Positions 1 through 64,000 of a stretch of DNA of 64,000 bases are shown here, piece by piece; within the stretch, counting starts at the first letter, position 1, and every line of letters begins with the position of its first letter. The translations under genes and the position numbers were made by a program. A model generated the notes under the pieces. It saw nothing but the letters and a program-made list of their open reading frames with translations, ran no database searches and had not been told where the DNA came from. The DNA comes from a virus (taxonomy: Duplodnaviria; Heunggongvirae; Uroviricota; Caudoviricetes): positions 25,067-89,066 of the IMG/VR virus record IMGVR_UViG_3300045988_003641; one strand, given 5' to 3'.

Positions 1-4
1 TAAA

Positions 5-1417
5 TTGATGACTGATAAGAACTATGTAGCCCCTCAGCCGGGTTCTCAAGAGGTCTTTTTAAATACTAATGCTGACTTGGTACTCTATGGTGGTGCTGCT
101 GGTGCTGGTAAGACTGCCGCATTGTTAATGGACTCTTTAAGATTTATTGAAGACCCTAACTATAATGCTGTATATTTCCGTCGAAATACAACACAGTTAC
201 AAGGTGGTTTATGGCCTGCTGCAAAGAAACTATTTGGTAAGTTTGGTGGAATTCCTCACGAGCAGAAGATGACTATCACATTCCCTTCTGGGGCAACTAT
301 CAAGTTTACCTATCTAGAACTTGAAAAGCACGCTGAAGGTCATCAGGGTATTGAATACTCAGCTATTTACTTTGACGAAGGCACACACTTCTCTGCTTCA
401 CAGATTTCATACCTACAAACCCGTCTACGTTCTGGTGCTGAAGGCGATTCATACATGAAGATTTCCATGAACCCAGACAGAGACCACTTTATTTACGATT
501 GGGTAGAGCCATTCTTAGATGAAGAAGGCTACCCAGACCCTGAAAAATGTGGTCGTATTCGTTGGTATGTGATGAACGATGGTGTGATGGTTTCTGATTG
601 GGAGAGAGACAAGATTCTTGAAATGTTCCCCCTTGAGATTCCTCAAACATACACCTTTATTTCTGGTACGATTGATGATAACCCAATCCTTGACTTCTTA
701 GAGCCTAAGTACCGTGGTAAGTTGGAAAACAACACTCCTGTAAACGTTGCAAGACTTCGTTTCGGTAACTGGAAGGCTCGTGCAGAAGGTTCAAACTATT
801 GGCAAAGACAATGGTGTGAAATTGTTGATTCACTCCCAGAAGATGTATTTGATGTTAGAGCATGGGACTTAGCAGCAACTTTACCATCTGAGATTAACCC
901 TAATCCAGACTGGACAGCAGGTGTTAAGATGGGTAAATCTAAAAAAGACGGTTGCTATTATATCATTGATGTAGTAAGATTTAGAGATAGACCCTCTGGA
1001 GTCGAAACACAAATTAATTTGACTGCTGAAAGTGACGGTAAGCGAACTGGTATTTTTATCCCTCAAGACCCAGGCGCTGCTGGTAAATCCTACGCAACAT
1101 CCCTCATCAGGAAACTTGCCGAGAAAGGTTATCGAGCAAGAGCCAAACCAACAAATAAAGATAAAGTTACCCGCTTTGCGGGATTTTCTGCTGCTTCTGA
1201 AGCTGGACTTGTAAAAGTCTTGAGAGGTAGTTGGAATGAAGCTTACTTTCAAGAACTTGAAGGCTTTTGTGGTGACGGTAAAACTAAAGATGACCAAGTG
1301 GATGCTACCAGTGATGCTTTCAACAGTCTTAACGAAGTTAAATTATTCAAGCCACCATCAATGGGTGCTCACACAGATTTAGTGAGAGGAAACCCATATG
1401 AGGGGCTTAGACGTTGA
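5..1417 (+). CDS. terL: terminase large subunit
   Basis: 470 aa; N-terminal Walker A-like motif GGAAGAGKT; first gene of head module, directly upstream of portal-sized ORF. Confidence 0.8.
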   Translation: MMTDKNYVAPQPGSQEVFLNTNADLVLYGGAAGAGKTAALLMDSLRFIEDPNYNAVYFRRNTTQLQGGLWPAAKKLFGKFGGIPHEQKMTITFPSGATIKFTYLELEKHAEGHQGIEYSAIYFDEGTHFSASQISYLQTRLRSGAEGDSYMKISMNPDRDHFIYDWVEPFLDEEGYPDPEKCGRIRWYVMNDGVMVSDWERDKILEMFPLEIPQTYTFISGTIDDNPILDFLEPKYRGKLENNTPVNVARLRFGNWKARAEGSNYWQRQWCEIVDSLPEDVFDVRAWDLAATLPSEINPNPDWTAGVKMGKSKKDGCYYIIDVVRFRDRPSGVETQINLTAESDGKRTGIFIPQDPGAAGKSYATSLIRKLAEKGYRARAKPTNKDKVTRFAGFSAASEAGLVKVLRGSWNEAYFQELEGFCGDGKTKDDQVDATSDAFNSLNEVKLFKPPSMGAHTDLVRGNPYEGLRR

Positions 1418-1424
1418 TAGCTAG

Positions 1425-2900
1425 GTGAGAAGAATGGCAGATATTACAGAAACACAAGAAAGCTTACCACCATTTAGAATGGGTGAAGTAGGTTCTTTGG
1501 GTCTGAAGGTTAAGAATGGAAGAATCTATGAAGAACCTCGTCAGGCACTAAGGTTCCCTGAAAGTATTAAAACTTTCCAATTAATGATGCGTGACCCTGC
1601 TGTAGCAGCATCTGTAAATATTATTAAGATGTTTGTCAGAAAAGTCAACTGGAGATTCGTACCTCCAAAGGGAAAAGAGCAAGACCCTAAAATGCTTGAA
1701 AGAGCAGACTTCTTTAATTCTTTAATGGATGACATGGAGCATGATTGGGCAGATTTTATTAATTCTGTAATGTCATTCTGCACTTATGGGTTCTGTGTTA
1801 ACGAGAAAGTTTATAAGAAGCGACAGGGTAAAAAAGGAAAGTACCAGTCAAAATTTGATGATGGTCTAATTGGATGGGCTAAATTACCAATCAGAAACCA
1901 ATCAACACTTGATAAGTGGTATTTTGACGAAGACTTTAGAAAAGTTACTGGTGTTAGACAGAATCTGAGAAATGTTTCACATATTGCTGGAGCAATTAAT
2001 CTCGGAGAAAGGCCACTAACAAGAAAACTTCCACGAGCTAAATTCATGCTGTTTAAGTATGATGATGAATATGGAAACCCAGAAGGTCGTTCACCATTAC
2101 TTAATGCCTATGTACCGTGGAAGTATAAAGTTCAGATTGAAGAGTACGAAGCCGTTGGTGTTTCAAGAGACTTGGTAGGTATGCCAAAGATTGGTTTACC
2201 ACCAGATTATCTGGATGAAAATGCAGAACCTGAAAAGAAAGCTTTCGTACAATACTGCAAAACTGTTGTTAACGATATGATTGCTAATGATAGAGCAGGT
2301 TTAATCTGGCCTAGATATATCGACCCAGATACTAAAGAGGATATTTTCGAGTTCTCATTAGTTTCTAGACAGGGTGCTAAAGCATACGATACAGGTTCTA
2401 TTATTGACAGATATTCCAAGCAGATTATGATGGCATTTATGTCAGATGTTCTTGCTATGGGTCAGTCAAAATATGGTTCATTCTCTCTTGCAGATTCTAA
2501 GACAAGCTTACTAGCAATGTCAGTGGATATTCTGCTGAAGCAAATTAAGAACGTAATTAACCGTGATTTAGTTGCACAGACTTATGCTCTTAATATGTGG
2601 GACGATGAAGAACATGTACAAATCACTTATGATGATATCGAAACTCCAGACCTTGAAGCAATTGGTTCTTATATCCAGAAGACTGTTGCAGTAGGTGCTT
2701 TGGAAGTTGACAAAGAGCTATCTAACAAGCTTAGAGAGCATATTGGTCTTCCTCCTGCTGATGAGTCTCAACCAGTATCTGAAAAGCTTTCTCCAAATAG
2801 TCAAAGCCGTTCAGGAGATGGTTATAAGACCGCTGGAGAAGGTACTGCAAAGACACCTTCAGCGAAAGACCCAAGCACAGCAAATAAGGCAAATAAATAA
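1425..2900 (+). CDS. portal protein (putative)
   Basis: 491 aa ORF immediately after terL and upstream of protease/scaffold and capsid genes; call by size and synteny. Confidence 0.6.
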   Translation: MRRMADITETQESLPPFRMGEVGSLGLKVKNGRIYEEPRQALRFPESIKTFQLMMRDPAVAASVNIIKMFVRKVNWRFVPPKGKEQDPKMLERADFFNSLMDDMEHDWADFINSVMSFCTYGFCVNEKVYKKRQGKKGKYQSKFDDGLIGWAKLPIRNQSTLDKWYFDEDFRKVTGVRQNLRNVSHIAGAINLGERPLTRKLPRAKFMLFKYDDEYGNPEGRSPLLNAYVPWKYKVQIEEYEAVGVSRDLVGMPKIGLPPDYLDENAEPEKKAFVQYCKTVVNDMIANDRAGLIWPRYIDPDTKEDIFEFSLVSRQGAKAYDTGSIIDRYSKQIMMAFMSDVLAMGQSKYGSFSLADSKTSLLAMSVDILLKQIKNVINRDLVAQTYALNMWDDEEHVQITYDDIETPDLEAIGSYIQKTVAVGALEVDKELSNKLREHIGLPPADESQPVSEKLSPNSQSRSGDGYKTAGEGTAKTPSAKDPSTANKANK

Positions 2901-3400
2901 TGGCTGAAGTTATCTCTATTTCAAATGCTACACGAGTGCATTCGTATAGAGGTGTTCTTATTATCACTGACAAATTATCTGTAGGGGCTGGCTCAAGGGT
3001 CAGCCTTTCAGGTTATGTAAGTGATGGTGGAACCTCTGACGTTTTCACTATTTGTAGGTTACTTGATTCTCCAATGAGTGGAAAACCGTTTATTTCAGGA
3101 AATTGTAGTGAAATTGTTAAAATTCCATTTGACAGTTCATGCCTTTTGGGTGTAAAGTTATATAACTGCGAGAATAAACGTATCAATGTTAATAGCATTG
3201 AAGCCGCTTTCATTACCCTCGACACTGCATTTCAATCTCCAATGACAGTTAATAAAGAAACAAACAGACTTGAATACATTTTTTCACAAAATGATTACAA
3301 AGTACTTGTCAAAGGCAAAGTATATGATATGATTGTAAATGTGGTAGATGAATCTGGTAACCATTCAACAGTCCTTAAACAAAAAGTAAGGTTTAATTAA
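2900..3400 (+). CDS. hypothetical head-module protein
   Basis: 166 aa ORF start-stop coupled to portal; no motif recognised. Confidence 0.3.
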   Translation: MAEVISISNATRVHSYRGVLIITDKLSVGAGSRVSLSGYVSDGGTSDVFTICRLLDSPMSGKPFISGNCSEIVKIPFDSSCLLGVKLYNCENKRINVNSIEAAFITLDTAFQSPMTVNKETNRLEYIFSQNDYKVLVKGKVYDMIVNVVDESGNHSTVLKQKVRFN

Positions 3401-3732
3401 TGGGAACATTAACTATTGATGGTAAGAATAAAATCCTCGCCACGCTAACCCCAACGACTATTATTTTACACAATGTAGACCCAACGGCAGACCCTACAGC
3501 AAATAAGGTTACTCAGCCAGTGGCTATTTATTTTTCTGAACCGGATAATGGCTTAATTGCCTCAGAAGATACAGTTAATATTACTGTTCCAGCTTCTGCA
3601 ACGGTCTCACACTATAGCTTGTGGGATGCTAACGATAAATGCGTGGCAACTGGTGCTCTTAGCAAACCTCAATTCTTTGCTGAAGAAGGTATCTATGTTA
3701 TCTCTTCAGTCTCTGTAGATTTAAACAAATAG
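3400..3732 (+). CDS. hypothetical head-module protein
   Basis: 110 aa ORF, start overlaps upstream stop (ATGA-type coupling). Confidence 0.3.
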   Translation: MGTLTIDGKNKILATLTPTTIILHNVDPTADPTANKVTQPVAIYFSEPDNGLIASEDTVNITVPASATVSHYSLWDANDKCVATGALSKPQFFAEEGIYVISSVSVDLNK

Positions 3733-3743
3733 GGTGAGTAAAA

Positions 3744-5090
3744 ATGAGTTCGAATATCTTCAGACTTGCTGATAGATTATTCAACCAACCTTTACTAGCC
3801 ACTGAATCATTAGCTCACTCAGCAGCAACTTATGTGAATAACAGATTGCTGGGTGATGTCCAAGCAGCAGTAAACTTTGATAAACCCAAAGGTGAAGCAA
3901 GAAGTCTTTTAAAAGTAAAAGATGACATTGCTATTATTCCTATTATGGGTGGTTTAACCCATCGTATGACATTCATTGATGCAATGTGTACAGGTGGATT
4001 AAGCTCTTATGAAGGTTTGCGTAGAGGCTTTGACGAAGCTTTAGCAGATGAGTCAATCAAGACTATTGTTCTGCACATCGATTCTGGTGGTGGTGAAGCT
4101 TCAGGTTGCTTTGAATTAGCACGTCACATTATGGCTTCAAGAGGCCAAAAGAAAATTATTGCTTATGTAGATGAGTTCGCTTGTTCCGCTGCATACGCTC
4201 TTGCATCTTCTGCTGAAGAAATTATTGCATCACCAGATGCAGATGTTGGTTCTATTGGTGTAATTATGGTTCATCAGGAATTAACTAAGGCATTTGAAAA
4301 GAATGGCGTAACAATTAACGTCATCAAAGCTGGTGAGTTTAAAGGTATGGGTTCACCATTCCAAGCACTCTCAGAAGAAAGCAAAGAAAGACTTCAAAAG
4401 AGAATTAATGATACCTACGCAACCTTTACAGGTTTTGTAGCCGAATCTCGTAATCTCTCTGAAGAAGCTGTAAAGAATACTGAGGCGAATGTTTATTCTG
4501 CTCAGGAAGCTCTTGAACTTGGTTTAATTAACTCAATCATGTCTCAAGATGATTTCTTAAATTACTTACAAGGTTCTGAAGAGGCTCCTGTAAGTTTAAA
4601 CGTTAACAATTCAGGTGAAGAAATGACTGAACAAGAAAAGCAAGAACTAGAAGCTTTGCGTCTTCAGGTTGCTCAAATGAAAGCTAAAGAACAGGAAGCT
4701 GCTTTGTCAGATTTGACTAATAAGATTTCTGCTTCTGCTGAAGCTTTTGGATTTGATGCAAAAGAAGCTGCAACGACTATTTTAGGTGCTGGTCTTGACA
4801 ACCCTCTGAGTGTTCTGTTTATGAATGCTATGGAAGGTGCTAACCAGAAACTTAATGAAACTATCGCGTCCCATGCTTCTGCAATGGAAGAAAAAGAATC
4901 AGAAATTACCAAGCTGAAAGAAACTGCTGGTGCTGTTCTTGAACATTCCAATGCTATGGAAGAAATGGGTAATGACGGCGAAGCTGATTTGGTTGAAGAA
5001 GAAAAAGAACCAGCTAAGAATGCTTCCGAAGACACCGCTGAACAACGCAAACTGGCTCTCCAGAATGCTCTAAAATCTCTTATTAAATAA
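3744..5090 (+). CDS. prohead protease fused to scaffold-like domain (putative)
   Basis: 448 aa; N-terminal half resembles S49/ClpP-type serine peptidase; C-terminal third is E/A/K-rich low-complexity coiled coil typical of scaffolds; sits between portal and capsid. Confidence 0.55.
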   Translation: MSSNIFRLADRLFNQPLLATESLAHSAATYVNNRLLGDVQAAVNFDKPKGEARSLLKVKDDIAIIPIMGGLTHRMTFIDAMCTGGLSSYEGLRRGFDEALADESIKTIVLHIDSGGGEASGCFELARHIMASRGQKKIIAYVDEFACSAAYALASSAEEIIASPDADVGSIGVIMVHQELTKAFEKNGVTINVIKAGEFKGMGSPFQALSEESKERLQKRINDTYATFTGFVAESRNLSEEAVKNTEANVYSAQEALELGLINSIMSQDDFLNYLQGSEEAPVSLNVNNSGEEMTEQEKQELEALRLQVAQMKAKEQEAALSDLTNKISASAEAFGFDAKEAATTILGAGLDNPLSVLFMNAMEGANQKLNETIASHASAMEEKESEITKLKETAGAVLEHSNAMEEMGNDGEADLVEEEKEPAKNASEDTAEQRKLALQNALKSLIK

Positions 5091-5101
5091 GGAACACAAT
5101 A

Positions 5102-5479
5102 ATGGCATATCAAGGTTTTACTAAGTTAGGTAACAGAGAACCTCTGAATGATATCATTCTTTGGGAACAGGTTACCCCAACAGGCCACTCTCGTAAAGAG
5201 TATACTCCAAAAGCTTCTACAGAATACCGTGTAGGTGAAGTTCTGAAAGCAGATGGCTCTAAAGTTGCAGCAGGAGAAGAAGCTCAGGCTGATTCTGTAT
5301 GTATCGTTAACTTTTATGCAGACCTGCAACTGTCTTACCACGGTCAGTTGAAAGTGGTTGGTATTTACCGCGACGCAGAACTGAAAGACATGCTTACTCT
5401 TGAGTCAGATGTTGATGCTGATGAAGTCAAGAAAGCACTGGCTGCTAAAGGTATTGATTTCGTACCAACTGGCCTGTAA
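5102..5479 (+). CDS. hypothetical head protein (possible decoration protein)
   Basis: 125 aa ORF between protease/scaffold and major capsid. Confidence 0.3.
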   Translation: MAYQGFTKLGNREPLNDIILWEQVTPTGHSRKEYTPKASTEYRVGEVLKADGSKVAAGEEAQADSVCIVNFYADLQLSYHGQLKVVGIYRDAELKDMLTLESDVDADEVKKALAAKGIDFVPTGL

Positions 5480-5512
5480 TAACAATAATAAGACATTCTG
5501 GAGAATTTTACA

Positions 5513-6619
5513 ATGTTGACTAATTCTGAAAAAAGCAGATTTTTCCTTGCTGACCTGACTGGTGAAGTCCAGTCTATCCCAAATACTTATGGGTATATTT
5601 CCAACTTAGGTCTGTTCCGTTCAGCACCAATCACCCAAACTACTTTCCTTATGGACTTGACTGATTGGGATGTTAGCTTGCTTGATGCGGTAGACCGTGA
5701 TAGCCGTAAAGCAGAGACTAGCGCACCTGAGCGTGTTCGTCAAATCAGCTTCCCAATGATGTACTTCAAAGAAGTTGAAAGCATCACTCCTGATGAAATT
5801 CAGGGTGTACGTCAGCCAGGCACTGCAAACGAACTGACTACTGAAGCTGTAGTACGTGCTAAGAAGCTGATGAAGATTCGTACCAAGTTCGATATTACTC
5901 GTGAGTTCCTGTTTATGCAAGCTCTGAAGGGTAAAGTTGTTGATGCTCGTGGTACGCTGTATGCTGACCTGTACAAGCAGTTCAACGTTGAGAAGAAGAC
6001 TGTTCACTTCGACCTTGACAACCCTAATGCTGACATCGACGCTTCTATTGAAGAACTGCGTATGCACATGGAAGACGAAGCGAAGACTGGCACTGTAATC
6101 AACGGTGAAGAAATTCACGTAGTTGTTGACCGTGTGTTCTTCAGCAAACTGACTAAACACCCTAAGATTCGTGACGCTTATCTTGCACAGCAGACTCCGC
6201 TGGCTTGGCAACAGATTACTGGTTCTCTGAGAACTGGTGGTACTGACGGCGTTCAGGCTCATATGAACACTTTCTACTACGGTGGTGTTAAGTTTGTCCA
6301 GTACAACGGTAAGTTCAAAGACAAGCGTGGCAAGGTTCACACTCTGGTGAGCATTGATAGCGTAGCAGACACTGTTGGTGTTGGTCATGCTTTCCCTAAC
6401 GTTTCTATGCTGGGTGAAGCAAACAACATCTTCGAAGTGGCTTATGGCCCATGTCCTAAGATGGGTTATGCAAATACACTTGGTCAGGAACTGTACGTAT
6501 TCGAATACGAAAAAGACCGTGACGAAGGTATTGACTTTGAAGCTCACTCTTACATGCTGCCATACTGTACTCGTCCTCAGTTGCTGGTAGATGTTCGCGC
6601 TGACGCCAAAGGTGGCTGA
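5513..6619 (+). CDS. major capsid protein (putative)
   Basis: 368 aa ORF directly after protease/scaffold; size and position typical of HK97-fold capsid protein. Confidence 0.6.
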   Translation: MLTNSEKSRFFLADLTGEVQSIPNTYGYISNLGLFRSAPITQTTFLMDLTDWDVSLLDAVDRDSRKAETSAPERVRQISFPMMYFKEVESITPDEIQGVRQPGTANELTTEAVVRAKKLMKIRTKFDITREFLFMQALKGKVVDARGTLYADLYKQFNVEKKTVHFDLDNPNADIDASIEELRMHMEDEAKTGTVINGEEIHVVVDRVFFSKLTKHPKIRDAYLAQQTPLAWQQITGSLRTGGTDGVQAHMNTFYYGGVKFVQYNGKFKDKRGKVHTLVSIDSVADTVGVGHAFPNVSMLGEANNIFEVAYGPCPKMGYANTLGQELYVFEYEKDRDEGIDFEAHSYMLPYCTRPQLLVDVRADAKGG

Positions 6620-6639
6620 TAAATTTAGGAGGGTTATGA

Positions 6640-7089
6640 ATGTGTTATACAGGCGACCCAGCCAATAACCCTCTTGATAGAGTAAGAATCCTCTGCACAG
6701 ACACTAATAATGATGAAATCCTTATTGAGCAGTCTGTGCTAGAGTGGTTCTATCTAGAATCTGGAAAGGATGAAAAGAAAGCAGCCATCAAAGCTCTTAA
6801 ATATTTACTCTTTCAAGTAGCCAAGATGGGAGATGAGAAGGTTGGTGGTGTTTATTTACGTAACTCTTCCAGATTCAAATCTCTGAAAGCTGTTTATGAC
6901 GACCTTGTTAAAAGCTCTGTTTCAGGACTACCCTATGCAGGTGGTATTAATCAGTGTGATATTGACATGCGTCGTCAGAATCCTTGCTCTGTCAAGAAAT
7001 ACACAGAATATGGTGATGCTGCCAGATACGAAGGCAGAGATTACTGCAACCGTGTTAATGGCGTATTTATTATCGAGCGAGATGAATAA
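6640..7089 (+). CDS. head-tail connector/adaptor (putative)
   Basis: 149 aa, first gene after capsid; position only. Confidence 0.3.
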   Translation: MCYTGDPANNPLDRVRILCTDTNNDEILIEQSVLEWFYLESGKDEKKAAIKALKYLLFQVAKMGDEKVGGVYLRNSSRFKSLKAVYDDLVKSSVSGLPYAGGINQCDIDMRRQNPCSVKKYTEYGDAARYEGRDYCNRVNGVFIIERDE

Positions 7090-7571
7090 TGGTTAAAAGG
7101 GTTATTCACCCCGCGAGAGCAAAATTAGTCGGGGCTATGAAGAACTTGCAAACGGCTAATGCTCAAGTTGGGTATTTTCAAGAACAAGGTCAACATAGCT
7201 CTGGTTTTTCTTATCCTGCTTTAATGTATTTACAAGAAGTTATTGGGGTTCCTTCAGCTTCTGGTAAAGTATATCGTAGGTTGTTTGAAATCACTATGAT
7301 GCTAAACAAACAGACCTTGTTAGAGCAGACTAAGAAGAATCTATATAAGCAACTTAGCAGTCTCAACACAGACCCTTCAAATACCTTAGAAGCATTTGCA
7401 AAGAATACTCAAAAGGTAATTAAAAGGGGTTTTGGTAATTCTGCTATCCTCCCTCCTAACGCACCTTCCACAGTCAAGAAAAAAGGCTTTAACGCACCTC
7501 TTGTTGAGACAGGTGACTTAAGAGATAACCTTGCTTATAAAATTTCTACTAAGAAGGGTATTAAAAAATGA
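7089..7571 (+). CDS. hypothetical head-tail joining protein
   Basis: 160 aa, start overlaps upstream stop. Confidence 0.3.
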   Translation: MVKRVIHPARAKLVGAMKNLQTANAQVGYFQEQGQHSSGFSYPALMYLQEVIGVPSASGKVYRRLFEITMMLNKQTLLEQTKKNLYKQLSSLNTDPSNTLEAFAKNTQKVIKRGFGNSAILPPNAPSTVKKKGFNAPLVETGDLRDNLAYKISTKKGIKK

Positions 7572-7969
7572 GACTCTTAAACAGACACAGCTTTGTAGTA
7601 AAGCGTAAAGTCTCTGAAGATGGTTATTATAATGATGATGGTGATTGGGTAGCTTCACAAGATATTGTAGAGGTTAACTGTAAAGGTAATATTCAGCCAT
7701 ATATCAAAGGTTCTGTAAAGAATGGTACACAGATTGCTTTACCGGAAGGTATTAGGCTTACCGATACAAGAATCCTGTATACCACATATAAGCTTAGAAC
7801 TTCAGATGATGTAGAGTGGAATGAGTCTGACATTGTTATGATTGATGGTCATGAGTATGAAGTATTTATGACTATGGATTGGTCACAGCAATTAGCCCAT
7901 ACATCCCATTATGAATATATCATTATTAGAAGGGATAAAATGAATGCAGTTAGAAACAGCAGAACTTGA
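7568..7969 (+). CDS. hypothetical head-tail joining protein
   Basis: 133 aa, translationally coupled. Confidence 0.3.
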   Translation: MRLLNRHSFVVKRKVSEDGYYNDDGDWVASQDIVEVNCKGNIQPYIKGSVKNGTQIALPEGIRLTDTRILYTTYKLRTSDDVEWNESDIVMIDGHEYEVFMTMDWSQQLAHTSHYEYIIIRRDKMNAVRNSRT

Positions 7970-8543
7970 AAAAGGTCTAGTTAGAACCTTAGTGGATGTT
8001 ATTGGTCACAGATTAGCTCGTGATAAAAATAATAGACCAAACGTAATTAGAGCTTACCCTTCTGATAACTCAAATGACAAAGGTTTAAAACCTGACCAGC
8101 CATTTATTACCGTATATTGTCAAGATGCTGCAACACCTTATGGTTGGGTTCTTGATAAGTTTGTTGAAGATGATGTAGCTTGTTACAGAATCGCTTTTCA
8201 GATTCCTGTATTGATTACGGTAAATGGTAAAGGTGCTCACAGTATTATGCTTGAGCTTAAACAAAGATTAGAGATGAGTTCAGTCAGAGATTTAATCCTT
8301 GAAGAAACAGGAGCTACAGTATTAGACACTGGAGCAATCCCTAACGATTACACTTATCTCAATACAGATTTCGAAAATTCTGCGCCTCTTGTTGTAACTC
8401 TTGTAAAAAACTCAGTCCTGAAAGATGAACGTGGAAGTATTATTGAGCGTGTCATTGTTGATGGTGAGTTGGTTTATGAAGAAGGGCAAGAGCCACCAGA
8501 ATATACTATCCATCTAGATGTAGACTCCAAAGGGGTAAAATAA
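7944..8543 (+). CDS. hypothetical tail completion protein
   Basis: 199 aa, immediately upstream of sheath-sized ORF. Confidence 0.3.
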   Translation: MQLETAELEKGLVRTLVDVIGHRLARDKNNRPNVIRAYPSDNSNDKGLKPDQPFITVYCQDAATPYGWVLDKFVEDDVACYRIAFQIPVLITVNGKGAHSIMLELKQRLEMSSVRDLILEETGATVLDTGAIPNDYTYLNTDFENSAPLVVTLVKNSVLKDERGSIIERVIVDGELVYEEGQEPPEYTIHLDVDSKGVK

Positions 8544-9896
8544 ATGTGGAATCCAATTGTTAATGTAGATATTACATTGAACACCGCAGGAACTACAAGA
8601 GAAGGTTTTGGTTTGCCACTATTCTTAGCTTCAACAGATAACTTTGAAGAAAGAGTGCGTGGTTATACTTCCTTAACTGAAGTTGCTGAAGATTTCGATG
8701 AGAATACTGCTGCATATAAGGCTGCTAAACAACTTTGGAGTCAGACTCCTAAAGTAACTCAGCTTTATATTGGTAGACGCGCTATGCAGTACACTGTATC
8801 AATTCCTGATGAGGTTACTGAGAGCACGGACTACTCAATTACTGTAGCTGTCGGTGGGGGAATGTCACAACCATTCCAGTACACCTCACAAGGTGAAGAT
8901 ACTGCCGAGAATGTATTACAACAGTTTAAAACACAGATTGAAGCTGACCAATCAATTAAAGATAAAGTTTCAGTCAATGTTACTGGTAGCAACGGTTCTG
9001 CCACAATGGTCATCTCCAAAGCTGGTGACAATGATTTCGTGAAGGTAACCACTACAGCACAAACTGTGTCTATTGCAAGCACAACTGCTGATACAGCGTC
9101 AACTGCTCTGGCAGCTATTGAAGCTTATTCTACCGACTGGTATTTCATTGCAGCAGAAGACAGAACTCAACAGTTTGTTTTGGCAATGGCTTCTGAGATT
9201 CAGGCTCGTAAGAAAATCTTCTTCACAGCTAACTCTGATGTAGCAGCACTGCAAGGTACAGAATTAAATAGTGCAAATGATGTTCCAGCACAGCTTGCTA
9301 AGAGTATGTATACTCGCACAGTTTGCTTGTGGCATCACACAGCGGCAGAAGATTATCCAGAGATGGCATATATTGCTTATGGCGCTCCATACGATGCAGG
9401 GTCAATTGCTTGGGGTAATGCTCAGTTGACTGGTGTAGCTGCTTCTTTACAGCCAGCTAATAAGAGACCTCTGACAAGCATTCAGAAGTCAGCTTTAGAT
9501 GTACGTCACTGTAACTTTATCGACCTTGATGGTGGTGTTCCAGTGGTTCGTAGAGGGATTACTTCTGGTGGGGAATGGATTGATATCGTCCGTGGTGTTG
9601 ACTGGTTAGAATCAGACCTGAAAACTTCTCTGAGAGACTTGCTAATTAACCAGAAGGGTGGTAAGATTACTTATGATGATACTGGTATTACCCGTATTCG
9701 TCAAGTCATTGAAACCTCTCTACAAAGAGCAGTCAACAGAAACTTCCTGTCATCTTACACAGTTAATGTTCCTAAAGCCTCTCAAGTTGCTTTGGCAGAC
9801 AAGAAAGCTCGTATCCTGAAAGATGTTACCTTCGCAGGTATCTTAGCAGGGGCTATCTTGGATGTTGACTTGAAAGGTACAGTGGCTTACGAATAA
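8544..9896 (+). CDS. tail sheath protein (putative)
   Basis: 450 aa ORF followed by ~150 aa tube-sized ORF and a strong terminator; classic sheath-tube pair. Confidence 0.55.
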   Translation: MWNPIVNVDITLNTAGTTREGFGLPLFLASTDNFEERVRGYTSLTEVAEDFDENTAAYKAAKQLWSQTPKVTQLYIGRRAMQYTVSIPDEVTESTDYSITVAVGGGMSQPFQYTSQGEDTAENVLQQFKTQIEADQSIKDKVSVNVTGSNGSATMVISKAGDNDFVKVTTTAQTVSIASTTADTASTALAAIEAYSTDWYFIAAEDRTQQFVLAMASEIQARKKIFFTANSDVAALQGTELNSANDVPAQLAKSMYTRTVCLWHHTAAEDYPEMAYIAYGAPYDAGSIAWGNAQLTGVAASLQPANKRPLTSIQKSALDVRHCNFIDLDGGVPVVRRGITSGGEWIDIVRGVDWLESDLKTSLRDLLINQKGGKITYDDTGITRIRQVIETSLQRAVNRNFLSSYTVNVPKASQVALADKKARILKDVTFAGILAGAILDVDLKGTVAYE

Positions 9897-9911
9897 TAGA
9901 GGTAAATTGGA

Positions 9912-10358
9912 ATGGCTATGTATCAGCAATATTCCCCTAAAGACGTTGTATGTAGCTGGAATGGTATTGCCATTGAAGGCTTTGCCCCAGACTCATTTTT
10001 ACGTCTACAGAGAACATCACCACTTATCACACCAGTTGTAGGTGCAGGTGGTCAGGTTGCTCTGACAAGAAATGCAGACAAGACAGGTACTATTGAGATT
10101 GAGCTAATGCAGACTTCTCTCTCTAACCAGATGCTTTCTGCAATTCAAGCTAAACAAGACAACATGGAACTTGAAGAAGATATCTCTTCTAACTTCGTAA
10201 TCTACGACCCATCAGGCTCTGTTCTGGCAACTGGTATTAATGCTTGGTTGCAGGAATTACCACAGATTGAACTTGGGCGTGACCAGAACTCTAAAACTTG
10301 GATTTTTGGTTGTGAGAAGCTAGACTACACTTCTACAATTCCAGCGTCAAGTGTTTAA
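9912..10358 (+). CDS. tail tube protein (putative)
   Basis: 148 aa ORF after sheath, followed by terminator. Confidence 0.5.
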   Translation: MAMYQQYSPKDVVCSWNGIAIEGFAPDSFLRLQRTSPLITPVVGAGGQVALTRNADKTGTIEIELMQTSLSNQMLSAIQAKQDNMELEEDISSNFVIYDPSGSVLATGINAWLQELPQIELGRDQNSKTWIFGCEKLDYTSTIPASSV

Positions 10359-10368
10359 TAAATCCTAT

Positions 10369-10402
10369 AAGGGGGAGACTTTAAAAGGTCTTCCCCTTTT
10401 TT
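10369..10402 (+). terminator. rho-independent terminator after sheath-tube genes
   Basis: GGGGGAGAC-loop-GTCTTCCCC stem-loop followed by TTTTTT. Confidence 0.6.
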
Positions 10403-10431
10403 GTTTCTTTTAAAAGTATTAAGGAATCACA

Positions 10432-10830
10432 ATGAAAACAGAATCTAAAGTAATTAATGGTAAGAAAGTAAATATCGTTCTGCTTGGGGCAAGAGATGGG
10501 ATTAAGATGTCTATGAAGCTGGGTAAAATTGTTGTTCCAACATTTGCACAGATGCTATCAAGTCTGACTGATAAAGATAAGAAAGAAGCTCCAATGGTTC
10601 CATTTAAAGACCTTGTTGAAGCTTGTTTTGACAGAATTGAAGAAATTAACCTTGAAGAAATGGCTACCCTGTTATTTCAAGGGGCAACTGTTGATGACTT
10701 CCCACTCAATATTGATACATACTTCCAAGCAAACTACGGTGAGTTTATTGATTACTTAGCATTTGCGCTGGAGGCAAACTTCGGAAGTTTTTTCGAAGCA
10801 AGCATTTTCAAAAGCCTAACTTCTCAGTAA
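10432..10830 (+). CDS. tail assembly chaperone (putative)
   Basis: 132 aa ORF between tube and tape measure. Confidence 0.35.
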   Translation: MKTESKVINGKKVNIVLLGARDGIKMSMKLGKIVVPTFAQMLSSLTDKDKKEAPMVPFKDLVEACFDRIEEINLEEMATLLFQGATVDDFPLNIDTYFQANYGEFIDYLAFALEANFGSFFEASIFKSLTSQ

Positions 10831-10832
10831 AC

Positions 10833-11071
10833 ATGGGTAATACTCTACAGACACCACTAACTGATGCTGCTGTAGAGGCAACCTATGAAGAAGCAGACGA
10901 GATGAAATTTGTGCTTGCTATTTATGGTATGGAAGGGTGTAAAGAAACACTTGACCAACTCTTTGCTATGACATTCTCTGATTTATTATCATTGAGACAA
11001 TTTCTTGAAATTCAGAGGTCGTATAAAGAGGAAATTGCTTACAACGAACTTAGAAGAGCAGGAAAAATGTA

Positions 11072-11072
<1 letters not shown>
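10833..11072 (+). CDS. tail assembly chaperone, second ORF (putative)
   Basis: 79 aa ORF immediately upstream of tape measure. Confidence 0.3.
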
Positions 11073-19142
<8,070 letters not shown>

Positions 19143-19144
19143 TA

Positions 19145-20317
19145 ATGGCAGTAGGTGAAATTCAAATTAGTGCCTTGCCTCAAGCATCCTTACCAATTGA
19201 CCTTAGTGATATCTTCCATCTTAAGCAGGGTATTGAGGATAAGAGGTGTACTCTTGAGCAATTACTTGCTCCACACGCAAGCCTAAGAAATAACCCTCAT
19301 GGTGTTACTAAAACACAAATTGGTTTAGATAATGTTATTAATGCTCTTCAGTTAGTCGCTGCAAATAACTTATCAGATATTGTTAATGTAGCTGAGGCAA
19401 GAGCAAATCTACAGATTATGTCTTCAGAAGAGGTTAATAACCTTGTCCAGCAACATATCAAGGACAAGAGTAACCCACACAATACAACTAAGGCACAGGT
19501 TGGTTTAAGTAATGTTCAGAACTGGACAACATCTAATCTGTATAACGAAGATGCAGATAAGTATGCTACAGCAAGAGCATTAAATAACTTGTACAAGGCT
19601 GTTCAGGCTTCTTATCCAGTAGGTACTATCCATCTTTCTATGAACTCTGCAAACCCTTCCACATACTTAATTTGTGGAGGTACTTGGGAGTTAGTTTCAA
19701 AAGGCAGGGCATTGGTTGGCTATGACTCTGATACAAGACCAGCAGGTTCTATATTTGGCGCTTCAACTGTCACTTTGTCAGTTAATAACATACCTCAGCA
19801 CTCCCACTCTGTGTCTCTTAGCGGTGGTGGTCACACTCATAATGCAACTGTGTCAATTTCAGCTTTTGATTATGGGACTAAGACTACAAACTCTTTTGAC
19901 TATGGGACAAAAGCTACTAACACAACTGGTAACCATACACACAGTGTGTCAGGTAACACTAGCACCAATGGTACTCACAACCATGATGTGTATCCTAGAG
20001 CAAATGATGGCTCTGGTAATGCTGTGGCTGACTCTGATGGTGGTGGTCCAAGAAGGACATCAAGGACTTCTAGTGATGGTGCGCACTCACACAGCTTTAA
20101 CGTCACATCTGGTGCATCAGGTGACCACAGCCACACGGTTGGTATTGGTGCTCACAGTCATACAGTTGGTATTGGTTCACATACGCATAGTGGCACTGTA
20201 ACAGTTTCTTCTTCTGAACATACACATAGTGGCAATACAAATAGTGTTGGTGGAGGTCAGGCAGTTAATATTGAACAGCCATCCTTCGTACTGTATGTAT
20301 GGCAGAGAACAGCTTAA
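19145..20317 (+). CDS. tail fibre protein with His-rich C-terminal tip
   Basis: 390 aa; C-terminal repeats FDYGTK...HTHSVSG...HSHTVGIGAHSHTVGIGSHTHSG (HxH motifs); ends ...VWQRTA like the next fibre. Confidence 0.6.
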   Translation: MAVGEIQISALPQASLPIDLSDIFHLKQGIEDKRCTLEQLLAPHASLRNNPHGVTKTQIGLDNVINALQLVAANNLSDIVNVAEARANLQIMSSEEVNNLVQQHIKDKSNPHNTTKAQVGLSNVQNWTTSNLYNEDADKYATARALNNLYKAVQASYPVGTIHLSMNSANPSTYLICGGTWELVSKGRALVGYDSDTRPAGSIFGASTVTLSVNNIPQHSHSVSLSGGGHTHNATVSISAFDYGTKTTNSFDYGTKATNTTGNHTHSVSGNTSTNGTHNHDVYPRANDGSGNAVADSDGGGPRRTSRTSSDGAHSHSFNVTSGASGDHSHTVGIGAHSHTVGIGSHTHSGTVTVSSSEHTHSGNTNSVGGGQAVNIEQPSFVLYVWQRTA

Positions 20318-20326
20318 TTTCTTTAC

Positions 20327-20348
20327 AGGGGCTTTATAGCCCCTTTTA
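20327..20348 (+). terminator. rho-independent terminator
   Basis: AGGGGCT-TTAT-AGCCCCT then TTTT. Confidence 0.55.
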
Positions 20349-20363
20349 AGAGGAAAATTTATA

Positions 20364-22712
20364 ATGGCAGATTACAAATTGAGTGAGCTAAACTCAATCG
20401 ACACAATCCGTTCAGATGACCTTCTTCATGTCAGAGTTAAAAAGAGACCTAAAATGCTGGGTGATGAAGACCGTCGAATGACCTATCAAGATTTCTTAGC
20501 ATCTTTTAAGCTTGAAAGATTTGTTCAGATTGCTGGTAGCACTATGACGGGTGACTTAGGAATTGTTAAGCTACTTTACGGTGGCAAGGCTGTATTCGAC
20601 CCCACAGGCTCTTCTGAGATTACTGTTGGTGATATTTTAAAGACTTTTAAAATCAACGCAAACGACCTTAAACTAACTATTGCAGACGCTTCAAGGTCGG
20701 CAACTGTTTATCATACTTTGAATAAGCCAAGCCCTAATGAACTTGGGATGAGAACTAATGAAGAGAATGACGCAAGGTATGCAAGACTAGCCGTGAATAA
20801 TACCTTTAGAGGTACTCAAGCTATCCTCTCTGACAATGGAGCGCTCATTATTAAAAATATCACTCAAGGTGCTCCACTCTATCTTCGTGGTCAAGATGCA
20901 GATGGTACTAACAGATGGTATCTAGGTAATGATAATAGGGGTACAAATAATCTTGTATTGAAGAATGTAAAGTCTGACGTTTCAATTGCTATTTTAGAGA
21001 ATTTGGTGAAAGTCAACAGAACTCTTCAAATTGCTGGCCAAGTTCAGCCTTCAAGTTTTGCTAACTTAGATGCTAGGTATTTTACCCAGACAGCAGCTAA
21101 TCAGAGATTTGCGCAGTTAGCTGGTAATAACACTTTTACTGGTACTAACACTTTCTCTAATTTTGTTGCTAAGAAGAATGCTGAAGCCATCACTCTGCGA
21201 AATGTGGACACTGCTCCCTCTTTATATATCCGAGCAAGAAAGTCAGATGGGAATTATAAGTGGTATATTGGTAATGACGGTGATGAGAACATTTTAAAAA
21301 TCTATAACTATCTAACAGAAACACAAGTCTCACTAGGTAACACTATTGCCATGAGCAAAACAGTTCGAATTGATGGTCAAGTACAACCTTCTGATTGGAC
21401 TAACATTGATTCTAGATATATTCCGGCAGCCACTTTGAGTAATCTCCCTAAACTTAATGTTGCTAATACTTTCACAAATGTGCAGACTATTGTATCAGAT
21501 AATGAAGGTTTAGTATTAAGGAGCTTAACACAGGGACAGCCACAATATATCCGTGGTGTTGATACTGCGAATGTATCTAGGTGGTGGCTGGGCGTAGGAA
21601 CTGCTAATTCTAACGTGGTAACCTTGAGCAACAGCTTTTCAGGCACTCAAATTTCCCTAGAGCCAACATTGGTTAGTATGAATAAGAATCTGTATATTAA
21701 TGGGCAGGTTCAACCAAAAAATTGGTCTAACTTAGATGCTAGATACTTTGTTAAGACTCAGTTATTAAATCAATCTTTGATGACTGCATCTGTAGATAAT
21801 CTTGAAAACCCTTCAGCATTTAATCTTGGGTATTCAGGTTTTGTCAGAAACAACAATGTGACTAGTGGTCTGAAAGAGTTGGCAATTCATGTTGCTCACT
21901 CTAGTAAGACTGCTGCACACGCAAGGGGTATCTCTTTTGTATACGGTTCAAACGGTTTGGCAACATTCACCTATGCCTATGACAAAAATGGTGACTATGC
22001 CGGAGAGGCACAGATTTACACAACTGATTTTAAACCAACCCCTTCAGAGATTGGTGCATATACTAAAGCAGAAACTGACCAGAAATTTGCAACAGCAATT
22101 AGTGACTCTACAGACCTTAATAAAATCTATCCAGTAGGTATTGTAACTTGGTTTAACAGTGATGTTGACCCTAATACAGCACTACCTGGGTTAACTTGGA
22201 CGTATCTTAACAATGGTGTTGGTAGGACTATCAGGATTGCAGCAGCAGATGGTTCAGATGTTGCTACAACAGGTGGTTCAGACTCTGTGGTGTTATCTGT
22301 TGGTAACTTACCGTCACACACCCATAGTTTCTCTGCTACCACTTCATCTTTTGATTATGGTACGAAGAACACTAATAGTACTGGTGCTCACACCCACTCA
22401 GTTAGTGGTACTGCTGCATCTGCTGGGCAACACGCACACAGAATTTCACAGGGTGACAACGCTAACGTTCCATCAGGTAGAGTTGCATCTTCGAACTCTG
22501 CTCAGACCCATGTTGGTTGGACTGAAAATGATGGTGCTCACACCCACTCAGTTAGTGGTACTGCTGCATCTGCTGGTGGACATGCTCACTCTGTAGGTAT
22601 TGGTGCTCACAGCCACACAGTTAGTGGTAACACTGGTGGTACAGGCTCTGGTTCAGCATTTAGTGTTACTAACCAGTTCTACAAGTTAATGGCTTGGGTA
22701 AGAACTGCTTAA
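20364..22712 (+). CDS. long tail fibre protein
   Basis: 782 aa; three ~100 aa internal repeats; C-terminal HxH repeat module paralogous to 19145-20317; ends ...AWVRTA. Confidence 0.65.
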   Translation: MADYKLSELNSIDTIRSDDLLHVRVKKRPKMLGDEDRRMTYQDFLASFKLERFVQIAGSTMTGDLGIVKLLYGGKAVFDPTGSSEITVGDILKTFKINANDLKLTIADASRSATVYHTLNKPSPNELGMRTNEENDARYARLAVNNTFRGTQAILSDNGALIIKNITQGAPLYLRGQDADGTNRWYLGNDNRGTNNLVLKNVKSDVSIAILENLVKVNRTLQIAGQVQPSSFANLDARYFTQTAANQRFAQLAGNNTFTGTNTFSNFVAKKNAEAITLRNVDTAPSLYIRARKSDGNYKWYIGNDGDENILKIYNYLTETQVSLGNTIAMSKTVRIDGQVQPSDWTNIDSRYIPAATLSNLPKLNVANTFTNVQTIVSDNEGLVLRSLTQGQPQYIRGVDTANVSRWWLGVGTANSNVVTLSNSFSGTQISLEPTLVSMNKNLYINGQVQPKNWSNLDARYFVKTQLLNQSLMTASVDNLENPSAFNLGYSGFVRNNNVTSGLKELAIHVAHSSKTAAHARGISFVYGSNGLATFTYAYDKNGDYAGEAQIYTTDFKPTPSEIGAYTKAETDQKFATAISDSTDLNKIYPVGIVTWFNSDVDPNTALPGLTWTYLNNGVGRTIRIAAADGSDVATTGGSDSVVLSVGNLPSHTHSFSATTSSFDYGTKNTNSTGAHTHSVSGTAASAGQHAHRISQGDNANVPSGRVASSNSAQTHVGWTENDGAHTHSVSGTAASAGGHAHSVGIGAHSHTVSGNTGGTGSGSAFSVTNQFYKLMAWVRTA

Positions 22713-22791
22713 TCCCTTGTTAACTGATTGTTAAGATGGTGTTAATATTCTTTATGGGTATTCTCACCATCTTGGCTGATGAGGTGATTAA

Positions 22792-22986
22792 ATGCCTACA
22801 ATCCTAGCAATTCTTCTAAAAAATCTAGGTAGCTTCTTCTGGAAACTCATTTTATCCCTTCTAAGTGAATACATGATTGAGAAAGTGTTCTTTAAGCTTG
22901 CAAGATATCTTGCGAGTAAAACAGACACACCTATTGATGATGAGTTCGTAGATAACTTAGAAAAAGCTTTTAAGGGGGAGAAATAA
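22792..22986 (+). CDS. small hydrophobic protein
   Basis: 64 aa, one hydrophobic helix, charged C-terminus; end of late operon. Confidence 0.3.
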   Translation: MPTILAILLKNLGSFFWKLILSLLSEYMIEKVFFKLARYLASKTDTPIDDEFVDNLEKAFKGEK

Positions 22987-23358
22987 ATGAAGTGGCTAGA
23001 GGAAGCTTTTAAAAATAATATTGGTGCAATTGTAGTTGGTATTTTTAGTGTTATTGGGATGTATACCACCATGCAAGTTTCAAGTGGTAAACAAGAAGTG
23101 TCTGTCACAACAAAGTTACAGCAGCTAGATAATTATTCAAAAAGTAACTATTCAGCTATTCATGATTTACAGTCTGACATGAGATTGATTCAGCTAGGGA
23201 TGGAGAACCAGAAAGTTCAGTTAGAGAATGTTAAGGGCGAAAACGCAAAACTTACCAAAACTCTTGATAAATTCTCTGACAGTGTAAATAATCTGGCTCA
23301 ATCAGTATCAGCCCTCCAAGCTATTACTGAGAAGAACACAAAGAATACTGAAAAATAA
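22987..23358 (+). CDS. membrane-anchored coiled-coil protein
   Basis: 123 aa; N-terminal hydrophobic segment IGAIVVGIFSVIGMY then helical region. Confidence 0.3.
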   Translation: MKWLEEAFKNNIGAIVVGIFSVIGMYTTMQVSSGKQEVSVTTKLQQLDNYSKSNYSAIHDLQSDMRLIQLGMENQKVQLENVKGENAKLTKTLDKFSDSVNNLAQSVSALQAITEKNTKNTEK

Positions 23359-23365
23359 AATTTAA

Positions 23366-23391
23366 GGCTCCCGTAAAAAGGAGCCTTTTTT
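23366..23391. terminator. bidirectional terminator between convergent late (+) and early (-) blocks
   Basis: GGCTCC-CGTAAAAA-GGAGCC with T-runs on both strands. Confidence 0.65.
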
Positions 23392-23394
23392 GTT

Positions 23395-24294
23395 TTACTT
23401 ACCTACTGACAGAGGTGCTTCAATCTTCCCTGCATGTTGGTAGTTGTTAATGCCACCAATAAAATCACTTGCAGTGAGATGTTTTAGGTCACTTAAAGTG
23501 TTAAGTGGGATACCAATCTCAAAAGTTGGTGCATGGAACTCTTCATTGTTCATCAGTTCATAAACCTGCTTCATATGGTTCTGATAAATCTGAGTATCTC
23601 CAAAGACACCTATCAAATATCGTGGAGTGTATCCAGTCATCTTACAAAGGACTTCCAGAATAAAACCATAAGATGCAATGTTAAACGGAAGCCCTAAAAA
23701 GGTGTCTACAGAACGCTGATACCATTGTAAGTCAACTTCACCCTCGTTGGTGATATAAATCTGAAACAGAACATGACAAGGTGCTAAAGCCATTGAGTTT
23801 GCTGCAATATCTGCTGCATTCCAAGCGTTAACAAGCATGTAACGGTCTGTGATATCACCCTTCATCTTCGCTACTAAGGTCTCTAACTGGTCTACAACAC
23901 AACCATCATGACCCTCAAAGTTTCTCCACTGAACCCCGTAGATTCTACCACCTGCATCCTCTAACCAGTCTTGTTCAGAGGAATAATTAGAGCTTAACCA
24001 GCGTTTAAAATCATCTGACCAGATAGTCCAGCGTTCCCCATCATTTTCACCCCAAGTACGGTAACGAAGTTCACCAAGTTTATTCTCACCATTCAGGAAC
24101 CATAAAGCTTCCCCAATAACTTGCCGTGTAAACACCTGTTTAGATGTTAAGAGTGGGAAACCAGTTCGCATATCAAAACGAAACTGTGGTGGAGCAAATG
24201 CAGAGATAACCTCTCCAGTTCGTGTAGTACGCAGTTCACCAACGGATAAAACATGGTTCAGGATATTTTTGTAACTCAAATCAGCTTGTGACAT
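23395..24294 (-). CDS. thyA: thymidylate synthase
   Basis: 299 aa; active-site signature ALAPCHVLFQ. Confidence 0.85.
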   Translation of the reverse strand: MSQADLSYKNILNHVLSVGELRTTRTGEVISAFAPPQFRFDMRTGFPLLTSKQVFTRQVIGEALWFLNGENKLGELRYRTWGENDGERWTIWSDDFKRWLSSNYSSEQDWLEDAGGRIYGVQWRNFEGHDGCVVDQLETLVAKMKGDITDRYMLVNAWNAADIAANSMALAPCHVLFQIYITNEGEVDLQWYQRSVDTFLGLPFNIASYGFILEVLCKMTGYTPRYLIGVFGDTQIYQNHMKQVYELMNNEEFHAPTFEIGIPLNTLSDLKHLTASDFIGGINNYQHAGKIEAPLSVGK

Positions 24295-24295
24295 A

Positions 24296-24841
24296 TCAAA
24301 AGTGTCCTTTTACTTGTGGAACATAAATTTCAAAGGTTGCTTTACCATCATCCGATGGCCTTGACTGTACCTTTGCAAATACACGGCTATCATACAGCTT
24401 CTCAAAGAAGTTTTCAAAAGGTAAATGCACAGTGGCCTCTTCAGTAACTTTATGGAAGACTGTATGGAACACCACACCAGCATACGGTAAAGCATTGACA
24501 AGGACACCTGCACCACCAATTACAAAGACATCTTCATCAATAGAGCTATCAAGATACTTCAAAAATGCTCCAAATGACTCTTTACTGGCTTTAGCATACA
24601 TTACATCATCTTTGCCAAAGTCTATGCCTAAGTATGGTACAGAATTTGTTAAGATTAGGTTTGCACGTTCTGGTAGAGGTTTACTACCCAGAGTCTTAAA
24701 AGTCTCATTACCCATCACTACTAAGTTATTTTTAGTGAGTCTCTTAAACTCTTGCATGTCCTGTTTATGTCGAGGCCACGGCATACCAGTTGGAGTACCA
24801 AACTCACCATTTTCACCACTTGCAAAGATTAATTTAATCAT
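24296..24841 (-). CDS. frd: dihydrofolate reductase
   Basis: 181 aa; DHFR-like N-terminus (IFA..ENGEFG..GMPW) and VIGGAGV motif; adjacent to thyA. Confidence 0.75.
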   Translation of the reverse strand: MIKLIFASGENGEFGTPTGMPWPRHKQDMQEFKRLTKNNLVVMGNETFKTLGSKPLPERANLILTNSVPYLGIDFGKDDVMYAKASKESFGAFLKYLDSSIDEDVFVIGGAGVLVNALPYAGVVFHTVFHKVTEEATVHLPFENFFEKLYDSRVFAKVQSRPSDDGKATFEIYVPQVKGHF

Positions 24842-25098
24842 TTTGTAAATCCTTTCTTAATGAACCAGTTGATAACACTCTTCACAACTTTACTACGATG
24901 GTAGATAAAATGTGGAGAGGGTTGGTATGAACCATAAGCCCAGAAAGCGATAATTTCATTACACACTGTGCATCGGGTACTTTCTTCAGCAATATGACCG
25001 TTAACTATTTCACTTACCTCACCTTGTAAGTCTGTACACCCACAATGTGGACAACGGATAGGTGTTCCATCAGACTCATAGCAGTGTTCAATTTTCAT
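24838..25098 (-). CDS. zinc-ribbon protein
   Basis: 86 aa; CPHCGC...CTVC cysteine pairs. Confidence 0.3.
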   Translation of the reverse strand: MKIEHCYESDGTPIRCPHCGCTDLQGEVSEIVNGHIAEESTRCTVCNEIIAFWAYGSYQPSPHFIYHRSKVVKSVINWFIKKGFTK

Positions 25099-25614
25099 CT
25101 ATTTAACCTCAAAAACTGGTTCAAGAACCAATATAAAGTCTACACAGTCATCTTCTTCATCCAGAATACCATCAAAGTTCTTAGGTACAAAGTCGAAGAG
25201 ACTCATAGAATATCGGTCAGAAGTAACCCTGATAGTGTTCCCTAGATTCTCTACAGTTAATATTGTACGGCTTTCTGTTACCTCACTTAGAAGATTACTC
25301 ACAAAGTCATCTAAGAAGTGTTTCATCAGTGACTTGAAGCCTTTAGGGTAATCTGTACCAGAGTATGTTTCAATCTGAGGAACAAGCTTAACATTTATAC
25401 TAGTCTTTGTTAAGAACGTTTTAGAGAACATGCTATCAGGTAGCTTACAAACAGTCTTTCCAGTACCTTCATGTTCAATCTCAACAAAACCAGCTTCGTC
25501 GCCACATGTAACTATTTTAAAAGATGCTTCATTCTCATACTGTGAAGCCATAAACTTTTTAAGCATCTCTTTAAGGAAATCTGCATGAGCATCTTGTAAG
25601 TAGACATCAATCAT
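25099..25614 (-). CDS. hypothetical protein
   Basis: 171 aa ORF in early operon. Confidence 0.3.
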   Translation of the reverse strand: MIDVYLQDAHADFLKEMLKKFMASQYENEASFKIVTCGDEAGFVEIEHEGTGKTVCKLPDSMFSKTFLTKTSINVKLVPQIETYSGTDYPKGFKSLMKHFLDDFVSNLLSEVTESRTILTVENLGNTIRVTSDRYSMSLFDFVPKNFDGILDEEDDCVDFILVLEPVFEVK

Positions 25615-25627
25615 AGTTAATCACCTA

Positions 25628-25987
25628 TTATGGGAACAGACACTTAATGTCATCGTTTTTGAAAACGAAACTTGTGTAGTTGTGACCATCAACATCCAAC
25701 CAAACAGCCTGAACATCTACACCATCAATATTCTGGTAAAGCTCTTTAATGAAGTGGTCTTTCACAAACTGACTGCTAGTGGTTTCCAGCTTGATGTTTG
25801 AGATTGCTGAACCTACAGCCATATAACCCATGACACGTTTCTTCTCAGTATGCTTAATCTTACCATCTTTGTAAGCCATAATGAGATTGGAGAGAATCTT
25901 CACACCATAATACTTTTCAAGGTGAGTAGGTACACCGTAAAAGCCTAATGCGAAGTTTTCAGAGTGGATAATGTTTTCACGTTTCAT
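25628..25987 (-). CDS. hypothetical protein
   Basis: 119 aa ORF. Confidence 0.3.
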   Translation of the reverse strand: MKRENIIHSENFALGFYGVPTHLEKYYGVKILSNLIMAYKDGKIKHTEKKRVMGYMAVGSAISNIKLETTSSQFVKDHFIKELYQNIDGVDVQAVWLDVDGHNYTSFVFKNDDIKCLFP

Positions 25988-25988
25988 A

Positions 25989-26318
25989 TTAATCTGCCAA
26001 CCTTAAATTAAAATTAACACCAAATTTTTCACATACTTCCAACATATACTCAAGGGAGACATTACCAGTGAGATGAATTATGTTGGACACACGAGCCTGA
26101 GAGATACCACAAATTTTAGCAACTTGCTCTTGAGAAAGACCTCTGGATTTAATCTCTCTCTTAAAACGATGTGCAACGAAGTCTCTCATTTCGTCTACAT
26201 CCATTGGACAAATATAACTCTCCATTTCAGCCTCTCTATCAGCCTCCCAATCATCTTGTGGGGCATAAGGGTCAAAAACCTCATTCATCTTTCTTCTTCC
26301 GTTTGCGTGAAGTATCAA
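25989..26318 (-). CDS. HTH DNA-binding protein (putative regulator)
   Basis: 109 aa; C-terminal helix-turn-helix-like segment LSQEQVAKICGISQARVSNIIH. Confidence 0.4.
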   Translation of the reverse strand: MILHANGRRKMNEVFDPYAPQDDWEADREAEMESYICPMDVDEMRDFVAHRFKREIKSRGLSQEQVAKICGISQARVSNIIHLTGNVSLEYMLEVCEKFGVNFNLRLAD

Positions 26319-26493
26319 TTAATGAGTCTATGTTAGTAGCCCTGACCTTTTCACGTTCATCGTTAAGATAATCATCAAGAGCCTTTTCAATCTGTGAATC
26401 ATCTTGACAGATAACTGTAAAGACTGTAAAGCCGTCTGTATCGTCAATTATCTTACCATAACCGCTTCTGGGATGTAACTTTTTAAGAGCCAT
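26281..26493 (-). CDS. hypothetical small protein
   Basis: 70 aa; overlaps next ORF start, real status uncertain. Confidence 0.2.
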   Translation of the reverse strand: MALKKLHPRSGYGKIIDDTDGFTVFTVICQDDSQIEKALDDYLNDEREKVRATNIDSLIDTSRKRKKKDE

Positions 26494-26494
26494 A

Positions 26495-26878
26495 TCAAAT
26501 ACCTGTGCAGCTTCTGTTTTCTAAGAAATACTCAACACCATACATAGCTTTTTGCATCAAATCTTCTTTAAACTGAATACGATGATTAAGCATAGCCTGT
26601 ACATCAATATCATCATGGTGCTTCTCTTTAATATTTGCAGATTGCAGGAAATACTCTGCAAGAACACGATACTGATAGTCAGTTACCTTGTCAGTCATCT
26701 CTGTTAAAGACTCTTCAGAGATTGGTTTAAGTAACTCACCATTAGCCAAAGCAACACCTTTAACAATCTGACAAGTGTCTTCTGGAACACCTGATAAGTC
26801 CACATTTGGAAGTTCTGTTGCATTGACTGGTAAATTCATTGCCATAACCATTGCAGCAGCTAATAAAATCTTTTTCAT
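26495..26878 (-). CDS. secreted/periplasmic protein
   Basis: 127 aa; N-terminal signal peptide MKKILLAAAMVMAMNLPVNA with AxA-like cleavage site. Confidence 0.4.
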   Translation of the reverse strand: MKKILLAAAMVMAMNLPVNATELPNVDLSGVPEDTCQIVKGVALANGELLKPISEESLTEMTDKVTDYQYRVLAEYFLQSANIKEKHHDDIDVQAMLNHRIQFKEDLMQKAMYGVEYFLENRSCTGI

Positions 26879-26922
26879 AATGACCTCAAAGTTATATTGA
26901 ATTTTGTATTACATTGAGTATA

Positions 26923-26951
26923 AAAATAAGCTATAACACCTGACTTGTCAA
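26923..26951 (-). promoter_or_regulatory. sigma70-like promoter for 26878-start gene
   Basis: minus-strand TTGACA-N17-TATTTT. Confidence 0.4.
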
Positions 26952-26994
26952 CAGACTTTATAGCTTATTTGGCAGATTTTTTATAAGGCTACTG

Positions 26995-27368
26995 CCATCC
27001 TTCCATACCACACCTCACCCAACCATACCATGCCTTACCAGACCGCACCTTGCCTCATTAAAAGACCCTCTTAAAAGACCTTTTAAAAAGGTAAGTCTCA
27101 TTTTAATGTAGCTGAGACTAACTACCCGCACCGAACCTCACCTGACCTGACCGCGCCATACCTAACCGCGCCTTACCACACCTCACTTAAAAACCCTATG
27201 AGATACTCTATCGAATATAATTTAAAGACTCTTAAGTGATGTAATCGAATTTTTATGTAGCTCCGATTAACTACCCGCACTTTACCAAACCTCACCCTAC
27301 CCTACCAGACCTTACCTAACCGCGCCGTACCTCATTAAAAGACCCTCTTAAAGACCTTTTAAAAAGGA
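26995..27368. repeat. structured intergenic repeat array A (3 modules)
   Basis: three ~60-bp C/A-rich tracts (26995-27057, 27128-27187, 27277-27334) alternating with a TTAAAAGACC-containing motif (27057-27091, 27187-27241, 27335-27368) and hairpins (27094-27119, 27243-27268) each followed by AACTACCC. Confidence 0.85.
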
Positions 27369-27383
27369 GCCTCCGAAGAGGCT
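27358..27383 (-). terminator. rho-independent terminator of two-gene cassette
   Basis: minus strand AGCCTC-TTCG-GAGGCT then CCTTTTT. Confidence 0.6.
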
Positions 27384-27394
27384 ACCTAGTCAAC

Positions 27395-27835
27395 TTAGAA
27401 AGGTTTTCTACGTTGCTTGTTAATGTTAGCTTTCATAGCAGCTAAATGGTTTTGCTGTTCAATTAGTCGTGAACGTTCTTGATGGCTAAGTACCATAGTG
27501 TTCACATTCTCAATCGCTTGAGTGGCTTGCTTTAAAGCACGACCAATCTTACCAGACATTTTACGTTTTGCAATAGTTGCTTGATGCTTAGGTTCAACCA
27601 CACGATAACCAACACCCATTGAAGCAACCAGATAAATCTTCTCTTCTTTAAGAAGCTTCTCAATAAACTTCTCAAGTCGATTTAAGCGTGTAAGTGCGTA
27701 AGCTTTCATTTCATCTTCGTACTTAACAATGTCACCTTGATAAGTTGGCTTCACAATACCTAAGAAGGTATCCATCTCAGAGTGTGATACAGTGTCACCG
27801 TAACTAAACTTTGCTGCTAATGCTTTTGTATTCAT
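27395..27835 (-). CDS. hypothetical protein (cassette gene 2)
   Basis: 146 aa, basic C-terminus; no motif recognised. Confidence 0.4.
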   Translation of the reverse strand: MNTKALAAKFSYGDTVSHSEMDTFLGIVKPTYQGDIVKYEDEMKAYALTRLNRLEKFIEKLLKEEKIYLVASMGVGYRVVEPKHQATIAKRKMSGKIGRALKQATQAIENVNTMVLSHQERSRLIEQQNHLAAMKANINKQRRKPF

Positions 27836-27837
27836 AA

Positions 27838-28443
<606 letters not shown>

Positions 28444-28520
28444 TTAGTTGATTGTTAAGTTGTTTGTAAAGAACCCTCAACAGAAGACTCTTTAGAAACT
28501 TGGTAGATTTTTAACGTGGA

Positions 28521-28807
28521 TACTACCATCCACCCATACCGTGCCACACCACACCGGACCGTACCATGCCCAACCCTACTACACCAGACCTTATTAAAAG
28601 ACCCTCTCCAAAGACCTTTTAAAAAGGTAAGTCTCATTTTAATGTAGCTGAGACTAACTACCCATACATTACCGCACCATATTATACCCTACCCCACCAT
28701 ACTTCACTGCACCGAGCCACGCATTACATCACTTAAAAAACCTTTTCAAAGACTCTTAAGTGATGCTGGTGAGTACCCGTTGGTTTATGCTGCTCAGTAT
28801 ACTCACC
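28521..28807. repeat. structured intergenic repeat array B (2 modules)
   Basis: C/A-rich tracts 28521-28590 and 28664-28731; TTAAAAGACC motif 28591-28627 and hairpin 28628-28663 near-identical to array A copy 27057-27127; second hairpin 28768-28807. Confidence 0.85.
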
Positions 28808-28823
28808 AAATTTTCTATGTCAA
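28796..28823 (-). promoter_or_regulatory. sigma70-like promoter driving two-gene cassette
   Basis: minus-strand TTGACA-N16-TATACT; inverted repeat GGTGAGTA/TACTCACC overlaps the -10. Confidence 0.5.
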
Positions 28824-28829
28824 CAACTT

Positions 28830-29930
28830 TTATTCGTAGTCTCGAATAACGAGACCAACAGGGAACTGTAAAGAACCCTTACGAGTCATCTTCTGGAACT
28901 GAACCGTTAAAGGTTTCCCGATAAACTCTTCAGGATGCTCAGCAAGATACTGTTTCTTCTCGTGTGTAGTTTTCCATGAAACATCTACAAAGACGTTAGG
29001 AAGAGTCTCTACAACGAACTTACCATGACCACGCTTATCAGTCTTTACACCAGTCACTTTAAACTCTTCAGTGTGCATCTTCTTGTGCTTAATCAAGAAG
29101 TATGAACGGTGACCACACTCATAGAAAGATTCTTCAGAGATTGAACGGTACATTGCACCTTCAAACTTAGCTTCAACCCACTTATCATGAGCTTCATCAA
29201 ACTCTTCCCAAGAATTTACACGGATAGTCTGTACAGGAACAACTCTACAGGTATCCCCAAGCTCAACAATAGGTGAGTTATCAATAACTTCACGACGCTC
29301 AGGCCAAGATTTTGAATTGTCACAGATATCATACCAGTAGAATTTAAGAAGGTGACGGTCTGGATTGTCAGCATTCTTAATCATAGATACAATATCTTCT
29401 AAGTCCCAACCATGAGCATAAATCTCTCCGTCAAAGTCTTCAACTTGCGGATGTAATTTAAGCAACAAAAGCAAATCTGGGATTAGTTCTGTTGGAACGT
29501 TGTAAACAGTATTCTCACGAGAATAAGCTGTGAAACTGACTGAATCAGCATCTCTTGAGATTCTACAACGTACACCATCAAGTTTTGGTTGAGCATCAGC
29601 AGGGAACTTCAGATACTTTGCATGACTAACCTTTGCAGCATCATGAGCAAGCTGTACACCTACCTTCTCAGTATTCTGTGCAGACTCTTTTGTGTAAGCA
29701 TAACCTTTACGGTCAACTTGCTTTTTATACTTAGCAGCAACTTCAAAGAGAGCTTGCTGTTCAGCGTTACGCTCATTCTTTTTACCGATGTTCTTAGGCT
29801 CTGCTGTATACTCTTCAAACATCATCTTGCCATTCTCTTTACCATAGGTTGTAATAACTTTGTCACCTACAGCAACACATGACCAGACGTTGAAGGAACC
29901 ATCTTTATTTTGTTTGTACAGAATTGTCAT
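28830..29930 (-). CDS. ATP-dependent DNA ligase
   Basis: adenylation motif I KLDGVR; start placed at internal ATG with GAGG ribosome-binding site (longest ORF runs to 29966). Confidence 0.65.
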   Translation of the reverse strand: MTILYKQNKDGSFNVWSCVAVGDKVITTYGKENGKMMFEEYTAEPKNIGKKNERNAEQQALFEVAAKYKKQVDRKGYAYTKESAQNTEKVGVQLAHDAAKVSHAKYLKFPADAQPKLDGVRCRISRDADSVSFTAYSRENTVYNVPTELIPDLLLLLKLHPQVEDFDGEIYAHGWDLEDIVSMIKNADNPDRHLLKFYWYDICDNSKSWPERREVIDNSPIVELGDTCRVVPVQTIRVNSWEEFDEAHDKWVEAKFEGAMYRSISEESFYECGHRSYFLIKHKKMHTEEFKVTGVKTDKRGHGKFVVETLPNVFVDVSWKTTHEKKQYLAEHPEEFIGKPLTVQFQKMTRKGSLQFPVGLVIRDYE

Positions 29931-30123
29931 TTTTAACCTCTGAGTGATACCAAGTATTGCAAGCATTACATGCGTAAAGCTCTAAGTCATTTTTATCTGG
30001 TTTGTGGAAACAGTTTGACCCACAACGACACCGGAATAGCTTACCATCAACACGAAGAATGAATGTTTCAAGCTCACCATCTTCTGTAAGAACTGCGTTC
30101 TTAAATTTATCTTCTACAGTCAT
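29905..30123 (-). CDS. zinc-finger protein
   Basis: 72 aa; CRCGSNC...CNAC cysteine cluster. Confidence 0.3.
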   Translation of the reverse strand: MTVEDKFKNAVLTEDGELETFILRVDGKLFRCRCGSNCFHKPDKNDLELYACNACNTWYHSEVKNDNSVQTK

Positions 30124-30326
30124 TTTCTCTTACCACCAATCTCTACGTCGATAACTTGAACATCGCCAGCAACATCAAACTTATGAATGATGCTTTCCAC
30201 AGTGTAAGTCCAACCCTCAATGCGAACCAACTCACCTTCTCGTGGGACGATTGGATTACGTTGAGCTACGGTTGTAGTGGAGTGAACAACATCATAACAA
30301 TAGATGTAGTTTACTAAGACTTCCAT
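30120..30326 (-). CDS. hypothetical protein
   Basis: start moved to internal Met so it does not overlap upstream lipoprotein gene; ORF track gives 30120-30425. Confidence 0.3.
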   Translation of the reverse strand: MEVLVNYIYCYDVVHSTTTVAQRNPIVPREGELVRIEGWTYTVESIIHKFDVAGDVQVIDVEIGGKRK

Positions 30327-30336
30327 CGTGAAAACC

Positions 30337-30606
30337 TCACTCAATAACCGTAGTGTGTGATTGACCATTTTTGCCATAGCTATAAGATGTTGTTGTTTGG
30401 GAGTTTGGACATCTGACAACAACAATATCTCTGCTTATAGCATCACCATGTAACTTGTATACTCTGCAATCTTGCATCTCTGGTGGGAGACTGTAAGAAG
30501 CATTTTTATCTTCATAAGAAGGGTTGCAGCCAGATAGAAAAACAACACCAAGCGCAATTACTGCTTTCCACATAATACTTCCCCAGAGACTGTACATTTT
30601 CTTCAT
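30337..30606 (-). CDS. lipoprotein
   Basis: 89 aa; signal peptide with lipobox-like LSGC. Confidence 0.45.
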   Translation of the reverse strand: MKKMYSLWGSIMWKAVIALGVVFLSGCNPSYEDKNASYSLPPEMQDCRVYKLHGDAISRDIVVVRCPNSQTTTSYSYGKNGQSHTTVIE

Positions 30607-30836
30607 AGCAACTCCAGAATATCAATACGTTCACCTTTGAGTACTCCAGTACGGTCTTTTGCAATCTTACCGTCAACAATAAGAATGTGTGCAGACCTTA
30701 AAGTGTCGCTGTTAAAGGCTTTTACGAACTTGCTAGGCATCACTACAATACACATCTCCTGAATCAACTCTGGAGTATAGCAATTGTCGTGAAGTTGCTG
30801 AATAACGTCTGCAAGTGTCATTTTTGATGTCTCCAA
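30603..30836 (-). CDS. hypothetical protein
   Basis: 77 aa ORF. Confidence 0.3.
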   Translation of the reverse strand: METSKMTLADVIQQLHDNCYTPELIQEMCIVVMPSKFVKAFNSDTLRSAHILIVDGKIAKDRTGVLKGERIDILELL

Positions 30837-31027
30837 TATTCAATATCTACAAGTTCTTGTGCAATGCTTTTAAGGTTACTTTTGAGGAAAACTTTCTCAC
30901 CACCAGACAGGGAAGTGTTATCAATGAGTCTATTCATTCTCTCAAACAACTTCTGCTTACGGTTCTTGATAGTTTCCTTTGAAGCACCTTTCATCATCGC
31001 TGCATGGGTTCTTCCACGGTGACTCAT
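30818..31027 (-). CDS. hypothetical basic protein
   Basis: 69 aa, lysine/arginine-rich. Confidence 0.3.
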   Translation of the reverse strand: MSHRGRTHAAMMKGASKETIKNRKQKLFERMNRLIDNTSLSGGEKVFLKSNLKSIAQELVDIEYWRHQK

Positions 31028-31078
31028 AAGCCCTCCTATATAAGATATAGTATAAGGTACTCTTCCATGAGCACCTTG

Positions 31079-31594
31079 TCAACTTAGTTTTGCAAACTCT
31101 CCGTGGAGTTTTACAGCAGCTTCACAGTAAGCTTTATGGGCTTCTTCTTCCGTTGTGTATGTTCCTATATGTATAGTCTTACCATTATGGTTAATCTGGG
31201 CTACCCACTTACCAGACTTGCTTCTACTTGTGCCTTTTAAGTTTTTTGATGTTCTAGGTTGTCTCCTATTAGACATGTTCTGTTCTTTTGTGGCCTCTCT
31301 TAAATTGTTCCAAGCGTTATTCAAGCCATCTCCATCTTTGTGGTCAATGTGTTTATCAGGCCACTTGCCTGTCATCCAGAACCAAGCAATTCGGTGATTA
31401 CCTGTCCTGTATCCTAAAATCTGTGTGTGCATATACACACCAGACCTTGTGCGCTTAATTGCTCCGGCTTGGCTTCCAATAACCACCCTACTACTATGTG
31501 GAGGTCTACCAATCCATGTTAAGACCCCTGTTTCGGGGTCATAATCTAACCAAGACTTTAACTGTTCATGTGTGAATCCACAATCTCTCATCAA
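31079..31594 (-). CDS. HNH endonuclease with AP2-like DNA-binding domain
   Basis: 171 aa; HNH-like HIDHKDGDGLNNAWNNL; C-terminal KSGKWVAQI...GTYTTEEEAHKAY resembles AP2 domain of HNH homing endonucleases. Confidence 0.55.
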   Translation of the reverse strand: MMRDCGFTHEQLKSWLDYDPETGVLTWIGRPPHSSRVVIGSQAGAIKRTRSGVYMHTQILGYRTGNHRIAWFWMTGKWPDKHIDHKDGDGLNNAWNNLREATKEQNMSNRRQPRTSKNLKGTSRSKSGKWVAQINHNGKTIHIGTYTTEEEAHKAYCEAAVKLHGEFAKLS

Positions 31595-34290
31595 TGTACC
31601 TCATACCAGCTCTTACCAACCTTACCTGTGCCAGTTACAAGCGTCTCACTCTTCAAACCTAAATTCTTAGATGCCTGACCATACATCCAGTCAGTTATGG
31701 CTTTAACTTCTTGAGTCATACTTTCTGGGCATTCCCAACTGTTTTCATCGTGGTATGCCAGCAAAAGCCTAGCACCGATTGCTGGTTTTCGTCCATTTAA
31801 TTTTGTCAATCCTTCTTCACATGCTCTTCTACAAGCAAGATTAATTGCCTCATTTTGAATCTGAGCCTCTGAACCCATGAGCAAATAATTCAATAACTTA
31901 TGTGGAGATTTACACCACAACCAAGCTCCAGCAACCTTTACAAAACCACCTTTAGAGATTGCAGCAGTCTTACCAAATACCTCTTCAAGTGCCTTTTTAG
32001 TTGCTTTGTAGTCAGCTTCCAAGTCATCTAGCAGCTTTTTAATTTTAGGCAAACGAATAAAGTAAGTCTGTTTAGTCAGCGCACCTTCCTGAGTAGTTGC
32101 AGCTTTAATCGTCTTAGCAAACTTCTCATCACCTGCACCGAACAGCAGTGCATAGATACCATTCTTAGCTTTCTTACGACCCTTGCTAATCTCATGAAGA
32201 AGATTCTCATCCTGAGTAGCTCGACAAGTCAAGATGTCCTGCTCATCGTTCAAGTTAAAGTAAATACTGTTCAGTGTATGTGCATCAGTCCCTGAATAGA
32301 CAACGTACAGGTCATTCTCAGAGTCATAGCGAAGGTACTTATCAATCTCTGGGTTGAGGTACTCATCAAAGTGTTTACAGTAATAGCGTCCATCTTCTTG
32401 ACGAATGAACTCAATTTCTTCTTTACCTTGCGTTACCGCTTTGGTGAAGTCTTTATCACCCATAAAGTTACAAAGAAGAACTAGCTGGGCTGAGTTCATG
32501 TCTACAGAGACAACGTTAGTACCTTCCTCACAAATCCACACTGCCCTCATTGGTTCCCCATAGACAGCAGCACCAGACGGTACGTTTACAATACCATACT
32601 GTGTCATACGTCCAGTTGAAGTACCAAACACCATTGCACCAGCACTAAGGCGACCATCAGGACGAATCTGGTTCAACCAACCTTTTTCATCATCCTTTGA
32701 GTTCTCAATAGTTCTGCGTCGGTGCATCAAAGTGTAGTATTTAGCAATCTTCTGTCCAAGCTCACCTTCAATCGTATCGTAAGATGATTCAGTAAGTTTT
32801 GGTGAAGTACGGATTAAGCAAGGCTCAAGCAAATCTGTGTACTTCTTCACAGACCAGTTATGCTCAATGTACTGGACGCCTTCGTGTTCAACATAACTCA
32901 AACCACACCGCTCAACCATTTCCTGCCACTTAGGATGCTTTGTAATCATCTTTTTATTGTCTTTGAAACGACAAACTTTGACAGGGCGACCATCAGAGTC
33001 TTTCTTGTAGTTCCAGTCATCTGGAATCCAACCAACTGATTTCAAGTAGTCTTTAACAACTGCTACCTGAGTCATACGAGAAACTTCAAACTCAATTGGT
33101 GTATATGGTGCATCAATCAAACCTGTGTAGCGACTTGACTCAAGTTCAAAGTGGTTAACAACGTGGCTGTTATAGTACTTCACAGTTTTGACTGTTTTTA
33201 CTGGCTTCCAGTCTTTGCATTTCTTACCAATCTTTGCGTTCAACTCATTGCAAATTGCACGAGCATCCTTCATTGCTACAAAGCCTTCCTTGTACTCTTC
33301 ACCAGTTACAGAGTTGGTTGGTGTATAGCAATTCCTTTTTTCAATGTTAAAAATCTTTGTAGTTGGCTTACCAAATGGTTTGATTTCGTATGTCTGCATC
33401 TCGCCATTACGTACCTGCTGACGATACTTTGTCTTAGGGTACTTGGTAATTCTTTTCAGTCCATCTGCATGACCAAATGTTTCAACATACTCATTCCAAG
33501 CTTTTGCAAACTCTTCTCCAGTGACTTTACCTTTGGTCTTAATAGTTGGAGGTAGATGTGGTTCAACCTCTGAAGCAAGCTCATTAGTCAACTTGTCAAG
33601 TTCCTTTACATGGAACTCCATAAGCTCTTTATCAGCTTTCCAACCATTGATAGCTTGTTGACTCATCCAGAAAGATGTTTCTTTAGCTCGCATGTAGGTT
33701 TCATAAGTGTCTATGCCACACTTCTTAAGCTTGAGATACTCATTATCAAGTGCCCGTTTAGTTTTGGCGTTAATACGGATATCTTCTACAACACGAGTGA
33801 AGATTTCTGCATTCCACACACCCCAATGTTCAATCTCTGGTTTACGAACACCAACACGAGCACCCCATGCAGCCAAGCCATGAGCACCTTTATAACCCTT
33901 TGGAGTTGGTCTATCCATCCACTGAACACGAGACTGGATAAGAGAATCCTGAAAGAAATTACTCCACGGCTTACACTTTGGATTATCAAAGTTCCATAAA
34001 TCCGGTGCAATGTGATTGAAAACCCACCAGTCATAACCTAGACCATTATGAATGCAAAGACGTTTTGCCTTTAACGCAAACTCAATACCTTCACGTAAGC
34101 CACCCTTAATGTACTTGGTATACTTGTGACCGAGGATAGGCTCATCTGTAAAGACCCATACAGGTGGCTCTTCATCGTCAGATTTATAGTCTGCGAAAGC
34201 CATTACGTGCACTTTAGTGAACTCAAGGAGTAAACCATCAGTTTCTGTATCACCAACTAAATGTAAGTTTTTAAAATCTACGTTTTCCAT
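31591..34290 (-). CDS. DNA polymerase, family A, with 3'-5' exonuclease domain
   Basis: ~900 aa; Exo I motif DTETDGL near N-terminus; start set at internal ATG preceded by AGAGGGAG ribosome-binding site (ORF track gives 34320). Confidence 0.85.
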   Translation of the reverse strand: MENVDFKNLHLVGDTETDGLLLEFTKVHVMAFADYKSDDEEPPVWVFTDEPILGHKYTKYIKGGLREGIEFALKAKRLCIHNGLGYDWWVFNHIAPDLWNFDNPKCKPWSNFFQDSLIQSRVQWMDRPTPKGYKGAHGLAAWGARVGVRKPEIEHWGVWNAEIFTRVVEDIRINAKTKRALDNEYLKLKKCGIDTYETYMRAKETSFWMSQQAINGWKADKELMEFHVKELDKLTNELASEVEPHLPPTIKTKGKVTGEEFAKAWNEYVETFGHADGLKRITKYPKTKYRQQVRNGEMQTYEIKPFGKPTTKIFNIEKRNCYTPTNSVTGEEYKEGFVAMKDARAICNELNAKIGKKCKDWKPVKTVKTVKYYNSHVVNHFELESSRYTGLIDAPYTPIEFEVSRMTQVAVVKDYLKSVGWIPDDWNYKKDSDGRPVKVCRFKDNKKMITKHPKWQEMVERCGLSYVEHEGVQYIEHNWSVKKYTDLLEPCLIRTSPKLTESSYDTIEGELGQKIAKYYTLMHRRRTIENSKDDEKGWLNQIRPDGRLSAGAMVFGTSTGRMTQYGIVNVPSGAAVYGEPMRAVWICEEGTNVVSVDMNSAQLVLLCNFMGDKDFTKAVTQGKEEIEFIRQEDGRYYCKHFDEYLNPEIDKYLRYDSENDLYVVYSGTDAHTLNSIYFNLNDEQDILTCRATQDENLLHEISKGRKKAKNGIYALLFGAGDEKFAKTIKAATTQEGALTKQTYFIRLPKIKKLLDDLEADYKATKKALEEVFGKTAAISKGGFVKVAGAWLWCKSPHKLLNYLLMGSEAQIQNEAINLACRRACEEGLTKLNGRKPAIGARLLLAYHDENSWECPESMTQEVKAITDWMYGQASKNLGLKSETLVTGTGKVGKSWYEVH

Positions 34291-34320
34291 TTTTACTCCC
34301 TCTAAAATCATTAACCTCAT

Positions 34321-34547
34321 ACATTACTGCAAAAAATTATAAAAAGCAAGTTGACAATGCACTTGACAAGGTGTTAATCTTTGCGAAGTGGGTTTTTACT
34401 TAAAAGGTTACTTAACAGTTTAACTATACAGATACTTTAAATCTCTTAAAAGATTATTTAATAGCTTTTAAAAAGCTTTAAAGTATAACGTATAGAATAC
34501 GTTAAGATAAAAGATTAAAACTTAATAGTTACTTAAAAGAGGCTTAC
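34321..34547. promoter_or_regulatory. divergent early promoter region
   Basis: AT-rich 227-bp gap between divergent operons; perfect TATAAT on minus strand (34336-34341); TTGACA hexamers on plus strand (34351, 34364). Confidence 0.45.
34486..34504. promoter_or_regulatory. palindromic candidate operator
   Basis: perfect inverted repeat TAACGTAT-AGA-ATACGTTA, ~45 bp upstream of start codon at 34548. Confidence 0.5.
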
Positions 34548-34970
34548 ATGCAGAAAATGTTTGTTCACCCAGACATAGCTGACTTTGTTAGAGCTTTGCA
34601 GAAGTTGGAAGAACTTGACATTGCTGCTCAACGGGAATATGCTCACCATCACAGGAGAATGGTTGATATACAACATGAAATAGAGTTGTCTGAAAACTAT
34701 GAAGATGACTTAAAATGCTCTGTATTTGAGCATATGAAAGATGTTGCTACAGCAAGACGTAAAGCTAAAGACACAGTTGCTTTACTGGATTCTCTTAAAA
34801 AGAGGTTGCAAAGTGGTACAGACCTGTGTAATCTAGCGTCACTGATTAACGATGTTGAAACTTCTTGGGATAGGCACTATTATCCACGTTCTGAAAAGAC
34901 ACTTGACTTTTCTTCATCAGAAAACTTAAAATGTTCTAGAAAGAAACTTAACCAACTGAGAGAGAAATAA
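34548..34970 (+). CDS. hypothetical early protein
   Basis: 140 aa, predicted helical; first gene of rightward operon. Confidence 0.35.
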   Translation: MQKMFVHPDIADFVRALQKLEELDIAAQREYAHHHRRMVDIQHEIELSENYEDDLKCSVFEHMKDVATARRKAKDTVALLDSLKKRLQSGTDLCNLASLINDVETSWDRHYYPRSEKTLDFSSSENLKCSRKKLNQLREK

Positions 34971-34971
34971 T

Positions 34972-35784
34972 ATGAATATCAATGTGGAACAGATGCTTGA
35001 AGAGAAAGGTGTTGATGAAGCATTCTTAATCAATGCCGTAGAAAGCATGGCTATGATTCTTCGTGGAAATAACTACACAGAACAGTTTATGCCTGCAAGC
35101 TACAACTTACCTGAAGACAAGTCTGATAGTAGTGCTTTTGCAGAGCAGGTTAATATGATGCTGTGTGACAAAACGCTTGCTTTAGCATCTATCGTTGTAG
35201 GTGTCGATGCTCTTGCAGAGTTCATTTTTTATGAGATGCAGAAAAATGACTATATTGCCATGACATCTGAAGAAAAAGACTCGCTGCTGCTCTTAGATAA
35301 TGATGAGCTAGTTGGCCTGTTAATTTCTTCAACGAGTGCTGTTATGGCTGCTCTTGAGAAGCGTATGAATGAGAAGTTGTCACGGTATGAAAAACTTGAT
35401 TGGGGCGTAGAAGAATTAAACCCACGAATCAAAGAGATTATCCAGCAAACCAAAGCTTCTTTGGAAGAAGCTGTGAAAGATGATTATGTAGCTGGCATAG
35501 AACCACTACAGGTGAAAGTTGCATTGATGATGCCAGCTATCTCTACGATGATGAATATCGTTGCATTAATCCAGCTTTCACAGATGATGGGTACAACCAT
35601 CGAGTTCATTGAGAGTATGACTGGTGGTGTCAGTATGCAAGCAATCAATGATGTTTTGGTGAGCATTGGAGCTTCAATCATTGAAGAGAAACTGCGCATT
35701 AACTTTGGTGACGATTTTGTGAAGCAAATCGCAGCTATGGCTGAAAAAGAACACTCACAGATTACCACTGAACAACTGCACTGA
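34972..35784 (+). CDS. hypothetical early protein
   Basis: 270 aa ORF. Confidence 0.35.
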   Translation: MNINVEQMLEEKGVDEAFLINAVESMAMILRGNNYTEQFMPASYNLPEDKSDSSAFAEQVNMMLCDKTLALASIVVGVDALAEFIFYEMQKNDYIAMTSEEKDSLLLLDNDELVGLLISSTSAVMAALEKRMNEKLSRYEKLDWGVEELNPRIKEIIQQTKASLEEAVKDDYVAGIEPLQVKVALMMPAISTMMNIVALIQLSQMMGTTIEFIESMTGGVSMQAINDVLVSIGASIIEEKLRINFGDDFVKQIAAMAEKEHSQITTEQLH

Positions 35785-35801
35785 GTTTTTATAAATATTA
35801 C

Positions 35802-35827
35802 AAGCCTCCTTAGTTGGGGGCTTTTTA
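35802..35827 (+). terminator. putative terminator
   Basis: imperfect stem AGCCTCC/GGGGGCT followed by TTTTT. Confidence 0.4.
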
Positions 35828-35845
35828 GTAATTAAGGGAGATAGA

Positions 35846-36589
35846 ATGAGTAATATTATCGCATTTACTGGAAAGGCACGCTCTGGAAAAGACACCTCAT
35901 GTTCTATTGTGAAGAACATCTTAGAGGATGAGTACGGCTACAATGTTGCTGTAATGGCCTTTGCAGACAACCTTAAAATGTCTGCATCAAAGATATTTGA
36001 CCTGACTTGGAATGACCTGTATGGTGAAACTAAAGAGACTCCACAGGTATTTGACTTATCATATCCTGAACTGATGTTTAAAGTTACGGAAGCTATGGAG
36101 TTCACCTTCAGAGATGAACGTTACCATATGGACTTCAAGCTTATGTCAGAGTTAACCGGACGATTAATCATGGAGCTTAAGAAGGTTGCTAAACCTACCC
36201 TATTAACACGTCTGGGATTTAGTAAAAAGTATAAATTCTCATCAAGACAAATTCAACAGATTTGGGGTACTGAAGTTGTCCGTAAAGTAATGGGCGACAA
36301 GTTCTGGTCTAAAGACCTTGAAAAAAGAATGGTTAGATTCCATGAAATGTGCTCACTTAGAAATCAATATGGTTTTGTCTTAATCAGTGATTTAAGATTT
36401 GACTCTGAAGCTGAATGGCTGAGTAGATTTGCACACCAAACTATTGAAGTAAAAAGAGACAATGTGGACAAAGTTTCATCACATGTTTCAGAAAATGGGA
36501 TTTCTACAAAATATGAGCGTGACATTATTCATAATAATGGTACTCTTGCAGACCTTGAGAACAAGCTAAGAGCCATCATTAAAGTTTAA
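35846..36589 (+). CDS. deoxynucleoside monophosphate kinase (putative)
   Basis: 247 aa; N-terminal P-loop FTGKARSGKDT as in T4 gp1-type dNMP kinases. Confidence 0.5.
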   Translation: MSNIIAFTGKARSGKDTSCSIVKNILEDEYGYNVAVMAFADNLKMSASKIFDLTWNDLYGETKETPQVFDLSYPELMFKVTEAMEFTFRDERYHMDFKLMSELTGRLIMELKKVAKPTLLTRLGFSKKYKFSSRQIQQIWGTEVVRKVMGDKFWSKDLEKRMVRFHEMCSLRNQYGFVLISDLRFDSEAEWLSRFAHQTIEVKRDNVDKVSSHVSENGISTKYERDIIHNNGTLADLENKLRAIIKV

Positions 36590-36597
36590 AAGAGAGA

Positions 36598-36798
36598 ATG
36601 AAGATGAGAGTAAAAGACAATTTTAAAGTTATTGACCACCGTTTAGTGGAACTCTCATCTCTTTCCAATGAGGTAATGATTGAACGTCTTAAGAGAGTTG
36701 AATCACGAAGGAAAGAGATTGCAGATGAAATTCATGAACTGGACAAGATTGAAAATGGATTGAAGGCAGAACTACAACGAAGAGGTGCTAATGTCTAA
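36598..36798 (+). CDS. hypothetical protein
   Basis: 66 aa helical ORF. Confidence 0.3.
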   Translation: MKMRVKDNFKVIDHRLVELSSLSNEVMIERLKRVESRRKEIADEIHELDKIENGLKAELQRRGANV

Positions 36799-38776
36799 AG
36801 GTCGTAAATTGAAAGAGGCTGGTCAGTTTGTTGGTCATTGCGCATGTCCACGTTGTGGTTCATCAGATGCTGGTTCAATCTATCATCATGACGATGATTC
36901 TTATTCAATGACTTGCTTTAGTTGTAACAAAGGTTTCCCAGAGTGGGATTTTGATAAAGGACAAATTGTGAGCACTTATTCTACTGGTTCAGACAATAAA
37001 AACCGTACTTTCCGTGGAATGGATTTAGACGATGTAAAAGAAAACCTAGAAGCAATGGACTTGAAAGATAGGAAGATTCCTGCAAAAGTCCTTGAACGCT
37101 TAGGTATCAAGGTTGACATTGACAGTGATGGTGAAATTGACGCGCATTTCTATCCAACTTACAAACGTAATGAAGATGGTAAGCTAGAGCACGTTGGCTA
37201 CCGTGTTCGTCACCGTTACCCAGAAGACCATCCAAAAGAACACCTACGAGGTAAGTTAAAAGACTTTTCTGGTGGTGTTGGAGACATTAAAGGTGAACTG
37301 GCAATGTTCGGTTCATGGATTGCTCCAGAAGGTGGTAACCGTCTATTCATCTGGGAAGGTGAGATGGAATGTGCGACAGCAATCTATATGACTTCTCTTG
37401 CGATTAAGGATAAATCTCGTCGTAAGAATTACTGTCACGTATCTGTTCCATCAGGTGCAAACATCAAGTCTATCAAAGATAACTATCAGTACATTACATC
37501 ATTTGATGAGATTTACTTGTGCTTTGATAACGATGAAGCAGGTGCTAAAGCCACTAAAGATGCTGCTGGTATCCTACCTATTGAGAAGGTTCGTTTATTC
37601 CAGTATCCAGAAGGCGTAAAAGACCTTAACGAGTGGTGGACAAAGTTCTATAAAGAGAAAGACACAGTTCTGGAAGGATTTAAGCAGCGTATCTACAATG
37701 CACCTCGTTACTGTCCTGCTGGTATCAAGAACTTTGCAGATGGTTTTGAGGCAATGAAGAATCGTGGTCAGATTCCATTGATTCCTTTCCCAGAATCTTT
37801 CGGAGATTTGAACAGGCTGACTTATGGTGGTTACGGTTTAGGTGAGATTACAACTATTGCAGCACCATCTTCAGTAGGTAAGTCAGCTTACACTCGTGAG
37901 ATGATTTATTCAGCTTGGAAAGAAACTGATTATAATATCGGTGTAATTCCTGTAGAAGATACTTACGAAGAACTTATGGAAATGCTCTGTGCAATCCACC
38001 TGAGCAAGCAGATTTCTGAGATTCCTTATGATGAACGGGATTGGGATGAATTAAAAGGAGCACACGCAGAACTATCTAAAGGCCGTCGTATCCATATCGT
38101 TGACCATCAAGGGGCAATTGACCAAGATAACCTGCTAGAGTTTGTTGACTATCTTGTTAACAGTTTAGACTGTAAGATTATCATTCTTGACCCTATCACG
38201 TTAGCCCTGTCACGTTCTGATACGGATGAAGAAGAAGTTTTGTCTGAGCTATTGCGTCGTTGCAAACGCTACCAGTATGCGCAGGTAAACGTATGTCACG
38301 TTCGTAAGAGTGCAGGTGGTCAGAAAGCTAACTCTGAAGGTGGAGATATCTCTGAAGAGGATATTAAAGGTTCTGGTGCGTATTTCCAGATTTCTATGAA
38401 CAACATTCTGTTAATGCGTAACAAGGTTGACCCAGACCCTGTTAAGAAAAACTTGACAAAAATCAAGTTAACTAAGTGTCGTCGTCATGGTAAGTCAACA
38501 GGTATTGCTGGTCATACTTGGTACAATCCAGATACAGGACGTCTTATCAAAGCTTCTGGATGTGGTGTTGATATTGATGGTGCAGCAGAAAATATTCGCC
38601 AGCAGTTTGGTATTGGTGAAGCTGAAGACCATTACGATGACTCTTTGCCACATTATGAGGACGAAGTGTTTGACCGTGAGACTGGTGAAGTCTATACTGA
38701 AGAGCAGCGTCAAAGCTCAACGATTCCACCTGTATTAAGTGAGGATGCAGATGACTGCCCGTTCGAAACTGAGTGA
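36785..38776 (+). CDS. bifunctional primase-helicase (T7 gp4-like)
   Basis: 663 aa; N-terminal Cys4 zinc ribbon CPRCGS...CFSCN; acidic primase-type motif FDNDEAG; helicase Walker A SVGKSAYT. Confidence 0.85.
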   Translation: MLMSKGRKLKEAGQFVGHCACPRCGSSDAGSIYHHDDDSYSMTCFSCNKGFPEWDFDKGQIVSTYSTGSDNKNRTFRGMDLDDVKENLEAMDLKDRKIPAKVLERLGIKVDIDSDGEIDAHFYPTYKRNEDGKLEHVGYRVRHRYPEDHPKEHLRGKLKDFSGGVGDIKGELAMFGSWIAPEGGNRLFIWEGEMECATAIYMTSLAIKDKSRRKNYCHVSVPSGANIKSIKDNYQYITSFDEIYLCFDNDEAGAKATKDAAGILPIEKVRLFQYPEGVKDLNEWWTKFYKEKDTVLEGFKQRIYNAPRYCPAGIKNFADGFEAMKNRGQIPLIPFPESFGDLNRLTYGGYGLGEITTIAAPSSVGKSAYTREMIYSAWKETDYNIGVIPVEDTYEELMEMLCAIHLSKQISEIPYDERDWDELKGAHAELSKGRRIHIVDHQGAIDQDNLLEFVDYLVNSLDCKIIILDPITLALSRSDTDEEEVLSELLRRCKRYQYAQVNVCHVRKSAGGQKANSEGGDISEEDIKGSGAYFQISMNNILLMRNKVDPDPVKKNLTKIKLTKCRRHGKSTGIAGHTWYNPDTGRLIKASGCGVDIDGAAENIRQQFGIGEAEDHYDDSLPHYEDEVFDRETGEVYTEEQRQSSTIPPVLSEDADDCPFETE

Positions 38777-39032
38777 TAGTTATAAAAGAGAGGGGTTCAC
38801 ACCATTCTTTGAAGAAAAAAGTTTAAATAAATTTCAGGAAGAGTGTTTGACAAAGATTGATAGGTTCTATAGAATGCTCCACATGAAATGCGATGGAGAA
38901 GTTGAAATAGAACAACAGTTCCATCAAAGTATGATTACAGTCATCATTACACTGCCTCAGCATAATATTGGTTGGCTGTTTATAATGAAAGAAAATGTGT
39001 TTGAATATCAAGTATATCGGAGAATATCATGA
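38739..39032 (+). CDS. hypothetical protein
   Basis: 97 aa ORF overlapping primase-helicase 3' end; coding status uncertain. Confidence 0.2.
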   Translation: MRMQMTARSKLSDSYKREGFTPFFEEKSLNKFQEECLTKIDRFYRMLHMKCDGEVEIEQQFHQSMITVIITLPQHNIGWLFIMKENVFEYQVYRRIS

Positions 39033-39178
39033 AACACTCTAAAGCATTTGAAAAAGTTTTTGGGGATTCCTTAAAAGCCACTGCTGGAAAACCAGCAAAA
39101 TACTATGAAGAAAAACGTGTAAGAACTGGAAAAACTGCACGTAAAGCAGCTTCTAAAGATAAGCACAACTTCCAGTAA
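39029..39178 (+). CDS. small basic protein (49 aa), not in ORF track
   Basis: ATG preceded by GGAGA; encodes MKHSKAFEKVFGDSLKATAGKPAKYYEEKRVRTGKTARKAASKDKHNFQ. Confidence 0.25.
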   Translation: MKHSKAFEKVFGDSLKATAGKPAKYYEEKRVRTGKTARKAASKDKHNFQ

Positions 39179-39185
39179 TTAGTAT

Positions 39186-39214
39186 TTGACAATAGAGTAT
39201 CAACAAATTAGAAT
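39186..39214 (+). promoter_or_regulatory. sigma70-like promoter upstream of SSB gene
   Basis: TTGACA-N17-TAGAAT. Confidence 0.55.
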
Positions 39215-39250
39215 TGGTACTCTTCATAAATTGAGATAGAGGTTTAAATA

Positions 39251-40108
39251 ATGTCTAAAGTTGTTAAAATGAAAGCTCCGGTAGAGAAGTACAACGGTAC
39301 TGAACGTCAAACTCTGCGTTACCTGCTGAAAGATGTCTGGTTTTATTACCTGAACACTTCACCACGTCCGGGAAAAGGTAAATCTATTGACAAGAAATTC
39401 CCAGGAAAAGATTGTAACTACAGCGTATCAATTCTGGCAGAAGACGGTAACAAACTCTTTAAAGAGTTTACTAAGTCTAAGAAGAACCCAGAAGGTTGGG
39501 ATAAAGTTACTACTGAAGCAGTTGATGCAGATGACTTCGAAGAGAAGTTTGGCTGCAAACCACCATTTGAAGCAGACACTTACTACATCTTGAAAGTAAG
39601 TCGTGCAGCAGCTTATAAAGATGGTGCTGTATGGACAGCTAAACAGTCATTCCCTGTAATGCTGATTGAAGAAGTGAATGGTAAGCGTGTAGCTGTTAAG
39701 CAGCCGATGAAGAAAATTAAAGCTCAAGCATCTGATAAACACGAAGATGACAAGAACTATGATGTAATTCATCCAGATATTGCAGTTGGTAACGGTTCTT
39801 TTGGTAGTGTGATTCTCTCTACTCACTTCTACACTTTTGAGAACAATGTTCTGACAAAACCTATTCAGGAACAGTTTATCATTGATACCCTTGTACCTTA
39901 CACTGGTGGTAACGGTGCTAATGGTGAACCTGAACTGGATGAAGATGAACTGGCTATGCTTGGTCTTGATGGTGTCGAAGATAACGGTGAAATCACTGAA
40001 GAAGACGCAACAGACCATAAATCTTCGAATGATTCTGATGATGGTGATGATGAAGATTTGCCAGACCCAGATGACGAAGAAGATGAAGACTTCGATACAG
40101 AAGATTAA
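39251..40108 (+). CDS. single-stranded DNA-binding protein (putative, gp2.5-like)
   Basis: 285 aa; strongly acidic C-terminal tail (DDEEDEDFDTED) typical of phage SSBs; between primase-helicase and exonuclease. Confidence 0.5.
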   Translation: MSKVVKMKAPVEKYNGTERQTLRYLLKDVWFYYLNTSPRPGKGKSIDKKFPGKDCNYSVSILAEDGNKLFKEFTKSKKNPEGWDKVTTEAVDADDFEEKFGCKPPFEADTYYILKVSRAAAYKDGAVWTAKQSFPVMLIEEVNGKRVAVKQPMKKIKAQASDKHEDDKNYDVIHPDIAVGNGSFGSVILSTHFYTFENNVLTKPIQEQFIIDTLVPYTGGNGANGEPELDEDELAMLGLDGVEDNGEITEEDATDHKSSNDSDDGDDEDLPDPDDEEDEDFDTED

Positions 40109-40125
40109 TCTCTAAAGTTACTTTA

Positions 40126-40155
40126 AAGCCCTGTACTCCGTATGGGGCTTTTTCA
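40126..40155 (+). terminator. putative terminator
   Basis: stem AAGCCC/GGGGCTT followed by TTTTT. Confidence 0.4.
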
Positions 40156-40169
40156 TATGGAGAGCCATA

Positions 40170-41210
40170 ATGGAGAAGTACACATTAACAAAACTTCCCG
40201 ATTCAGTTACACATGTCTTTATTGACTCTGACAGTATTGCCTATAAAGGTGCTTGTGTAGTTGAGAAAGCAAAATATAAATACGTCAATAAACTCACAGC
40301 AGAAGAATCTGAACCATTTGACAATGCGAAAGATGCTGCAAGATGGTTAGCAGACCAGAGAATCCTTGTGGAAGAACTTGGCCTGACATTTGATGAAGAT
40401 GAATGGGAAAGACAGACTTGGAAAGAAGCTAAGAGTGAAAAAGAAGCTATCATGGCTACTCAACAGGTGCTTCAGGAATGGCTTAAGGTTGTTGGTAAAG
40501 AAAGAACTTGGGTAGGTTATTTAACAGAGAAAGGTGTGCATAAACATAAAGACATTAAAGGTCTTGAGCACCAATATCAAGGTAACCGTAAAGATGCTGT
40601 CACACCAACACACTTAGTTGCTTGTCGTGAATACCTTTTATCCAGACCAGAGTTCAAGCTCTTAAAGGGGGGCTTCGAAGCCGATTCAATCGTAATTGCT
40701 AAAGCTGAAAAGATGGGTAAGAAGGCTGCTCTTATGAGTATTGATAAAGACCTTCGACAAGCTGAAGGAACTTATTGTATTGATATGACTTATGAAAAAT
40801 CACCACTAATCTTTATTGCTGATAATAATGTTGGTGATATCTGGGATTGTCCTATCAAATCAAAACCAAAAGCTGCAAAAACAGTTGGTGTAGGTTTTAA
40901 GTTCTTGTGCTATCAGGCTGTTGCTGGAGATAATGCAGACAACTACTTCGGACTTAAAGGTGCTGGTAAAGTAGCTGTGATGAATGCTTTAGATGGTAAA
41001 GAGACCTACAAAGAGTGTCTTGATGCTATCTATGAACTCTATGCTAAAAAAGACTCTTATACCTATGTGTCATGGGATGGACAGACTGTTACAAAGACAC
41101 CGTTAGAGTTAATGGAACAGCATTTCTGGATAGCATATCAAGAGAGAAATCCAAAAGACAATTTCTCTTTCAAGAAATATAATTGGGAGCCGTGTATGAA
41201 TGAAGATTAA
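40170..41210 (+). CDS. 5'-3' exonuclease (T7 gp6-like, FEN family)
   Basis: 346 aa; acidic clusters IDSDSIAY, SIDKDLRQ, AGDNADNYFG arranged as in T7 gene 6 exonuclease. Confidence 0.55.
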   Translation: MEKYTLTKLPDSVTHVFIDSDSIAYKGACVVEKAKYKYVNKLTAEESEPFDNAKDAARWLADQRILVEELGLTFDEDEWERQTWKEAKSEKEAIMATQQVLQEWLKVVGKERTWVGYLTEKGVHKHKDIKGLEHQYQGNRKDAVTPTHLVACREYLLSRPEFKLLKGGFEADSIVIAKAEKMGKKAALMSIDKDLRQAEGTYCIDMTYEKSPLIFIADNNVGDIWDCPIKSKPKAAKTVGVGFKFLCYQAVAGDNADNYFGLKGAGKVAVMNALDGKETYKECLDAIYELYAKKDSYTYVSWDGQTVTKTPLELMEQHFWIAYQERNPKDNFSFKKYNWEPCMNED

Positions 41211-41697
41211 AGGATTTGGCAATTGCCCTACCTACGGTCATTGGGTATCTTTATGTGGGGAAGTTGACCCCACTAAACATTTTGGCTTTGTCTATTTAGT
41301 ACACTGTAAGAAGACTGGACAATATTATATAGGAAAGAAACAGCTTAACAGTGTGACCAAAAGAAAAGTTGCTGGGAAGACTCGGAAGAAGGTAGTCACT
41401 AAGGAAAGTGATTGGATGACTTACGAAACCTCTTCTGAGTATATTAAAAAAGATATTGAGAGCTTTGGAAAAGAATTTTTTGACTTTTACATTATTCAGA
41501 CCTACTACACAAAAGGTGGCCTAGTCTATGGTGAAGCAAACCTTCAACATAAATTCGATGTAATGACAAAAAGGATTGACTCGAAGCTCAGACTCTTCTA
41601 CAATGCCAATATTGCAGCAATTAAGTTTATTACTAAAGAAACTTATGAAGATGCTGAAAAAAGAATCCATAAGGTAATGAAAGCAAATTGTGCTTGA
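41200..41697 (+). CDS. GIY-YIG domain nuclease (putative)
   Basis: 165 aa; FVYLVHCKKTGQYYIGKK matches GIY-(10)-YIG spacing. Confidence 0.4.
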   Translation: MKIKGFGNCPTYGHWVSLCGEVDPTKHFGFVYLVHCKKTGQYYIGKKQLNSVTKRKVAGKTRKKVVTKESDWMTYETSSEYIKKDIESFGKEFFDFYIIQTYYTKGGLVYGEANLQHKFDVMTKRIDSKLRLFYNANIAAIKFITKETYEDAEKRIHKVMKANCA

Positions 41698-41703
41698 TAA
41701 CTA

Positions 41704-41967
41704 TTGAGAGAGAATAAAATGTTTAACAAAAGCAAAGCTGTGAGTCATGTAGCAAAAGTTGACAGCAAGATTGAAGAACTTGAGCGCATCCTTGCAAATG
41801 CCAGAGAGTCAATAATCAAAGAAGTTGAAGCTGTTGAATCTCAAATGCAGCACCTAATGCTTAAACGTCAAGAGCTACGTGAGCATCTAGAATATATTGA
41901 AACACGAGAGCTAAAAGTTAACAGATATTTTAAGGAGTCCGAATGTTTAACTCAAGAGAATCAGTAA
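41704..41967 (+). CDS. hypothetical coiled-coil protein
   Basis: 87 aa. Confidence 0.3.
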   Translation: MRENKMFNKSKAVSHVAKVDSKIEELERILANARESIIKEVEAVESQMQHLMLKRQELREHLEYIETRELKVNRYFKESECLTQENQ

Positions 41968-42698
41968 AAAACTGGAACCTTCGTTGTGGAAACACTCAAA
42001 AGCAACCTTACAGTGATGAGTATTGGGAATCTTTAAAATCTCAATCTCTGTGTATGCTTGAAGAAGCAAAAGAGCTTGTAAAAGCAATTGAAGAGAAAGA
42101 CCCCATTGAGACACTGGATGCTCAGGCAGATTTGCAATATGTTCTTGACGGTTTGATTTACCTGTCACAACATGACCATAACGGTGCTATGAAAGCTGTT
42201 TGCCGTAATAATGACCTGAAGTACACAGATGACTATGAAGAAGCTTTAAAACGTCTTGCAGACATTGAAAAGCGTACTGGTCAAGAGTGTATTATCAGAA
42301 TGTCAGTAGTTGATGGTAAAGAGTGGTATGCGATTGTTCGTACAGCCGATGGGAAGATTATGAAGCAATCAAATCTCCCTAAAGTACAGCTTGGTGAATA
42401 CATTGTAGAGCTTGAAAGCCAAGAACTTTTTGTGGTAGTATCTGAGACATGCGTTATCTGCAAAGGTATTGTAGGTAGCTTAAAGGATTTGGGTGTAGAT
42501 GGTTTTGTAGAAGTTAATCCAATTACCTCTAAAGCAGATAAAGACTTCTGTAAAGAGAACGGACTATGGATTGCAGATATTGTCTACTATGATGGTGAGC
42601 AGTTCCATGTAACCTCATACCCGAAACTGAATTATGATGCTAATAACCTGAAGTGCTGGTTAAAAGGGGTTGGTTATAATGGATTCACAGAACATTAA
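41943..42698 (+). CDS. hypothetical protein (possible MazG-like NTP pyrophosphohydrolase N-domain)
   Basis: 251 aa; N-terminal E-x-x-E...D helical pattern; weak. Confidence 0.3.
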   Translation: MFNSRESVKNWNLRCGNTQKQPYSDEYWESLKSQSLCMLEEAKELVKAIEEKDPIETLDAQADLQYVLDGLIYLSQHDHNGAMKAVCRNNDLKYTDDYEEALKRLADIEKRTGQECIIRMSVVDGKEWYAIVRTADGKIMKQSNLPKVQLGEYIVELESQELFVVVSETCVICKGIVGSLKDLGVDGFVEVNPITSKADKDFCKENGLWIADIVYYDGEQFHVTSYPKLNYDANNLKCWLKGVGYNGFTEH

Positions 42699-43002
42699 TA
42701 AAGAGGGTGTGGCTCAAAAGAGCCACTTCTCAAACTACAATATTTCTATGACGGTGTTTATGAATGACCCGTTACTAGAAAAATATGGTGAGACTCCAGA
42801 TACACTTCTGGACAATGAACAAGTTTTAAAAGCAGTCCTATACAAATACGGGATTGATATTGAGAAAGAATATTCCTTTGAAATCTGCCAACACAGGAAT
42901 ACTTTCGGTAAAGTTGTGATGGCTCCACTCTTTATGGGTGTAGAAAGGACTGACTATGGTTGGTTGTATCTAAAAAGAAACTTGGAGAAATACCGTGTCT
43001 AA
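42670..43002 (+). CDS. hypothetical protein
   Basis: 110 aa. Confidence 0.25.
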   Translation: MVIMDSQNINKEGVAQKSHFSNYNISMTVFMNDPLLEKYGETPDTLLDNEQVLKAVLYKYGIDIEKEYSFEICQHRNTFGKVVMAPLFMGVERTDYGWLYLKRNLEKYRV

Positions 43003-43333
43003 AGCAAAAAAGCTATCTTATGATGATATTGTCTCAGGTGCTAAGTTAGGCGTTGACAGCCTCGGACAAGATGTTAAGCACGGGGACACAGTTATGTACT
43101 GTGATGACCGAAGAGGTAGAAGTGCAATCTTGTTTGGAAGAATTGTTTGCAAGATGCGAGGCAATTACGTTGTTGCAGACATGGATGTGAACGTTACACA
43201 AAAACTTGAAACACTTATGGATGATAATACATCATCATGGTTCTCCCTGAATTGTATGCACACTTCTTCAGTCACAAAAGTAAGTGATAAGTTTTACGAT
43301 ATGTGGCAGAATGAGCAAATTTTCAAGATTTAA
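42995..43333 (+). CDS. hypothetical protein
   Basis: 112 aa. Confidence 0.3.
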   Translation: MSKAKKLSYDDIVSGAKLGVDSLGQDVKHGDTVMYCDDRRGRSAILFGRIVCKMRGNYVVADMDVNVTQKLETLMDDNTSSWFSLNCMHTSSVTKVSDKFYDMWQNEQIFKI

Positions 43334-43339
43334 ACTAGG

Positions 43340-43361
43340 GAGCCTCTTCGGAGGCTCTTTT
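43340..43361 (+). terminator. rho-independent terminator (TTCG tetraloop)
   Basis: GAGCCTC-TTCG-GAGGCTC then TTTT. Confidence 0.6.
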
Positions 43362-43379
43362 CATCTGTAGGATTCGAAA

Positions 43380-45614
43380 ATGATTAAGACAATTAAAAAA
43401 TCAAATGGTACAGTAGTAAGCTTTGACCCAGAAAGACTGAATAAGTGGGCATCATGGGCAGATAAACGTGGAATTATCTGGTCAGAAGTCACTATGGAAG
43501 CTATGAAACGTGTCTATGAGGGTTGCACTACAAAAGAGATGCACCAAGCCATGATTGATGTTTGTGTTGATAAACAAACTCAAGAGTACTCAGATATGGC
43601 TGGACGACTGCTTTTGGGTATTATCTACAAAGAAGCATTTGGAGGATTTACTAAGGTTCCTACGCTGGTTACCTTCGTTAAAAATATGGAGAGAGCAGGA
43701 CTTTGGGAGAAGATGGACTACTCACAGGAAGAGCTTGAATACCTGCAAGGTTACATTGTGCACTCAAAAGATATCTCTTACGGTTATGCAGTCTTGAAAC
43801 AGTTCAGAGACAAGTATGGTATCCGTGATATTAAAACGGGAAGACTTTTTGAGTCACCACAATTTATGTTCATGGGTATGGCTATGAAAGCCTTTGAGAA
43901 GCAACCAAAGCACCGTAGACTGCAAGATGTTATCAAGCTGTACACTTACCTATCTGACCTGAAGATTAACGCTCCTACGCCCTATTTAAACGGGTTAAGA
44001 GCAACTAAATCAGGTTATGCGTCATGCTGTTTGATTAAGGCAAATGATACTGCTGAGTCTCTCGGTATTGCTGCAAAGGTTGCTTATGATATGACTACAA
44101 AGCAAGCTGGCATTGGGATGCTGATGGAGACTCGTACTATTGGTGATGGTATCCGTCAAAATACTATTGAGCACATGGGTAAACTACCTTATTACAAGCT
44201 TGTACGCTCATCTGTAGAGGCAAACAAACAGAAGAGTCGTGGTGGTTCAGCTAATAACTTCTACACTGCTCTAGACCCGCAGATTGAAGATTTACTGCGT
44301 TTGAAGCACCCTACAACGGTTCCTTCTAAACGTATTAATGAGATGGACTACTCATTTGGTACAAATGATTATTTCTGGCAGTGTGTTCAATATGATACAG
44401 ACTGGTTGCTATTCTCTTACAAAGATGCACCAAAACTCTATGACATGTTCTACACAGCATCTGCTGATGAGTTTGCTATGGCAGTTGGTCACGCAGTGCA
44501 TTCAGGTGTTAAGCACAGACGAGTAAAGGCTCGTGAAATTGCTAAACTGTTTATCCAGCAGCGTTATGCAACAGGTCGTGTGTACCCATTCTTCACGAAT
44601 AATGCAAACACACATACACCATTTAAAGAGCCTTTGAAGATGTCAAATCTTTGTATGGAAATTGTATTGCCAGTGTATGGTTTTGAGAAAGAGACAGACC
44701 TTTACAGAGATGATGCTGTGAAAGAGGATGGTGAGGTGGCTCTTTGCTTCCTAGCTAGTTTGGTTGCAGGGAGAATTTCAGAAGATGAATACGCTGACGT
44801 TGCTTATTATGCTCTTGCAATGGTTGACTCCGTTATTGACCTTATGGATTATCCGTATCCGTCGATGCGTAACCACGTTCAGAAGCGTCGTTCTGTTGGG
44901 ATTGGCCTTACAAATGTGGCTCATTACCTTGCGAAGAACTACGTGAACTACTCTTCACGAGCAGGTAAAACGAAACTTCATGAACTGGCAGAGATGCACT
45001 CTTACTATCTGCATGAAGCCTCTCTGAGACTTGCTAAAGAACGTGGCGTGCCAGAGTACATGAAGTTCACTAAGTATCCTGAAGGCTGGGTTCCTCCAAA
45101 GACAGCTAACAAGAAGATTGATGAAAAGCATGATGCAAAACTACGATATGATTGGGATGACTTAGCACAACGTATCAAAGAAAATGGTGGAATCCGAAAC
45201 TCTGTATTAGAAGCTTACATGCCTAATGAGAGTTCTTCACTGGCAACCAATACGACAAATGGTTTGTACCCAATTCGTGACTTTATTTTAACTAAAAAGT
45301 CTGCAACTGGTAACGTACTGTTTATTGTTCCAGATTATGAAGAATTGAAGTATGTCTATGAAATTGCTTGGGATATCGACACCTTTGATATGATTGACTG
45401 TTATGCAATTGTTCAAAAGTTCACTGGTCAAGCTATCTCTTCAGACTTCTATGTTGACTATGCAAAGTCTAAGAAGGTATCATTGGCTCAAGCTTTGAAG
45501 TACATGATTTATGCCAACTCGGTAGGTATGAAAACCATGTACTACCTTAACAGTCGCATTGGTGTAGGTAAATCTGCACTGCAAGATGCTTATTGCGAGG
45601 GTTGTGGTGTTTAG
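43380..45614 (+). CDS. nrdA: ribonucleotide reductase class I large subunit
   Basis: 744 aa; followed by small-subunit gene; size and conserved core consistent with NrdA. Confidence 0.8.
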   Translation: MIKTIKKSNGTVVSFDPERLNKWASWADKRGIIWSEVTMEAMKRVYEGCTTKEMHQAMIDVCVDKQTQEYSDMAGRLLLGIIYKEAFGGFTKVPTLVTFVKNMERAGLWEKMDYSQEELEYLQGYIVHSKDISYGYAVLKQFRDKYGIRDIKTGRLFESPQFMFMGMAMKAFEKQPKHRRLQDVIKLYTYLSDLKINAPTPYLNGLRATKSGYASCCLIKANDTAESLGIAAKVAYDMTTKQAGIGMLMETRTIGDGIRQNTIEHMGKLPYYKLVRSSVEANKQKSRGGSANNFYTALDPQIEDLLRLKHPTTVPSKRINEMDYSFGTNDYFWQCVQYDTDWLLFSYKDAPKLYDMFYTASADEFAMAVGHAVHSGVKHRRVKAREIAKLFIQQRYATGRVYPFFTNNANTHTPFKEPLKMSNLCMEIVLPVYGFEKETDLYRDDAVKEDGEVALCFLASLVAGRISEDEYADVAYYALAMVDSVIDLMDYPYPSMRNHVQKRRSVGIGLTNVAHYLAKNYVNYSSRAGKTKLHELAEMHSYYLHEASLRLAKERGVPEYMKFTKYPEGWVPPKTANKKIDEKHDAKLRYDWDDLAQRIKENGGIRNSVLEAYMPNESSSLATNTTNGLYPIRDFILTKKSATGNVLFIVPDYEELKYVYEIAWDIDTFDMIDCYAIVQKFTGQAISSDFYVDYAKSKKVSLAQALKYMIYANSVGMKTMYYLNSRIGVGKSALQDAYCEGCGV

Positions 45615-45669
45615 TTTTAACAACTATGAGGGTCGTAAAAGACCCTCTAAAAATAACTTTGGAGAGACC

Positions 45670-45927
45670 ATGAAAGATTTAATAGAAAAACATGAGCGAC
45701 CTATATACTTGCTCCACAAGCCTCGGAAAACGATGTACTATGTGAGTAGCACAGATATGATGATAAAACAAAAGGATGACTCATGGGTTGCTGGTATCTC
45801 TTACATCTCTACAGCAGATGGTAAAATCTACGCAAGACCTTATGAGATGTTCAACAAAGAAAATTGGGAAGTTTTAGACAGAAAACAAGCCTTAGAAATG
45901 ATAAAGAAAGGAGAAATCACGCTATGA
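45670..45927 (+). CDS. hypothetical protein between nrdA and nrdB
   Basis: 85 aa from internal ATG with GGAGAG site; ORF track start 45586 overlaps nrdA. Confidence 0.3.
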   Translation: MKDLIEKHERPIYLLHKPRKTMYYVSSTDMMIKQKDDSWVAGISYISTADGKIYARPYEMFNKENWEVLDRKQALEMIKKGEITL

Positions 45928-46997
45928 TTAACCAGCACCCAATCTTTTTAGGTGGTGAGAGAAAAACTTTTGACTCACTTAATAAACACTACCCAAAAAT
46001 CTTTGAACTTTATAAACAACAAAAAGCACAAGACTGGTCAGAAGATGAGTTCACTTTTGAACAATCACGTCTTGATTTTGAGAGTGTCCCAGCATCAATG
46101 TCAGGTGTAATGCTTGAGATTCTTAAGTGGCAGTGGGAAGCAGATACTCAAGTTGCTAAGAGCTTGGCATTTGCCTTTGCACCATTTATCTCTGATGACA
46201 TCTATGCAACTGCAATTATGAAGCAGTCTGAGATTGAAAACCTACATGCCCTTACTTACTCAGAGATTGTAAGGCAATGTATTAAAAACCCTGAAACAAT
46301 CTTAGATGAGATTAACCAGAATGTTGCTGTGCAAGACCGATTAAAAACTGTGAATCGTGTTCTTGAAGAATTACTGGATGAAGGTATAAACTATCGTCTG
46401 AGTTATGTGCGTGATTCACTTCTGGACAAAGACCCTTTACACTTCCATAAAGTGATTCTGAAAGGGCTGTTTGCAGTGACTGCACTTGAAGGTATATCTT
46501 TTATGGCATCCTTTGCATGTACTTTTGCACTTGATGCTCAAGATAAATTTCAGGGTATTGCTCAAGCTGTGCAGAAGATTATGCTTGATGAAATCCTTCA
46601 CACTAAAATTGATATTGAAGTTTTAAAAGAAACTTTAAGAGATGATGAGTGGCAGAAAGCTTTTCAACAAATTCTTCCAGAGATTAAAGTAATCTTAGAT
46701 GAAGTAGTTGAAAGTGAAGAGAAATGGTCGTATTATATCTTCTCCGAAGGACGTGCTGTAGTTGGCTTAAATACAAAGCTTCTTCATGAGTGGGTTTACT
46801 ATAATGCTGCCCCACTGTATGATATGTTTGGCATTCCCAGAGATTTTGTAGCTCCTAAAGAACCACCTTTGAAGTACATGATTAAGAAGATGGAAATTGA
46901 TAAAGAGCAGAATGCTAATCAGGAGCAACAGAACGGTGCGTACCTATTGAATACTGTTGTAGATGATTTGAATAGTGGATTTTTAGAGGTTCCTTAA
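45924..46997 (+). CDS. nrdB: ribonucleotide reductase class I small subunit
   Basis: ~357 aa from ATG preceded by AAGGAGA; ferritin-like helical protein adjacent to nrdA. Confidence 0.8.
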   Translation: MINQHPIFLGGERKTFDSLNKHYPKIFELYKQQKAQDWSEDEFTFEQSRLDFESVPASMSGVMLEILKWQWEADTQVAKSLAFAFAPFISDDIYATAIMKQSEIENLHALTYSEIVRQCIKNPETILDEINQNVAVQDRLKTVNRVLEELLDEGINYRLSYVRDSLLDKDPLHFHKVILKGLFAVTALEGISFMASFACTFALDAQDKFQGIAQAVQKIMLDEILHTKIDIEVLKETLRDDEWQKAFQQILPEIKVILDEVVESEEKWSYYIFSEGRAVVGLNTKLLHEWVYYNAAPLYDMFGIPRDFVAPKEPPLKYMIKKMEIDKEQNANQEQQNGAYLLNTVVDDLNSGFLEVP

Positions 46998-47239
46998 TGA
47001 CTTATGTAATTTACTCCAAAACTGGATGCCCTCAGTGCGAGACTGCAAAGAATTTTGCAAAAGCTCGTGGTATTGACCATGTTGTGAGAATGTTAGGGCA
47101 GGACTATGAACTATCAGACCTGATTGATATTGCACAGATGCCAGTTCGTCAGATGCCATTCATCATGAAAACTGATGGGCAAAACCTAAAACCTGTTGGT
47201 ACGCTACAGAATTTTATGGCAGAGGTGAATAATGCTTAA
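46997..47239 (+). CDS. glutaredoxin/NrdH-like redoxin
   Basis: 80 aa; CPQC active-site motif; coupled to nrdB. Confidence 0.55.
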   Translation: MTYVIYSKTGCPQCETAKNFAKARGIDHVVRMLGQDYELSDLIDIAQMPVRQMPFIMKTDGQNLKPVGTLQNFMAEVNNA

Positions 47240-47438
47240 ACGCATTTGGGAAGGTTTGTTTGTTGATGCACCAGCTATTGTGATTGGTATGCTTATCGTT
47301 AACCTATTTACTGACTTTGAACAAGGTTCATTGTTTGGAGCCATGTTACTATGGGTTATCTTCGAAATATTAGAGATACAGTTAGGTATCACTGAAAAAC
47401 TAAGAGAACTCTTTGCGAAGTTTTCTAAAAAGATTTAA
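47232..47438 (+). CDS. small membrane protein
   Basis: 68 aa, hydrophobic. Confidence 0.25.
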   Translation: MLKRIWEGLFVDAPAIVIGMLIVNLFTDFEQGSLFGAMLLWVIFEILEIQLGITEKLRELFAKFSKKI

Positions 47439-47445
47439 AATGAAA

Positions 47446-47467
47446 GGGTCTCTTCGGAGACCTTTTT
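47446..47467 (+). terminator. rho-independent terminator (TTCG tetraloop)
   Basis: GGGTCTC-TTCG-GAGACC then TTTTT. Confidence 0.6.
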
Positions 47468-47486
47468 AGCATGTAAAGGGGCAATA

Positions 47487-49631
47487 ATGAACAAAGTACA
47501 GATTATTAAAAAGAATGGCTCACTTGAAGAACCTGATATCAAAAAAGTTTTAGCAGCAGTCACAAAGTCAGCTAACAGAGTTGGTTATAAAGAGCTTCCA
47601 CCAGATGTTACTCAAGCTCTTGAGTCAGCATTTATGAGGATTCTGGTAAAGTCCACTAAGCAGAATAATTTGCTAATTTCGGTAAATGATATTCACAGTA
47701 TTGTTGAGGGTGCTTTGGCAGAAGTCAATCACGAGATTTATGAGTCTTACTCAACATATAGAAATTACCGTAAAGAGGTTGCTCAAAATTGGGATGAACT
47801 CTACCAGAAGACCAAAGATACACTCTTCTTAGGCGACCGAGAAAACGCTAATTTTGACAGCAGTTTAATTTCTACAAAAGGCTCAATTATTCGTGGTTAC
47901 CTGACTAAAGAAATCTTTAAACAGTACCATTTAACACCAGAGGAACTTGAAGCCATTGAAAAAGGATTTATCTATATCCATGATTTAAGAGACCTAATTT
48001 TTGGTGGTATCAACTGTTGCCTGTTTGACATTGGTAAAGTCCTGAAAGGTGGCTTTGAAATGTCTGGCATCGAATATTGTGAACCGAAGTCTGTGCTGTC
48101 AGCCTTACAGGTTATTGGTGATGTAGTTCTTTCAGCAACTGCACAGCAATTTGGTGGCTTTACTTTAGCAGAGATTGATAAGGTACTTGTACCGTATGCT
48201 AAGAAGTCTCTACGCTATCATGCTGAGAAAGCAGCATCTTATGGTATTCCTAAAGAACATTACCATAATTATGTCATGGAGCAGCTACAGATTGAATTAA
48301 CTCAAGGTTTTCAGTCACTTGAAATGAAACTGAACACTGTACCTTGCAGCCGTGGTGATTTCGCATTCACAACTTTAACATTCGGGTTACTTGACTCAGA
48401 TATGTCTAATGAAGACAACCGACTACAATACATGATTGCAAGTACTCTCCTAGATGTTCGTATGAATGGACAAGGTAAGAGCAAGAAGCCTGTTGTATTT
48501 CCTAAACTGGTTTATATTTATGACCAGAAGAGACATGATGAAAATATCTGTCAAGGTCACCTGTACAGTAAAGCTATTGAGTGTTGCTCTAAAGCAATGT
48601 ATCCAGATTTCTTAAGTGTATCTGGTCATGGTGCTGTAGCAGAGGCTTTTGAGCGTTCTGGCAAGGTTATTTCGCCGATGGGTTGCCGAGCGTTCTTATC
48701 TCCGTATCTTAACGAGAATGAGGAAGAGTTCTACGTTGGTCGTGCTAACATTGGTGCTGTATCTTTGAACTTACCAATGATTTACCAGTATTCTAAAGAG
48801 AATGGTTTAGATTTCTGGAAAGAGCTTGATAAGTACCTAGAGATGATTCGCAGCTTCCACAAGAAACGTTACGAAATGATTGCTAATATGCCAGCAAGTT
48901 CTAACCCTCTTGCATTCACACAAGGTGGTCTGTACAAAGGGACTAAGAAACCTACTGACAGGGTTGGTTGGGATATTGTGAAATCCTTCACAGCTTCTTT
49001 TGGGGTTACTGCTCTTGATGAGCTGTCTGTTCTTGCTGAAGGTAAACGACTTCATGAAGTTGGAAGCTATAGTTTTGCATACGATGTTCTGGCATACATT
49101 AACATGAAAACTGAAGAGTTTAAGAACGAAGATGGCTTCCTGTATGCGGTATATGGCACTCCAGCAGAATCACTTTGTGGAACTCAGTTAAAACAGTTCA
49201 GGGATATGTTTGGTGTTATTAAAGGTGTCTCTGACAAGGAATACTTTACAAACAGTTTCCATATGAATGTTGCAGCAGACATCTCACCATTTGATAAGCA
49301 GGACTTAGAAGAACCATTCTTCCATATCTGTAGAGGTGGCAGAATCCAGTATGTAAGGGTAGCTAACCCAGAAAACTTACCAGCACTTAAAAGTTGTATT
49401 ACCAGAGGGATGTTGAAAGGTTTTTATCAGGGACTTAACTTTGACTTAGCAATCTGTGAGCATTGTGGTAACAGACCAAAATCAGATGTTGAAGAGTGTG
49501 AAGTTTGTCACTCACATGATATCTCTGTGATTAACAGAGTGTGTGGGTATCTTGGATGGACTAAGATTAAAGGTGAATCCCGAATGAACGATGCAAAAAT
49601 CGCTGAGATTCGTGATAGAGTCTCTATGTAA
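47487..49631 (+). CDS. nrdD: anaerobic ribonucleotide reductase (class III)
   Basis: 714 aa; C-terminal Cys4 cluster CEHCG...CEVC and glycyl-radical motif RVCGYLG. Confidence 0.85.
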   Translation: MNKVQIIKKNGSLEEPDIKKVLAAVTKSANRVGYKELPPDVTQALESAFMRILVKSTKQNNLLISVNDIHSIVEGALAEVNHEIYESYSTYRNYRKEVAQNWDELYQKTKDTLFLGDRENANFDSSLISTKGSIIRGYLTKEIFKQYHLTPEELEAIEKGFIYIHDLRDLIFGGINCCLFDIGKVLKGGFEMSGIEYCEPKSVLSALQVIGDVVLSATAQQFGGFTLAEIDKVLVPYAKKSLRYHAEKAASYGIPKEHYHNYVMEQLQIELTQGFQSLEMKLNTVPCSRGDFAFTTLTFGLLDSDMSNEDNRLQYMIASTLLDVRMNGQGKSKKPVVFPKLVYIYDQKRHDENICQGHLYSKAIECCSKAMYPDFLSVSGHGAVAEAFERSGKVISPMGCRAFLSPYLNENEEEFYVGRANIGAVSLNLPMIYQYSKENGLDFWKELDKYLEMIRSFHKKRYEMIANMPASSNPLAFTQGGLYKGTKKPTDRVGWDIVKSFTASFGVTALDELSVLAEGKRLHEVGSYSFAYDVLAYINMKTEEFKNEDGFLYAVYGTPAESLCGTQLKQFRDMFGVIKGVSDKEYFTNSFHMNVAADISPFDKQDLEEPFFHICRGGRIQYVRVANPENLPALKSCITRGMLKGFYQGLNFDLAICEHCGNRPKSDVEECEVCHSHDISVINRVCGYLGWTKIKGESRMNDAKIAEIRDRVSM

Positions 49632-49640
49632 AACTTGACA

Positions 49641-49680
49641 AGGTGATGTGGGTCTTGATAGGCTTACATCACCTTTTTTA
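49641..49680 (+). terminator. putative terminator after nrdD
   Basis: AGGTGATGT...ACATCACCT stem followed by TTTTT. Confidence 0.5.
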
Positions 49681-49785
49681 TTGGATGTTAGATATGGCAG
49701 AAAGTATTATTGGGTTGTTCATAGGTTCTGTCTCACTAGGGTTCTTTTTAGGACTCTCTTATTGTGAATTGAAAGGTAAGTTAAA

Positions 49786-49986
49786 ATGTTTAAGATATCA
49801 AAAGCGTTGATATACATACTCCATATTCTAGTCTTCTTCTTTGGGGTTAGTGTTATGGTATGGGGTTTTTCAGACCCACAATGGAGTTTCTCATATCATG
49901 GTCAGATGGATTTATGGTCATGCTTCAAACCATTTTTAGGGTTAGTCATAGCATTCAGTGCATTACCAACTAAGGTGAAATTATGA
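49786..49986 (+). CDS. small membrane protein
   Basis: 66 aa, two hydrophobic segments. Confidence 0.25.
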   Translation: MFKISKALIYILHILVFFFGVSVMVWGFSDPQWSFSYHGQMDLWSCFKPFLGLVIAFSALPTKVKL

Positions 49987-50378
49987 TTAAGTTGAGCCAA
50001 AAACAGCTAGAGTGGATTAAAGATTATGCCTCAGAGTGTGGCTCTTGTGAAAAGAATCACGTAAGATACTCAACATTCCACACGGTCTTCACATTGTATA
50101 TCGGTGACAATGTTCTAAGTGATTCTGTAGAAGATGGTGTAGCATTGCCTAATGAATTGCTTGACAAATTAGCTGTAGTCACTGGAACTTGGTCTGAAGA
50201 AGATGGTCACGAACTATCTGATGATGTTGTCTTCTACAGTCTTGAAAACATCATGAATCCAGAGTACATTATGCTAATGACTTGCGCACAAGATTGTGTA
50301 CCATTACAAAACTTCATTAAAGAGCATTGTGAAGAGTTTATTACTAAACAGGTTCCTTGTCAGGTGGTGTTTGAATGA
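49983..50378 (+). CDS. hypothetical protein
   Basis: 131 aa. Confidence 0.3.
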   Translation: MIKLSQKQLEWIKDYASECGSCEKNHVRYSTFHTVFTLYIGDNVLSDSVEDGVALPNELLDKLAVVTGTWSEEDGHELSDDVVFYSLENIMNPEYIMLMTCAQDCVPLQNFIKEHCEEFITKQVPCQVVFE

Positions 50379-50674
50379 GTAAAACAATTCGAAGAAAAGG
50401 TTTGAAGAACGTTCATGGACTCTATGAGTGGAGAAATGAGGTACGTAACAGAGAAAATGCTTCAGATGTCTACTTCCATTCTGATATGATGTCCAGAAAA
50501 GGAGGCTCTTATGACTTTACAAGCCAGCCTTGTAGAGAGATTAAGAAGGCCACTAAACGTCTTACAAGAACACAAATAAGGCAGCTTTCTAAGACATCCT
50601 TCTTAGATGAAGACTTTGACATTGATAGCAAGTCTCCAAAGAAAGCTGCTAAGAACACTTATATGTATTGGTGA
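50375..50674 (+). CDS. hypothetical protein
   Basis: 99 aa. Confidence 0.3.
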   Translation: MSKTIRRKGLKNVHGLYEWRNEVRNRENASDVYFHSDMMSRKGGSYDFTSQPCREIKKATKRLTRTQIRQLSKTSFLDEDFDIDSKSPKKAAKNTYMYW

Positions 50675-50683
50675 GGTAACTAG

Positions 50684-51169
50684 ATGAATTACATGGAGAT
50701 TCGACCATTTGATACAGCTAATGGTGAAGGGGTTCGTGTAAGCCTCTTCGTAGCTGGTTGTAAGCATCACTGCGAAGGCTGCTTTAACAGGGAGTCTTGG
50801 AAGTTTAATGCTGGTAAAGAGTTTACTTATGCAAACCTTTATGGCATTCTAAGACTTTTGGAAGATGACTCTTTAAGTGGGCTGTCTATCCTCGGTGGAG
50901 AACCATTGGATGACCGTAACATTGGAGAAGTCACTAAGATTTGTCAGAAGGTTAAATCAATCTATCCAGAGAAATCTATCTGGCTCTGGACAGGTTTTCA
51001 GTTACATGAAAAAATTCACCTTGATGTGATGAAATATGTTGACGTGGTGATTGATGGTAAGTATGATTCATCTAAACCAACAGTTAAACCATATCGTGGT
51101 TCTAATAACCAAAACCTCTGGAGAAAAGAGTATGGGTGGCAAGGTGATTGTCAGTGGAGAGCAGAGTGA
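50684..51169 (+). CDS. nrdG: anaerobic RNR activating enzyme (radical SAM)
   Basis: 161 aa; CKHHCEGC = CxxxCxxC radical-SAM cluster motif; downstream of nrdD. Confidence 0.7.
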   Translation: MNYMEIRPFDTANGEGVRVSLFVAGCKHHCEGCFNRESWKFNAGKEFTYANLYGILRLLEDDSLSGLSILGGEPLDDRNIGEVTKICQKVKSIYPEKSIWLWTGFQLHEKIHLDVMKYVDVVIDGKYDSSKPTVKPYRGSNNQNLWRKEYGWQGDCQWRAE

Positions 51170-51249
51170 TTATTCTGGCAAATGGACTAAGGTATAACTC
51201 CAATTGGTATCACTGAAGAAGAACTTCATAAGTTCTGTATTAAACTTTA

Positions 51250-51534
51250 ATGAGAGAGAGACTAAAAATGGGAATTTTAGGTAATATGAAAGCTGGATTC
51301 TTGAAGGCACTGGAAAAAGCAGCAGCAATTGTTTCTATGACTGGAAAGCAGGTCGGTGTAGATGCTTCAGTGGTTGCACAGGTTCTTGCAAGCCAAATTG
51401 AACAGCAGCCTTACATCTACGTAGGCCGTGGTAAAGGTGGTAAGAAACAAGCCCACCGTCCGTCTGGTGCAGCAGCTATTAAACGAGCAGCTAAGAAAGC
51501 TCGTAACCGTAAACGTAATAAGAAGGCTAAATAA
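51250..51534 (+). CDS. hypothetical basic protein
   Basis: 94 aa; very basic C-terminus KRAAKKARNRKRNKKAK. Confidence 0.3.
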   Translation: MRERLKMGILGNMKAGFLKALEKAAAIVSMTGKQVGVDASVVAQVLASQIEQQPYIYVGRGKGGKKQAHRPSGAAAIKRAAKKARNRKRNKKAK

Positions 51535-51536
51535 TC

Positions 51537-51857
51537 ATGAGCAAAGTTTATAACACTCGCAAATTACAGATTTTCGTACTGTGCCAGTTTATGGCTAAAG
51601 AATACAACTTCTACTATTGTGGTACAGGTTTTATTAGTGATGATGATGGCTCATACCTCCCATTTAAAGAAGCTGTAAAGCTCTTTAATGAAGAGAAAAG
51701 CTCTAAGAAAGATATTGAAAAGGTTAAGCTAACCTACAGCAAGAAAGATAAGAAGATTATCTGCCTAGATAACTTTGTGAAAGTTACTGGAGAAGCAAAA
51801 GAGTTTATGGATGAGAGTGAGATTTCATTCACAAGCATCTTGAAAGTAGCTCAGTAA
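51537..51857 (+). CDS. hypothetical protein
   Basis: 106 aa. Confidence 0.3.
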   Translation: MSKVYNTRKLQIFVLCQFMAKEYNFYYCGTGFISDDDGSYLPFKEAVKLFNEEKSSKKDIEKVKLTYSKKDKKIICLDNFVKVTGEAKEFMDESEISFTSILKVAQ

Positions 51858-51908
51858 ACAGATACTATAAGGGGACTGTAAAGGTTCCCTTTTTATTTTG
51901 GAGATGAT

Positions 51909-52424
51909 ATGTATCTGTCAAACCTAAAACGTTCTGCTGCAATGTCAGTGCTAAGACTCAGCTTTGAGGAACGTCAAGAGTTCATTGACTCCCACCAATA
52001 CGACCCCTCAAACTCCAATCACATGATTCTCTGGAATCGTGAAAGTACTCGTGAAAGAGCACTATTCCGTTATTACCCACACTACACTATAGATAACCTG
52101 TATGAATTGTTTGTTGTGAAGAACACCATTACAGTGCTCAATAAACTTTGCAGATACACAGGTAGCCAATCCTTCACATTAGGTCACCACAAGCCTGTTA
52201 CAAAGGGTGGTGAGCATCACTGTGCAAACTGGTTTATCCAGACTAAGCTTGATAACCAGAAGCAAGGCGACAGTCTTCTAAGCATCCCTAAGATGACCTA
52301 CGAAGAGCAAGAGAAATATATCAAAAATAATATGCCAGATGTGCTTGACAACAACTATACAGATTTGGCAATATCTCTCCTGTTGAAGTTCGAGACAGTT
52401 TATAGGGCAACTTACAATGGCTAA
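51909..52424 (+). CDS. HNH endonuclease-like protein
   Basis: 171 aa; GHHKPVTKGGEHHCANW...N...K resembles HNH motif. Confidence 0.4.
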   Translation: MYLSNLKRSAAMSVLRLSFEERQEFIDSHQYDPSNSNHMILWNRESTRERALFRYYPHYTIDNLYELFVVKNTITVLNKLCRYTGSQSFTLGHHKPVTKGGEHHCANWFIQTKLDNQKQGDSLLSIPKMTYEEQEKYIKNNMPDVLDNNYTDLAISLLLKFETVYRATYNG

Positions 52425-52695
52425 AGAGAAGTGGGAAATTTTACCATTAGTCAGTGAAGGTGGTAATGGTTGTGAAATGTACATGATACGTGGTCATGTT
52501 CCAGAACCAATTGCACTTGAGATGGTAAACAACTTTACAGATGGTTCTTACAAAGACTTAGGAGAGCCAACTATAAAGCATCAATGGGTAAAACCTGTAC
52601 CAGACAGCACAGGTAACTGTAGTGTACTTTACCACGTTGTAGACCCTGTAAAATGCAAATCTGCAATGGCAGTAACAAACGTAACCTTTGATTGA
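52417..52695 (+). CDS. hypothetical protein
   Basis: 92 aa. Confidence 0.3.
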   Translation: MAKEKWEILPLVSEGGNGCEMYMIRGHVPEPIALEMVNNFTDGSYKDLGEPTIKHQWVKPVPDSTGNCSVLYHVVDPVKCKSAMAVTNVTFD

Positions 52696-53588
52696 GAGAC
52701 AAAACTATGAAAACATCTATCCGTGTTACAGTTCATTCACCAACTAAAGGGACTCACGAAGAAGAGTTTAACATCGTCCAATTTCCTTCTGGTGAGATTG
52801 GTGGACATTTTTCACCAGAGTTTGTTGATTTTACTGCTTATGCTGCATCATCCATCAACAACGTGATTATGATTATAAAGGGTTATGACAAAGACACATT
52901 ATTTGCTGTGGCACTTGCTAAAGAGGTAATTGATGATTTAGTACCTCATAAGTTTGCTATGAAGACTGCTATCTTTTACTATTTGCCAAATGCACGTTAC
53001 GACCGTCACATGTTTAAAGGTGATGCAGCAGCTTTGAAAGTGTTTGCACAACAGGTTAATGCAATGGGTTTTGATGCAGTCTGTGCAGTTGACCCTCATA
53101 GTTACGTTCCAGATAACCTTTTCAATTGCTTCCAGAGTATTCCTCAAAAGGAGATTGCAGTCCATTACGCAAATGACCCTCTGATTGATTACTTAGTAGC
53201 CCCAGATGCAGGTGCTTCTAAGAAGATTGCAGAGACTGCTAAAGAGGTGGATAAACCATATATCACAATGTCTAAGGTGCGAAATCTTAAGACTGGAGAA
53301 ATCACTGGTATGCGAATCCTTGACGATGTTGATTTGACCGATAAAACCGTCATGATTCTTGATGATATCTGTGATGGTGGTCGAACCTTCGTAGAGGCAG
53401 CTAAACACCTACGTGAAGCAGGTGCAAAACGTGTAGAGCTTTATGTAACACATGGTATCTTCTCTAAAGATGTTGAAAACCTTCTTGACAATGGTATCGA
53501 CCATATTTACACTACAAACTCTTTAGGCGAAGCTAAAGACCGTGGCTTAACACATTACAGTCAAGTTACTGTAGCAAACCTTGATTGA
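52692..53588 (+). CDS. ribose-phosphate pyrophosphokinase family protein (Prs-like; possibly ADP-ribose pyrophosphokinase)
   Basis: 298 aa; type I PRTase PRPP-binding loop VMILDDICDGGRT; directly upstream of NAMPT-like gene. Confidence 0.6.
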   Translation: MRDKTMKTSIRVTVHSPTKGTHEEEFNIVQFPSGEIGGHFSPEFVDFTAYAASSINNVIMIIKGYDKDTLFAVALAKEVIDDLVPHKFAMKTAIFYYLPNARYDRHMFKGDAAALKVFAQQVNAMGFDAVCAVDPHSYVPDNLFNCFQSIPQKEIAVHYANDPLIDYLVAPDAGASKKIAETAKEVDKPYITMSKVRNLKTGEITGMRILDDVDLTDKTVMILDDICDGGRTFVEAAKHLREAGAKRVELYVTHGIFSKDVENLLDNGIDHIYTTNSLGEAKDRGLTHYSQVTVANLD

Positions 53589-53635
53589 AACTTTATATGG
53601 GCTTGAAAGACCCATTTTGAGAGAGAGATTAAAAG

Positions 53636-55417
53636 ATGACTAAATCACTTTATGCAGTACCAGCAGGTTTAAACGCGGATGCTTACAAGTCTGGCCATGT
53701 TTACCAGTACCCTAGTGCAACAGAATACTTGATGTTCAACCTGACACCACGTAGTGACAAATGGTTTAACAGCCCTTTAGCAATTGACGGTGTAGTGGCT
53801 TTTGGTATTCAACGTTTTGTTAAAGATTACTTGATAGACCACTGGAACGCCACTTTCTTTGAACGTGATAAAAAAGAAGCAATTGACGAAATCTTAGAAG
53901 TCATGAATGGTGTTCTGGGTAAAGATGCTATCGGTCGAGAGCATTGGGAAGCACTTCACGACTTAGGTTATCTACCAGTTGAAGTATACGCGGTAGAAGA
54001 AGGTACAGTTGTCCCTATGCGTGTCCCAATGATTGTCTTCCAGAACACTGTTTCAGGTTTCCATTGGGTAGCAGGTTATCTGGAAGATGCTTTCTCTGCT
54101 GAGATTTGGAAGGCTTGCACTATTGCAACTATTGCATTGCATTACAAACGCATCTGTAAGAAGTGGGCTGACCTTACTTGTGACAACGACTTACATCTGC
54201 CCTATCAGTGCCATGACTTTGCTATGCGTGGTATGTCCGGCTTTACTGATGACGCATTTAACGCTGTAGGTCACTTAACCAGCTTTAAAGGAACCGATAG
54301 CTTCCCTGCTGTATACACGGCTAAACGCATCTATGGACAGTCTTACCCAATCTCTGATATTGGTAGTTCTGTACCAGCCACTGAACACTCTGTAATGTGT
54401 GCAAACATTGCTTGGGAAGGTGGTAATGAATTGATTGAAGAAGAAAGACGCTTTAAAGGTGAGTTACAAACCTTCCGTCGTTTCTTAACAGAAACTTACC
54501 CAACTGGTATTGCAAGTATTGTTTCAGATACTTATAACTTCTGGAGAACTGTGTCAGAAATCTTACCAGCACTCCGTAAAGAAATTATGGAACGTGATGG
54601 TAAACTGGTAATTCGCCCTGACTCTGGAGACCCTGTACATATTGTCACAGGTTATAAAGCAATCCACTTAGAGTGTGCTAAAAAGGCTTATTACGAGCAC
54701 CTAAGCAAGCTTGAAGCCAGCGACACAATGTTGAATGCTGTTCTGAACATGAAGCTTGAAAACATCAACTATGGTATTGCTGGATGGCTACTGTCAGAAG
54801 GCTACGAAATGGTTGTTGACAGAGAAGACTTTGAAGTAGCCGATACAGTGTTGCTGAAAGATGCTTACATCAACGGCTCTGCAAACGTTGTAACACGTCC
54901 TGTAGCGGAGATTGATGGAGCTATTAAGACACTGTACAACATCTTTGGGGGAACTATTAACTCTAAAGGGTTTAAGGTACTGGATGAGCACATTGGCCTT
55001 ATCTATGGCGACTCTATCACGCTGGAACGTGCAAACGAAATCCTGAAGCGTCTGTATGAAATGGGTTTTGCAAGCTCTAACGTAGTGTTTGGTGTAGGCT
55101 CTTACACTTACCAGTACATGACTCGTGACACCTTTGCATTTGCTGTTAAAGCAACTCTTGCAAGCATTGGTGGTAAAGAGATTATGCTTGCAAAAGACCC
55201 TAAAACAGATAGTGGTGTTAAGAAGTCTGCTTTTGGTGGTGTAGTACCTATGTGGAATGGTGATAAGTTGAAAGCTGTAGATGGCTATGGATTCCAGAGC
55301 TTTGCAGATGTACTTGAACATCCAGCTTGTGCTCTACGTTTAGTCTTTAGTGACTCTGAGCAGTATGGTTACACATCTCTTGGTGATATTCGAAATAATA
55401 TTGACAAGCAGCTTTAA
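53636..55417 (+). CDS. nicotinamide phosphoribosyltransferase family protein (NAMPT-like)
   Basis: 593 aa; GTDSFPA and PATEHS motifs resemble NAMPT signatures. Confidence 0.65.
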   Translation: MTKSLYAVPAGLNADAYKSGHVYQYPSATEYLMFNLTPRSDKWFNSPLAIDGVVAFGIQRFVKDYLIDHWNATFFERDKKEAIDEILEVMNGVLGKDAIGREHWEALHDLGYLPVEVYAVEEGTVVPMRVPMIVFQNTVSGFHWVAGYLEDAFSAEIWKACTIATIALHYKRICKKWADLTCDNDLHLPYQCHDFAMRGMSGFTDDAFNAVGHLTSFKGTDSFPAVYTAKRIYGQSYPISDIGSSVPATEHSVMCANIAWEGGNELIEEERRFKGELQTFRRFLTETYPTGIASIVSDTYNFWRTVSEILPALRKEIMERDGKLVIRPDSGDPVHIVTGYKAIHLECAKKAYYEHLSKLEASDTMLNAVLNMKLENINYGIAGWLLSEGYEMVVDREDFEVADTVLLKDAYINGSANVVTRPVAEIDGAIKTLYNIFGGTINSKGFKVLDEHIGLIYGDSITLERANEILKRLYEMGFASSNVVFGVGSYTYQYMTRDTFAFAVKATLASIGGKEIMLAKDPKTDSGVKKSAFGGVVPMWNGDKLKAVDGYGFQSFADVLEHPACALRLVFSDSEQYGYTSLGDIRNNIDKQL

Positions 55418-55432
55418 AAGTATATGATAAAA

Positions 55433-55453
55433 GGCTCCCGTAGGAGCCTTTTT
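55433..55453 (+). terminator. rho-independent terminator
   Basis: GGCTCC-CGTA-GGAGCC then TTTTT. Confidence 0.6.
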
Positions 55454-55470
55454 AATTTCTGGAGAAGACT

Positions 55471-55806
55471 ATGAAAATCAAAGAAATGAACATCAACATT
55501 GTCTTAGAAGAACGTTGGGAGAACATCAAGAAGCATGAAGATGGTCATAAGTTCCTTAACAAAATTTTAGTAGCAGCTAAAGAAGAACTGGCTGGCAAGG
55601 TTGCAGCAGCAATCACAATAAAGGTTTGTGTAAAAGGTCTTCCACAACATCACCAATTTGCACTTGACGAGTTTAAAGAAAGCTTCTACAATCCAAACAA
55701 ACAGATGCTTGAAAGTAACTTTGCAGTATCTACAAGTATCGTTCATGACAGAAGCTTTATCCTTTACAAGAATATGAGAGGTGAGTCATGCAAGCATATT
55801 GGATAG
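55471..55806 (+). CDS. hypothetical protein
   Basis: 111 aa. Confidence 0.3.
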   Translation: MKIKEMNINIVLEERWENIKKHEDGHKFLNKILVAAKEELAGKVAAAITIKVCVKGLPQHHQFALDEFKESFYNPNKQMLESNFAVSTSIVHDRSFILYKNMRGESCKHIG

Positions 55807-55964
55807 AAATTTTACTGTCACTTGGTAGTGTAGCAGTATTTGTTTACCTCCTTTGTAAGTACTTTGCAGAGCACAAAAAATGTGACTACTGTAATGGAGA
55901 GGGGTACATAAGGGCAGGATGTTGTCCTATGTGTGGTGGTTCTGGTAAAATGTTTAATAAGTAA
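55788..55964 (+). CDS. small membrane-anchored zinc-finger protein (58 aa), not in ORF track
   Basis: ATG preceded by GAGAGGTGA; N-terminal hydrophobic helix then two CxxCxGxG motifs (CDYCNGEG, CPMCGGSG). Confidence 0.35.
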   Translation: MQAYWIEILLSLGSVAVFVYLLCKYFAEHKKCDYCNGEGYIRAGCCPMCGGSGKMFNK

Positions 55965-55992
55965 TTTAACAGTAAACTGAGAGGAAAGTATT

Positions 55993-58359
55993 ATGCGCAT
56001 GGTAAATGACCACGCAGAAGTGATTAAGAGTTCAACTTCTTTAGAGACGTCTCAAGCACAGATTACAATGACACCTGAGATGTTCAGCCTTTTGAGTTCT
56101 GGTGTATATACCTTTAAAGAAAGGGCAGTGATTCGTGAACTGTCATGTAACGCAGTAGATGCTCAGAAAGAAGCTGGAAAAGAGAACATCCCATTCCATG
56201 TGCATTTACCTACTCGTTTTGAGCCTTACTTCGAAGTTCGTGATTTTGGAACTGGATTGACTCATGATAAAGTTATGAGTTTGTACCTAAACTATGGAGC
56301 TTCTACGAAGAATGACTCTAATGACTACATTGGTGCAATGGGTATCGGCTCAAAGTCACCATTTGCAATTGCTCAGTCATTCACAGTATCTAGTTATGTT
56401 GACGGTGTTGTTAATAAGTACTCTGTTTATCTTGAGAATGGTATCCCTCAAGTAACTAAGCTGACAACTAACCAAACAAAAGAACCTAATGGTTTAGCTG
56501 TACGTGTGGCAGTTGCTGACCACCGTATCTCAAAGTTCTTTGAAGAAGCTGGGAATGTGTACTCATACTTCACTGTAAAACCAGAAAGTAATATTGAGTA
56601 CGACGATGTATTAGCAGATATGAACGTAATTGCCCGTGAAGAAGGTGTTTATGATGCCATGATTCATAAGCACAGCTGGCGTTCTAGTGATAACAGGACA
56701 GAGTTTAATGTGGTGATGGGTAACATTGCCTATCCAGTGAACATGGAAGCGTTACTTGGTGATGATTTCTTCAAAGTCTTGCCAGAGTTTTTCCGTAGGA
56801 GCGTAGACCTTGTAAACATCTACATGCCTATTGGTTCAGTTGCTATTGCAGCTTCTCGTGAAGCATTGCAGATGAATGACACGACAAAAAATGTTATCAT
56901 TGAGGCTACTAAAAAGATAACTGAAGCAATTACAAAGGATGTTATCAAGAAAGTTAATAGCCAACCTACACTCATGGATGCTGCACAGGCTTATGCTGAG
57001 TTACGTTTGAACTCACGAGAGATGTTTAATGCTGTGTGTCCAAAGCTAGAGTGGGGTGGCGTTAAGCTTGATTCTCTGGAAGAAGAATTGCTAAACATTC
57101 GTCGTGGAATTATCTACGCAGAAGACGGCTCAGTCATTTATGAACGTGATGGTAAAGGCAATATTAAGGTTGATAGGAACGGGAACAATATACCTAAAGT
57201 AGATTATCTTTATGACCCAGTTGCTTATGTCAAGTTCAACTCTTTAGAGAGTAAGATTCGTGCAACATCGCTTTCCTACACTCAAGAGGCAAGTATGTTC
57301 AATATCTTTGGTGCAATGCGTAAAAGCCAAATTGAACAGTTTTTGTTCGTGATTAATGACCGTCGCAATAAAAATGGTACTGAGAAGACTGTAGGCCGCA
57401 ATCAGATTCTGCGTGGTGCATGTCGAGACTACGCCAGTGAGTCAAGTCTGTTTCACAGATACAATGGTATTGTGTTTGTATTCTCGACTGAAAAAGAGTT
57501 AGACGACCTAATCAATCTACACAAACTTGATAAAAGCTTGTTAAAGATTGTGAAAATGTCTGATAAGGAGCACCATTACCAGCGCAAAGAAGCTGTAAGG
57601 GGTGTTGTAAAACTCTGGAAAGCTGTTCCAGCAGAAGGTGTAGCTTCCTATAAAGAGGTTTCAGAGGACTTAGACACAATTGAAGAACCTCAGCTTTACA
57701 TTAAGGCAATTGGTGACACAGTTGATGGTGAATGTTTTTGCTCATCCCCAGAAGATGTAGCTAAGTCAGTTGCTAATGTTATTGGAAAGACAGTCTATGT
57801 TTTCCGAAAAGCAAATTGGAAAAAGATACCAGAAGACTGGATTGAAGTAGATGAGAAGCTCTTGAACGACAGCTTAACTGATGTTCATTGGATTAATCAT
57901 AACAGGTATACGACACGCATCTACATGAATGGTGTTCTTGACCTTACAAGTAGCTGGATTATTGCCAGAAACTTTACGTTCAATAACAGGAAGATTTCTC
58001 GTGGCTATTGCTATTCACGGGATACAAACAAAACTATCTTCCTAGAAGGTAATGAAGAGGCTGTAGAGGCAATGTTTGGTAAAATCCAGTATGTTGCTGC
58101 ACCATTTGCATACACTTACACTATTAGTGTGTTGAAAACTTTGAAAGATTGTCTTGACAACGATACAAAGCTTTACAAGAAAATTAAGAAAGCTGGTGAC
58201 CGTATGGTTATTAAGGTGACAAACTACCTTTCAAAAAGAAAACAAGAAAACTTCTTGCTTTCTCATTTAGATTGGAATAAAGTGTCACCCATCGAAGTGA
58301 GTAAGTTCTTAGGTTTTGATGTGAAGTGTGTTCCAGAAGGAACTACAGTTTACGATTAA
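55993..58359 (+). CDS. rIIA: rIIA-like protein
   Basis: 788 aa; N-terminal GHKL ATPase-like motifs (RELSCNAVDA, RDFGTGL, GAMGIGSKSPF) closely resemble T4 RIIA N-terminus. Confidence 0.8.
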   Translation: MRMVNDHAEVIKSSTSLETSQAQITMTPEMFSLLSSGVYTFKERAVIRELSCNAVDAQKEAGKENIPFHVHLPTRFEPYFEVRDFGTGLTHDKVMSLYLNYGASTKNDSNDYIGAMGIGSKSPFAIAQSFTVSSYVDGVVNKYSVYLENGIPQVTKLTTNQTKEPNGLAVRVAVADHRISKFFEEAGNVYSYFTVKPESNIEYDDVLADMNVIAREEGVYDAMIHKHSWRSSDNRTEFNVVMGNIAYPVNMEALLGDDFFKVLPEFFRRSVDLVNIYMPIGSVAIAASREALQMNDTTKNVIIEATKKITEAITKDVIKKVNSQPTLMDAAQAYAELRLNSREMFNAVCPKLEWGGVKLDSLEEELLNIRRGIIYAEDGSVIYERDGKGNIKVDRNGNNIPKVDYLYDPVAYVKFNSLESKIRATSLSYTQEASMFNIFGAMRKSQIEQFLFVINDRRNKNGTEKTVGRNQILRGACRDYASESSLFHRYNGIVFVFSTEKELDDLINLHKLDKSLLKIVKMSDKEHHYQRKEAVRGVVKLWKAVPAEGVASYKEVSEDLDTIEEPQLYIKAIGDTVDGECFCSSPEDVAKSVANVIGKTVYVFRKANWKKIPEDWIEVDEKLLNDSLTDVHWINHNRYTTRIYMNGVLDLTSSWIIARNFTFNNRKISRGYCYSRDTNKTIFLEGNEEAVEAMFGKIQYVAAPFAYTYTISVLKTLKDCLDNDTKLYKKIKKAGDRMVIKVTNYLSKRKQENFLLSHLDWNKVSPIEVSKFLGFDVKCVPEGTTVYD

Positions 58360-58364
58360 AGTGT

Positions 58365-58394
58365 TTGACAAGGGGCTTCAAAGCCCCTTAGAAT
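58365..58394 (+). promoter_or_regulatory. sigma70-like promoter with hairpin in spacer
   Basis: TTGACA-N18-TAGAAT; spacer holds palindrome AGGGGCTT-CAA-AGCCCCT. Confidence 0.5.
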
Positions 58395-58438
58395 ATCCTC
58401 ACAAAATGATTTATTAACTAACAAGAGAGAGTAATAAG

Positions 58439-59548
58439 ATGACTACTAAAACTAAAGCACAGATTGACGCAGAAATTTACAAACTGGTTAAAGAAGGTAA
58501 GCTGACTAAAACAGCTATTGCACAGAAATTTAATACTTCAACCCGTTCAGTCGGTCGTGCTGTAGAGCGTCATGAAGCAACATTAAAAGGGAATAAGAAG
58601 GTAACTTCTACACCAGCTACGAAGACTTTGAAGCAAGTTGCTAAGACCTTTAAAAAGAAAGCTGACAAACCAGTTGAAAAGGTTGTTAAAGATTCTGTAC
58701 AGAAAGCTCCAGTAAATAAACTGCACGAAGCTATGCAGAAAGATGACAAGATTGAGTACATGATTACTGGCGACTCTGTAATTATGACTTACGGTTCAGA
58801 ATCTGAAATTGTTGAGTCTACTCATCCGAACTATCAAGAGATTGTAGTTCATGTTGTGAAAGGTGAGTTCAAGAAAGCCTTTGAACTGATGAACATTCGT
58901 AAGTCTATCGAAAACTTCACGCAGGGAGCTATCACAATCAAAGGTGATAAGCTATTCTACGGTGCTGTTGAGATGCGTTCTACTCTGGTTGACCGTATCC
59001 TTCACATGATGAAGACTGGTGATAAAGGTTTTGAACGACTTGTAATGTTCTTCGAAAAACTGATGGAAAACCCATCTAAAGATTCTGTAGAACAACTTTG
59101 GGGATTCATATCTCACCTTGATGTTGAAATTGATGAAGAAGGCTACATCATTGGTTGGAAGAAAGTCTCTACTCGTGAAGGCAAGCTGGTTGACTCCCGC
59201 ACCTGCAAAGTACCTAATGATTTGGGTAACATTGTAGAAATGCCACGTTGGATGGTTGATAATAACCGTAACGTGACTTGCTCTCAAGGTCTTCACGTTG
59301 GTGCTTGGGATTATGTTCGTTACTTCTCAGGTGATACAATTCTGAAGGTTCGTGTCCATCCACGAGACGTTGTATCCGTACCAACTGATTACAACGATAT
59401 GAAGATGCGCTCGTCTCGTTATGAAGTTGCAGCAATCGTTGATAATCAACGTAAAGTACTGAAAGCATGGGATGGCAAGACTGAAGCTTTGCATGTCATC
59501 GTTGGCACTGCTGGTGAACTTATCTCTGAGCGTAAACGTGAAATCTAA
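58439..59548 (+). CDS. rIIB: rIIB-like protein
   Basis: 369 aa; C-terminal KVRVHPRDVVSVPTDYNDMKMRSSRYEV strongly resembles T4 RIIB; adjacent to rIIA. Confidence 0.8.
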   Translation: MTTKTKAQIDAEIYKLVKEGKLTKTAIAQKFNTSTRSVGRAVERHEATLKGNKKVTSTPATKTLKQVAKTFKKKADKPVEKVVKDSVQKAPVNKLHEAMQKDDKIEYMITGDSVIMTYGSESEIVESTHPNYQEIVVHVVKGEFKKAFELMNIRKSIENFTQGAITIKGDKLFYGAVEMRSTLVDRILHMMKTGDKGFERLVMFFEKLMENPSKDSVEQLWGFISHLDVEIDEEGYIIGWKKVSTREGKLVDSRTCKVPNDLGNIVEMPRWMVDNNRNVTCSQGLHVGAWDYVRYFSGDTILKVRVHPRDVVSVPTDYNDMKMRSSRYEVAAIVDNQRKVLKAWDGKTEALHVIVGTAGELISERKREI

Positions 59549-59564
59549 TAAGTAATTTCTTAAA

Positions 59565-59587
59565 AGGCTGCTTCGGCGGCCTTTTTT
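59565..59587 (+). terminator. rho-independent terminator (TTCG tetraloop)
   Basis: AGGCTGC-TTCG-GCGGCCT then TTTTTT. Confidence 0.6.
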
Positions 59588-59589
59588 AT

Positions 59590-59617
59590 TTGTATTTTGT
59601 GCAGAGTGCTGTATAAT
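59590..59617 (+). promoter_or_regulatory. putative promoter upstream of lysis genes
   Basis: perfect -10 TATAAT (59612-59617), weak -35 TTGTAT 16 bp upstream. Confidence 0.4.
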
Positions 59618-59648
59618 TGTTGTCACGATAAACTAAACAGGAGAACCA

Positions 59649-60197
59649 ATGAAGAAATTGATTCTAGGTTTGTGCTTAATGTTTACAGCACACTTATCTT
59701 ATGCAGTTGACTGCCCAGAGCTATCAATTAGCCAAAAAGTAAACATGTTAAAAGCTTACCAGTATGGTGAGAACAACATGGGTAAAGGTTGGGGTATCAC
59801 TCTAGCTGCTATAGCCTTACAAGAGTCAGAGTTAGGTCTGAAGGTAGAGAATAAAAAGACACATGATTATGGTATTTTCCAGAATCACTTGAAGACTGTT
59901 GTAAAGCGTAACAAAATTAGTCCTAATATGGCTAAAAAGAAACTCTTAAAAGACTTTAACTATGCTGCGAAGGAAACTCACAAAGAGCTTGAGTTTTGGA
60001 CAAAGGTGCATGGTCAGCCAAAGTCAAAGAAGACTTTACAAAAAGTTTTAGCATCATATAATGCTGGGTATTCGTACAAAATCCCTAAAGCTAAGAAATA
60101 TTCTCAAGATGTCTATAACAACATGAAAGTCATTGCTCAATGTGAATTTGCAACAAACATTTCTAAGGTAAACCATGAAAAAATTAAAAAAGTCTGA
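59649..60197 (+). CDS. lytic transglycosylase with signal peptide (candidate endolysin)
   Basis: 182 aa; N-terminal signal sequence; SLT-like catalytic ES in ALQESELG plus GIFQ and SYNAGYSY motifs. Confidence 0.55.
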   Translation: MKKLILGLCLMFTAHLSYAVDCPELSISQKVNMLKAYQYGENNMGKGWGITLAAIALQESELGLKVENKKTHDYGIFQNHLKTVVKRNKISPNMAKKKLLKDFNYAAKETHKELEFWTKVHGQPKSKKTLQKVLASYNAGYSYKIPKAKKYSQDVYNNMKVIAQCEFATNISKVNHEKIKKV

Positions 60198-60870
60198 TGA
60201 AGTACTGTGTCATGCTTACGACTTACATCCTCATGAGTTAGGTCTTGATTCCTGTGTATGGACTCCAGAACAGTGTAGGGATTTTGAAGACACTGCAAGA
60301 GAAGTTGTATGCTCACTCGAAGAGTTCCACACATCAGAGCCAATTGTGAATGTTGTAGATAAAGAGACTGGACAAACTATAGGTGTAAGTCGTGATAGCT
60401 TAGTCATAGTCAATAAAGACCTTGTAGAAAAAGGTAACCTCATCTTAGCAGATATTGATGGTGTTCTTACAAATTTTAATCACGAAGATTGCTCAACGGA
60501 ATTGACTGATGGGTCATTCTCACAGTACACTAATCTTCTTGACTCTGTAAGAGCAAAACCAACGTATGTCTTTAGTATTATTGATGCAATTGCTAATCAT
60601 GCTGCCATTGGACTCTTGACAGCGAGAGGTGAATCTCAGAGAATACCTACTGAGATGTTTTTAAGGCACAATATAGAGCATGATTACTTGCTTTTTATGC
60701 GTGGTTTTGGAACTAACTCTATAAGTGCAGAAAGTTTGAAAGTGAGGATGATTCAGTCTTGCATTCTTCCTTACTTTAATATAGTATGTTTTATAGAAGA
60801 TACAGAGAAGAATGTTCAGAAGGTAAACAGAATCCTTCCACACATTAAAACCATGTTAGTTAAACACTGA
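60175..60870 (+). CDS. HAD-superfamily hydrolase (putative nucleotidase/phosphatase)
   Basis: 231 aa; motif I-like LILADIDGVLTNF. Confidence 0.4.
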   Translation: MKKLKKSDEVLCHAYDLHPHELGLDSCVWTPEQCRDFEDTAREVVCSLEEFHTSEPIVNVVDKETGQTIGVSRDSLVIVNKDLVEKGNLILADIDGVLTNFNHEDCSTELTDGSFSQYTNLLDSVRAKPTYVFSIIDAIANHAAIGLLTARGESQRIPTEMFLRHNIEHDYLLFMRGFGTNSISAESLKVRMIQSCILPYFNIVCFIEDTEKNVQKVNRILPHIKTMLVKH

Positions 60871-60879
60871 GAGAAACTT

Positions 60880-61344
60880 ATGAACAATATCATTACGGTA
60901 GCACTGGACGTTACAGCAAACAAATCTGAAGTAGTTCGTAACATTATCAAGAGCAACTTTGAAGGTAAAATCTTCCGTGCTGTCAATGTAAAAGCAGACG
61001 GTAACATCCGGGAGTATCGTGCTCTTCTGAATGTTAAGAAACACGTAAAAGGTGCTGGTTCAACGACTGCACACAAAGAAAACCTGATGACTATCTATGA
61101 TATGGGTATGGCTTCAGAGTTAGGTACTGAAGGTATCGTTAAAGAAGGTGCTCCGTATCGCTCTTTCAATCTGGAAACTGCTCTTATGCTTTCCTTTACA
61201 AGTGGTTCTAAAACAACTACTTATCTCTTTACTGATGCTGCAACGGTATCTGCTATCAAGGATAGCACCGTCAAAGCTGGGGTAGCTGCTGCTGCAAAAG
61301 CTTCTTCGATGGCTGCAAATGTCCTTGCTAAAGTCCTCGGTTAA
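60880..61344 (+). CDS. hypothetical protein
   Basis: 154 aa, Ala-rich C-terminus; followed by strong terminator. Confidence 0.3.
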   Translation: MNNIITVALDVTANKSEVVRNIIKSNFEGKIFRAVNVKADGNIREYRALLNVKKHVKGAGSTTAHKENLMTIYDMGMASELGTEGIVKEGAPYRSFNLETALMLSFTSGSKTTTYLFTDAATVSAIKDSTVKAGVAAAAKASSMAANVLAKVLG

Positions 61345-61356
61345 GGTTAAGATACA

Positions 61357-61377
61357 GGCTCCTTCGGGAGCCTTTTT
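61357..61377 (+). terminator. rho-independent terminator (TTCG tetraloop)
   Basis: GGCTCC-TTCG-GGAGCC then TTTTT. Confidence 0.6.
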
Positions 61378-61396
61378 CATTTCAGGAGATTGTTAA

Positions 61397-61744
61397 ATGA
61401 CATTTAAAGAGTTCTGTCAAGCTACTTTCATAATTGTTTTCTTAGTTGGGGCAGGTGTCTGGGGAGGATACTCTTACAGAGACTATCAAGTTGCTGAAGT
61501 TGAGCTAAATAATGAGAAACTAATAAGTGTTGCCAAAGATGCTTATCAGGAAGGTTTAGCCACACTGAGCACCAATTACAAAAATGATTTGAAAGATGTG
61601 CTTGCTAAGAATAAGCATACAAAAGAGGTACTAACGTATGAAAAGACTAAGCCAGAGTTTTATAATGTTTGTGTTACTGATAATTATGTCAGGGTGTTCA
61701 ACGAACAAAGTGAGCAGTACATTCAAAAACTCCCAAGTAAGTGA
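61397..61744 (+). CDS. i-spanin (Rz-like), putative
   Basis: 115 aa; N-terminal transmembrane helix then helical periplasmic domain; overlapped by lipoprotein ORF in +1 frame. Confidence 0.45.
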   Translation: MTFKEFCQATFIIVFLVGAGVWGGYSYRDYQVAEVELNNEKLISVAKDAYQEGLATLSTNYKNDLKDVLAKNKHTKEVLTYEKTKPEFYNVCVTDNYVRVFNEQSEQYIQKLPSK

Positions 61745-61907
61745 GAGTGATAAGTACACTCAAGAAGAATCACGGTATATCATCAAAGGCAACACAGGCA
61801 GCGATGTAGCAGCAGCCCTTGAGTTCTATCGTGACGGCTTTTACCAGTGCACAATCAAAGCTAACAACCTTATTGACATGATTTTATTAGGGAATAAGCA
61901 GCAATGA
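61638..61907 (+). CDS. o-spanin (Rz1-like) lipoprotein, putative
   Basis: 89 aa; start embedded in i-spanin gene in +1 frame; signal peptide with lipobox-like IMSGC. Confidence 0.4.
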   Translation: MKRLSQSFIMFVLLIIMSGCSTNKVSSTFKNSQVSESDKYTQEESRYIIKGNTGSDVAAALEFYRDGFYQCTIKANNLIDMILLGNKQQ

Positions 61908-62173
61908 CAGAGAATCAAGATACTTTTTACGTAGAAGGGTACTTACTGTTACCACGACCAAAAGAGACTTATATGCGAATTGATTTCTCACCAACCATTA
62001 TGGATAATGTGATGTGCCATATCTTTATGCAAGGTGTCACAGCACAGCTTAAACATGTTGGTAAAGAGTGCAAAATAAAGGTTGACACTCATCCAGAAAT
62101 CAAAGAGAATCACTACACATGGTTCTTACCAGATTCTAAAGAAATCTTAGCAGTTCTTAAAACGAGGAAGTAA
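61904..62173 (+). CDS. hypothetical protein
   Basis: 89 aa. Confidence 0.3.
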   Translation: MTENQDTFYVEGYLLLPRPKETYMRIDFSPTIMDNVMCHIFMQGVTAQLKHVGKECKIKVDTHPEIKENHYTWFLPDSKEILAVLKTRK

Positions 62174-62175
62174 CT

Positions 62176-62499
62176 ATGCAGATTAATGGAAGAGACTTTG
62201 TAGCCATTTACTATGAGAAAGGTAAAGAAGTTGGCGTAGCACAAGTATCTTATGGCAATGGTAAGTGGCTATATGGAACAATCGCAGTAGTAGGAACAAG
62301 AAGTGATACAAAAACCTTTAAAGATTGTGTTGACCTTCTTGAAGAATCCATCCAGAATCATTGGTGTCTGATATGGATGACTGATAACGAAGTGATGGAG
62401 CGTTTCAAAAAGATTGATATCAACATTGACAGTATTGAGCATGTTGATTTATATGAACTAACCGAAAAGGTAAGCTATGAAAGCTCTAGAGGTAATTGA
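62176..62499 (+). CDS. hypothetical protein
   Basis: 107 aa. Confidence 0.3.
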   Translation: MQINGRDFVAIYYEKGKEVGVAQVSYGNGKWLYGTIAVVGTRSDTKTFKDCVDLLEESIQNHWCLIWMTDNEVMERFKKIDINIDSIEHVDLYELTEKVSYESSRGN

Positions 62500-62704
62500 T
62501 AAAGACACTGGAGAAGTTACATCAGCATGTGTTTTCGTTAGTAACGACACAGTGATACCATTTTACAATCTCGATAGTTTTAGTTTTACAGGGATAACTC
62601 CAGAAGAATACTTTGAAGACCTCACCTTTGCCAGAATCTCTATAGACACATTCTATAAATGCTTCTATGATGAAGGTAAAGAATTACGAGAAACTGAACT
62701 ATAA
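62477..62704 (+). CDS. hypothetical protein
   Basis: 75 aa. Confidence 0.25.
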   Translation: MKALEVIDKDTGEVTSACVFVSNDTVIPFYNLDSFSFTGITPEEYFEDLTFARISIDTFYKCFYDEGKELRETEL

Positions 62705-62716
62705 GGTATATATTAT

Positions 62717-62917
62717 ATGGCTGACTTCTGTAAAGACTGTTCTATCGAAATGTTCGGACGTGATACAGGTGACTTAAAAGGTCTTATCACTGAAGATGAC
62801 TTTAAAGCTGGTTATGCAATGCCAGTAATCTGTGAAGGTTGTGGGTGTATCTGGGTAGACCATGAAGGGCAACGTGTAAAACCTTCAGAAGATAAAGAAT
62901 CTTGGGAGAGATGCTAA
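62717..62917 (+). CDS. small cysteine-rich protein
   Basis: 66 aa; CKDC...CEGCGC. Confidence 0.3.
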   Translation: MADFCKDCSIEMFGRDTGDLKGLITEDDFKAGYAMPVICEGCGCIWVDHEGQRVKPSEDKESWERC

Positions 62918-63703
62918 ATGGGTATTGTAAAAATCATCAATGGTGATATCTTTGCTGCATTTGATAAAGGTAAGTTTGACATCATTGGTCATGGTTGTAA
63001 CTGCATGAACCTAATGGGCGCAGGTATCGCTGACAAGATTTCTAAACTTTACCCAAAAGCATATGAGACCGATACAGAAGTTTATCTCTATGCAGGTGGT
63101 ATAGGTCACAAACCCTGTGAGAATTTACTAGGTAATTTCTCTGTAGCACGCTTAAAACAAGGTCGTATAGCTAACCTTTACACTCAGCTTAAGACTGGTA
63201 AAGATGCCCGATACAGTGCTTTAGAGTCATCTTTGAAGCAACTTAACAGATACTGTGAAGTTAATCAGTTGAAGAAAGTTGGTTTACCTATGATTGGTGC
63301 AGGTATCGGTGGACTTGACCCTCAAGCCGTCACAGTTATCATCAATCAGGTGATGAAGAGTGTAGATGTTTATCTATATGTCTATGAAGGAGAGATGTAC
63401 CACAAGTTACTCTCAGGTTGGAAGAACTACTGTGAACCAGAATACTTTGCAGGTGTAGCAGTGTTCACAGATAACGCAGTTACCCTCTTCAGACGAAGAA
63501 AAGGTAAGATACATCAAAGTAACCCTCCGGTTGAAAAGATGTCTCTAAGTAACGCTCTAGTTACCCACCTGTCAAAGAGCAATCACAGAATTGCTGTAAC
63601 ATTTGGTAGTGATGCAGAAGCTTATATCTATGCAAGAACTGATGAGGATATTGAGGCAATCTTCTCTTCACCAGAAGTTACCTTCTTAGACGCAAAGAAC
63701 TAA
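62918..63703 (+). CDS. macro-domain protein (ADP-ribose binding/processing), putative
   Basis: 261 aa; N-terminal INGDIFAA...DIIGHGCNCMNLMGAGIA resembles macro-domain ADP-ribose pocket; C-terminal ~110 aa of unknown function. Confidence 0.5.
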   Translation: MGIVKIINGDIFAAFDKGKFDIIGHGCNCMNLMGAGIADKISKLYPKAYETDTEVYLYAGGIGHKPCENLLGNFSVARLKQGRIANLYTQLKTGKDARYSALESSLKQLNRYCEVNQLKKVGLPMIGAGIGGLDPQAVTVIINQVMKSVDVYLYVYEGEMYHKLLSGWKNYCEPEYFAGVAVFTDNAVTLFRRRKGKIHQSNPPVEKMSLSNALVTHLSKSNHRIAVTFGSDAEAYIYARTDEDIEAIFSSPEVTFLDAKN

Positions 63704-63775
63704 GAAACTCTGTAGGATATTCACAATAGCCTAAGCCTTTCTTATCTGGTAAATTTTTCAGGTAAGGAGGGCTTT

Positions 63776-63955
63776 TTCATTTCAGATTTGTGCAGGTAGA
63801 GTTCTGTAGAGAAATCTATAGAGAAAATTTTGAACTCCAAAGAGAAAATTCATTTTCAAACTGTGCAGGTAATCTCCAAAGAGCTTTTTCATTTTCAAAA
63901 CGTGCAGACCCCGCTCAGGTCGGGCAAGAAAAATCATTTTAGAATTGTGCAGGTA
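63776..63955. repeat. tandem direct repeats TTCATTTTCAAANNGTGCAGGTA (four copies)
   Basis: copies at 63776-63798, 63850-63872, 63888-63907, 63933-63955; CTCCAAAGAG sub-motif also repeated; followed by C-rich tract to window end. Confidence 0.8.
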
Positions 63956-64000
63956 GGTTTTTATAGACAGCCAGCCCAACCCCTCTCCCCCTCTTACTCC

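Follow-up and report, generated by a model that had tools for sequence, protein, structure and literature searches.

Both tail fibres of a Felix O1-like phage are predicted to end in a T4 gp37-type, histidine-lined receptor-binding tip

DNA comparison with phage records places the stretch analysed here (the window, 64,000 nucleotides long) in Felixounavirus, the genus of Felix O1-like coliphages, which are myophages. The window matches 234 phage records, nearly all of them Felixounavirus, and is 92.6% identical in DNA to ULIM9 (100% coverage) and 95.9% identical to ULIM3; 28 syntenic loci are found among IMG/VR relatives. The genes of interest follow the order seen in phage Bas63: a baseplate J-like protein (489 residues), a wedge protein (287 residues), a platform protein, a short tail fibre and a long tail fibre, of which the last three lie on the forward strand. 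The platform protein (18840–19142, 100 residues, phrog_4141), which is the mount of the long fibre, matches PDB entry 9ndy_S, the ‘LTF platform protein (gp025)’ of Bas63, over its full length (E = 3.1e-64). DNA and gene order are near-identical within Felix O1-like genomes, which identifies the two genes that follow as the Felixounavirus fibre pair. Other open reading frames (ORFs) inside the fibre genes, for example at 19716–20201 and 22213–22596 on the forward strand and at 21377–21646 and 22127–22342 on the reverse strand, were treated as by-products of the repetitive codon composition. A promoter and terminator scan of positions 18700–23500 found nothing within the fibre genes that exceeds shuffle expectation. 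One bidirectional terminator-like hairpin lies downstream of the operon, at 23364–23387.

The short tail fibre gene (19145–20317) is an intact ORF that encodes a 390-residue protein of the Bas63 gp26/VpaE1 gp74 type. It belongs to the tail fibre family phrog_2097 (E = 4.5e-135), matches Pfam Gp10_C over residues 154–269 (64 bits, cut-off 27) and matches the receptor-binding tip of T4 gp37 (PDB id: 2XGF). Its C-terminal part consists of five segments. A collar (residues 157–218, 19613–19798; boundaries approximate, from alignment), which begins YPVGTIHL and aligns with T4 gp10 residues 440–515 and with the gp37 collar, is followed by an ascending needle strand (residues 219–280, 19799–19984), which carries HxH motifs at residues 219, 230, 264 and 278 and two FDYGTK units at residues 241 and 251. 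The head (residues 281–313, 19985–20083, DVYPRANDGSGNAVADSDGGGPRRTSRTSSDGA) is enclosed by two HxH blocks, in the position of the T4 gp37 head, and is hypervariable between relatives; its type occurs in only 26 phage records, each an E. coli Felixounavirus. The descending needle strand (residues 314–361, 20084–20227) is built of GIGxHxHTV nonamer repeats and carries HxH motifs at residues 314, 328, 337, 346 and 359, so that the fibre, which contains the run HSHTVGIGAHSHTVGIGSHTHSG, has nine in all. The C-terminal return segment (20228–20314) ends FVLYVWQRTA and is kept in 28 of 28 relatives; it matches in position the C-terminal strand of T4 gp37 (...NYIVRLA) and probably forms the last strand of the collar. 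The AlphaFold2 model of the monomer is of moderate confidence (mean pLDDT 69.7, pTM 0.33; collar pLDDT 78–88) and displays long β segments (82–131 and 177–224) with a low-confidence loop (145–163) between them. Its best fold matches are the collar domains of T4 gp10 and gp11, and 2XGF is among the matches listed.

The long tail fibre gene (20364–22712) is likewise an intact ORF, which encodes a 782-residue protein of the Bas63 gp27/VpaE1 gp75 type. The protein matches phrog_4277 over its full length (1232 bits), the Pfam families gp37_trimer (three stretches, E = 1.8e-54) and Phage_fiber (PF03335, three stretches), and 2XGF. Its collar (residues 589–651, 22128–22316) begins YPVGIVTWF, aligns with that of the short fibre and is conserved in relatives; the Gp10_C match here (residues 586–696) scores 22.1 bits, which is under the Pfam cut-off of 27. 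Six HxH motifs are divided equally between the ascending strand (residues 652–692, 22317–22439; HxH at 652, 676 and 690), which has one FDYGTK unit, and the descending strand (residues 726–751, 22539–22616; HxH at 726, 740 and 749). The head between them (residues 693–725, 22440–22538, RISQGDNANVPSGRVASSNSAQTHVGWTENDGA) is the hypervariable block in an alignment of 24 distinct relative sequences: its 90-nt bin has 37–47% DNA identity to relatives, and the flanks have 90–100%. This head type is found in 17 of 50,697 phage records and, as more distant matches, in ST32-like phages of 52–53 kb and some T4-like phages. The return segment (22617–22709) ends YKLMAWVRTA and is nearly unchanged across relatives.

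An earlier note on this DNA had described two fibres with HxH-rich tips, FDYGTK units and W(Q/V)RTA ends, and the intact ORFs, the nine and six HxH motifs and the WQRTA and WVRTA termini bear this out. Some of its details need adjustment. FDYGTK occurs in both fibres, but the second unit of the short fibre reads FDYGTKATN and departs from the proposed FDYGTK(N/T)TN; the GIG run quoted for both fibres is present in the short one, but the long fibre, which also contains FDYGTKNTNSTGAHTHSVSG, has HAHSVGIGAHSHTVSG instead; and the span 19790–22712 also takes in the long fibre's entire shaft, which lies outside the tip.

The likeness to metal-coordinating T4-type tips, also proposed earlier, is borne out by a phmmer comparison of both fibres with the Protein Data Bank, in which both match the T4 gp37 tip (2XGF; gp37 residues ~800–1026). 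Residues 146–362 of the short fibre align with 2XGF chain positions 18–228 (E = 1.5e-28), and residues 647–761 of the long fibre with chain positions 94–218 (E = 2e-14). T4 gp37 has HxH motifs at 883, 915 and 929 and at 966, 980, 989 and 998. All seven are matched in the short fibre, the first three by ascending and the last four by descending motifs, and two more (HTH230 and HTH359) are extra to T4. In the long fibre the first six of the seven are matched, and HGH998 is without counterpart. HxH motifs thus occupy the T4 ligand positions on the outgoing and returning strands of both fibres, and a collar domain of the gp10/gp11/gp12 fold is present at the base of the tip. From the sequence comparison, both fibres are predicted to end in a His-lined tip of the T4 gp37 type. 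As such tips are already known from published work on both Felix O1-type fibres, this is an ordinary feature of the genus.

The motifs far exceed what composition would give. Residue shuffles of the short fibre yield 1.4 HxH on average against nine observed, those of the long fibre 0.4 against six, and the observed number was reached in none of 5000 shuffles in either case. Within the last 180 residues, HxH motifs account for 18 of 18 histidines in the short fibre and for 12 of 13 in the long fibre. These figures bear on the reading that takes the His-rich repeats for a low-complexity, variable linker that neither binds metal nor has a structural role. The region is indeed biased towards G, S, T and H, and the number of HxH motifs differs across relatives (7 or 9 in short fibres; 4, 6 or 7 in long ones). 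However, each histidine of the short fibre tip falls in an HxH motif, the motifs align with the Fe-coordinating ones of T4 gp37, and across 70 homologues, with identity to the query down to 35%, conservation of the HxH histidines and of the glycines beside them is 90% or higher; the variable part is the head. We rejected the linker, which the earlier note had named as the possible undoing of its proposal, on the grounds of this conservation and of the placement of histidines relative to shuffles, and regard it as extremely improbable.

It is highly probable that the two genes each encode a homotrimeric fibre with a T4 gp37-type receptor-binding tip. In such a fibre, the chain would make the collar, then run outward as the ascending strand with its FDYGTK and GxHxHxVSG units, turn in a small head loop of ~32 residues and double back along a descending strand built from G(I/A)GxHxHTV repeats, and the conserved final strand (..VWQRTA or ..AWVRTA) would return to the collar. 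The trimer's six strands would build a thin needle, in which the three copies of an HxH motif at any one level would face inward and offer six imidazoles to a single octahedral metal ion, Fe2+ if T4, the only source for both metal binding and metal identity, is a guide. The HxH counts then predict nine ions per trimer for the short fibre and six for the long one, with the two short-fibre sites extra to T4 lying at the collar end, and the ions would stiffen the needle as rivets do. Specificity would reside in the head and the upper needle, and both heads are likely to be the receptor-contacting loops. Because the two heads of this phage differ, its fibres probably recognise different structures; by analogy with other members of the genus, the LPS core is the most likely target of both.

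Comparison with relatives, which had been suggested as a check, shows that the collar, the needle base and the C-terminus are conserved and that the upper needle and head are not, and it is evident that the latter form a swappable, hypervariable cassette. The first 90–180 nt of both fibre genes have 93–99% DNA identity to E. coli and Salmonella relatives, and the head bins 30–60%. In both fibres, then, the N-terminal, baseplate-binding part is conserved and the tip at the C-terminus varies. The head cassette would be replaced through recombination in the conserved needle flanks. In the Salmonella phage UAB_Phi87 (L018), one cassette is carried by both fibres (~200 nt at 91% DNA identity), and two other relatives (L014 and L015) also have a cassette common to both fibres, at 81% and 79.5% DNA identity over ~200 nt. 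These shared cassettes demonstrate that exchange between fibres does occur in the genus.

The DNA of the long fibre tip carries a repeat of its own, a 45-nt exact direct repeat that had been reported earlier near these positions. Copy A (22382–22426) encodes GAHTHSVSGTAASAG on the ascending strand, and copy B (22532–22576), 150 nt downstream, encodes the identical 15 residues on the descending strand. Fifty shuffles of the region gave no repeat longer than 15 nt. Since two independent metagenome contigs (L001 and L002) also contain the exact repeat, it is no assembly artefact. The two copies match at 43 of 45 nt in one further relative (L005), at 40 of 45 in another (L006) and at 37 of 45 or fewer in the others, whether their heads are the same or different. 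We read the repeat as the DNA trace of the internal symmetry of the needle, in which the same 15 residues are used on the way up and on the way down; the identity of the copies is possibly kept by intragenic conversion.

A different reading of this repeat, and one of the origin of the two tips, have to be weighed against the above. The copies, in frame and 150 nt apart, lie exactly on either side of the head, and the cassette that varies between phages sits amid conserved needle sequences, as would be expected of a functional recombination site that serves, for example, programmed deletion, inversion or replacement of the bracketed head. Copies are also more similar within a phage than between phages (32.3 versus 29.9 of 45 nt; 4 of 20,000 permutations), an excess confounded by the relatedness of the phages. 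Yet exact identity is limited to the window and the contigs L001 and L002 and decays in relatives, and a crossover between the copies would remove the head together with one HxH pair and leave a chain unable to turn back, which makes such a site very unlikely. Much the same low probability attaches to a recent duplication or domain exchange involving this phage's two fibre genes as the reason for their shared tips, although both tips have one architecture, with FDYGTK, GxHTHSVSG, VGIGAHSHTV and the RTA end in common, and the genus offers the precedents of UAB_Phi87, L014 and L015. The two tips are only 37% identical (37.4%, 95 bits) over 187 residues by BLASTP, the closest stretches of DNA that they share are 39 nt long (85%) and 26 nt long (88%), and the sequences of their heads are unrelated. 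T4 gp37 gives the short fibre tip a slightly higher BLASTP score (38.8% over 232 residues, 113 bits) than the long fibre tip of its own phage does. This divergence and the lack of any long DNA identity identify the two tips as old paralogues, and the recent event was rejected for this phage; of the exchange or duplication suggested earlier, what stands is the exchange of cassettes in relatives.

A broader process can be put forward tentatively, as a possibility that we hold to be rather doubtful. Two-fibre Felix O1-like phages may shuttle the cassette of upper needle and head between one of their fibre genes and the other, and between phage groups, with crossovers in the conserved HxH repeats, and may in this way switch between ‘two different receptors’, the state of the window, and one head shared by both fibres, that of UAB_Phi87. 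Intragenic conversion that acts on the ascending and descending needle repeats, of which the perfect 45-nt repeat here would be a sign, may belong to this process too. UAB_Phi87 is a clear case in its favour, and two weaker cases and the modest excess of within-phage repeat similarity point in the same direction. Such a process was not met as a statement in the literature cited here, in which no dedicated search for it was made.

[quoted passage not shown] 2010). Like 2XGF, the tips described here have a collar, an HxH needle, a head and a return strand; the ascending strand bears FDYGTK units and the descending one GIGAHxHTV repeats. Unlike T4 gp37, which has seven HxH motifs, the short fibre has nine and the long fibre six, and their head loops are shorter, with no sequence relationship to that of T4. 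The tip is borne directly on a one-protein fibre and not on a fibre of four proteins (gp34–gp37), and, in place of the OmpC and LPS of T4, the literature makes the LPS core the likely receptor by analogy. In T4, gene 38 directly follows gene 37, but no gp38-like chaperone gene was found among the two ORFs downstream of the fibres (22792–22986 and 22987–23358) when these were checked against PHROGs and Pfam. They match only PHROGs of unknown function and no Pfam family above cut-off, and were set aside as fibre chaperones. The folding route may therefore differ from that of T4. The C-terminal ‘collar’ domains of T4 gp10, gp11 and gp12 (Gp10_C, PF21939; Collar, PF07484) are without a long multi-HxH needle. 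Gp12 binds a single Zn via one HxH.

Within the genus, a collar, an HxH needle and a head were described on both fibres of Bas63 (JohannRWettstein) from cryo-EM density and models in 2025 (PMC12609058); PDB entry 9ndy covers its baseplate. Bas63 shares with the window the genus, the gene order, a near-identical platform protein, gp37-like tips on both fibres (gp26 and gp27) and a long fibre with six HxH motifs and the shorter of the two needles. Its short fibre has seven reported HxH motifs (PMC12609058) against nine here, and both types exist in the genus; beside its long-fibre head an extra histidine (HHxH) is reported (PMC12609058), where the phage described here has QHAH. Both fibre C-termini of VpaE1 were found in 2015 to be homologous to the T4 gp37 adhesin, and the phage depends on the LPS core (PMC4690856). 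Its gp74 and gp75 are orthologous to the fibres described here. The two short fibre tips are of one type, and their head segments are 87% identical, but the long fibre of VpaE1 has a T4-like head (tip 58% identical to gp37) in place of the different, rarer head in the window.

With the tips on both Felix O1-type fibres published from sequence in 2015 and from cryo-EM in 2025, and the fibres of this phage 92–96% identical in DNA to sequenced isolates, the locus has little discovery value. Its practical use lies in host-range work, for which ~100 nt per gene (19985–20083 and 22440–22538) are marked as swappable specificity determinants. The metal stoichiometries predicted by analogy, nine and six per trimer, are checkable figures. 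The phage pairs two heads of unlike frequency: the short-fibre one is a common E. coli type, the long-fibre one is rare.

Both tail fibers encoded in the window, the short fiber (19145–20317, plus strand, 390 aa) and the adjoining long fiber (20364–22712, plus strand, 782 aa), carry C-terminal parts that, on alignment, are homologues of the solved tip of the T4 long tail fiber protein gp37 (PDB 2XGF; short fiber, E=1.5e-28, aa 146–362; long fiber, E=2e-14, aa 647–761). The short fiber contains nine HxH (His-any-His) motifs, at aa 219, 230, 264, 278, 314, 328, 337, 346 and 359, together with two FDYGTK units, the run HSHTVGIGAHSHTVGIGSHTHSG and a VWQRTA C-terminus. The long fiber has six (aa 652, 676, 690, 726, 740 and 749), one FDYGTK unit and the C-terminus AWVRTA. 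The HxH, FDYGTK and RTA-end features listed for both fibers in the earlier note are thus all present. Neither HxH count was reached in any of 5000 residue shuffles, where the mean was 1.4 for the short fiber and 0.4 for the long one. All 18 histidines of the short fiber tip lie within HxH motifs, and in an alignment of 70 homologues with identity to the query down to 35%, the HxH histidines and the adjacent glycines are at least 90% conserved.

When T4 gp37, taken from the T4 genome record, is aligned with both fibers, its seven HxH motifs (883, 915 and 929 before the head; 966, 980, 989 and 998 after it) all find a counterpart in the short fiber, which has two more at the collar end of the needle, HTH230 on the ascending strand and HTH359 on the descending one. 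The long fiber matches only the first six and has one FDYGTK unit fewer, which fits a shorter needle. The earlier likening of these tips to those of T4-type fibers is therefore borne out by the 2XGF homology and the matched motif positions. Pfam finds a collar domain of the gp10 type (short fiber, 64 bits; long fiber, 22 bits, below the cut-off), PF03335 ‘Phage tail fibre repeat’, with a 14-residue unit, and three gp37_trimer repeats in the shaft of the long fiber. Directly before the collar, long fiber residues 481–579 (21804–22100) resemble phage Mu tail fiber protein S (PDB 8ju3, E=4e-4), and the long fiber thus mixes shaft repeats and a tip of the gp37 kind with a domain resembling Mu S.

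The 2XGF alignment and a published description (PMC12609058) suggest how such tips would work. Each fiber is probably a trimer, by homology with gp37, in which the chain would exit the collar, run outward as one of the needle's six strands, turn within a small head and head back, the final strand (..WQRTA or ..WVRTA) rejoining the collar. Every level of the needle would hold one metal ion (iron in T4), bound by six imidazoles from the three inward-facing copies of one HxH, giving a predicted load of nine ions in the short fiber and six in the long fiber. The ions would act as internal rivets, and specificity would be carried by the head. Trimer, metal and receptor are what we infer here; LPS structures are reported as used by members of the genus (PMC4690856; bioRxiv 10.64898/2026.04.02.716166).

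The earlier note proposed domain exchange or duplication behind the shared tips. A recent copy between the two fibers of this phage is rejected, as the tips are 37% identical over 187 aa and no similar stretch of DNA between them is longer than 39 nt (at 85%). In BLASTP the short fiber tip scores slightly higher against T4 gp37 (113 bits) than against its long fiber partner (95 bits). On this evidence the common architecture is old. Exchange among relatives is real at the level of the cassette formed by upper needle and head: across 28 related loci the collar, needle base and C-terminal strand are kept, with at least eight unrelated cassette types in the long fiber and about six in the short fiber. 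In Salmonella phage UAB_Phi87 (locus L018:5001–8600), one cassette is common to both fibers (91% over 200 nt) and the head protein sequence is identical between them; weaker likeness is seen in loci L014 (81%) and L015 (79.5%). These three cases suggest cassette exchange between both fiber genes of one phage, although such likeness is absent in the phage studied here. In loci L011 (6200–7900) and L017 (6200–7600), the ORF after the short fiber is only 541 or 453 aa long, with neither HxH tip nor RTA end; the long fiber there may be split, frameshifted or otherwise built.

Compared with relatives in 90-nt bins, the long fiber gene alternates between 98–100% and 30–50% identity, and the swings are independent between relatives and between shaft repeats, pre-collar domain and head. 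As judged from sequence, the gene is a patchwork. Its head type (aa 671–724; 22374–22535) is rare, found in 17 of 50,697 phage records, nine of them Felixounaviruses; it recurs at ~74% in the 52–53 kb phages ST32, EcoM1 and TH53 and at ~60% in four Tequatrovirus records. By these matches, the head type crosses phage groups. The long fiber of VpaE1 has a T4-like head, its tip being 58% identical to gp37. The short fiber head occurs in 26 records, every one an E. coli Felixounavirus.

The exact 45-nt repeat reported earlier in the long fiber gene is present at 22382–22426 and 22532–22576, compared to at most 15 nt in shuffled sequence. It encodes GAHTHSVSGTAASAG twice, on the ascending and the descending strand flanking the head. 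The exact repeat is found only here and in two near-identical contigs; the copies match at 43/45 nt in relative L005, 40/45 in L006 and 22–37/45 in other head types. Because recombining the two copies would delete the head, after which the chain could no longer turn back, the repeat is read as a trace of the internal symmetry of the needle rather than as a functional site. Copies are slightly more similar within than between phages (32.3 vs 29.9 of 45 nt; reached in 4 of 20,000 permutations), a test confounded by phage relatedness. Identical residues use the same codon at a rate of 0.72 within and 0.61 between phages, and synonymous Ser-Val variants (TCAGTT or TCTGTA) appear in both copies within one phage (here and at the same positions in L005–L028). 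Given that confounding, these data only hint at intragenic gene conversion.

Upstream of both fiber genes lie a baseplate J-like protein (16511–17980), a 287-aa wedge protein (17977–18840) and a 100-aa long-fiber platform protein (18840–19142), which is that of Bas63 (PDB 9ndy_S, E=3.1e-64). A DNA search with the two fiber genes matches 234 phage records, nearly all from Felix O1-like E. coli and Salmonella phages, with Escherichia phages ULIM9 (92.6% identity, 100% coverage) and ULIM3 (95.9%) on top; both records label the two genes tail fibers. On these matches and the shared platform protein, the phage is assigned to Felixounavirus, and its two genes to the short and long tail fibers, equivalents of Bas63 gp26/gp27 and VpaE1 gp74/gp75. 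The fiber N-termini (19145–19270 and 20364–20520) show faint likeness only (E=0.26); in the Bas63 study, the baseplate-binding domains of both fibers are structurally alike without sequence similarity.

The gp37-type tips on both fibers are real and already known, from VpaE1 and Bas63, and the earlier note recognized them correctly. Both Felix O1-type C-termini were described in 2015 as homologous to the gp37 adhesin (VpaE1 gp74, aa 146–362; gp75, aa 584–780; PMC4690856), and in 2025 collar, HxH needle and head were described on both Bas63 fibers, with di-histidine motifs counted (PMC12609058); a related account has appeared for Sf14 (PMC11821841). The tip family is widespread (623 phage records; 517 protein clusters at E≤1e-5), with 5 to 11 HxH per protein among 120 listed homologues. 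The departures from the Bas63 model are of degree only: nine short fiber motifs versus seven, nine being common in the genus, and a rarer long fiber head.

After the long fiber come two plus-strand ORFs of 64 aa (22792–22986) and 123 aa (22987–23358), which match only PHROGs 402 and 4038, both of unknown function, and, by the T4 genome record, occupy the place of T4 genes 38 (fiber chaperone) and t (holin). The 123-aa product has a hydrophobic N-terminus and weak Pfam matches below the cut-off, mainly to coiled-coil families. A bidirectional terminator-like hairpin at 23364–23387 (AAGGCTCC...GGAGCCTT, T runs flanking both sides) marks the boundary between the plus-strand structural genes and the subsequent minus-strand genes, where, from translations judged by eye, ORFs of 299 and 181 aa (23395–24841) resemble thymidylate synthase and dihydrofolate reductase.

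Follow-up and report, generated by a model that had tools for sequence, protein, structure and literature searches.

In phage T4, translation of e, soc, 49, and I-TevI is controlled by hairpins that contain a late promoter (TATAAATA) and mask the ribosome-binding site. The sites described here resemble these elements in having a promoter-like sequence inside a hairpin predicted to be foldable only by RNA from upstream, but their ribosome-binding sites lie 15 to 60 nt beyond the hairpins and their promoters are of the sigma-70 type. PeSL (promoter-early stem-loop) cassettes are known from the T4-type phages RB49, phi1, T4/PST, and KVP40/nt-1 (Arbiol et al. 2010, PMC2839356; Comeau et al. 2014, PMC4122927) and combine a sigma-70-consensus promoter with a G/C-rich stem-loop that occupies the −35/−10 spacer or overlies the −10 box. 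They are intergenic, occur in several copies per genome, are followed by a ribosome-binding site and start codon, and are associated with gene shuffling in the form of cassette-bounded indels and mini-circles. They are interpreted as terminating or attenuating transcription from upstream and then restarting it, and lacZ fusions showed both promoter and terminator activity (PMC2839356). For Felix O1, the genome paper left open how the many terminators are passed, by read-through or from downstream secondary promoters, and how timing is controlled; the paper recognized hardly any promoters in the divergent regions and listed 57-bp repeats without interpretation (PMC3185647).

We analyzed a 64-kb stretch of phage DNA (64,000 nt; the window), which is from a Felixounavirus (Felix O1-like myovirus). 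At eight sites, A to H, the window carries sigma-70-like hexamers overlapped by a stem-loop. As in PeSL cassettes, these sites are intergenic and followed by the Shine-Dalgarno sequence and start codon of the next gene, with the exception of site G; a further candidate likeness to PeSL cassettes seems clear at sites C (AAAAAATTATAAAAAGCAAG) and G (AATAAAAGTTG) and modest at the others. The differences are that the phage belongs to another subfamily, the Ounavirinae, that its copies lie in the conserved replication/nucleotide-metabolism module and have a common core of only 11 to 13 nt, and that they are unlike the classic PeSL 70- to 100-bp repeats beside orphan genes in hyperplastic regions. 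PeSL-like long repeats beside orphan genes are found only in the early regions of relatives (Bas63) and as the 57-bp repeats of Felix O1.

Promoter hexamers and stem-loops share a layout

The earlier note on this DNA had listed four copies of TTGACAAG, and all are present, at 26944–26951 (minus strand), 34363–34370, 49635–49642, and 58365–58372 (plus strand). The identity that it described between two extended copies holds for the 13-mer ACTTGACAAGGTG at 34361–34373 and 49633–49645, while the start given for the former, 34363, is that of the hexamer and not of the 13-mer, which begins at 34361. Absent from that list were equivalent TTGACAAG sites at 31075–31082 (minus; AGTTGACAAGGTG, intergenic) and 55401–55408 (plus) and sites with the same layout and another extension at 28823 (minus), 34351 (plus), and 39186 (plus). 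Across the window, TTGACAAG occurs 11 times versus 4.9 expected, a count reached by 3 of 100 shuffles, and this excess is weak by itself. The five intragenic copies (3305, 12314, 24495, 33592, and 39387) are close to chance expectation. The other six are all on the sense strand and intergenic or at a gene end, positions that make up 3% of strand positions (binomial p = 3.8e-7). Intergenic DNA amounts to only 3.1 kb of the window, and TTGACAAG ties for its most widespread 8-mer (five distinct regions; 0.16 expected).

A TAnnnT sequence is located 16 to 18 nt 3′ of TTGACA in 8 of 9 intergenic sense boxes versus 7 of 52 boxes elsewhere (Fisher p = 1.7e-5); given a background rate of 6.4%, the probability of 8 of 9 is 2.5e-9. 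Four sites match the consensus at 11 of 12 hexamer positions, and several −10 boxes are weak (TACCTT, TAGGCT, TAATCT, and TATTTT). A generic promoter scan of the window gave no excess over shuffles (44 vs 47; 61 vs 49). Because of the spaced TAnnnT in 8 of 9 intergenic sense boxes, we read the sites, by sequence, as ordinary host sigma-70 promoters and not as a phage-specific class. With E. coli sigma-70 and T4-type early promoters they share TTGACA, the 16- to 18-nt spacer, TAnnnT, and, at several sites, A-rich upstream bases (AAAAGTTG-TTGACA); they differ from ordinary promoters of these types in the weakness of several −10 boxes and in the conserved hairpin in the spacer/−10 region.

Each site is overlapped by a stem-loop, which lies in the spacer (F), over or around the −10 box (B, D, H, G, and C), around the −35 box (A), or directly after the −10 box (E). 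The corresponding 80-nt segments have a mean folding z of −2.5 versus −0.38 for the other 52 TTGACA (Mann-Whitney p = 4e-5), and the folding of seven of the eight individual sites is matched by ≤2.7% of shuffles. AG directly follows TTGACA in 6 of 9 intergenic sense boxes versus 5 of 52 elsewhere (Fisher p = 5e-4) and AGG in 4 of 9 versus 1 of 52 (p = 1e-3). At sites B, D, and F and at the second box of site C, AAG(G) is the 5′ base of the stem, and its partner is CCTT (CTTTG at the second box of C). Many terminators in the window start with A-rich/G-rich sequence (AAGG, AAAAGG, or TAAGGGG), and several of them begin with the same AAGG...CCTT foot. At orthologous D, F, H, and E sites, the extension changes while the hexamers stay, and this variation speaks against AAG(G) as a conserved, class-defining −35 extension. 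Sites G and H and the first box of site C share the layout without AAG. The TTGACA of TTGACAAG(G) is a standard bacterial −35 box followed by the first bases of a conserved hairpin, and AAG(G) is mostly the A-rich/G-rich foot of a stem whose partner strand is CCTT, with or without a T-run. Of the earlier note's proposal of a phage-specific early or middle promoter class, the promoter-like sites and the hairpins, which are real and conserved, stand; "phage-specific" is not supported, in view of host sigma-70 consensus hexamers and a variable extension. "Early or middle" timing is plausible, because unmodified host polymerase would recognize the sites and they are located in replication/nucleotide-metabolism genes.

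A U-tract is present only at D, E, and possibly A. Sites D (16-pair stem, T6) and E (10-pair stem, T5) have the textbook form of an intrinsic (Rho-independent) terminator, a G/C-rich stem followed by a T-run. Sites B, F, G, and H differ in having no U-tract (tails include TTATAC, TTAGAAT, and TCTTCAT), and at all sites promoter hexamers lie over the hairpin. Hairpins other than those at U-tract sites can be called terminators only tentatively. The stems include G-U pairs, which indicates a structure of read-through RNA and not one of the DNA in the promoter spacer.

Individual sites across genera

We compared the sites among Felixounavirus, Suspvirus, Mooglevirus, Kolesnikvirus-like phages, and a Hafnia phage. 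Flanks and stems differ from genus to genus around retained hexamers and spacing; different stems occupy the same position at H (four), F (three), and G (two). Formal covariation is modest, with one double-sided change at D.

Site F (58365–58394, plus) lies between rIIA and rIIB. As the earlier note had described, it reads TTGACA (58365–58370)-N18-TAGAAT (58389–58394) with a palindrome filling the spacer, AAGGGGCTT (58370–58378) and AAGCCCCTT (58381–58389), which lacks a U-tract (z −2.9). In 29 IMG/VR loci both the hexamers and the hairpin are retained; the spacer measures 18 nt in Felixounavirus and 17 nt in Suspvirus/Mooglevirus. Some genomes have the loop in inverted orientation (TTCAAA vs TTTGAA), a Hafnia-like phage has another stem at this position, the extension is TTGACAGGGGCT in Suspvirus and Mooglevirus, and TTGACAGGGG occurs at F. 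Six cassettes in the early region of the relative Bas63 follow the pattern T(T/C)TACA-NGGGGCT...AGCCCC, each with TAnnnT in the loop at exactly N17, and are adjoined by small unknown genes; these cassettes are the 57-bp repeats of Felix O1. In their upstream bases the Bas63 cassettes (TAAAGTAC-TTTACA-AGGGGCTT) match site F (TAAAGTGT-TTGACA-AGGGGCTT), and site F is a paralogue of the Bas63/Felix O1 cassettes. A weaker relative at 20322–20347 (plus), before the tail-fibre gene, consists of TTTACA followed by the terminator GGGGCT-TTAT-AGCCCC and TTTT; it has no TAnnnT 16 to 18 nt after TTTACA.

Site D (49635–49682, plus) lies just past the nrdD stop codon, with TTGACA at 49635–49640. The earlier note's placing of the nrdD terminator hairpin directly at the 49633 copy is borne out: a 16-pair stem (49640–49655/49660–49675; z −6.8) starts on the last A of TTGACA and is followed by T6 (49676–49681). 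A −10-like TAGGCT (49659–49664; N18) lies within the hairpin, and to judge by its sequence site D is a canonical intrinsic terminator with a putative promoter overlaid. Pairing in the stem is 98.4% across 12 distinct sequences; four pairs show GU↔AU changes and there is one GC→AU double change, a substitution pattern that fits a sense-strand RNA. TTGACA is kept in 11 of 12 variants, and the bases upstream differ; the extension is TTGACATGG in five loci and elsewhere TTGACAATG, TTGACGAGG, or AAGATGG.

At site E (55401–55457, plus), TTGACA (55401–55406) falls within the final codons of the gene for nicotinamide phosphoribosyltransferase (NAMPT), and TATGAT (55423–55428; N16) completes an 11/12 hexamer match (z −2.7). 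A 10-pair terminator hairpin (55429–55452) and a T-run directly follow the −10 box, and the predicted start, at ~55435, would lie within the 5′ arm. Three genera retain the hexamers, the terminator loop has opposite orientations in different genomes, and AAG, a Lys codon here, is AGA in phage mistaenkt.

Site B (31049–31082, minus) is located between a homing-endonuclease gene and ORF 30818–31027, and its TTGACA (31082–31077) includes the TGA stop codon of the upstream gene. The stem is formed by AAGGTGCTC (31077–31069) and GAGTACCTT (31062–31054; z −2.9); TACCTT (31059–31054; N17) lies within the 3′ arm, and an additional TATACT is present at 31054–31049. Felixounavirus, Suspvirus, and Mooglevirus all retain the element, its conserved block beginning exactly at TTGACA even with a different upstream gene; TACCTT is invariant in 12 of 12 loci, and TATACT is TATACA in 4. 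Indels adjoin B (homing endonuclease present or absent) and E (an extra gene in Bas63 and Sf17), and the site D element is replaced together with four small genes in PMBT20 and five IMG/VR loci; none of the indels examined at B, D, and E has a cassette at both ends.

Site A (26917–26970, minus) precedes ORF 26495–26878, which starts the unit that ends with the genes for dihydrofolate reductase and thymidylate synthase. An AT-rich stem of 13 bp (26970–26958/26936–26924; z −3.0) surrounds TTGACA (26951–26946), TATTTT is at 26928–26923 (N17), and TATACT is also present at 26922–26917; the site is conserved in Felixounavirus and Mooglevirus. Site H (39186–39223, plus), upstream of gene 39251–40108, has TTGACA at 39186–39191, arms AGAGTATC (39194–39201) and GGTACTCT (39216–39223; z −2.8), and TAGAAT (39209–39214; N17) in the loop. 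Across five groups, the spacing is constantly 17, with TTGACA, TTGCAA, or TTGACT and TAnnnT as boxes, four unrelated stem sequences, and six extensions (AT, AG, AGG, ATG, GGG, and AAG). The alignable subset of H contains no double-sided change and is not better than shuffles. Site G (28767–28823, minus), after the DNA ligase gene, has TTGACA at 28823–28818 and TATACT at 28801–28796 (N16). The 5′ arm TGGTGAGTA (28808–28800) abuts the −10 box, the 3′ arm TACTCACCA (28775–28767) lies past the predicted start, and the next ORF is ~150 nt downstream, past a repeat module. In phage mistaenkt, hexamers and N16 are kept with another stem (CCGGTAGT/ACTACCGG) in the same position.

Site C (34351–34390, plus) lies in the divergent region between the DNA polymerase gene (minus) and the replication operon (plus). 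Two TTGACA, 12 nt apart, are arranged as GTTGACAA-N5-CTTGACAAGGTG, and a copy is found in the other divergent region of relatives. The first box (34351–34356) pairs with TAATCT (34375–34380; N18), and the second (34363–34368), that of the 13-mer, is without a −10 box of its own. A two-part hairpin (CACTT/AAGTG and CAAGG/CTTTG) is possible and weak (z −1.4). The tandem boxes are kept in four genera, with a spacing of 10 and TAATGT at N17 in the Hafnia phage. A read-through role is inapplicable at site C because there is no same-strand gene upstream.

Proposed mechanism and competing readings

The sites are probably composite signals in which a host sigma-70-type promoter is overlapped by a stem-loop, as in T4-type PeSL cassettes. 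The analysis directly shows the layout, its statistics, and the conservation across genera; promoter activity, start sites, terminator activity, and other hairpin roles we infer from sequence. Unmodified host RNA polymerase would read TTGACA as the −35 box and TAnnnT 16 to 18 nt downstream as the −10 box. The stem-loop begins on or just after the last −35 base (B, D, F, and H), encloses the −35 box (A), or straddles or follows the −10 box (G and E). By standard promoter geometry, transcription would start ~7 nt beyond the −10 box, downstream of the 5′ arm or, at E, within it; RNA started locally would therefore be unable to fold the hairpin, while RNA reading through from upstream could. The hairpins with U-tracts at D and E would terminate the upstream transcript, those at A, B, F, G, and H would attenuate, pause, or 3′-stabilize it, and the promoter would restart transcription for the downstream gene inside the same ~40 to 60 bp.

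Three other readings bear on the same evidence. TTGACAAGG(TG) could be the extended −35 element of a phage-specific class, read by a polymerase that a phage factor has modified or bound by a regulator of phage origin, for instance the Cro/CI-type protein of 25989–26318, with that factor switching the promoters on or off. Consistent with this, the 11-mer TTGACAAGGTG is common to B, the second box of C, and D and recurs in the second divergent region of Bas63, CTTGACAAG forms a 4-1-4 palindrome, the boxes of site C are about one helical turn apart, and the second of these boxes is kept in four genera within the spacer of another promoter. We nevertheless consider this reading unlikely: the extension varies freely at orthologous D, F, and H sites around a constant hexamer, −10 boxes and spacing follow the host consensus, G, H, and the first box of C do without AAG, and the Felix O1 genome paper reported no polymerase-modifying proteins (PMC3185647). 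A "regulated spacer structure" at the DNA level, with a cruciform in supercoiled DNA or a dimeric-protein site modulating the overlapped promoter, would suit palindromes that overlap spacer or −10 box at every site and that at F and E are perfect and short with 2- to 4-nt centers. It is very improbable, however, since stems differ between sites and genera, and there is thus no common operator; many G-T wobbles (three or four at D, one at B) are A-C mismatches on the other strand, and the 10- to 25-nt loops at G, H, A, and C make cruciform extrusion very unfavorable.

The overlap might also be a functionless coincidence of independent terminators or RNA-stability hairpins with promoter-like hexamers, some of which (e.g., at D) would be nonpromoters. 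The very short intergenic spacers, the AAGG-like starts of many terminators, and the generic promoter scan at or near shuffles would agree with this, but perfect TTGACA with correctly spaced TAnnnT is strongly concentrated at these sites, the relative placement of boxes and stem is kept across genera despite stem replacement, and the site D TTGACA is retained in nearly all variants although it lies outside the stem. We therefore give coincidence a low probability and favor composite signals.

We note that the second TTGACAAGG at site C, kept without its own −10 box, is unexplained by the composite-signal model. That the tandem boxes and 11-mer are phage-factor sites switching a promoter subset, or that read-through-only folding is a general switch, is doubtful. 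In the latter variant, processing, stability, or timing would separate read-through from locally started transcripts in the replication module.

Implications for Felix O1-like phages

A promoter-plus-hairpin signal is known from T4-like phages and is apparently new for the Felix O1-like group; the result is incremental and not a new principle. It adds a second myovirus subfamily to the T4-type phages as carriers of PeSL-type promoter/stem-loop cassettes, and the 57-bp repeats of Felix O1 fall into the same class of cassette. Perfect −35 boxes are indeed present in the divergent polymerase region. The layout, with restart promoters directly over hairpins, offers a concrete, testable answer to how terminators are passed, and may help to annotate and engineer Felixounavirus genomes, for example those of Bas63 and Felix O1, which serve in biocontrol and as model phages. 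If true, a factor acting at site C or a read-through-only switch would be a regulatory layer new for Felix O1-like phages.

Distribution of the TTGACA-AAG(G) motif

Over positions 34000-38000, the window shares 99.7% identity with Felixounavirus LF110P1 and 90-96% with >200 Felix O1-like phages, and its gene order was assigned from the annotated relative Bas63 (JohannRWettstein). Structural genes occupy 1-23358 on the plus strand. Thymidylate synthase, dihydrofolate reductase, ligase, small genes and DNA polymerase follow on the minus strand (23395-34320), and the plus strand from 34548 onwards carries the replication and nucleotide-metabolism genes (primase/helicase, nrdAB, nrdDG, ribose-phosphate pyrophosphokinase, nicotinamide phosphoribosyltransferase [NAMPT], rIIA and rIIB) together with the lysis genes. 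Based on our own ORF map, intergenic sequence totals only ~3.1 kb. The long structural gene at 11072-13354 contains a perfect 54-nt tandem repeat (12678-12794, +; 2.2 copies, 100% identity).

The recurrent motif described in the earlier note, TTGACA extended by AAG(G), is real. The 8-mer TTGACAAG occurs 11 times in the window (4.9 expected), and the 13-mer ACTTGACAAGGTG is exact at both 34361-34373 and 49633-49645. Five copies are intragenic, approximately the number expected by chance. The other six are all on the transcribed strand, either within intergenic DNA or bordering it, a concentration well beyond chance (P = 3.8e-7). Ranked by the number of distinct intergenic regions sharing it, TTGACAAG is the joint top 8-mer. 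These six copies are at sites A (26951, −), B (31082, −), C2 (34363, +), D (49635, +), E (55401, +) and F (58365, +), of which B and E, equivalent to the others, were missing from the earlier list; the 11-mer TTGACAAGGTG is common to four sites. Three further perfect TTGACA boxes are intergenic on the sense strand and lack AAG, i.e. C1 (34351, +), which forms a tandem pair with C2, G (28823, −) and H (39186, +).

Predicted promoter boxes and overlapping hairpins

Eight of the nine intergenic sense-strand TTGACA boxes are followed by TAnnnT at 16-18 nt, compared to 7 of the 52 remaining TTGACA in the window (Fisher P = 1.7e-5); against the background rate of TAnnnT (6.4%), 8/9 has P = 2.5e-9. 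The candidate −10 boxes are TATTTT at A, TACCTT at B and TAGAAT at H (spacer 17), TAATCT at C1, TAGGCT at D and TAGAAT at F (spacer 18), and TATGAT at E and TATACT at G (spacer 16). Judged by their sequence, the TTGACA sites are predicted promoters of the host sigma-70 type. A generic promoter scan of the window gave totals no higher than those of shuffled sequences, and such a scan alone is therefore no evidence. C2 has no −10 of its own. Despite this lack, the second TTGACAAGG at C persists in four genera, and Bas63 carries a duplicate of it in its other divergent region. A near-consensus promoter-like TTGACA-N17-TAGAAT (38847-38875, +; 11/12 hexamer positions) is located within the small ORF 38739-39032, at a distance of ~340 nt on the upstream side of site H.

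A stem-loop overlaps every site from A to H. At F, the stem AAGGGGCTT/AAGCCCCTT occupies the whole spacer; at D, a 16-pair stem begins at the last A of TTGACA, has TAGGCT within it and ends in T6; at B, the 3′ arm of the stem AAGGTGCTC/GAGTACCTT contains the −10. At H, the loop contains the −10, with a 5′ arm that opens 2 nt past the −35 and a 3′ arm that opens 1 nt past the −10; at G, the 5′ arm adjoins the −10, with the 3′ arm 25 nt downstream. Site A has an AT-rich 13-bp stem around the −35 box, site E a terminator beginning right after the −10, and site C a possible two-part hairpin. At 7 of the 8 sites, the folding was matched by ≤2.7% of dinucleotide shuffles, and as a group, using mononucleotide shuffles, the sites were far more structured than the other TTGACA (mean z of −2.5 vs −0.38, P = 4e-5). 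U-tracts are missing from most of these hairpins, and a search of the entire window against all Rfam families gave no match.

At B, C2, D and F, AAGG forms the base of the stem and pairs with CCTT or CTTTG; AAG is a Lys codon at E and lies in the loop at A. AAGG, AAAAGG or TAAGGGG also open other terminators of the window. Several terminators (27368-27383, 43334-43379, 47439-47486, 59549-59648 and 61345-61396) have a C(UUCG)G tetraloop (GCCTCTTCGGAGGC, GGTCTCTTCGGAGACC, GGCTGCTTCGGCGGCC, GGCTCCTTCGGGAGCC), as is common in T4 too. By established promoter geometry, transcription usually starts ~7 nt beyond the −10 box. Starts so placed would fall downstream of the 5′ arm at each site, or inside it at E, so that the hairpin could be folded only by RNA arriving from upstream.

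Conservation in relatives and alternative readings

We compared the homologous regions of Bas63 and PMBT20 (Felixounavirus), mistaenkt (Suspvirus), Sf17 (Mooglevirus), EAP4 and PMBT37 (Kolesnikvirus-like) and Hafnia phage SarahDanielle, together with 17-29 additional IMG/VR loci per site. At F, both hexamers and the GGGGCT/AGCCCC hairpin persist between flanks that have diverged among relatives; the 8-mer itself is not conserved, since Suspvirus and Mooglevirus carry TTGACAGGGGCT with a 17-nt spacer. A Hafnia-like phage has TTGACA with another stem (AAGTGGTC/GGCCACTT) at this site, and Kolesnikvirus-like phages have the hairpin only. At D, TTGACA is present in 11 of 12 distinct sequences with a variable extension (ATGG, AATG, GAGG, AAGA); its stem is 98.4% paired, with switches between G-U and A-U at four pairs and one double change from G-C to A-U. 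The conserved stretch at B starts exactly at TTGACA, whether a homing endonuclease or the polymerase lies upstream. Site H keeps a spacing of 17 throughout with TTGACA, TTGCAA or TTGACT as −35 and TAGAAT, TAAGAT, TAATAT, TAACAT or TAAAGT as −10, and carries four unrelated stems at one position. Covariation at H was not significant, and no better than in shuffles, in the alignable Suspvirus/Mooglevirus subset; the Felixounavirus rows could not be pooled with it because they are off by one register. Site G of mistaenkt retains TTGACA-N16-TATACT with a different stem, and the hairpin at C shows weak formal covariation. Between otherwise near-identical genomes (relative loci L001, L005 and L040), hairpin loops are inverted with the stems unchanged (window 55429-55452 and 58370-58389): site E is written CCCGTAGG here where relatives have CCTACGGG, and site F is either CTTCAAAG or CTTTGAAG, depending on the genome.

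Two other readings were considered and rejected. A, like B, has a TATACT 22-23 nt past TTGACA, which as the true −10 would define a long-spacer class; this was ruled out by site B, where 4 of 12 loci have A in place of the last T of TATACT and TACCTT at N17 never varies, and the unequal registers of TATACT at A and B are a further point against such a class. A shared DNA operator is opposed by stems that vary by site and genus and contain G-T pairs; the frequent G-U pairs favour a predicted RNA structure on the sense transcript over a DNA palindrome or a protein-binding operator. Of the earlier proposal of a phage-specific promoter class with regulated structure, the predicted promoters and the hairpins stand, phage specificity does not because the boxes are host-type, and regulation of the structure is unsupported.

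Neighbouring repeats and related cassettes

A 107-140-nt repeat is present four times (62-83% identity; 26879-27394 and 28508-28829, −), flanking a gene cassette (27395-28637) that is missing in PMBT20 and mistaenkt. Each copy contains TTTTAAAAGGTCTTTTAAGAGGGTCTTTTAATGAGG, a G-rich run (GGT every 4-8 nt) and GGGTAGTTAGTCTCAGCTACATTAAAATGAGACT, and had no Rfam match; the four may serve the cassette as sites of recombination. At the same place, Bas63 has GGTATGGTTA four times in tandem. Directly after the phosphatase gene, TTCATTTTCAAAnnGTGCAG(GTA) occurs in three to four copies (63751-63967, +), which could be a further promoter class or protein-binding sites; one related copy, TTTTGTGCAGAGTGCTGTATAAT, lies at ~59600, and a comparable array, TTCATTTTCAAATTGTGCTTATAA, occupies the corresponding position in the Hafnia phage (L008 40794-41252). 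The polymerase-divergent region (34390-34547, +) is dense in short CTTAAAAG, CTTTAAAG and TTTTAAAAAGC motifs, which may be regulator or origin sites; its Hafnia phage equivalent (L008 10140-10377) has a similar set (CTATTTAGAA, TCTTTTAAAAGA). In some Felixounavirus/Suspvirus genomes (PMBT20, L005 28219-28881; L096, L097, L099, L100, L106), one homing-endonuclease-like gene directly after the nrdD stop replaces site D and four small genes (window 49700-50674). Outside the window, Bas63 has 1.6 kb of non-coding sequence dense in TTGTTA(A/G) and CTGTAAAG repeats (70493-72154; L007 6994-8655). [quoted passage not shown]

Published promoter lists for Felix O1-like phages are generic BPROM or neural-network predictions, and our literature search found neither transcription-start or RNA-seq data for these phages nor an application to them of the PeSL (promoter-early stem-loop) idea; among phage-related matches, the term occurred only in the two T4-type papers (PMC2839356, PMC4122927). 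PeSLs were assayed by lacZ fusions and proposed to drive gene shuffling (PMC2839356; PMC4122927). The window sites have the same layout, with predicted promoter activity; unlike PeSLs, they do not form long repeats, and their neighbours are conserved genes. Indels adjoin B, D and E, none with a cassette at both ends. Membership of the window sites among PeSLs is thus only partial. The early region of Bas63 has six intergenic cassettes of the form T(T/C)TACA-NGGGGCT...AGCCCC-AGATAAAG, each with TAnnnT in the loop at exactly N17 and with upstream bases matching site F; the Felix O1 genome paper (PMC3185647) lists these cassettes as 57-bp direct repeats and gives them no interpretation. The Hafnia phage has many TTTTGTAAAGGGGTYT-loop-AGACCCCTTTGAAGAACTA repeats. 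Since the Bas63 cassettes and the Hafnia repeats show the same arrangement, the pattern of box, AAGG(G) and stem is subfamily-wide.

Follow-up and report, generated by a model that had tools for sequence, protein, structure and literature searches.

The interval between the DNA polymerase gene and the rightward replication operon

The window, that is, the whole 64-kb stretch of DNA analysed here, is a Felixounavirus genome (Felix O1-type phage). The gap of interest is flanked on the left by the gene of a family A DNA polymerase (31591 to 34290, minus strand), recognized from the ORF list and from the DNA polymerase annotation of relatives, and on the right by a rightward operon, as claimed in a first-pass annotation made from the sequence alone. 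The features listed there were all found in the sequence at its coordinates, among them an exact 8-3-8 inverted repeat (34486 to 34504), a TATAAT on the minus strand (34336 to 34341) and two plus-strand TTGACA hexamers (34351 to 34356 and 34363 to 34368). Its description of the gap as a divergent early control region was also borne out, by back-to-back sigma-70-type promoters conserved across genera. The interval is best explained as a back-to-back early promoter pair together with the 5' leader of the rightward replication operon.

In Felix O1, ORF96 (the polymerase), ORF101 and ORF105 were shown by RT-PCR to be transcribed within 5 minutes; the genome paper assumed divergent promoters in this gap and found none, and it stated that the mode of transcription regulation and the passage through many terminators were not known (PMC3185647). 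A search of the literature on transcriptomes, origins and intergenic elements of Felix O1 and Felixounavirus retrieved no direct data and no start-site mapping. Neither an RNA polymerase nor a known modifier of one is encoded by the phage.

The first two rightward genes (34548 to 35784, plus strand) encode a 140-aa protein of the Felix01p180 family and a 270-aa protein annotated as 'minor tail protein' (PHROG 4039, of unknown function, and PHROG 4251, respectively). The Felix01p180 family was found only in the Ounavirinae, with 9 clusters in a search of 5.8 billion proteins, and Pfam, PHROGs and PDB sequence searches gave no function for the 140-aa protein. Its AlphaFold model (pLDDT 72) is an all-helical helical hairpin for which Foldseek returned no PDB match at E <= 0.001. 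A PDB sequence search revealed no relative of the 270-aa protein, and its gene is dispensable, the fitness scores of the Bas63 homologue being positive; the Bas63 values used in this work were taken from the PhageMaP supplement, which gives scores neither for intergenic positions of Bas63 nor for the p180 homologue. A terminator-like hairpin followed by a T-run (35801 to 35828, plus strand), annotated as a terminator in phages ASO1A and Michonne, separates these two genes from those encoding a dNMP kinase and the primase/helicase. A scan between this terminator and the start of the primase/helicase gene yielded nothing above a 9/12 match.

Two predicted divergent early promoters

The comparison of relatives supports leftward transcription of the polymerase operon from a predicted promoter, P_L, which occupies 34321 to 34349 on the minus strand and is composed of a -35 TTGCTT (34349 to 34344), a 17-nt spacer and a -10 TAATGT (34326 to 34321). 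This architecture is common to 7 lineages. The -35 hexamer is invariant, and the -10 is found in five variants (TAATGT, TAAGGT, TAGGGT, TAGTGT and TAATTT), all of which retain T1, A2 and T6 and differ in the inner bases; the pattern conserved across the Ounavirinae is TTGCTT-17-TA(A/G)NNT. The TATAAT at 34336 to 34341, previously taken as the -10 of the polymerase, is located within the P_L spacer and was rejected in this role on both spacing and lack of conservation. Two TTGTCA hexamers stand 10 and 22 nt from it, with no -35 at 16-18 nt, and the hexamer is Felixounavirus-specific, the same position reading TTGAAAC, TTGAAGA or similar in Suspvirus, Mooglevirus and the related locus L079. As the leftward start site expected from P_L falls downstream of the in-frame ATG at 34320, the true polymerase start is likely the ATG at 34290 to 34288, which has a Shine-Dalgarno sequence, GAGGGAG, at 34296 to 34302 (minus strand).

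The rightward promoter, P_R (34351 to 34380, plus strand), is of a 'double -35' class: a TTGACA (34351 to 34356) is separated by 18 nt from the -10 TAATCT (34375 to 34380), a second TTGACA (34363 to 34368) lies inside the spacer, and a TGT precedes the -10. P_R is invariant in the three genera Felixounavirus, Suspvirus and Mooglevirus, and homologues of the form TTGACA-17-TAnnnT followed by a G-rich start are found in L079, Arno162-like and Kolesnikvirus relatives, so that every relative examined carries a TTGACA-17/18-TAnnnT promoter with a G-rich start. P_R is also annotated as a promoter in phage ASO1A. The second TTGACA was considered as a separate -35 and discarded, since no -10 is found 16-18 nt downstream. 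In two related loci (L080 and L082), the hexamer homologous to it serves as the -35, and a loss of about 11 nt seems to have occurred in the Felixounavirus clade, which would use the upstream TTGACA instead.

The -35 hexamers of P_L and P_R, on opposite strands, are separated by 1 bp. On each strand the -35 and -10 elements are conserved and 16-18 nt apart, as is the case for divergent sigma-70 promoters. A generic sigma-70 scan flagged neither promoter, because both -10 hexamers are weak, and was left out of the evidence. Taken together, the conservation of these elements suggests that the host RNA polymerase would proceed leftward from P_L into the polymerase operon, with a predicted start at about 34313, and rightward from P_R, with a start site at about 34387.

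The predicted leader of the rightward operon and its repeat array

With this start site, and given that no ORF of at least 40 aa lies within the segment according to the ORF list (a minus-strand ORF, 34533 to 34676, overlaps its last 15 nt only), the rightward transcript would begin with an untranslated leader of about 160 nt (34387 to 34547, plus strand; 23-26% GC). The identity of the leader to that of Suspvirus is 84-85%, versus 77% for the downstream coding sequence, and its conservation equals that of the polymerase N-terminal coding sequence.

Within the leader, about 11 units that end in WAHAG form an array, all on the same strand and spaced about 11-12 nt; the complete 8-mer YTTWAHAG starts at 34399, 34411, 34424, 34445, 34457, 34468, 34476, 34521 and 34532. 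WAHAG was observed 11 times, versus 2.6 in shuffled leaders (maximum 7 in 2000 shuffles). Neither the window nor the complete Felix O1 genome, where the motif is enriched at only a few places, contains a denser cluster of it than this array. The last unit, CTTAAAAG, overlaps the Shine-Dalgarno sequence (AAGAGG, 34537 to 34542) of the first rightward gene (ATG at 34548 to 34550), and the register of the array is maintained up to the ribosome-binding site. Arrays of 11 units were seen in four lineages (Felixounavirus, Suspvirus, Mooglevirus and Arno162), and in each of these 8 nt separate the end of the last unit from the ATG; such a context is not general among the ribosome-binding sites of the window. 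Clustered same-strand repeats in an easily melted region close to replication genes, as found here, are also features of AT-rich iteron-type origins.

A short palindrome, AGCTTTT-A-AAAAGCT (34463 to 34477, plus strand), is located directly upstream of the 8-3-8 repeat. Its hairpin is retained by RNAalifold, and in Suspvirus and a Felixounavirus-type locus (L008) position 34472 carries G instead of A, which turns one pair into U-G on the plus strand. A search of 33500 to 35500 with the Rfam 15 covariance models at a permissive E-value gave only chance-level snoRNA and IRES matches (E > 1). Folds of the whole leader call for care: the array motif comes close to self-complementarity, which inflates predicted RNA structure, and the near-palindromic unit yields long helices in every clade.

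Conservation and pairing of the 8-3-8 palindrome

The main palindrome, TAACGTAT-AGA-ATACGTTA (34486 to 34504, plus strand), is built of two adjacent array units (..GTATAG and ..GTTAAG) and can be drawn as an 8-bp stem with a 3-nt loop. In the first-pass annotation it was described as overlapping a TAGAAT -10-like element. The TAGAAT is indeed contained in it (34493 to 34498), but has no -35 partner, and the conserved rightward promoter would start transcription about 100 nt upstream, which places the palindrome at about +100 to +118 of the predicted transcript. The start codon is 44 nt further downstream.

No second copy was detected in the window with up to 3 mismatches, and the palindrome is unique in the whole Felix O1 genome. 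Perfect inverted repeats with 8-bp arms and loops of 0-6 nt appeared in 9.2% of composition-matched shuffles of the gap (1.8% with a 3-nt loop), and the window contains 10 of them, about the number expected from base composition. By itself the palindrome is therefore unremarkable, and it is its conservation that lifts it above chance. It is present in Felixounavirus, Suspvirus and Mooglevirus and absent from the L079, Arno162-like and Kolesnikvirus leaders. The pair 34487/34503 is A-T in Felixounavirus and T-A in Suspvirus and Mooglevirus, and the pair 34489/34501 changes from C-G to T-A in the KPS64/Michonne group; neither was ever unpaired across 13 distinct sequences. In a further locus (L055), a perfect 8-bp stem is restored by a different outer pair (TTACGTAT-AGA-ATACGTAA). 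When, as a control, the partner position was slid by 1-3 columns, the paired fraction fell from 90-95% to 18-65%, the highest values being those at +-2. This covariation rests on two or three independent substitution events, and related sequences can exceed shuffle controls in a structure-free manner. Conservation is highest in the loop and the three inner pairs, with an invariant centre, and the outer arm positions vary; the TATAG unit is retained even in clades lacking the palindrome, and the KPS64 group has TAACAT in place of TAGAAT. These patterns are best explained if selection retained the ability of the palindrome to pair, and not its exact sequence.

The predicted RNA hairpin has a free energy of -5.8 kcal/mol (z = -3.2 versus shuffles), with values of -4.9 in Suspvirus and -3.5 in KPS64, and is retained by RNAalifold; as single-stranded DNA it is as stable (-5.4 kcal/mol). 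In the minimum-free-energy fold of the whole leader the hairpin is replaced by a pairing of its 3' arm (34499 to 34506) with an upstream segment, CTTAACAGT (34411 to 34419). This alternative shows the same two covariations, and therefore the data fix no single structure. An intrinsic terminator or attenuator was discarded, since the stem, which includes 2 G-C pairs, runs into AGAUAAAAG, with neither a G+C-rich stem nor a U-run, and a terminator scan was negative.

A related module upstream of genes 41 and 22

The arrangement described above for the gene 97 region recurs in Felix O1 upstream of gene 41, where a double TTGACA, a ACTTAAAAGG box and a CTTAWAAGAGGCWTAC ribosome-binding site are found. 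The gene-41 leader also carries an 8-3-8 palindrome, TCTTAAAA-GCC-TTTTAAGA (TCTTAAAAGCCTTTTAAGA), located 22-40 nt before the ATG; it is unrelated in sequence to the one studied here and is invariant in three genera. A second consensus TTGACA within the spacer occurs at exactly three Felix O1 sites, those of genes 22, 41 and 97, so that the promoter-leader module marks three operon starts, being weaker at gene 22. When IMG/VR was scanned with the exact pattern of the gene-41 promoter, no match was obtained, because most relatives carry TGTAGG where Felix O1 has TATAGG; the relatives of the gene-41 leader were gathered by a protein-anchored search.

The palindrome could belong to a wider, undescribed cis-regulatory system of the Ounavirinae, an idea that we regard as unlikely. 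It would comprise promoters with two TTGACA hexamers 12 bp apart, YTTWAHAG leaders with 8-3-8 hairpins, and a 1.5-kb ORF-free 'depot' of units located outside the window, on which a phage factor would act to time or protect transcription of the main operons. That factor could be the HTH protein discussed below, which is needed for normal fitness of Bas63, or an RNA-binding protein.

Possible functions of the palindrome

The reading that we favour, tentatively and with a confidence somewhat short of even, is that the palindrome is a stem-loop in a regulatory leader RNA more than a classical repressor site. The rightward transcript would begin with the A+U-rich leader of about 11 YUUWAHAG units, the last overlapping the Shine-Dalgarno sequence; two neighbouring units, one of them effectively inverted, would fold in the RNA into the 8-bp stem with its 3-nt loop, and this structural element would act after initiation. 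The hairpin might be recognized by a protein, nucleate folding, or represent one state alternating with the pairing to the upstream CUUAACAG unit, and in any of these roles it would govern the translation of the replication operon, its stability or its read-through. A structure is favoured over a single operator sequence because the gene-41 palindrome shares the geometry and differs in sequence, and the register of the array with the Shine-Dalgarno sequence suggests a link to translation. The alignments demonstrate the constraint on pairing; a transcript that folds in this way in vivo and a regulatory output are what we infer. On the other side, the stem is weak, and weaker still in KPS64, and the array spacing of about 11 nt is near the DNA helical repeat and could indicate a role at the DNA level.

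The palindrome had been attributed to a dimeric regulator, possibly the protein encoded at 25989 to 26318 (minus strand). This protein is a genuine helix-turn-helix (HTH) protein of the Cro/C1 type (Pfam HTH_3, 39 bits with a cut-off of 23; PHROG 1373; Felix01p155 in Felix O1 and gp35 in Bas63), and its start is likely an internal ATG giving 99 aa, as annotated in relatives, given that the homologues begin at MNEVFDPY. As an operator, the 19-bp repeat would be bound by a dimer of this protein, which would either block elongation from P_R or control a weak TAGAAT promoter; we consider this the most serious of the alternatives, yet an unlikely one. Operators of the 434, lambda and P22 type are inverted repeats with half-sites spaced to fit an HTH dimer, and an 8-3-8 repeat with half-site centres 11 bp apart would suit such a dimer, its dimensions being within the 14-20 bp length and 10-11 bp half-site spacing of HTH operators. 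Moreover, TAGAAT is the -10 hexamer of strong promoters elsewhere in the phage. The knockout of gene 35, the homologue in Bas63, lowers fitness to about -1.2 to -1.5, comparable to the polymerase and the primase, which implies that the HTH protein has an important target. In addition, its tblastn matches (259 records) were confined to phages that infect Escherichia, Salmonella, Shigella and Citrobacter, as do the three genera sampled with the palindrome. No phage of Erwinia, Pectobacterium or Hafnia was among them, and the relatives from these hosts are without the palindrome. Likewise, 259 records cover at least 80% of a 1.3-kb query centred on the gap. This co-occurrence, however, amounts to a single phylogenetic event.

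Several other observations weaken the attribution. The only rightward promoter with support lies about 100 nt upstream of the site, which overlaps no supported promoter, and the TAGAAT within it has no -35. It exists as one copy in the genome, with none near the gene of the regulator itself. Its centre is conserved and its arms are variable, the reverse of an HTH site: positions +-6 and +-8 vary despite a nearly invariant recognition helix, SQ(A/S)RVSNI, and one of the only G-C pairs, the obvious specificity determinants, became T-A with the helix unchanged. An attempt to relate variants of the recognition helix to those of the palindrome was uninformative, as the helix is almost invariant (SUSP2 and KPS64 both have SQSRVSNI). 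Finally, since the gene-41 palindrome is unrelated in sequence, one protein cannot read both.

The palindrome might also have no separate function, being a by-product of two adjacent and partly inverted repeat units whose symmetry arose by template-switch mutation or by chance. In DNA palindromes, symmetric changes can also come from template switching (quasi-palindrome mutation). The 9% of gap shuffles with a perfect palindrome of such size agrees with this explanation, as do its composition of array units, its absence from more distant relatives that retain the rest of the leader and the only 2-3 evolutionary events behind the compensation. Nevertheless, we judge it rather improbable, because two pairs changed on both sides, a further outer pair was restored and none of the 13 distinct sequences shows a broken state; by our own rough estimate, based on how many positions changed, two such coincidences would have a probability below 1%. 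The paralogous gene-41 leader, with its palindrome of identical geometry, is also hard to reconcile with it.

A further alternative, which we hold to be quite improbable, places the function in the DNA, the region being an architectural element or a transcription-activated origin in which the phased array would be coated with a protein of phage or host origin or form an R-loop and the palindrome a cruciform or single-strand hairpin. Such a region would resemble the origins of T7 and T4, in which a promoter adjoins AT-rich DNA, and the p6 complex of phi29, with its 12-bp period. The array lies in easily melted DNA, just past a strong early promoter, with the polymerase operon on one side and the primase/helicase operon on the other. 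GC drops to 26% here, and the cumulative GC skew has a local minimum near 34400, but the switch of the coding strand already explains this minimum. The units are all on the same strand, the motif is enriched at few places in the genome, and the single-stranded DNA hairpin matches the RNA in stability. The spacing peaks at about 11 nt in the leader and at 10.5 nt in a Felix O1 repeat region of 1.5 kb that contains no ORF, although the periodicity scores are moderate (4.8-6.5 of a possible 11). Recurrence of the module at gene 41, and more weakly at gene 22, suits expression control better than a single origin, the array is in register with a ribosome-binding site, and the leader contains no GTC primase-type site.

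Least of all do we expect a second, factor-dependent promoter with the conserved core TATAGAAT as its -10 and incidental arms, even if TATAG(A) is conserved in palindrome-free clades, TAGAAT is the -10 of three strong promoters of the phage and the palindrome at 34463 to 34477 sits at the expected position of a -35 or activator site, because no clade has a -35 at 16-18 nt, the KPS64 group replaces the hexamer by TAACAT, and the conservation of TATAG is more simply that of a WAHAG array unit in register with its neighbours.

Significance and comparison with known systems

Felix O1-type phages are classic Salmonella typing phages and widely used candidates for biocontrol and therapy. Our analysis provides coordinates for both predicted early promoters and a corrected likely polymerase start, situates the palindrome in a predicted leader and not in a promoter, and reveals at two further operon starts a promoter-leader module like the one found here. 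If these elements of the leader are regulatory, they would be a first handle on early control in the subfamily and useful parts for phage engineering; if they are not, the palindrome would be an ordinary conserved intergenic hairpin.

With the Cro/CI operators of lambda, 434 and P22 the palindrome has in common a 19-bp inverted repeat, half-sites about one helical turn apart and a phage-encoded HTH protein. Those operators overlap the -35 or -10, occur in several related copies and are usually imperfect, with the half-sites as the most conserved part, whereas the palindrome described here is single and perfect, has the promoter about 100 nt upstream of it and shows its strongest conservation at the centre.

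The leaders of T4 replication genes include that of gene 32, with a structured element and UUAAA-type repeats reaching the ribosome-binding site, that of gene 43, with a hairpin, and the RegA sites. The likeness lies in an A/U-rich leader of a replication operon, in which a small structured element stands upstream and UUAAA-like units extend into the Shine-Dalgarno sequence. In contrast to T4, no single-strand-binding or RegA-like protein was identified here, the two downstream proteins are helical without an assigned function, and the ATG is 44 nt away from the hairpin, with no overlap. The nut boxA-boxB signals of lambda and the put sites of HK022 are leader antitermination signals, and the region resembles them as a cis element past the early promoters of long operons with internal terminators (such as that at 35801 to 35828), and in a sequence, CTCTTAAAA, similar to the nutL boxA with a hairpin nearby. 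The differences are a 3-nt loop in place of a GNRA-like pentaloop, the lack of an Rfam match and that no N- or Q-like protein was identified. Membership in the nut-like boxA class was rejected, as the matching bases upstream of CTTAAAAG are the most variable spot in the leader.

The primary origin of T7 consists of tandem promoters and an AT-rich region, and oriF and oriG of T4 of a promoter and an unwinding element. Here a strong early promoter with tandem -35s is followed by 160 bp of 23-26% GC, and the phage has a T7-like set of polymerase, primase-helicase and exonuclease; unlike those origins, the module is found at three operon starts, and the skew signal is confounded by transcription direction. 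Finally, among divergent sigma-70 pairs, that of Arno162 has the same layout, with 5 bp between the -35 hexamers versus 1 bp here, and what distinguishes the pair described in this work from the usual ones is the second consensus TTGACA that P_R carries in its spacer.

Results

Over 200 Felixounavirus genomes matched the 1.3 kb centred on the gap at 96-99.5% identity, and Suspvirus and Mooglevirus did so at 77-83%. A family-A DNA polymerase is encoded leftward of the gap, and the rightward operon comprises, in order, genes for a 140-aa protein of unknown function, a 270-aa "minor tail protein", a dNMP kinase, a 66-aa protein, a primase/helicase and an exonuclease. In the Felix O1 genome paper divergent early promoters were assumed between ORF96 and ORF97, although no promoter-like sequence was found; transcripts of ORF96, 101 and 105 appeared within 5 min, and temporal control and the passage of many terminators were left unexplained (PMC3185647). 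The PHROG 4251 label of the 270-aa gene (34972-35784) looks doubtful, as the gene lies in an early replication operon, no PDB relative was found for its product, and its homologue in the Felixounavirus Bas63 had positive fitness scores in the PhageMaP knockout screen. GenBank entries MG065664, MG065668 and GU169904 carry 97-98% identical Felixounavirus sequence under the names Campylobacter phage A132/A126 and Staphylococcus phage SA1, and are probably contaminated or mis-assigned records.

All the elements that the first-pass annotation had listed for the gap were present at the coordinates given, and its description as a divergent early control region was right, since two -35 hexamers stand back to back, 1 bp apart; the promoters themselves had to be corrected. 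No -35 stands at a workable distance from the TATAAT proposed as the polymerase -10, and Suspvirus, Mooglevirus and the metagenomic relative L079 have other sequence in its place. The leftward promoter, on the minus strand, shows a conserved TTGCTT-17-TA(A/G)NNT, which has five -10 variants in seven lineages, T1, A2 and T6 being common to all, and which would place the leftward start near 34313. Together with a Shine-Dalgarno GAGGGAG, this predicted start site favours the ATG at 34290 over that at 34320 as the polymerase start; the latter is the start in the mechanical ORF and in one of the two annotations of the polymerase in Felix O1. The rightward promoter (34351-34380, plus strand) consists of TTGACA at 34351, an 18-nt spacer containing a second TTGACA, and TAATCT preceded by TGT. 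Homologues of the form TTGACA-17/18-TAnnnT, followed by a G-rich start (GAAGTGGG, GGAAGTCC or GGGGGCAAT), were found in every relative examined; judging from this conserved promoter, transcription would begin at about 34387, leaving some 160 nt (34387-34547) untranslated as a leader.

This leader has a GC content of 23-26% and contains no ORF of at least 40 aa, one minus-strand ORF overlapping only its last 15 nt. Its identity to Suspvirus was 84-85%, compared with 77% for the 140-aa coding sequence; its conservation thus equals that of the polymerase N-terminal coding sequence and exceeds that of the downstream gene. The leader is built of copies of the degenerate unit YTTWAHAG, all on one strand (in order, CTTAAAAG, CTTAACAG, CTATACAG, CTTAAAAG, TTTAATAG, TTAAAAAG, CTTTAAAG, ..., CTTAATAG, CTTAAAAG), spaced by 11-13 nt or about twice that, with a periodicity peak near 11 nt (near 12 nt in Arno162). 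The WAHAG core is present in 11 copies, whereas shuffles had 2.6, and at most 7 in 2000 trials. No other such cluster exists in the window, and nowhere else in the complete Felix O1 genome are the units packed as closely: the array reaches 9 per 150 nt, compared with a background of 0.34. It is kept in the palindrome-less leaders of the Arno162-like phages, L079 and Kolesnikvirus. Where the array has 11 units, as it does in four lineages, its final unit overlaps the Shine-Dalgarno and stops 8 nt short of the ATG, a ribosome-binding-site context that is not general in this phage. A 3-nt hypervariable spot (34441-34443; ATC, AAC, AAG, AAT, AGC, ACC or AGT) in the otherwise almost invariant leader sits just 5' of the invariant CTTAAAAG unit at 34445.

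There is just one other large cluster of the leader-type repeat, outside the window: at 12306-13927 of Felix O1 (NC_005282), a stretch of about 1.5-1.6 kb between convergent transcription units with no ORF of at least 36 aa is packed with CTTAACAG, CTAACAAG, CTTTACAG and CTCTATAG units, which lie about 10.5 nt apart and for the most part on the minus strand. A different repeat is found in the leftward cluster, in its two longest gaps (26990-27400 and 28640-28760, minus strand): 3-4 copies of a unit of about 130 nt, each with CTTTTTAAAAGGTCTTTTAAGAGGGTCTTTTAATGAGG, a long G-periodic tract (GGTAAGGTCTGGTAGGGTAGGGTGAGGTTTGGT...) and GGGTAGTTAGTCTCAGCTACATTAAAATGAGAC, and no ORF, possibly an ncRNA or a protein-binding repeat.

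Felix O1 has exactly three promoters of the form TTGACA-N6-TTGACA, with hexamers 12 bp apart. They precede genes 22, 41 and 97; the last is the module in the gap, and the other two lie outside the window (Felix O1 21515-21664 and 11269-11458). The gene-41 and gene-97 modules share GTTGACAAWGCACTTGACAAGGT, a ACTTAAAAGG box and a near-identical CTTAWAAGAGGCWTAC-ATG ribosome-binding site. The gene-41 leader has four repeat units (P < 0.0005) and its own perfect palindrome, TCTTAAAAG-C-CTTTTAAGA, with an 8-bp stem and a 3-nt loop, 22-40 nt before the ATG, built from a CTTAAAAG unit and its inverse. A 7-6-7 hairpin, AGATATC-TTTCTG-GATATCT, precedes it, so that two perfect inverted repeats are adjacent (Felix O1 21599-21643). 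This leader is almost invariant across Felixounavirus, Suspvirus and Mooglevirus, and both inverted repeats are invariant.

Discussion

We tentatively prefer, at somewhat less than even confidence, to read the palindrome at 34486-34504 as a stem-loop in a conserved leader RNA: the repeat-built transcript would fold at the palindrome and act after initiation. The palindrome reads TAACGTAT-AGA-ATACGTTA in Felixounavirus, (T)ATACGTAT-AGA-ATACGTA(A)A in Suspvirus and Sf13, TTACGTAT-AGA-ATACGTAA in the relative L055, and ATATGTAT-AAC-ATACATAA in KPS64, Michonne, L061 and L078. Across 13 distinct sequences the pairs 34487/34503 (A-T to T-A) and 34489/34501 (C-G to T-A) were never unpaired, a covariation that rests on two or three events. 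Sliding the partner by 1-3 columns lowered pairing from 90-95% to 18-65%, slides of ±2 giving the highest values. RNAalifold retained the hairpin. Its stem has a modest stability (-5.8, -4.9 and -3.5 kcal/mol for the three types; window z = -3.2). In the minimum-free-energy fold of the whole leader, the 3' arm pairs not locally but with an upstream CTTAACAGT (34411-19). This copy changed in parallel (CTTAACAG, CTTTACAG, CTTTATAG), so that its pairing with the 3' arm shows the same covariation; the three-way pattern fits alternative pairings that the RNA might adopt, with the same two tree branches underlying it.

A post-initiation role for the leader is plausible, because a terminator-like hairpin with a T-run (35801-35828) follows the second rightward gene, before the dNMP kinase and primase/helicase genes, and a scan from there to the primase/helicase start gave no match better than 9/12; early primase expression would thus need read-through from the rightward promoter. 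Knockout of the primase gene lowers fitness in Bas63.

That the palindrome is an operator bound by the Cro/C1-type protein encoded at 25989-26318 (minus strand), as had been suggested, is less likely, though it is the most probable of the rival readings. The protein is a genuine Cro/C1-type HTH protein, and its Bas63 homologue, gene 35, a "putative transcriptional regulator", scored about -1.2 to -1.5 in the PhageMaP screen, like the polymerase and primase. By tblastn the protein was found in 259 records, all phages of Escherichia, Salmonella, Shigella or Citrobacter plus a few mislabelled records, with none from Erwinia, Pectobacterium or Hafnia phages; a search with the 1.3 kb centred on the gap likewise gave 259 records covering at least 80% of that query, and the palindrome is absent from the examined relatives of the excluded host groups. 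In favour of an operator, this amounts to one clade-level co-occurrence. Against it stand the palindrome's position, its centre-conserved pattern and its single copy (no second one at up to 3 mismatches in the window, and none elsewhere in the Felix O1 genome); the recognition helix SQ(A/S)RVSNI is all but constant among the palindrome variants. In addition, the palindromes of the two paralogous leaders agree in geometry while their sequences are unrelated, which is more in keeping with a structural role than with a shared operator. Neither position nor conservation pattern supports an operator overlapping a -10. A further candidate for an operator or hairpin, with no sequence relationship to this palindrome, lies upstream of the cluster containing this regulator (26930-26975, minus strand), where a perfect 9-bp inverted repeat, AAGCTATAA...TTATAGCTT, brackets a TTGACA promoter at 26951 whose -35 falls within TGACAAGTCA.

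By itself the palindrome is not unusual: shuffling the gap at matched composition gave a perfect 8-bp-arm repeat with a 0-6 nt loop in 9.2% of cases, and the 10 such repeats in the window match the prediction from composition. That it has no separate function is a rather improbable explanation, and a DNA-level architectural element or origin is less probable still. An internal promoter is very improbable: the palindrome consists of two successive array units, ..ACGTATAG, whose end lies in the loop, and ..ACGTTAAG, and the TATAG unit is kept in palindrome-less clades (ATGTATAG, AGATATAG, TTCTATAG), which explains the conserved centre with no need for a -10 element.

In summary, the palindrome is an as yet uncharacterised element of a familiar kind, and it is the double -35 promoter class, together with the phased 8-mer arrays, that would merit experiments.

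Follow-up and report, generated by a model that had tools for sequence, protein, structure and literature searches.

The best described relatives of the locus reported here are the NARP1 operons, composed of an adps and a namat gene, which were discovered through genes 79-80 of Bas63 (Escherichia phage JohannRWettstein; bas63_0079, bas63_0080). In the proposed mechanism, host defences of the SIR2, TIR or SEFIR type would split NAD+ into ADP-ribose and nicotinamide; Adps, a diverged relative of PRPP synthetase, would form ADPR-PP by using ATP to place a pyrophosphate onto ADP-ribose at position 1'', and Namat, which is related to Nampt and has a clamp that binds adenine, would then replace the pyrophosphate by nicotinamide, yielding NAD+ directly and without host NMN salvage. 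Work on the orthologues from Bas63 and the homologues from SpbetaL1 has established both the chemistry and the anti-defence phenotype. Bas63 lacking genes 79-80 is sensitive to SIR2-HerA, and ADPR-PP (m/z 720.010) was seen only when wild-type Bas63 met the defence system. Rescue was independent of host pncC and nadR, as SIR2-HerA was also overcome in a host lacking both of these genes (Osterman et al., bioRxiv 10.1101/2024.02.11.579819). In an independent screen by a second laboratory, single deletion of either Bas63 gene led to a 1e4 to 1e6-fold drop in plating. In vitro pyrophosphorylation of ADP-ribose, as opposed to ribose-5-phosphate, is known for the Adps of the Bacillus phage SpbetaL1 alone, because the Bas63 Adps failed to purify. 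The SpbetaL1 Namat has been crystallized (9W5W, 9W5X), and Namat enzymes keep PRPP-dependent NMN synthesis in vitro (PMC12774641), so that some classical salvage activity may remain.

The window, by which we mean the whole 64,000-nt stretch of DNA analysed, belongs to a Felixounavirus. The original prediction had pointed to adjacent Prs-like and NAMPT-like genes at 52692-55417 and had proposed that they reconstitute NAD+ to counter NAD+-depleting immunity. Both genes are present on the + strand as described, a Prs-family gene being followed after 47 nt by a Nampt-family gene, and their matches to Pfam, NCBIfam and PHROG families go far beyond chance. The first open frame does extend over 52692..53588, but 52692 is an upstream TTG overlapping the stop codon of the preceding ORF, and adps almost certainly starts with the ATG at 52707, since this codon is preceded by GAGAGA and all annotated orthologues are 293 aa long and begin with MKT. 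The two genes and the elements of the first that bear on its function are as follows:

52707..53588, + strand: adps, ADP-ribose pyrophosphokinase (Prs-family), 293 aa, assigned by orthology to Bas63_0079 and by an Adps profile
53274-53276, + strand: catalytic Lys190 of Adps, aligned with K162 of SpbetaL1 (K197 of B. subtilis Prs)
53349-53387, + strand: PRTase loop of Adps, VMILDDICDGGRT, residues 215-227
53636..55417, + strand: namat, nicotinamide ADP-ribose transferase (Nampt-family), 593 aa, assigned by orthology to Bas63_0080

Sequence comparison confirms the pair at 52707-55417 as the syntenic orthologue of Bas63 genes 79-80, with 79% and 98% protein identity, respectively. The window matches Bas63 in genus, in genomic position and in its neighbours (gp77/gp78 upstream, rIIA downstream), and the gene order around the pair is that of Bas63_0077 to Bas63_0084, with the difference that bas63_0081, just downstream of Namat in Bas63, is missing from the window. 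In the published Adps clade, 97% have a Namat homologue within 10 genes; here it follows on the same strand after 47 nt. The pairing of Adps and Namat is kept in 260 phage records, 230 of which cover at least 80% of the pair length. Based on these data, we consider it about 90% probable that the pair constitutes the NARP1 operon with which a Felix O1-like phage counters host defence. The proposal of NAD+ reconstitution thus gains support from positional orthology, from the adenine clamp of Namat and from the grouping of the first protein with Adps, but the finding is already known: it is a rediscovery, as the system and the phage genus are those of the original NARP1 discovery. Orthology, synteny and conservation of catalytic and selectivity residues are shown for the window pair at the level of sequence, and by analogy we infer that its proteins, notably the different N-terminal allele of Adps discussed below, would act like their Bas63 and SpbetaL1 homologues.

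The first protein carries the fold and domains of the Prs (PRTase) family, with Pfam matches to Pribosyltran (E 5e-11) and Pribosyl_synth (E 3e-10), PF00156 and PF14572 exceeding the gathering score, and further matches to TIGR01251 (E 3e-36, 125 bits against a cutoff of 113) and phrog_619 (E 2e-97); the PRTase loop quoted in the original prediction is present. It falls short of every NCBIfam Prs equivalog cutoff by a wide margin, the best scores being 105 against 296 for NF002095 and 93.5 against 297 for NF002320. A profile comparison against Adps and canonical Prs, proposed together with the prediction, was run with an Adps profile built only from the SpbetaL1, FADO, Gary and Quinn proteins, all of them from outside the Ounavirinae. 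The window protein scored 152.8 bits and Bas63 159.0, vs. 84.1 for E. coli Prs, and it retained 41 of 42 Adps-invariant columns vs. 24 of 42 in E. coli Prs. In pairwise comparison it is closer, though not dramatically so, to SpbetaL1 Adps (100 bits, 34% identity) than to E. coli Prs (66 bits). Among solved structures there is no Adps, and the best structural match is an archaeal Prs. Judged by these scores, the window Adps appears to side with the validated phage Adps rather than with canonical Prs, and the question whether the enzyme makes PRPP or ADPR-PP, which the original prediction had left undecided, is answered in favour of a predicted ADPR-PP synthesis as far as computation can answer it.

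The second protein matches Pfam NAPRTase (E 6e-35) and NAMPT_N, NF006629 (E 2e-140) and phrog_448 (E 5e-202), and among solved structures it comes closest to 9w5w and 9w5x, those of SpbetaL1 Namat (E 4e-128). It is identical to Bas63_0080 at 581 of 593 positions (98%), does not differ from it in length and shares both of its insertions. The elements relevant to substrate choice are:

55097-55129, + strand: Namat selectivity helix GSYTYQYMTRD, residues 488-498, a published Namat signature
residues 42-43: Namat selectivity loop K42-W43, identical to Bas63
residues 258-274 and 351-427: insertions relative to SpbetaL1 Namat

With nicotinamide and ribose-phosphate contacts, the catalytic His and the equivalent of Arg306 as the criterion, the Nampt-like catalytic core is present (D15, Y17, F195, R198, D221, A248, H251, R327, D329, G458 and D459, with His251 as the catalytic His). 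All 20 nicotinamide/NAD+ contact residues, taken from the SpbetaL1 Namat crystals, are identical to Bas63; compared with SpbetaL1 itself, 16 are identical and four are conservative changes, including a K-W loop variant. That variant, of the Lys-then-next-residue kind, has been described for Bas63 (PMC12774641), and loop K42-W43 is the predicted adenine-stacking clamp element of the window Namat. The selectivity helix fits GS-X-phi-X-phi-X-phi-TRD and has its aromatics, Y490 and Y494, at motif positions 3 and 7, and Met occupies its third small-residue position in place of the usual Asn or Val, as it also does in Bas63. The helix of Xanthomonas Nampt reads GGALLQKVDRD, and the phage-type structure 9ke8 has Q and R where Namat has Y490 and Y494. 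The adenine clamp, read from GSYTYQYMTRD, distinguishes Namat from true Nampt, and it is retained in the window protein. SpbetaL1 further shares with the window the order Adps to Namat, the catalytic Lys of Adps and a GSxTYQYxTRD helix, but identity is only 34% for Adps and about 43% for Namat, the selectivity loop of SpbetaL1 has R40 in place of K42-W43, and the window proteins have additional segments, namely two insertions in Namat (77 aa and about 15 aa) and 21 extra N-terminal residues in Adps.

The pair lies among the following elements of a likely transcription unit:

51869..51891, + strand: upstream terminator-like hairpin (-11.9 kcal/mol), with a terminator annotated at the equivalent site in Moogle
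51909-52424, + strand: orthologue of Bas63 gp77, 171 aa, 97% identical to Bas63_0077
52417-52695, + strand: orthologue of Bas63 gp78, 92 aa, 98% identical to Bas63_0078
53589..53635, + strand: spacer of 47 nt containing a weak hairpin (-8.4 kcal/mol, z -2.4) and, after it, UUUU
55429..55452, + strand: intrinsic-terminator-like hairpin closing the unit, with a 10-bp stem, a 4-nt loop and a T-run (-14.7 kcal/mol, z -3.0)

The upstream hairpin probably marks the edge of a unit gp77-gp78-adps-namat, in which the gp77 and gp78 orthologues are probably co-transcribed with the pair; both are context only and lie outside NARP1 chemistry, gp77 having been reported to counter the Ec67 retron. A promoter scan was uninformative (21 sites vs. 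13.6 +/- 3.8 expected), and an Rfam scan of the whole window returned zero matches. In the position of the spacer, Felix O1, Si3 and Moogle have an HNH homing-endonuclease gene annotated between adps and namat.

The window Adps aligns with Bas63_0079 over equal length and without gaps (231 of 293 residues identical, 79%), and the differences are unevenly spread: of 62 differing positions, 57 fall within residues 1-180, while residues 181-240 are 100% identical. The N-terminal part of the gene holds a mosaic patch:

52690..53230, + strand: mosaic patch covering roughly the first 175 codons of adps, where the N-terminal domain is encoded by a second, anciently diverged allele, recognized by a drop in identity and by dS

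Within the patch, nucleotide identity to Bas63 drops to 60-80%, as compared with about 95% in the flanks, and codons 1-175, which in the window belong to another allele class than in Bas63, are 68% identical in amino acids and 69% in nucleotides; dS is 1.96 (saturated) vs. 0.14-0.19 in the flanks. The first 175 codons represent an allele of ancient divergence that recombination has swapped in. When allele classes were compared across six Ounavirinae, the window-type allele was found in the window and Si3, and the Bas63-type allele in Bas63 and Felix O1; all catalytic motifs are common to both. The published table of NARP1 Prs/Adps homologues already lists the window-type allele (phages Si3, mio, wV8 and VpaE1), flags the wV8 Adps row as Namat-associated and lists the Namats of Si3, mio and heid as Adps-associated; the one allele tested genetically is the Bas63 type. 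Positive selection as the cause of the divergence was rejected, as the patch dN/dS of 0.12, with saturated dS, indicates purifying rather than diversifying selection. Co-conversion by the homing endonuclease is likewise unsupported as the origin of the patch, as its site and the patch lie at opposite ends of adps (3' and 5', respectively), and as the endonuclease is uncoupled from the allele, being absent from the window and present in Si3 for one allele, and absent from Bas63 and present in Felix O1 for the other. As a weaker companion idea, we speculate that two ancient alleles of the Adps N-domain may be maintained in the genus by some host counter-measure.

Much of the available annotation would fit classical auxiliary salvage, in which a true PRPP synthetase and a true Nampt (NadV) deliver NMN that the host converts to NAD+ via NadR/PncC, aiding replication generally: Prs and NadV are the names given by Pfam, NCBIfam, PHROG and every GenBank annotation, the operon adjoins a nucleotide-metabolism module (nrdA, nrdB, nrdD and nrdG), and Namat is still able to form NMN from PRPP in vitro. 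We nevertheless consider this very unlikely, given that Bas63 beat SIR2-HerA in a host without pncC and nadR while ADPR-PP was detected in vivo, that the SpbetaL1 homologue did not accept ribose-5-phosphate, and that the window Adps lies below all Prs equivalog cutoffs (93.5 vs. 297 bits) and groups with Adps, next to a Namat with the adenine clamp that true Nampts lack. The pair also shares its two protein superfamilies with NARP2 and classical salvage as represented by KVP40 (NadV and NatV) and by bacterial Prs and Nampt, and its second enzyme and KVP40 NadV are in one superfamily, as a NARP2-type pathway would have it, in which Nampt uses PRPP to form NMN and NAD+ is finished by an NMN adenylyltransferase (NMNAT) of the phage. 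Set against this, the flanking ORFs include neither an NMNAT nor a Nudix gene, and the annotation of the collinear Bas63 genome lists neither of the two; the first enzyme is of the Prs type, as it is in NARP1, and the helix has Y490 and Y494, Namat aromatics that are absent from Nampts and replaced by Q and R in 9ke8; a NARP2-type pathway is therefore hardly credible here.

A different alternative leaves the chemistry of NARP1 in place and gives it a wider role, with the NAD+/adenine-nucleotide pool being buffered against several stresses beyond the SIR2/TIR NADases alone and the distinct N-terminal allele of Adps tuning regulation or escape from a host factor. Bas63 g79 and g80 also counter, more weakly, the Ec86 retron, g79 (and, on weaker evidence, g80) counters the hhe system, again more weakly, and a single genus retains two deeply divergent N-terminal alleles that recombine. 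These observations contend with the purifying dN/dS of the patch (0.12), with the presence of all catalytic motifs in both alleles and with the fact that no host factor targeting Adps is known, and we regard the wider role as highly improbable; it is in any case an addition to the NARP1 operon as the main explanation and does not replace it.

The NARP1 operon can be extended in other phages. In NARP1-AP of Vibrio phage Gary, a Macro phosphatase, Adpp, is encoded together with Adps and Namat (bioRxiv 10.64898/2026.01.28.702374), and RyDEP-extended NARP1 has an RyR-domain glycosidase in the locus. The ORFs flanking adps-namat gave no match to the RyR-domain (RyDEP) glycosidase, and the six flanking ORFs include no Macro Adpp gene next to the pair. 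Compared with Gary, the window Adps is 41% and Namat 38% identical, the Gary Namat helix GSFTYQYVTRD shows the same motif, and both genomes encode a homologous Macro protein, inside the operon in Gary and outside it in the window:

62918..63703, + strand: Macro-domain protein, 261 aa, unlinked (Pfam Macro 32.4 bits, cutoff 22)

This gene lies 7.5 kb and 13 genes downstream of the pair. Its product matches phrog_335 (E 5e-113), a PHROG common to the operon-embedded Quinn protein, is 27% identical to Gary Adpp (E 6e-13), has an additional C-terminal domain of about 100 aa and carries an N-terminal motif, H-x-CNC...G-x-GIA, that within the PDB matches yeast Poa1p only. The same Macro family is also found in records of T-even phages, which to our knowledge do not carry NARP1. 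We surmise that the protein is a candidate ADPR-1''-phosphatase of the Adpp/Poa1p type, and its link to NARP1 is speculative. In a dispersed NARP1-AP run by Felix O1-like phages, which we consider doubtful, the unlinked Macro protein would dephosphorylate ADPR-1''-phosphate, the product of the aRES-type NADase, thereby feeding Adps. No phenotype was reported for the Macro gene of Bas63, g95, in the PhageMaP screen. The published criterion for NARP1-AP is a Macro-domain Adpp within two genes on either side of the pair, so the Macro gene at 62918-63703 would have been missed. If the dispersed arrangement were true, far more NARP1 phages would resist aRES than the published 15%, a figure that would be too low because only Macro genes within two genes of the operon were counted.

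The practical value of these data is in annotation, as about 260 GenBank phage records, relatives of the window among them, still name the two products ribose-phosphate pyrophosphokinase and nicotinamide phosphoribosyltransferase, labels that imply the wrong chemistry for the pair. Phage-therapy candidates of the Felix O1 group are predicted to be resistant to NAD+ depletion of the SIR2, TIR and SEFIR types. If confirmed, the Adpp-like Macro gene outside the operon and the two Adps alleles with their recombination would add modestly to the picture of the arms race over NAD+.

The original prediction placed a PRPP-synthetase-family gene directly upstream of a NAMPT-family gene at 52692-55417, and two consecutive plus-strand ORFs with the corresponding profile matches do lie there, but the first start codon had to be moved. 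The first ORF as listed opened at a TTG (52692) overlapping the stop codon of the upstream ORF; since all annotated adps orthologues are 293 aa long with an MKT N-terminus, we assign the gene to 52707-53588, where the ATG is preceded by a Shine-Dalgarno-like GAGAGA stretch.

52707-53588, plus strand: adps, 293 aa, ATG start
53589-53635, plus strand: adps-namat spacer, 47 nt, with a weak hairpin
53636-55417, plus strand: namat, 593 aa, 47 nt past the end of the first ORF

The first ORF matches Pribosyltran, Pribosyl_synth, TIGR01251 and phrog_619, with the PRTase loop VMILDDICDGGRT at residues 215-227, and the second matches NAPRTase, NAMPT_N, NF006629 and phrog_448; judged by these profiles, the family assignment of both is unambiguous. 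One PHROG, phrog_12872 (547 positions), is matched by both proteins. The NARP1 preprint lists, in its Supplementary Table 1, FJ373894_00125 of Shigella phage Ag3, an entry that reads as an Adps sequence followed directly by a Namat sequence; this suggests fused genes, or else a frameshift or annotation artefact, in some phages.

By megablast, the closest matches to the region are Felix O1-like myoviruses of Escherichia, Salmonella, Shigella and Citrobacter (260 records, 230 with at least 80% query coverage, top identity 96%). The gene order is that of Bas63 (Escherichia phage JohannRWettstein, MZ501086), running from structural genes through a minus-strand replication block, nrdA/B/D/G and the pair to rIIA/B and the lysis genes. 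The replication module, in Bas63 extending from thymidylate synthase to DNA polymerase, coincides with negative GC skew at ~22-34 kb, a reversal that we attribute to its position on the minus strand. Rfam at gathering threshold gave zero matches over 1-64000, and the Bas63 tRNA cluster lies past 81 kb, outside the range of the window. The Felixounavirus operon is also found at 92-93% nucleotide identity in GU169904.1 (Staphylococcus phage SA1) and MG065668.1 (Campylobacter phage A126), which are probably contaminated or misattributed records and not true host jumps.

Comparison with Bas63 bears out the proposal that the pair reconstitutes NAD+ in the manner of NARP1. In Bas63, bas63_0079 (Adps) and bas63_0080 (Namat) occupy the same position and are flanked by the same neighbours; window Namat is identical to bas63_0080 at 581 of 593 residues, window Adps to bas63_0079 at 231 of 293 without gaps, and the gp77 and gp78 orthologues are 97% and 98% identical. 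Two small indels near the operon, each at a gene boundary, consist of ~350 bases found only in Bas63 just past the Namat terminator (gene bas63_0081; missing in the window at ~55440-55470) and ~157 near bas63_0074 (missing at ~51160-51250). NARP1 was first found in this Felixounavirus, where loss of genes 79-80 renders the phage sensitive to SIR2-HerA and the NAD+ level is no longer kept up, host pncC and nadR are dispensable for rescue, and ADPR-pyrophosphate (ADPR-PP) with its cyclic-phosphate breakdown product appears only in defence-carrying cells infected with wild-type Bas63 (Osterman et al., bioRxiv 10.1101/2024.02.11.579819). Because Bas63 Adps purified poorly, the in-vitro chemistry was done on the SpbetaL1 homologues, with Adps converting ADP-ribose and ATP to ADPR-PP and Namat converting ADPR-PP and nicotinamide to NAD+ (Osterman et al.). 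The literature describes Adps as a phage-specific clade with a Namat neighbour in 97% of members, counts NARP1 in 859 of ~20,000 phage genomes, and reports that NARP1 neutralises SIR2-HerA, SEFIR, DSR1, DSR2 and Thoeris of type I; type II Thoeris is not neutralised. In an independent knockout screen of Bas63, either single deletion reduced plating 1e4 to 1e6-fold on Sir2-HerA cells, with weaker effects against the Ec86 retron and hhe systems.

Whether the first enzyme makes PRPP or ADPR-PP had been left undecided. Window Adps passes the broad TIGR01251 subfamily model alone, falling far below every Prs equivalog cutoff, and carries the catalytic lysine at K190 (SpbetaL1 K162). Since pairwise scores alone were indecisive (Gary Adps 120 bits, SpbetaL1 Adps 100, FADO Adps 78, E. 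coli Prs 66), we built a profile from the SpbetaL1, FADO, Gary and Quinn Adps only, leaving out all Ounavirinae. Against this profile the window protein scored 152.8 bits, Bas63 159.0 and Felix O1 159.3 vs. 84.1 for E. coli Prs, and of the 42 columns in which five supported Adps proteins do not vary, 41 are retained in the window protein and 24 in E. coli Prs. In Supplementary Table 1, proteins starting MKTSIRVTVHSPTKGTHEEEF, i.e. the window allele, are present (Si3, mio, VpaE1 and wV8), clustered apart from Bas63, with phage heid as cluster representative for Si3, mio and VpaE1, and with wV8 flagged for a Namat within 10 genes (Osterman et al.); the window pair, allele included, was thus already catalogued as NARP1. 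By orthology and not by assay, we predict with high confidence that the product is ADPR-PP.

The second enzyme was compared in the same manner. The nearest solved relatives of window Namat are those of SpbetaL1 (9w5w, 9w5x; E 4e-128), with Xanthomonas Nampt (9e-52) and mammalian Nampt (~1e-40) far behind. SpbetaL1 Namat has been solved with nicotinamide and with NAD+, revealing an adenine "selectivity clamp", made of a variable loop and a helix of signature GS-X-phi-X-phi-X-phi-TRD, that tells Namat from Nampt and is required for anti-defence activity (PMC12774641). The window helix, GSYTYQYMTRD, compares with GSFTYQYNTRD in SpbetaL1 Namat and GSFTYQYVTRD in Gary Namat, vs. GGALLQKVDRD in Xanthomonas Nampt and GAQTYQRNTRD in the phage-type structure 9ke8. 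When 20 published ligand-contact residues were mapped, all 20 were as in Bas63 and 16 as in SpbetaL1, the other four being conservative (R40 to K42, S190 to A196, A362 to S460, F392 to Y490), and K42-W43 is the loop variant given for Bas63 (PMC12774641). None of the 12 differences between window and Bas63 Namat falls at a ligand-contact or helix residue; six are within a lineage-specific insertion, the larger of the two that set window Namat apart from the crystallised SpbetaL1 protein:

54407-54457, plus strand: small Namat insertion, residues 258-274
54686-54916, plus strand: large Namat insertion, residues 351-427

Both are common to Bas63 and Felix O1, with a diverged form in Mooglevirus, and the larger sits between the ribose-binding RPDSGDP strand and the GDS AMP-phosphate loop; the word "insertion" is absent from the text of the structural paper (PMC12774641).

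Nucleotide identity to Bas63, ~95% in the flanks, drops to 60-80% over 52690-53230 (the first ~175 adps codons) and then recovers, the left edge of this sharply bounded patch being the start of adps. The dS is 1.96 in the patch vs. 0.14-0.19 in gp77, gp78 and Namat, with a patch dN/dS of 0.12, which suggests that recombination brought in an old allele kept by purifying selection, and speaks against fast adaptive change. Within residues 1-175, the allele of the window and Si3 shares 67-73% identity both with that of Bas63 and Felix O1 and with that of Mooglevirus, and identity between the latter two is 76-79%. Felix O1 is a recombinant, its Adps changing from the Bas63 type to the window type at a breakpoint near residue 153; Felixounavirus thus harbours two deeply diverged alleles of the N-domain, which recombine with each other. 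The window type is the commoner in the phage database (~155 records reach at least 90% identity, vs. 93 at 60-80%). The catalytic motifs are all common to both alleles; the genetic tests used the Bas63 type, and the small uncertainty that remains would lie mainly in the window-type N-domain. A second, smaller divergent patch (50800-50980, 71-79% identity to Bas63) falls within an nrdG-like radical-SAM activase gene (50684-51169).

The surroundings of the pair comprise the following features:

51869-51891, 5' of gp77: second hairpin, with an annotated terminator at the same place in phage Moogle
51909-52424, plus strand: gp77 orthologue, 97% to Bas63 gp77
55429-55452, 3' of namat: strong terminator-like hairpin, -14.7 kcal/mol, z -3.0
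55993-58359, plus strand: rIIA homologue, phrog_612
58439-59548, plus strand: rIIB counterpart, by position

Because the two hairpins bracket gp77 to namat, gp77-gp78-adps-namat likely form one transcription unit; a promoter scan was uninformative. The ORFs immediately flanking the pair contain no Macro or RyR domain, so the operon consists of just two genes, its minimal form. A gene for a 163-aa HNH homing endonuclease separates adps from namat in Felix O1, Moogle and Si3 (relatives' loci L006:1215-1706, L007:3391-3882, L009:3391-3882), while the spacer is without it in the window, Bas63 and Sf15, independently of the Adps allele type. Bas63 gp77, called GIY-YIG, is reported in a knockout screen to counter the Ec67 retron; its window orthologue has no significant Pfam match, only a weak HNH-endonuclease PHROG match (E 4e-4) and the pattern HH...GG...N...N. 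Bas63 g84 and g85, orthologous to the window rIIA/rIIB, are reported QatABCD counters. With gp77, NARP1 and rIIA/rIIB, this 8-kb stretch is a counter-defence gene cluster.

A further gene may bear on NARP1 from a distance:

62918-63703, plus strand: Macro-domain gene, 261 aa, counterpart of bas63_0095 ("putative phosphatase" in Bas63), 97% identical

Its Macro domain is N-terminal (Pfam 32.4 bits, cutoff 22; phrog_335). The aRES defence converts NAD+ to ADPR-1''-phosphate, unusable by Adps, and a Poa1p-like Macro phosphatase, Adpp, present in 15% of NARP1 operons and characterised in the NARP1-AP of Vibrio phage Gary, restores the Adps substrate (bioRxiv 10.64898/2026.01.28.702374). That survey covered two genes either side of each NARP1 operon; unlike in Gary, the window gene lies 13 genes from the pair, hence outside this range, and its product carries an additional C-terminal domain (~100 aa). 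The protein belongs to the same PHROG as Gary Adpp and is 27% identical to it (E 6e-13) across the whole Macro domain, keeping the motifs H-x-CNC...MG-x-GIA and LP-x-IG-x-G, and yeast Poa1p is the sole match to its N-terminal motif among solved structures. Quinn gp175, 90% identical to Gary Adpp and encoded within an operon of NARP1-AP type, shares the PHROG, the secondary matches and the solved relatives of the window protein. Its distance from the pair and its additional domain argue against a connection to NARP1, as do its best full-length solved relatives, the OARD1/TARG1 deacylases, and the spread of the family over ~2,850 phage records, including those of T-even phages. T-even phages are not known to carry NARP1. 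Likewise, no phenotype was reported for Bas63 g95 in the PhageMaP screen. It is conceivable that the protein instead processes by-products of RNA repair, as a Tpt1-like fold was noted for gp107 in the Bas63 knockout study and a polynucleotide kinase is annotated nearby in Bas63. We regard the putative connection of the Macro gene to NARP1 as a lead and not a finding.

NARP1 is a known system, first found in the genus to which the window phage belongs; the remaining value of this analysis lies in correcting database annotation and in two side observations, the Adps patch and the Macro gene.
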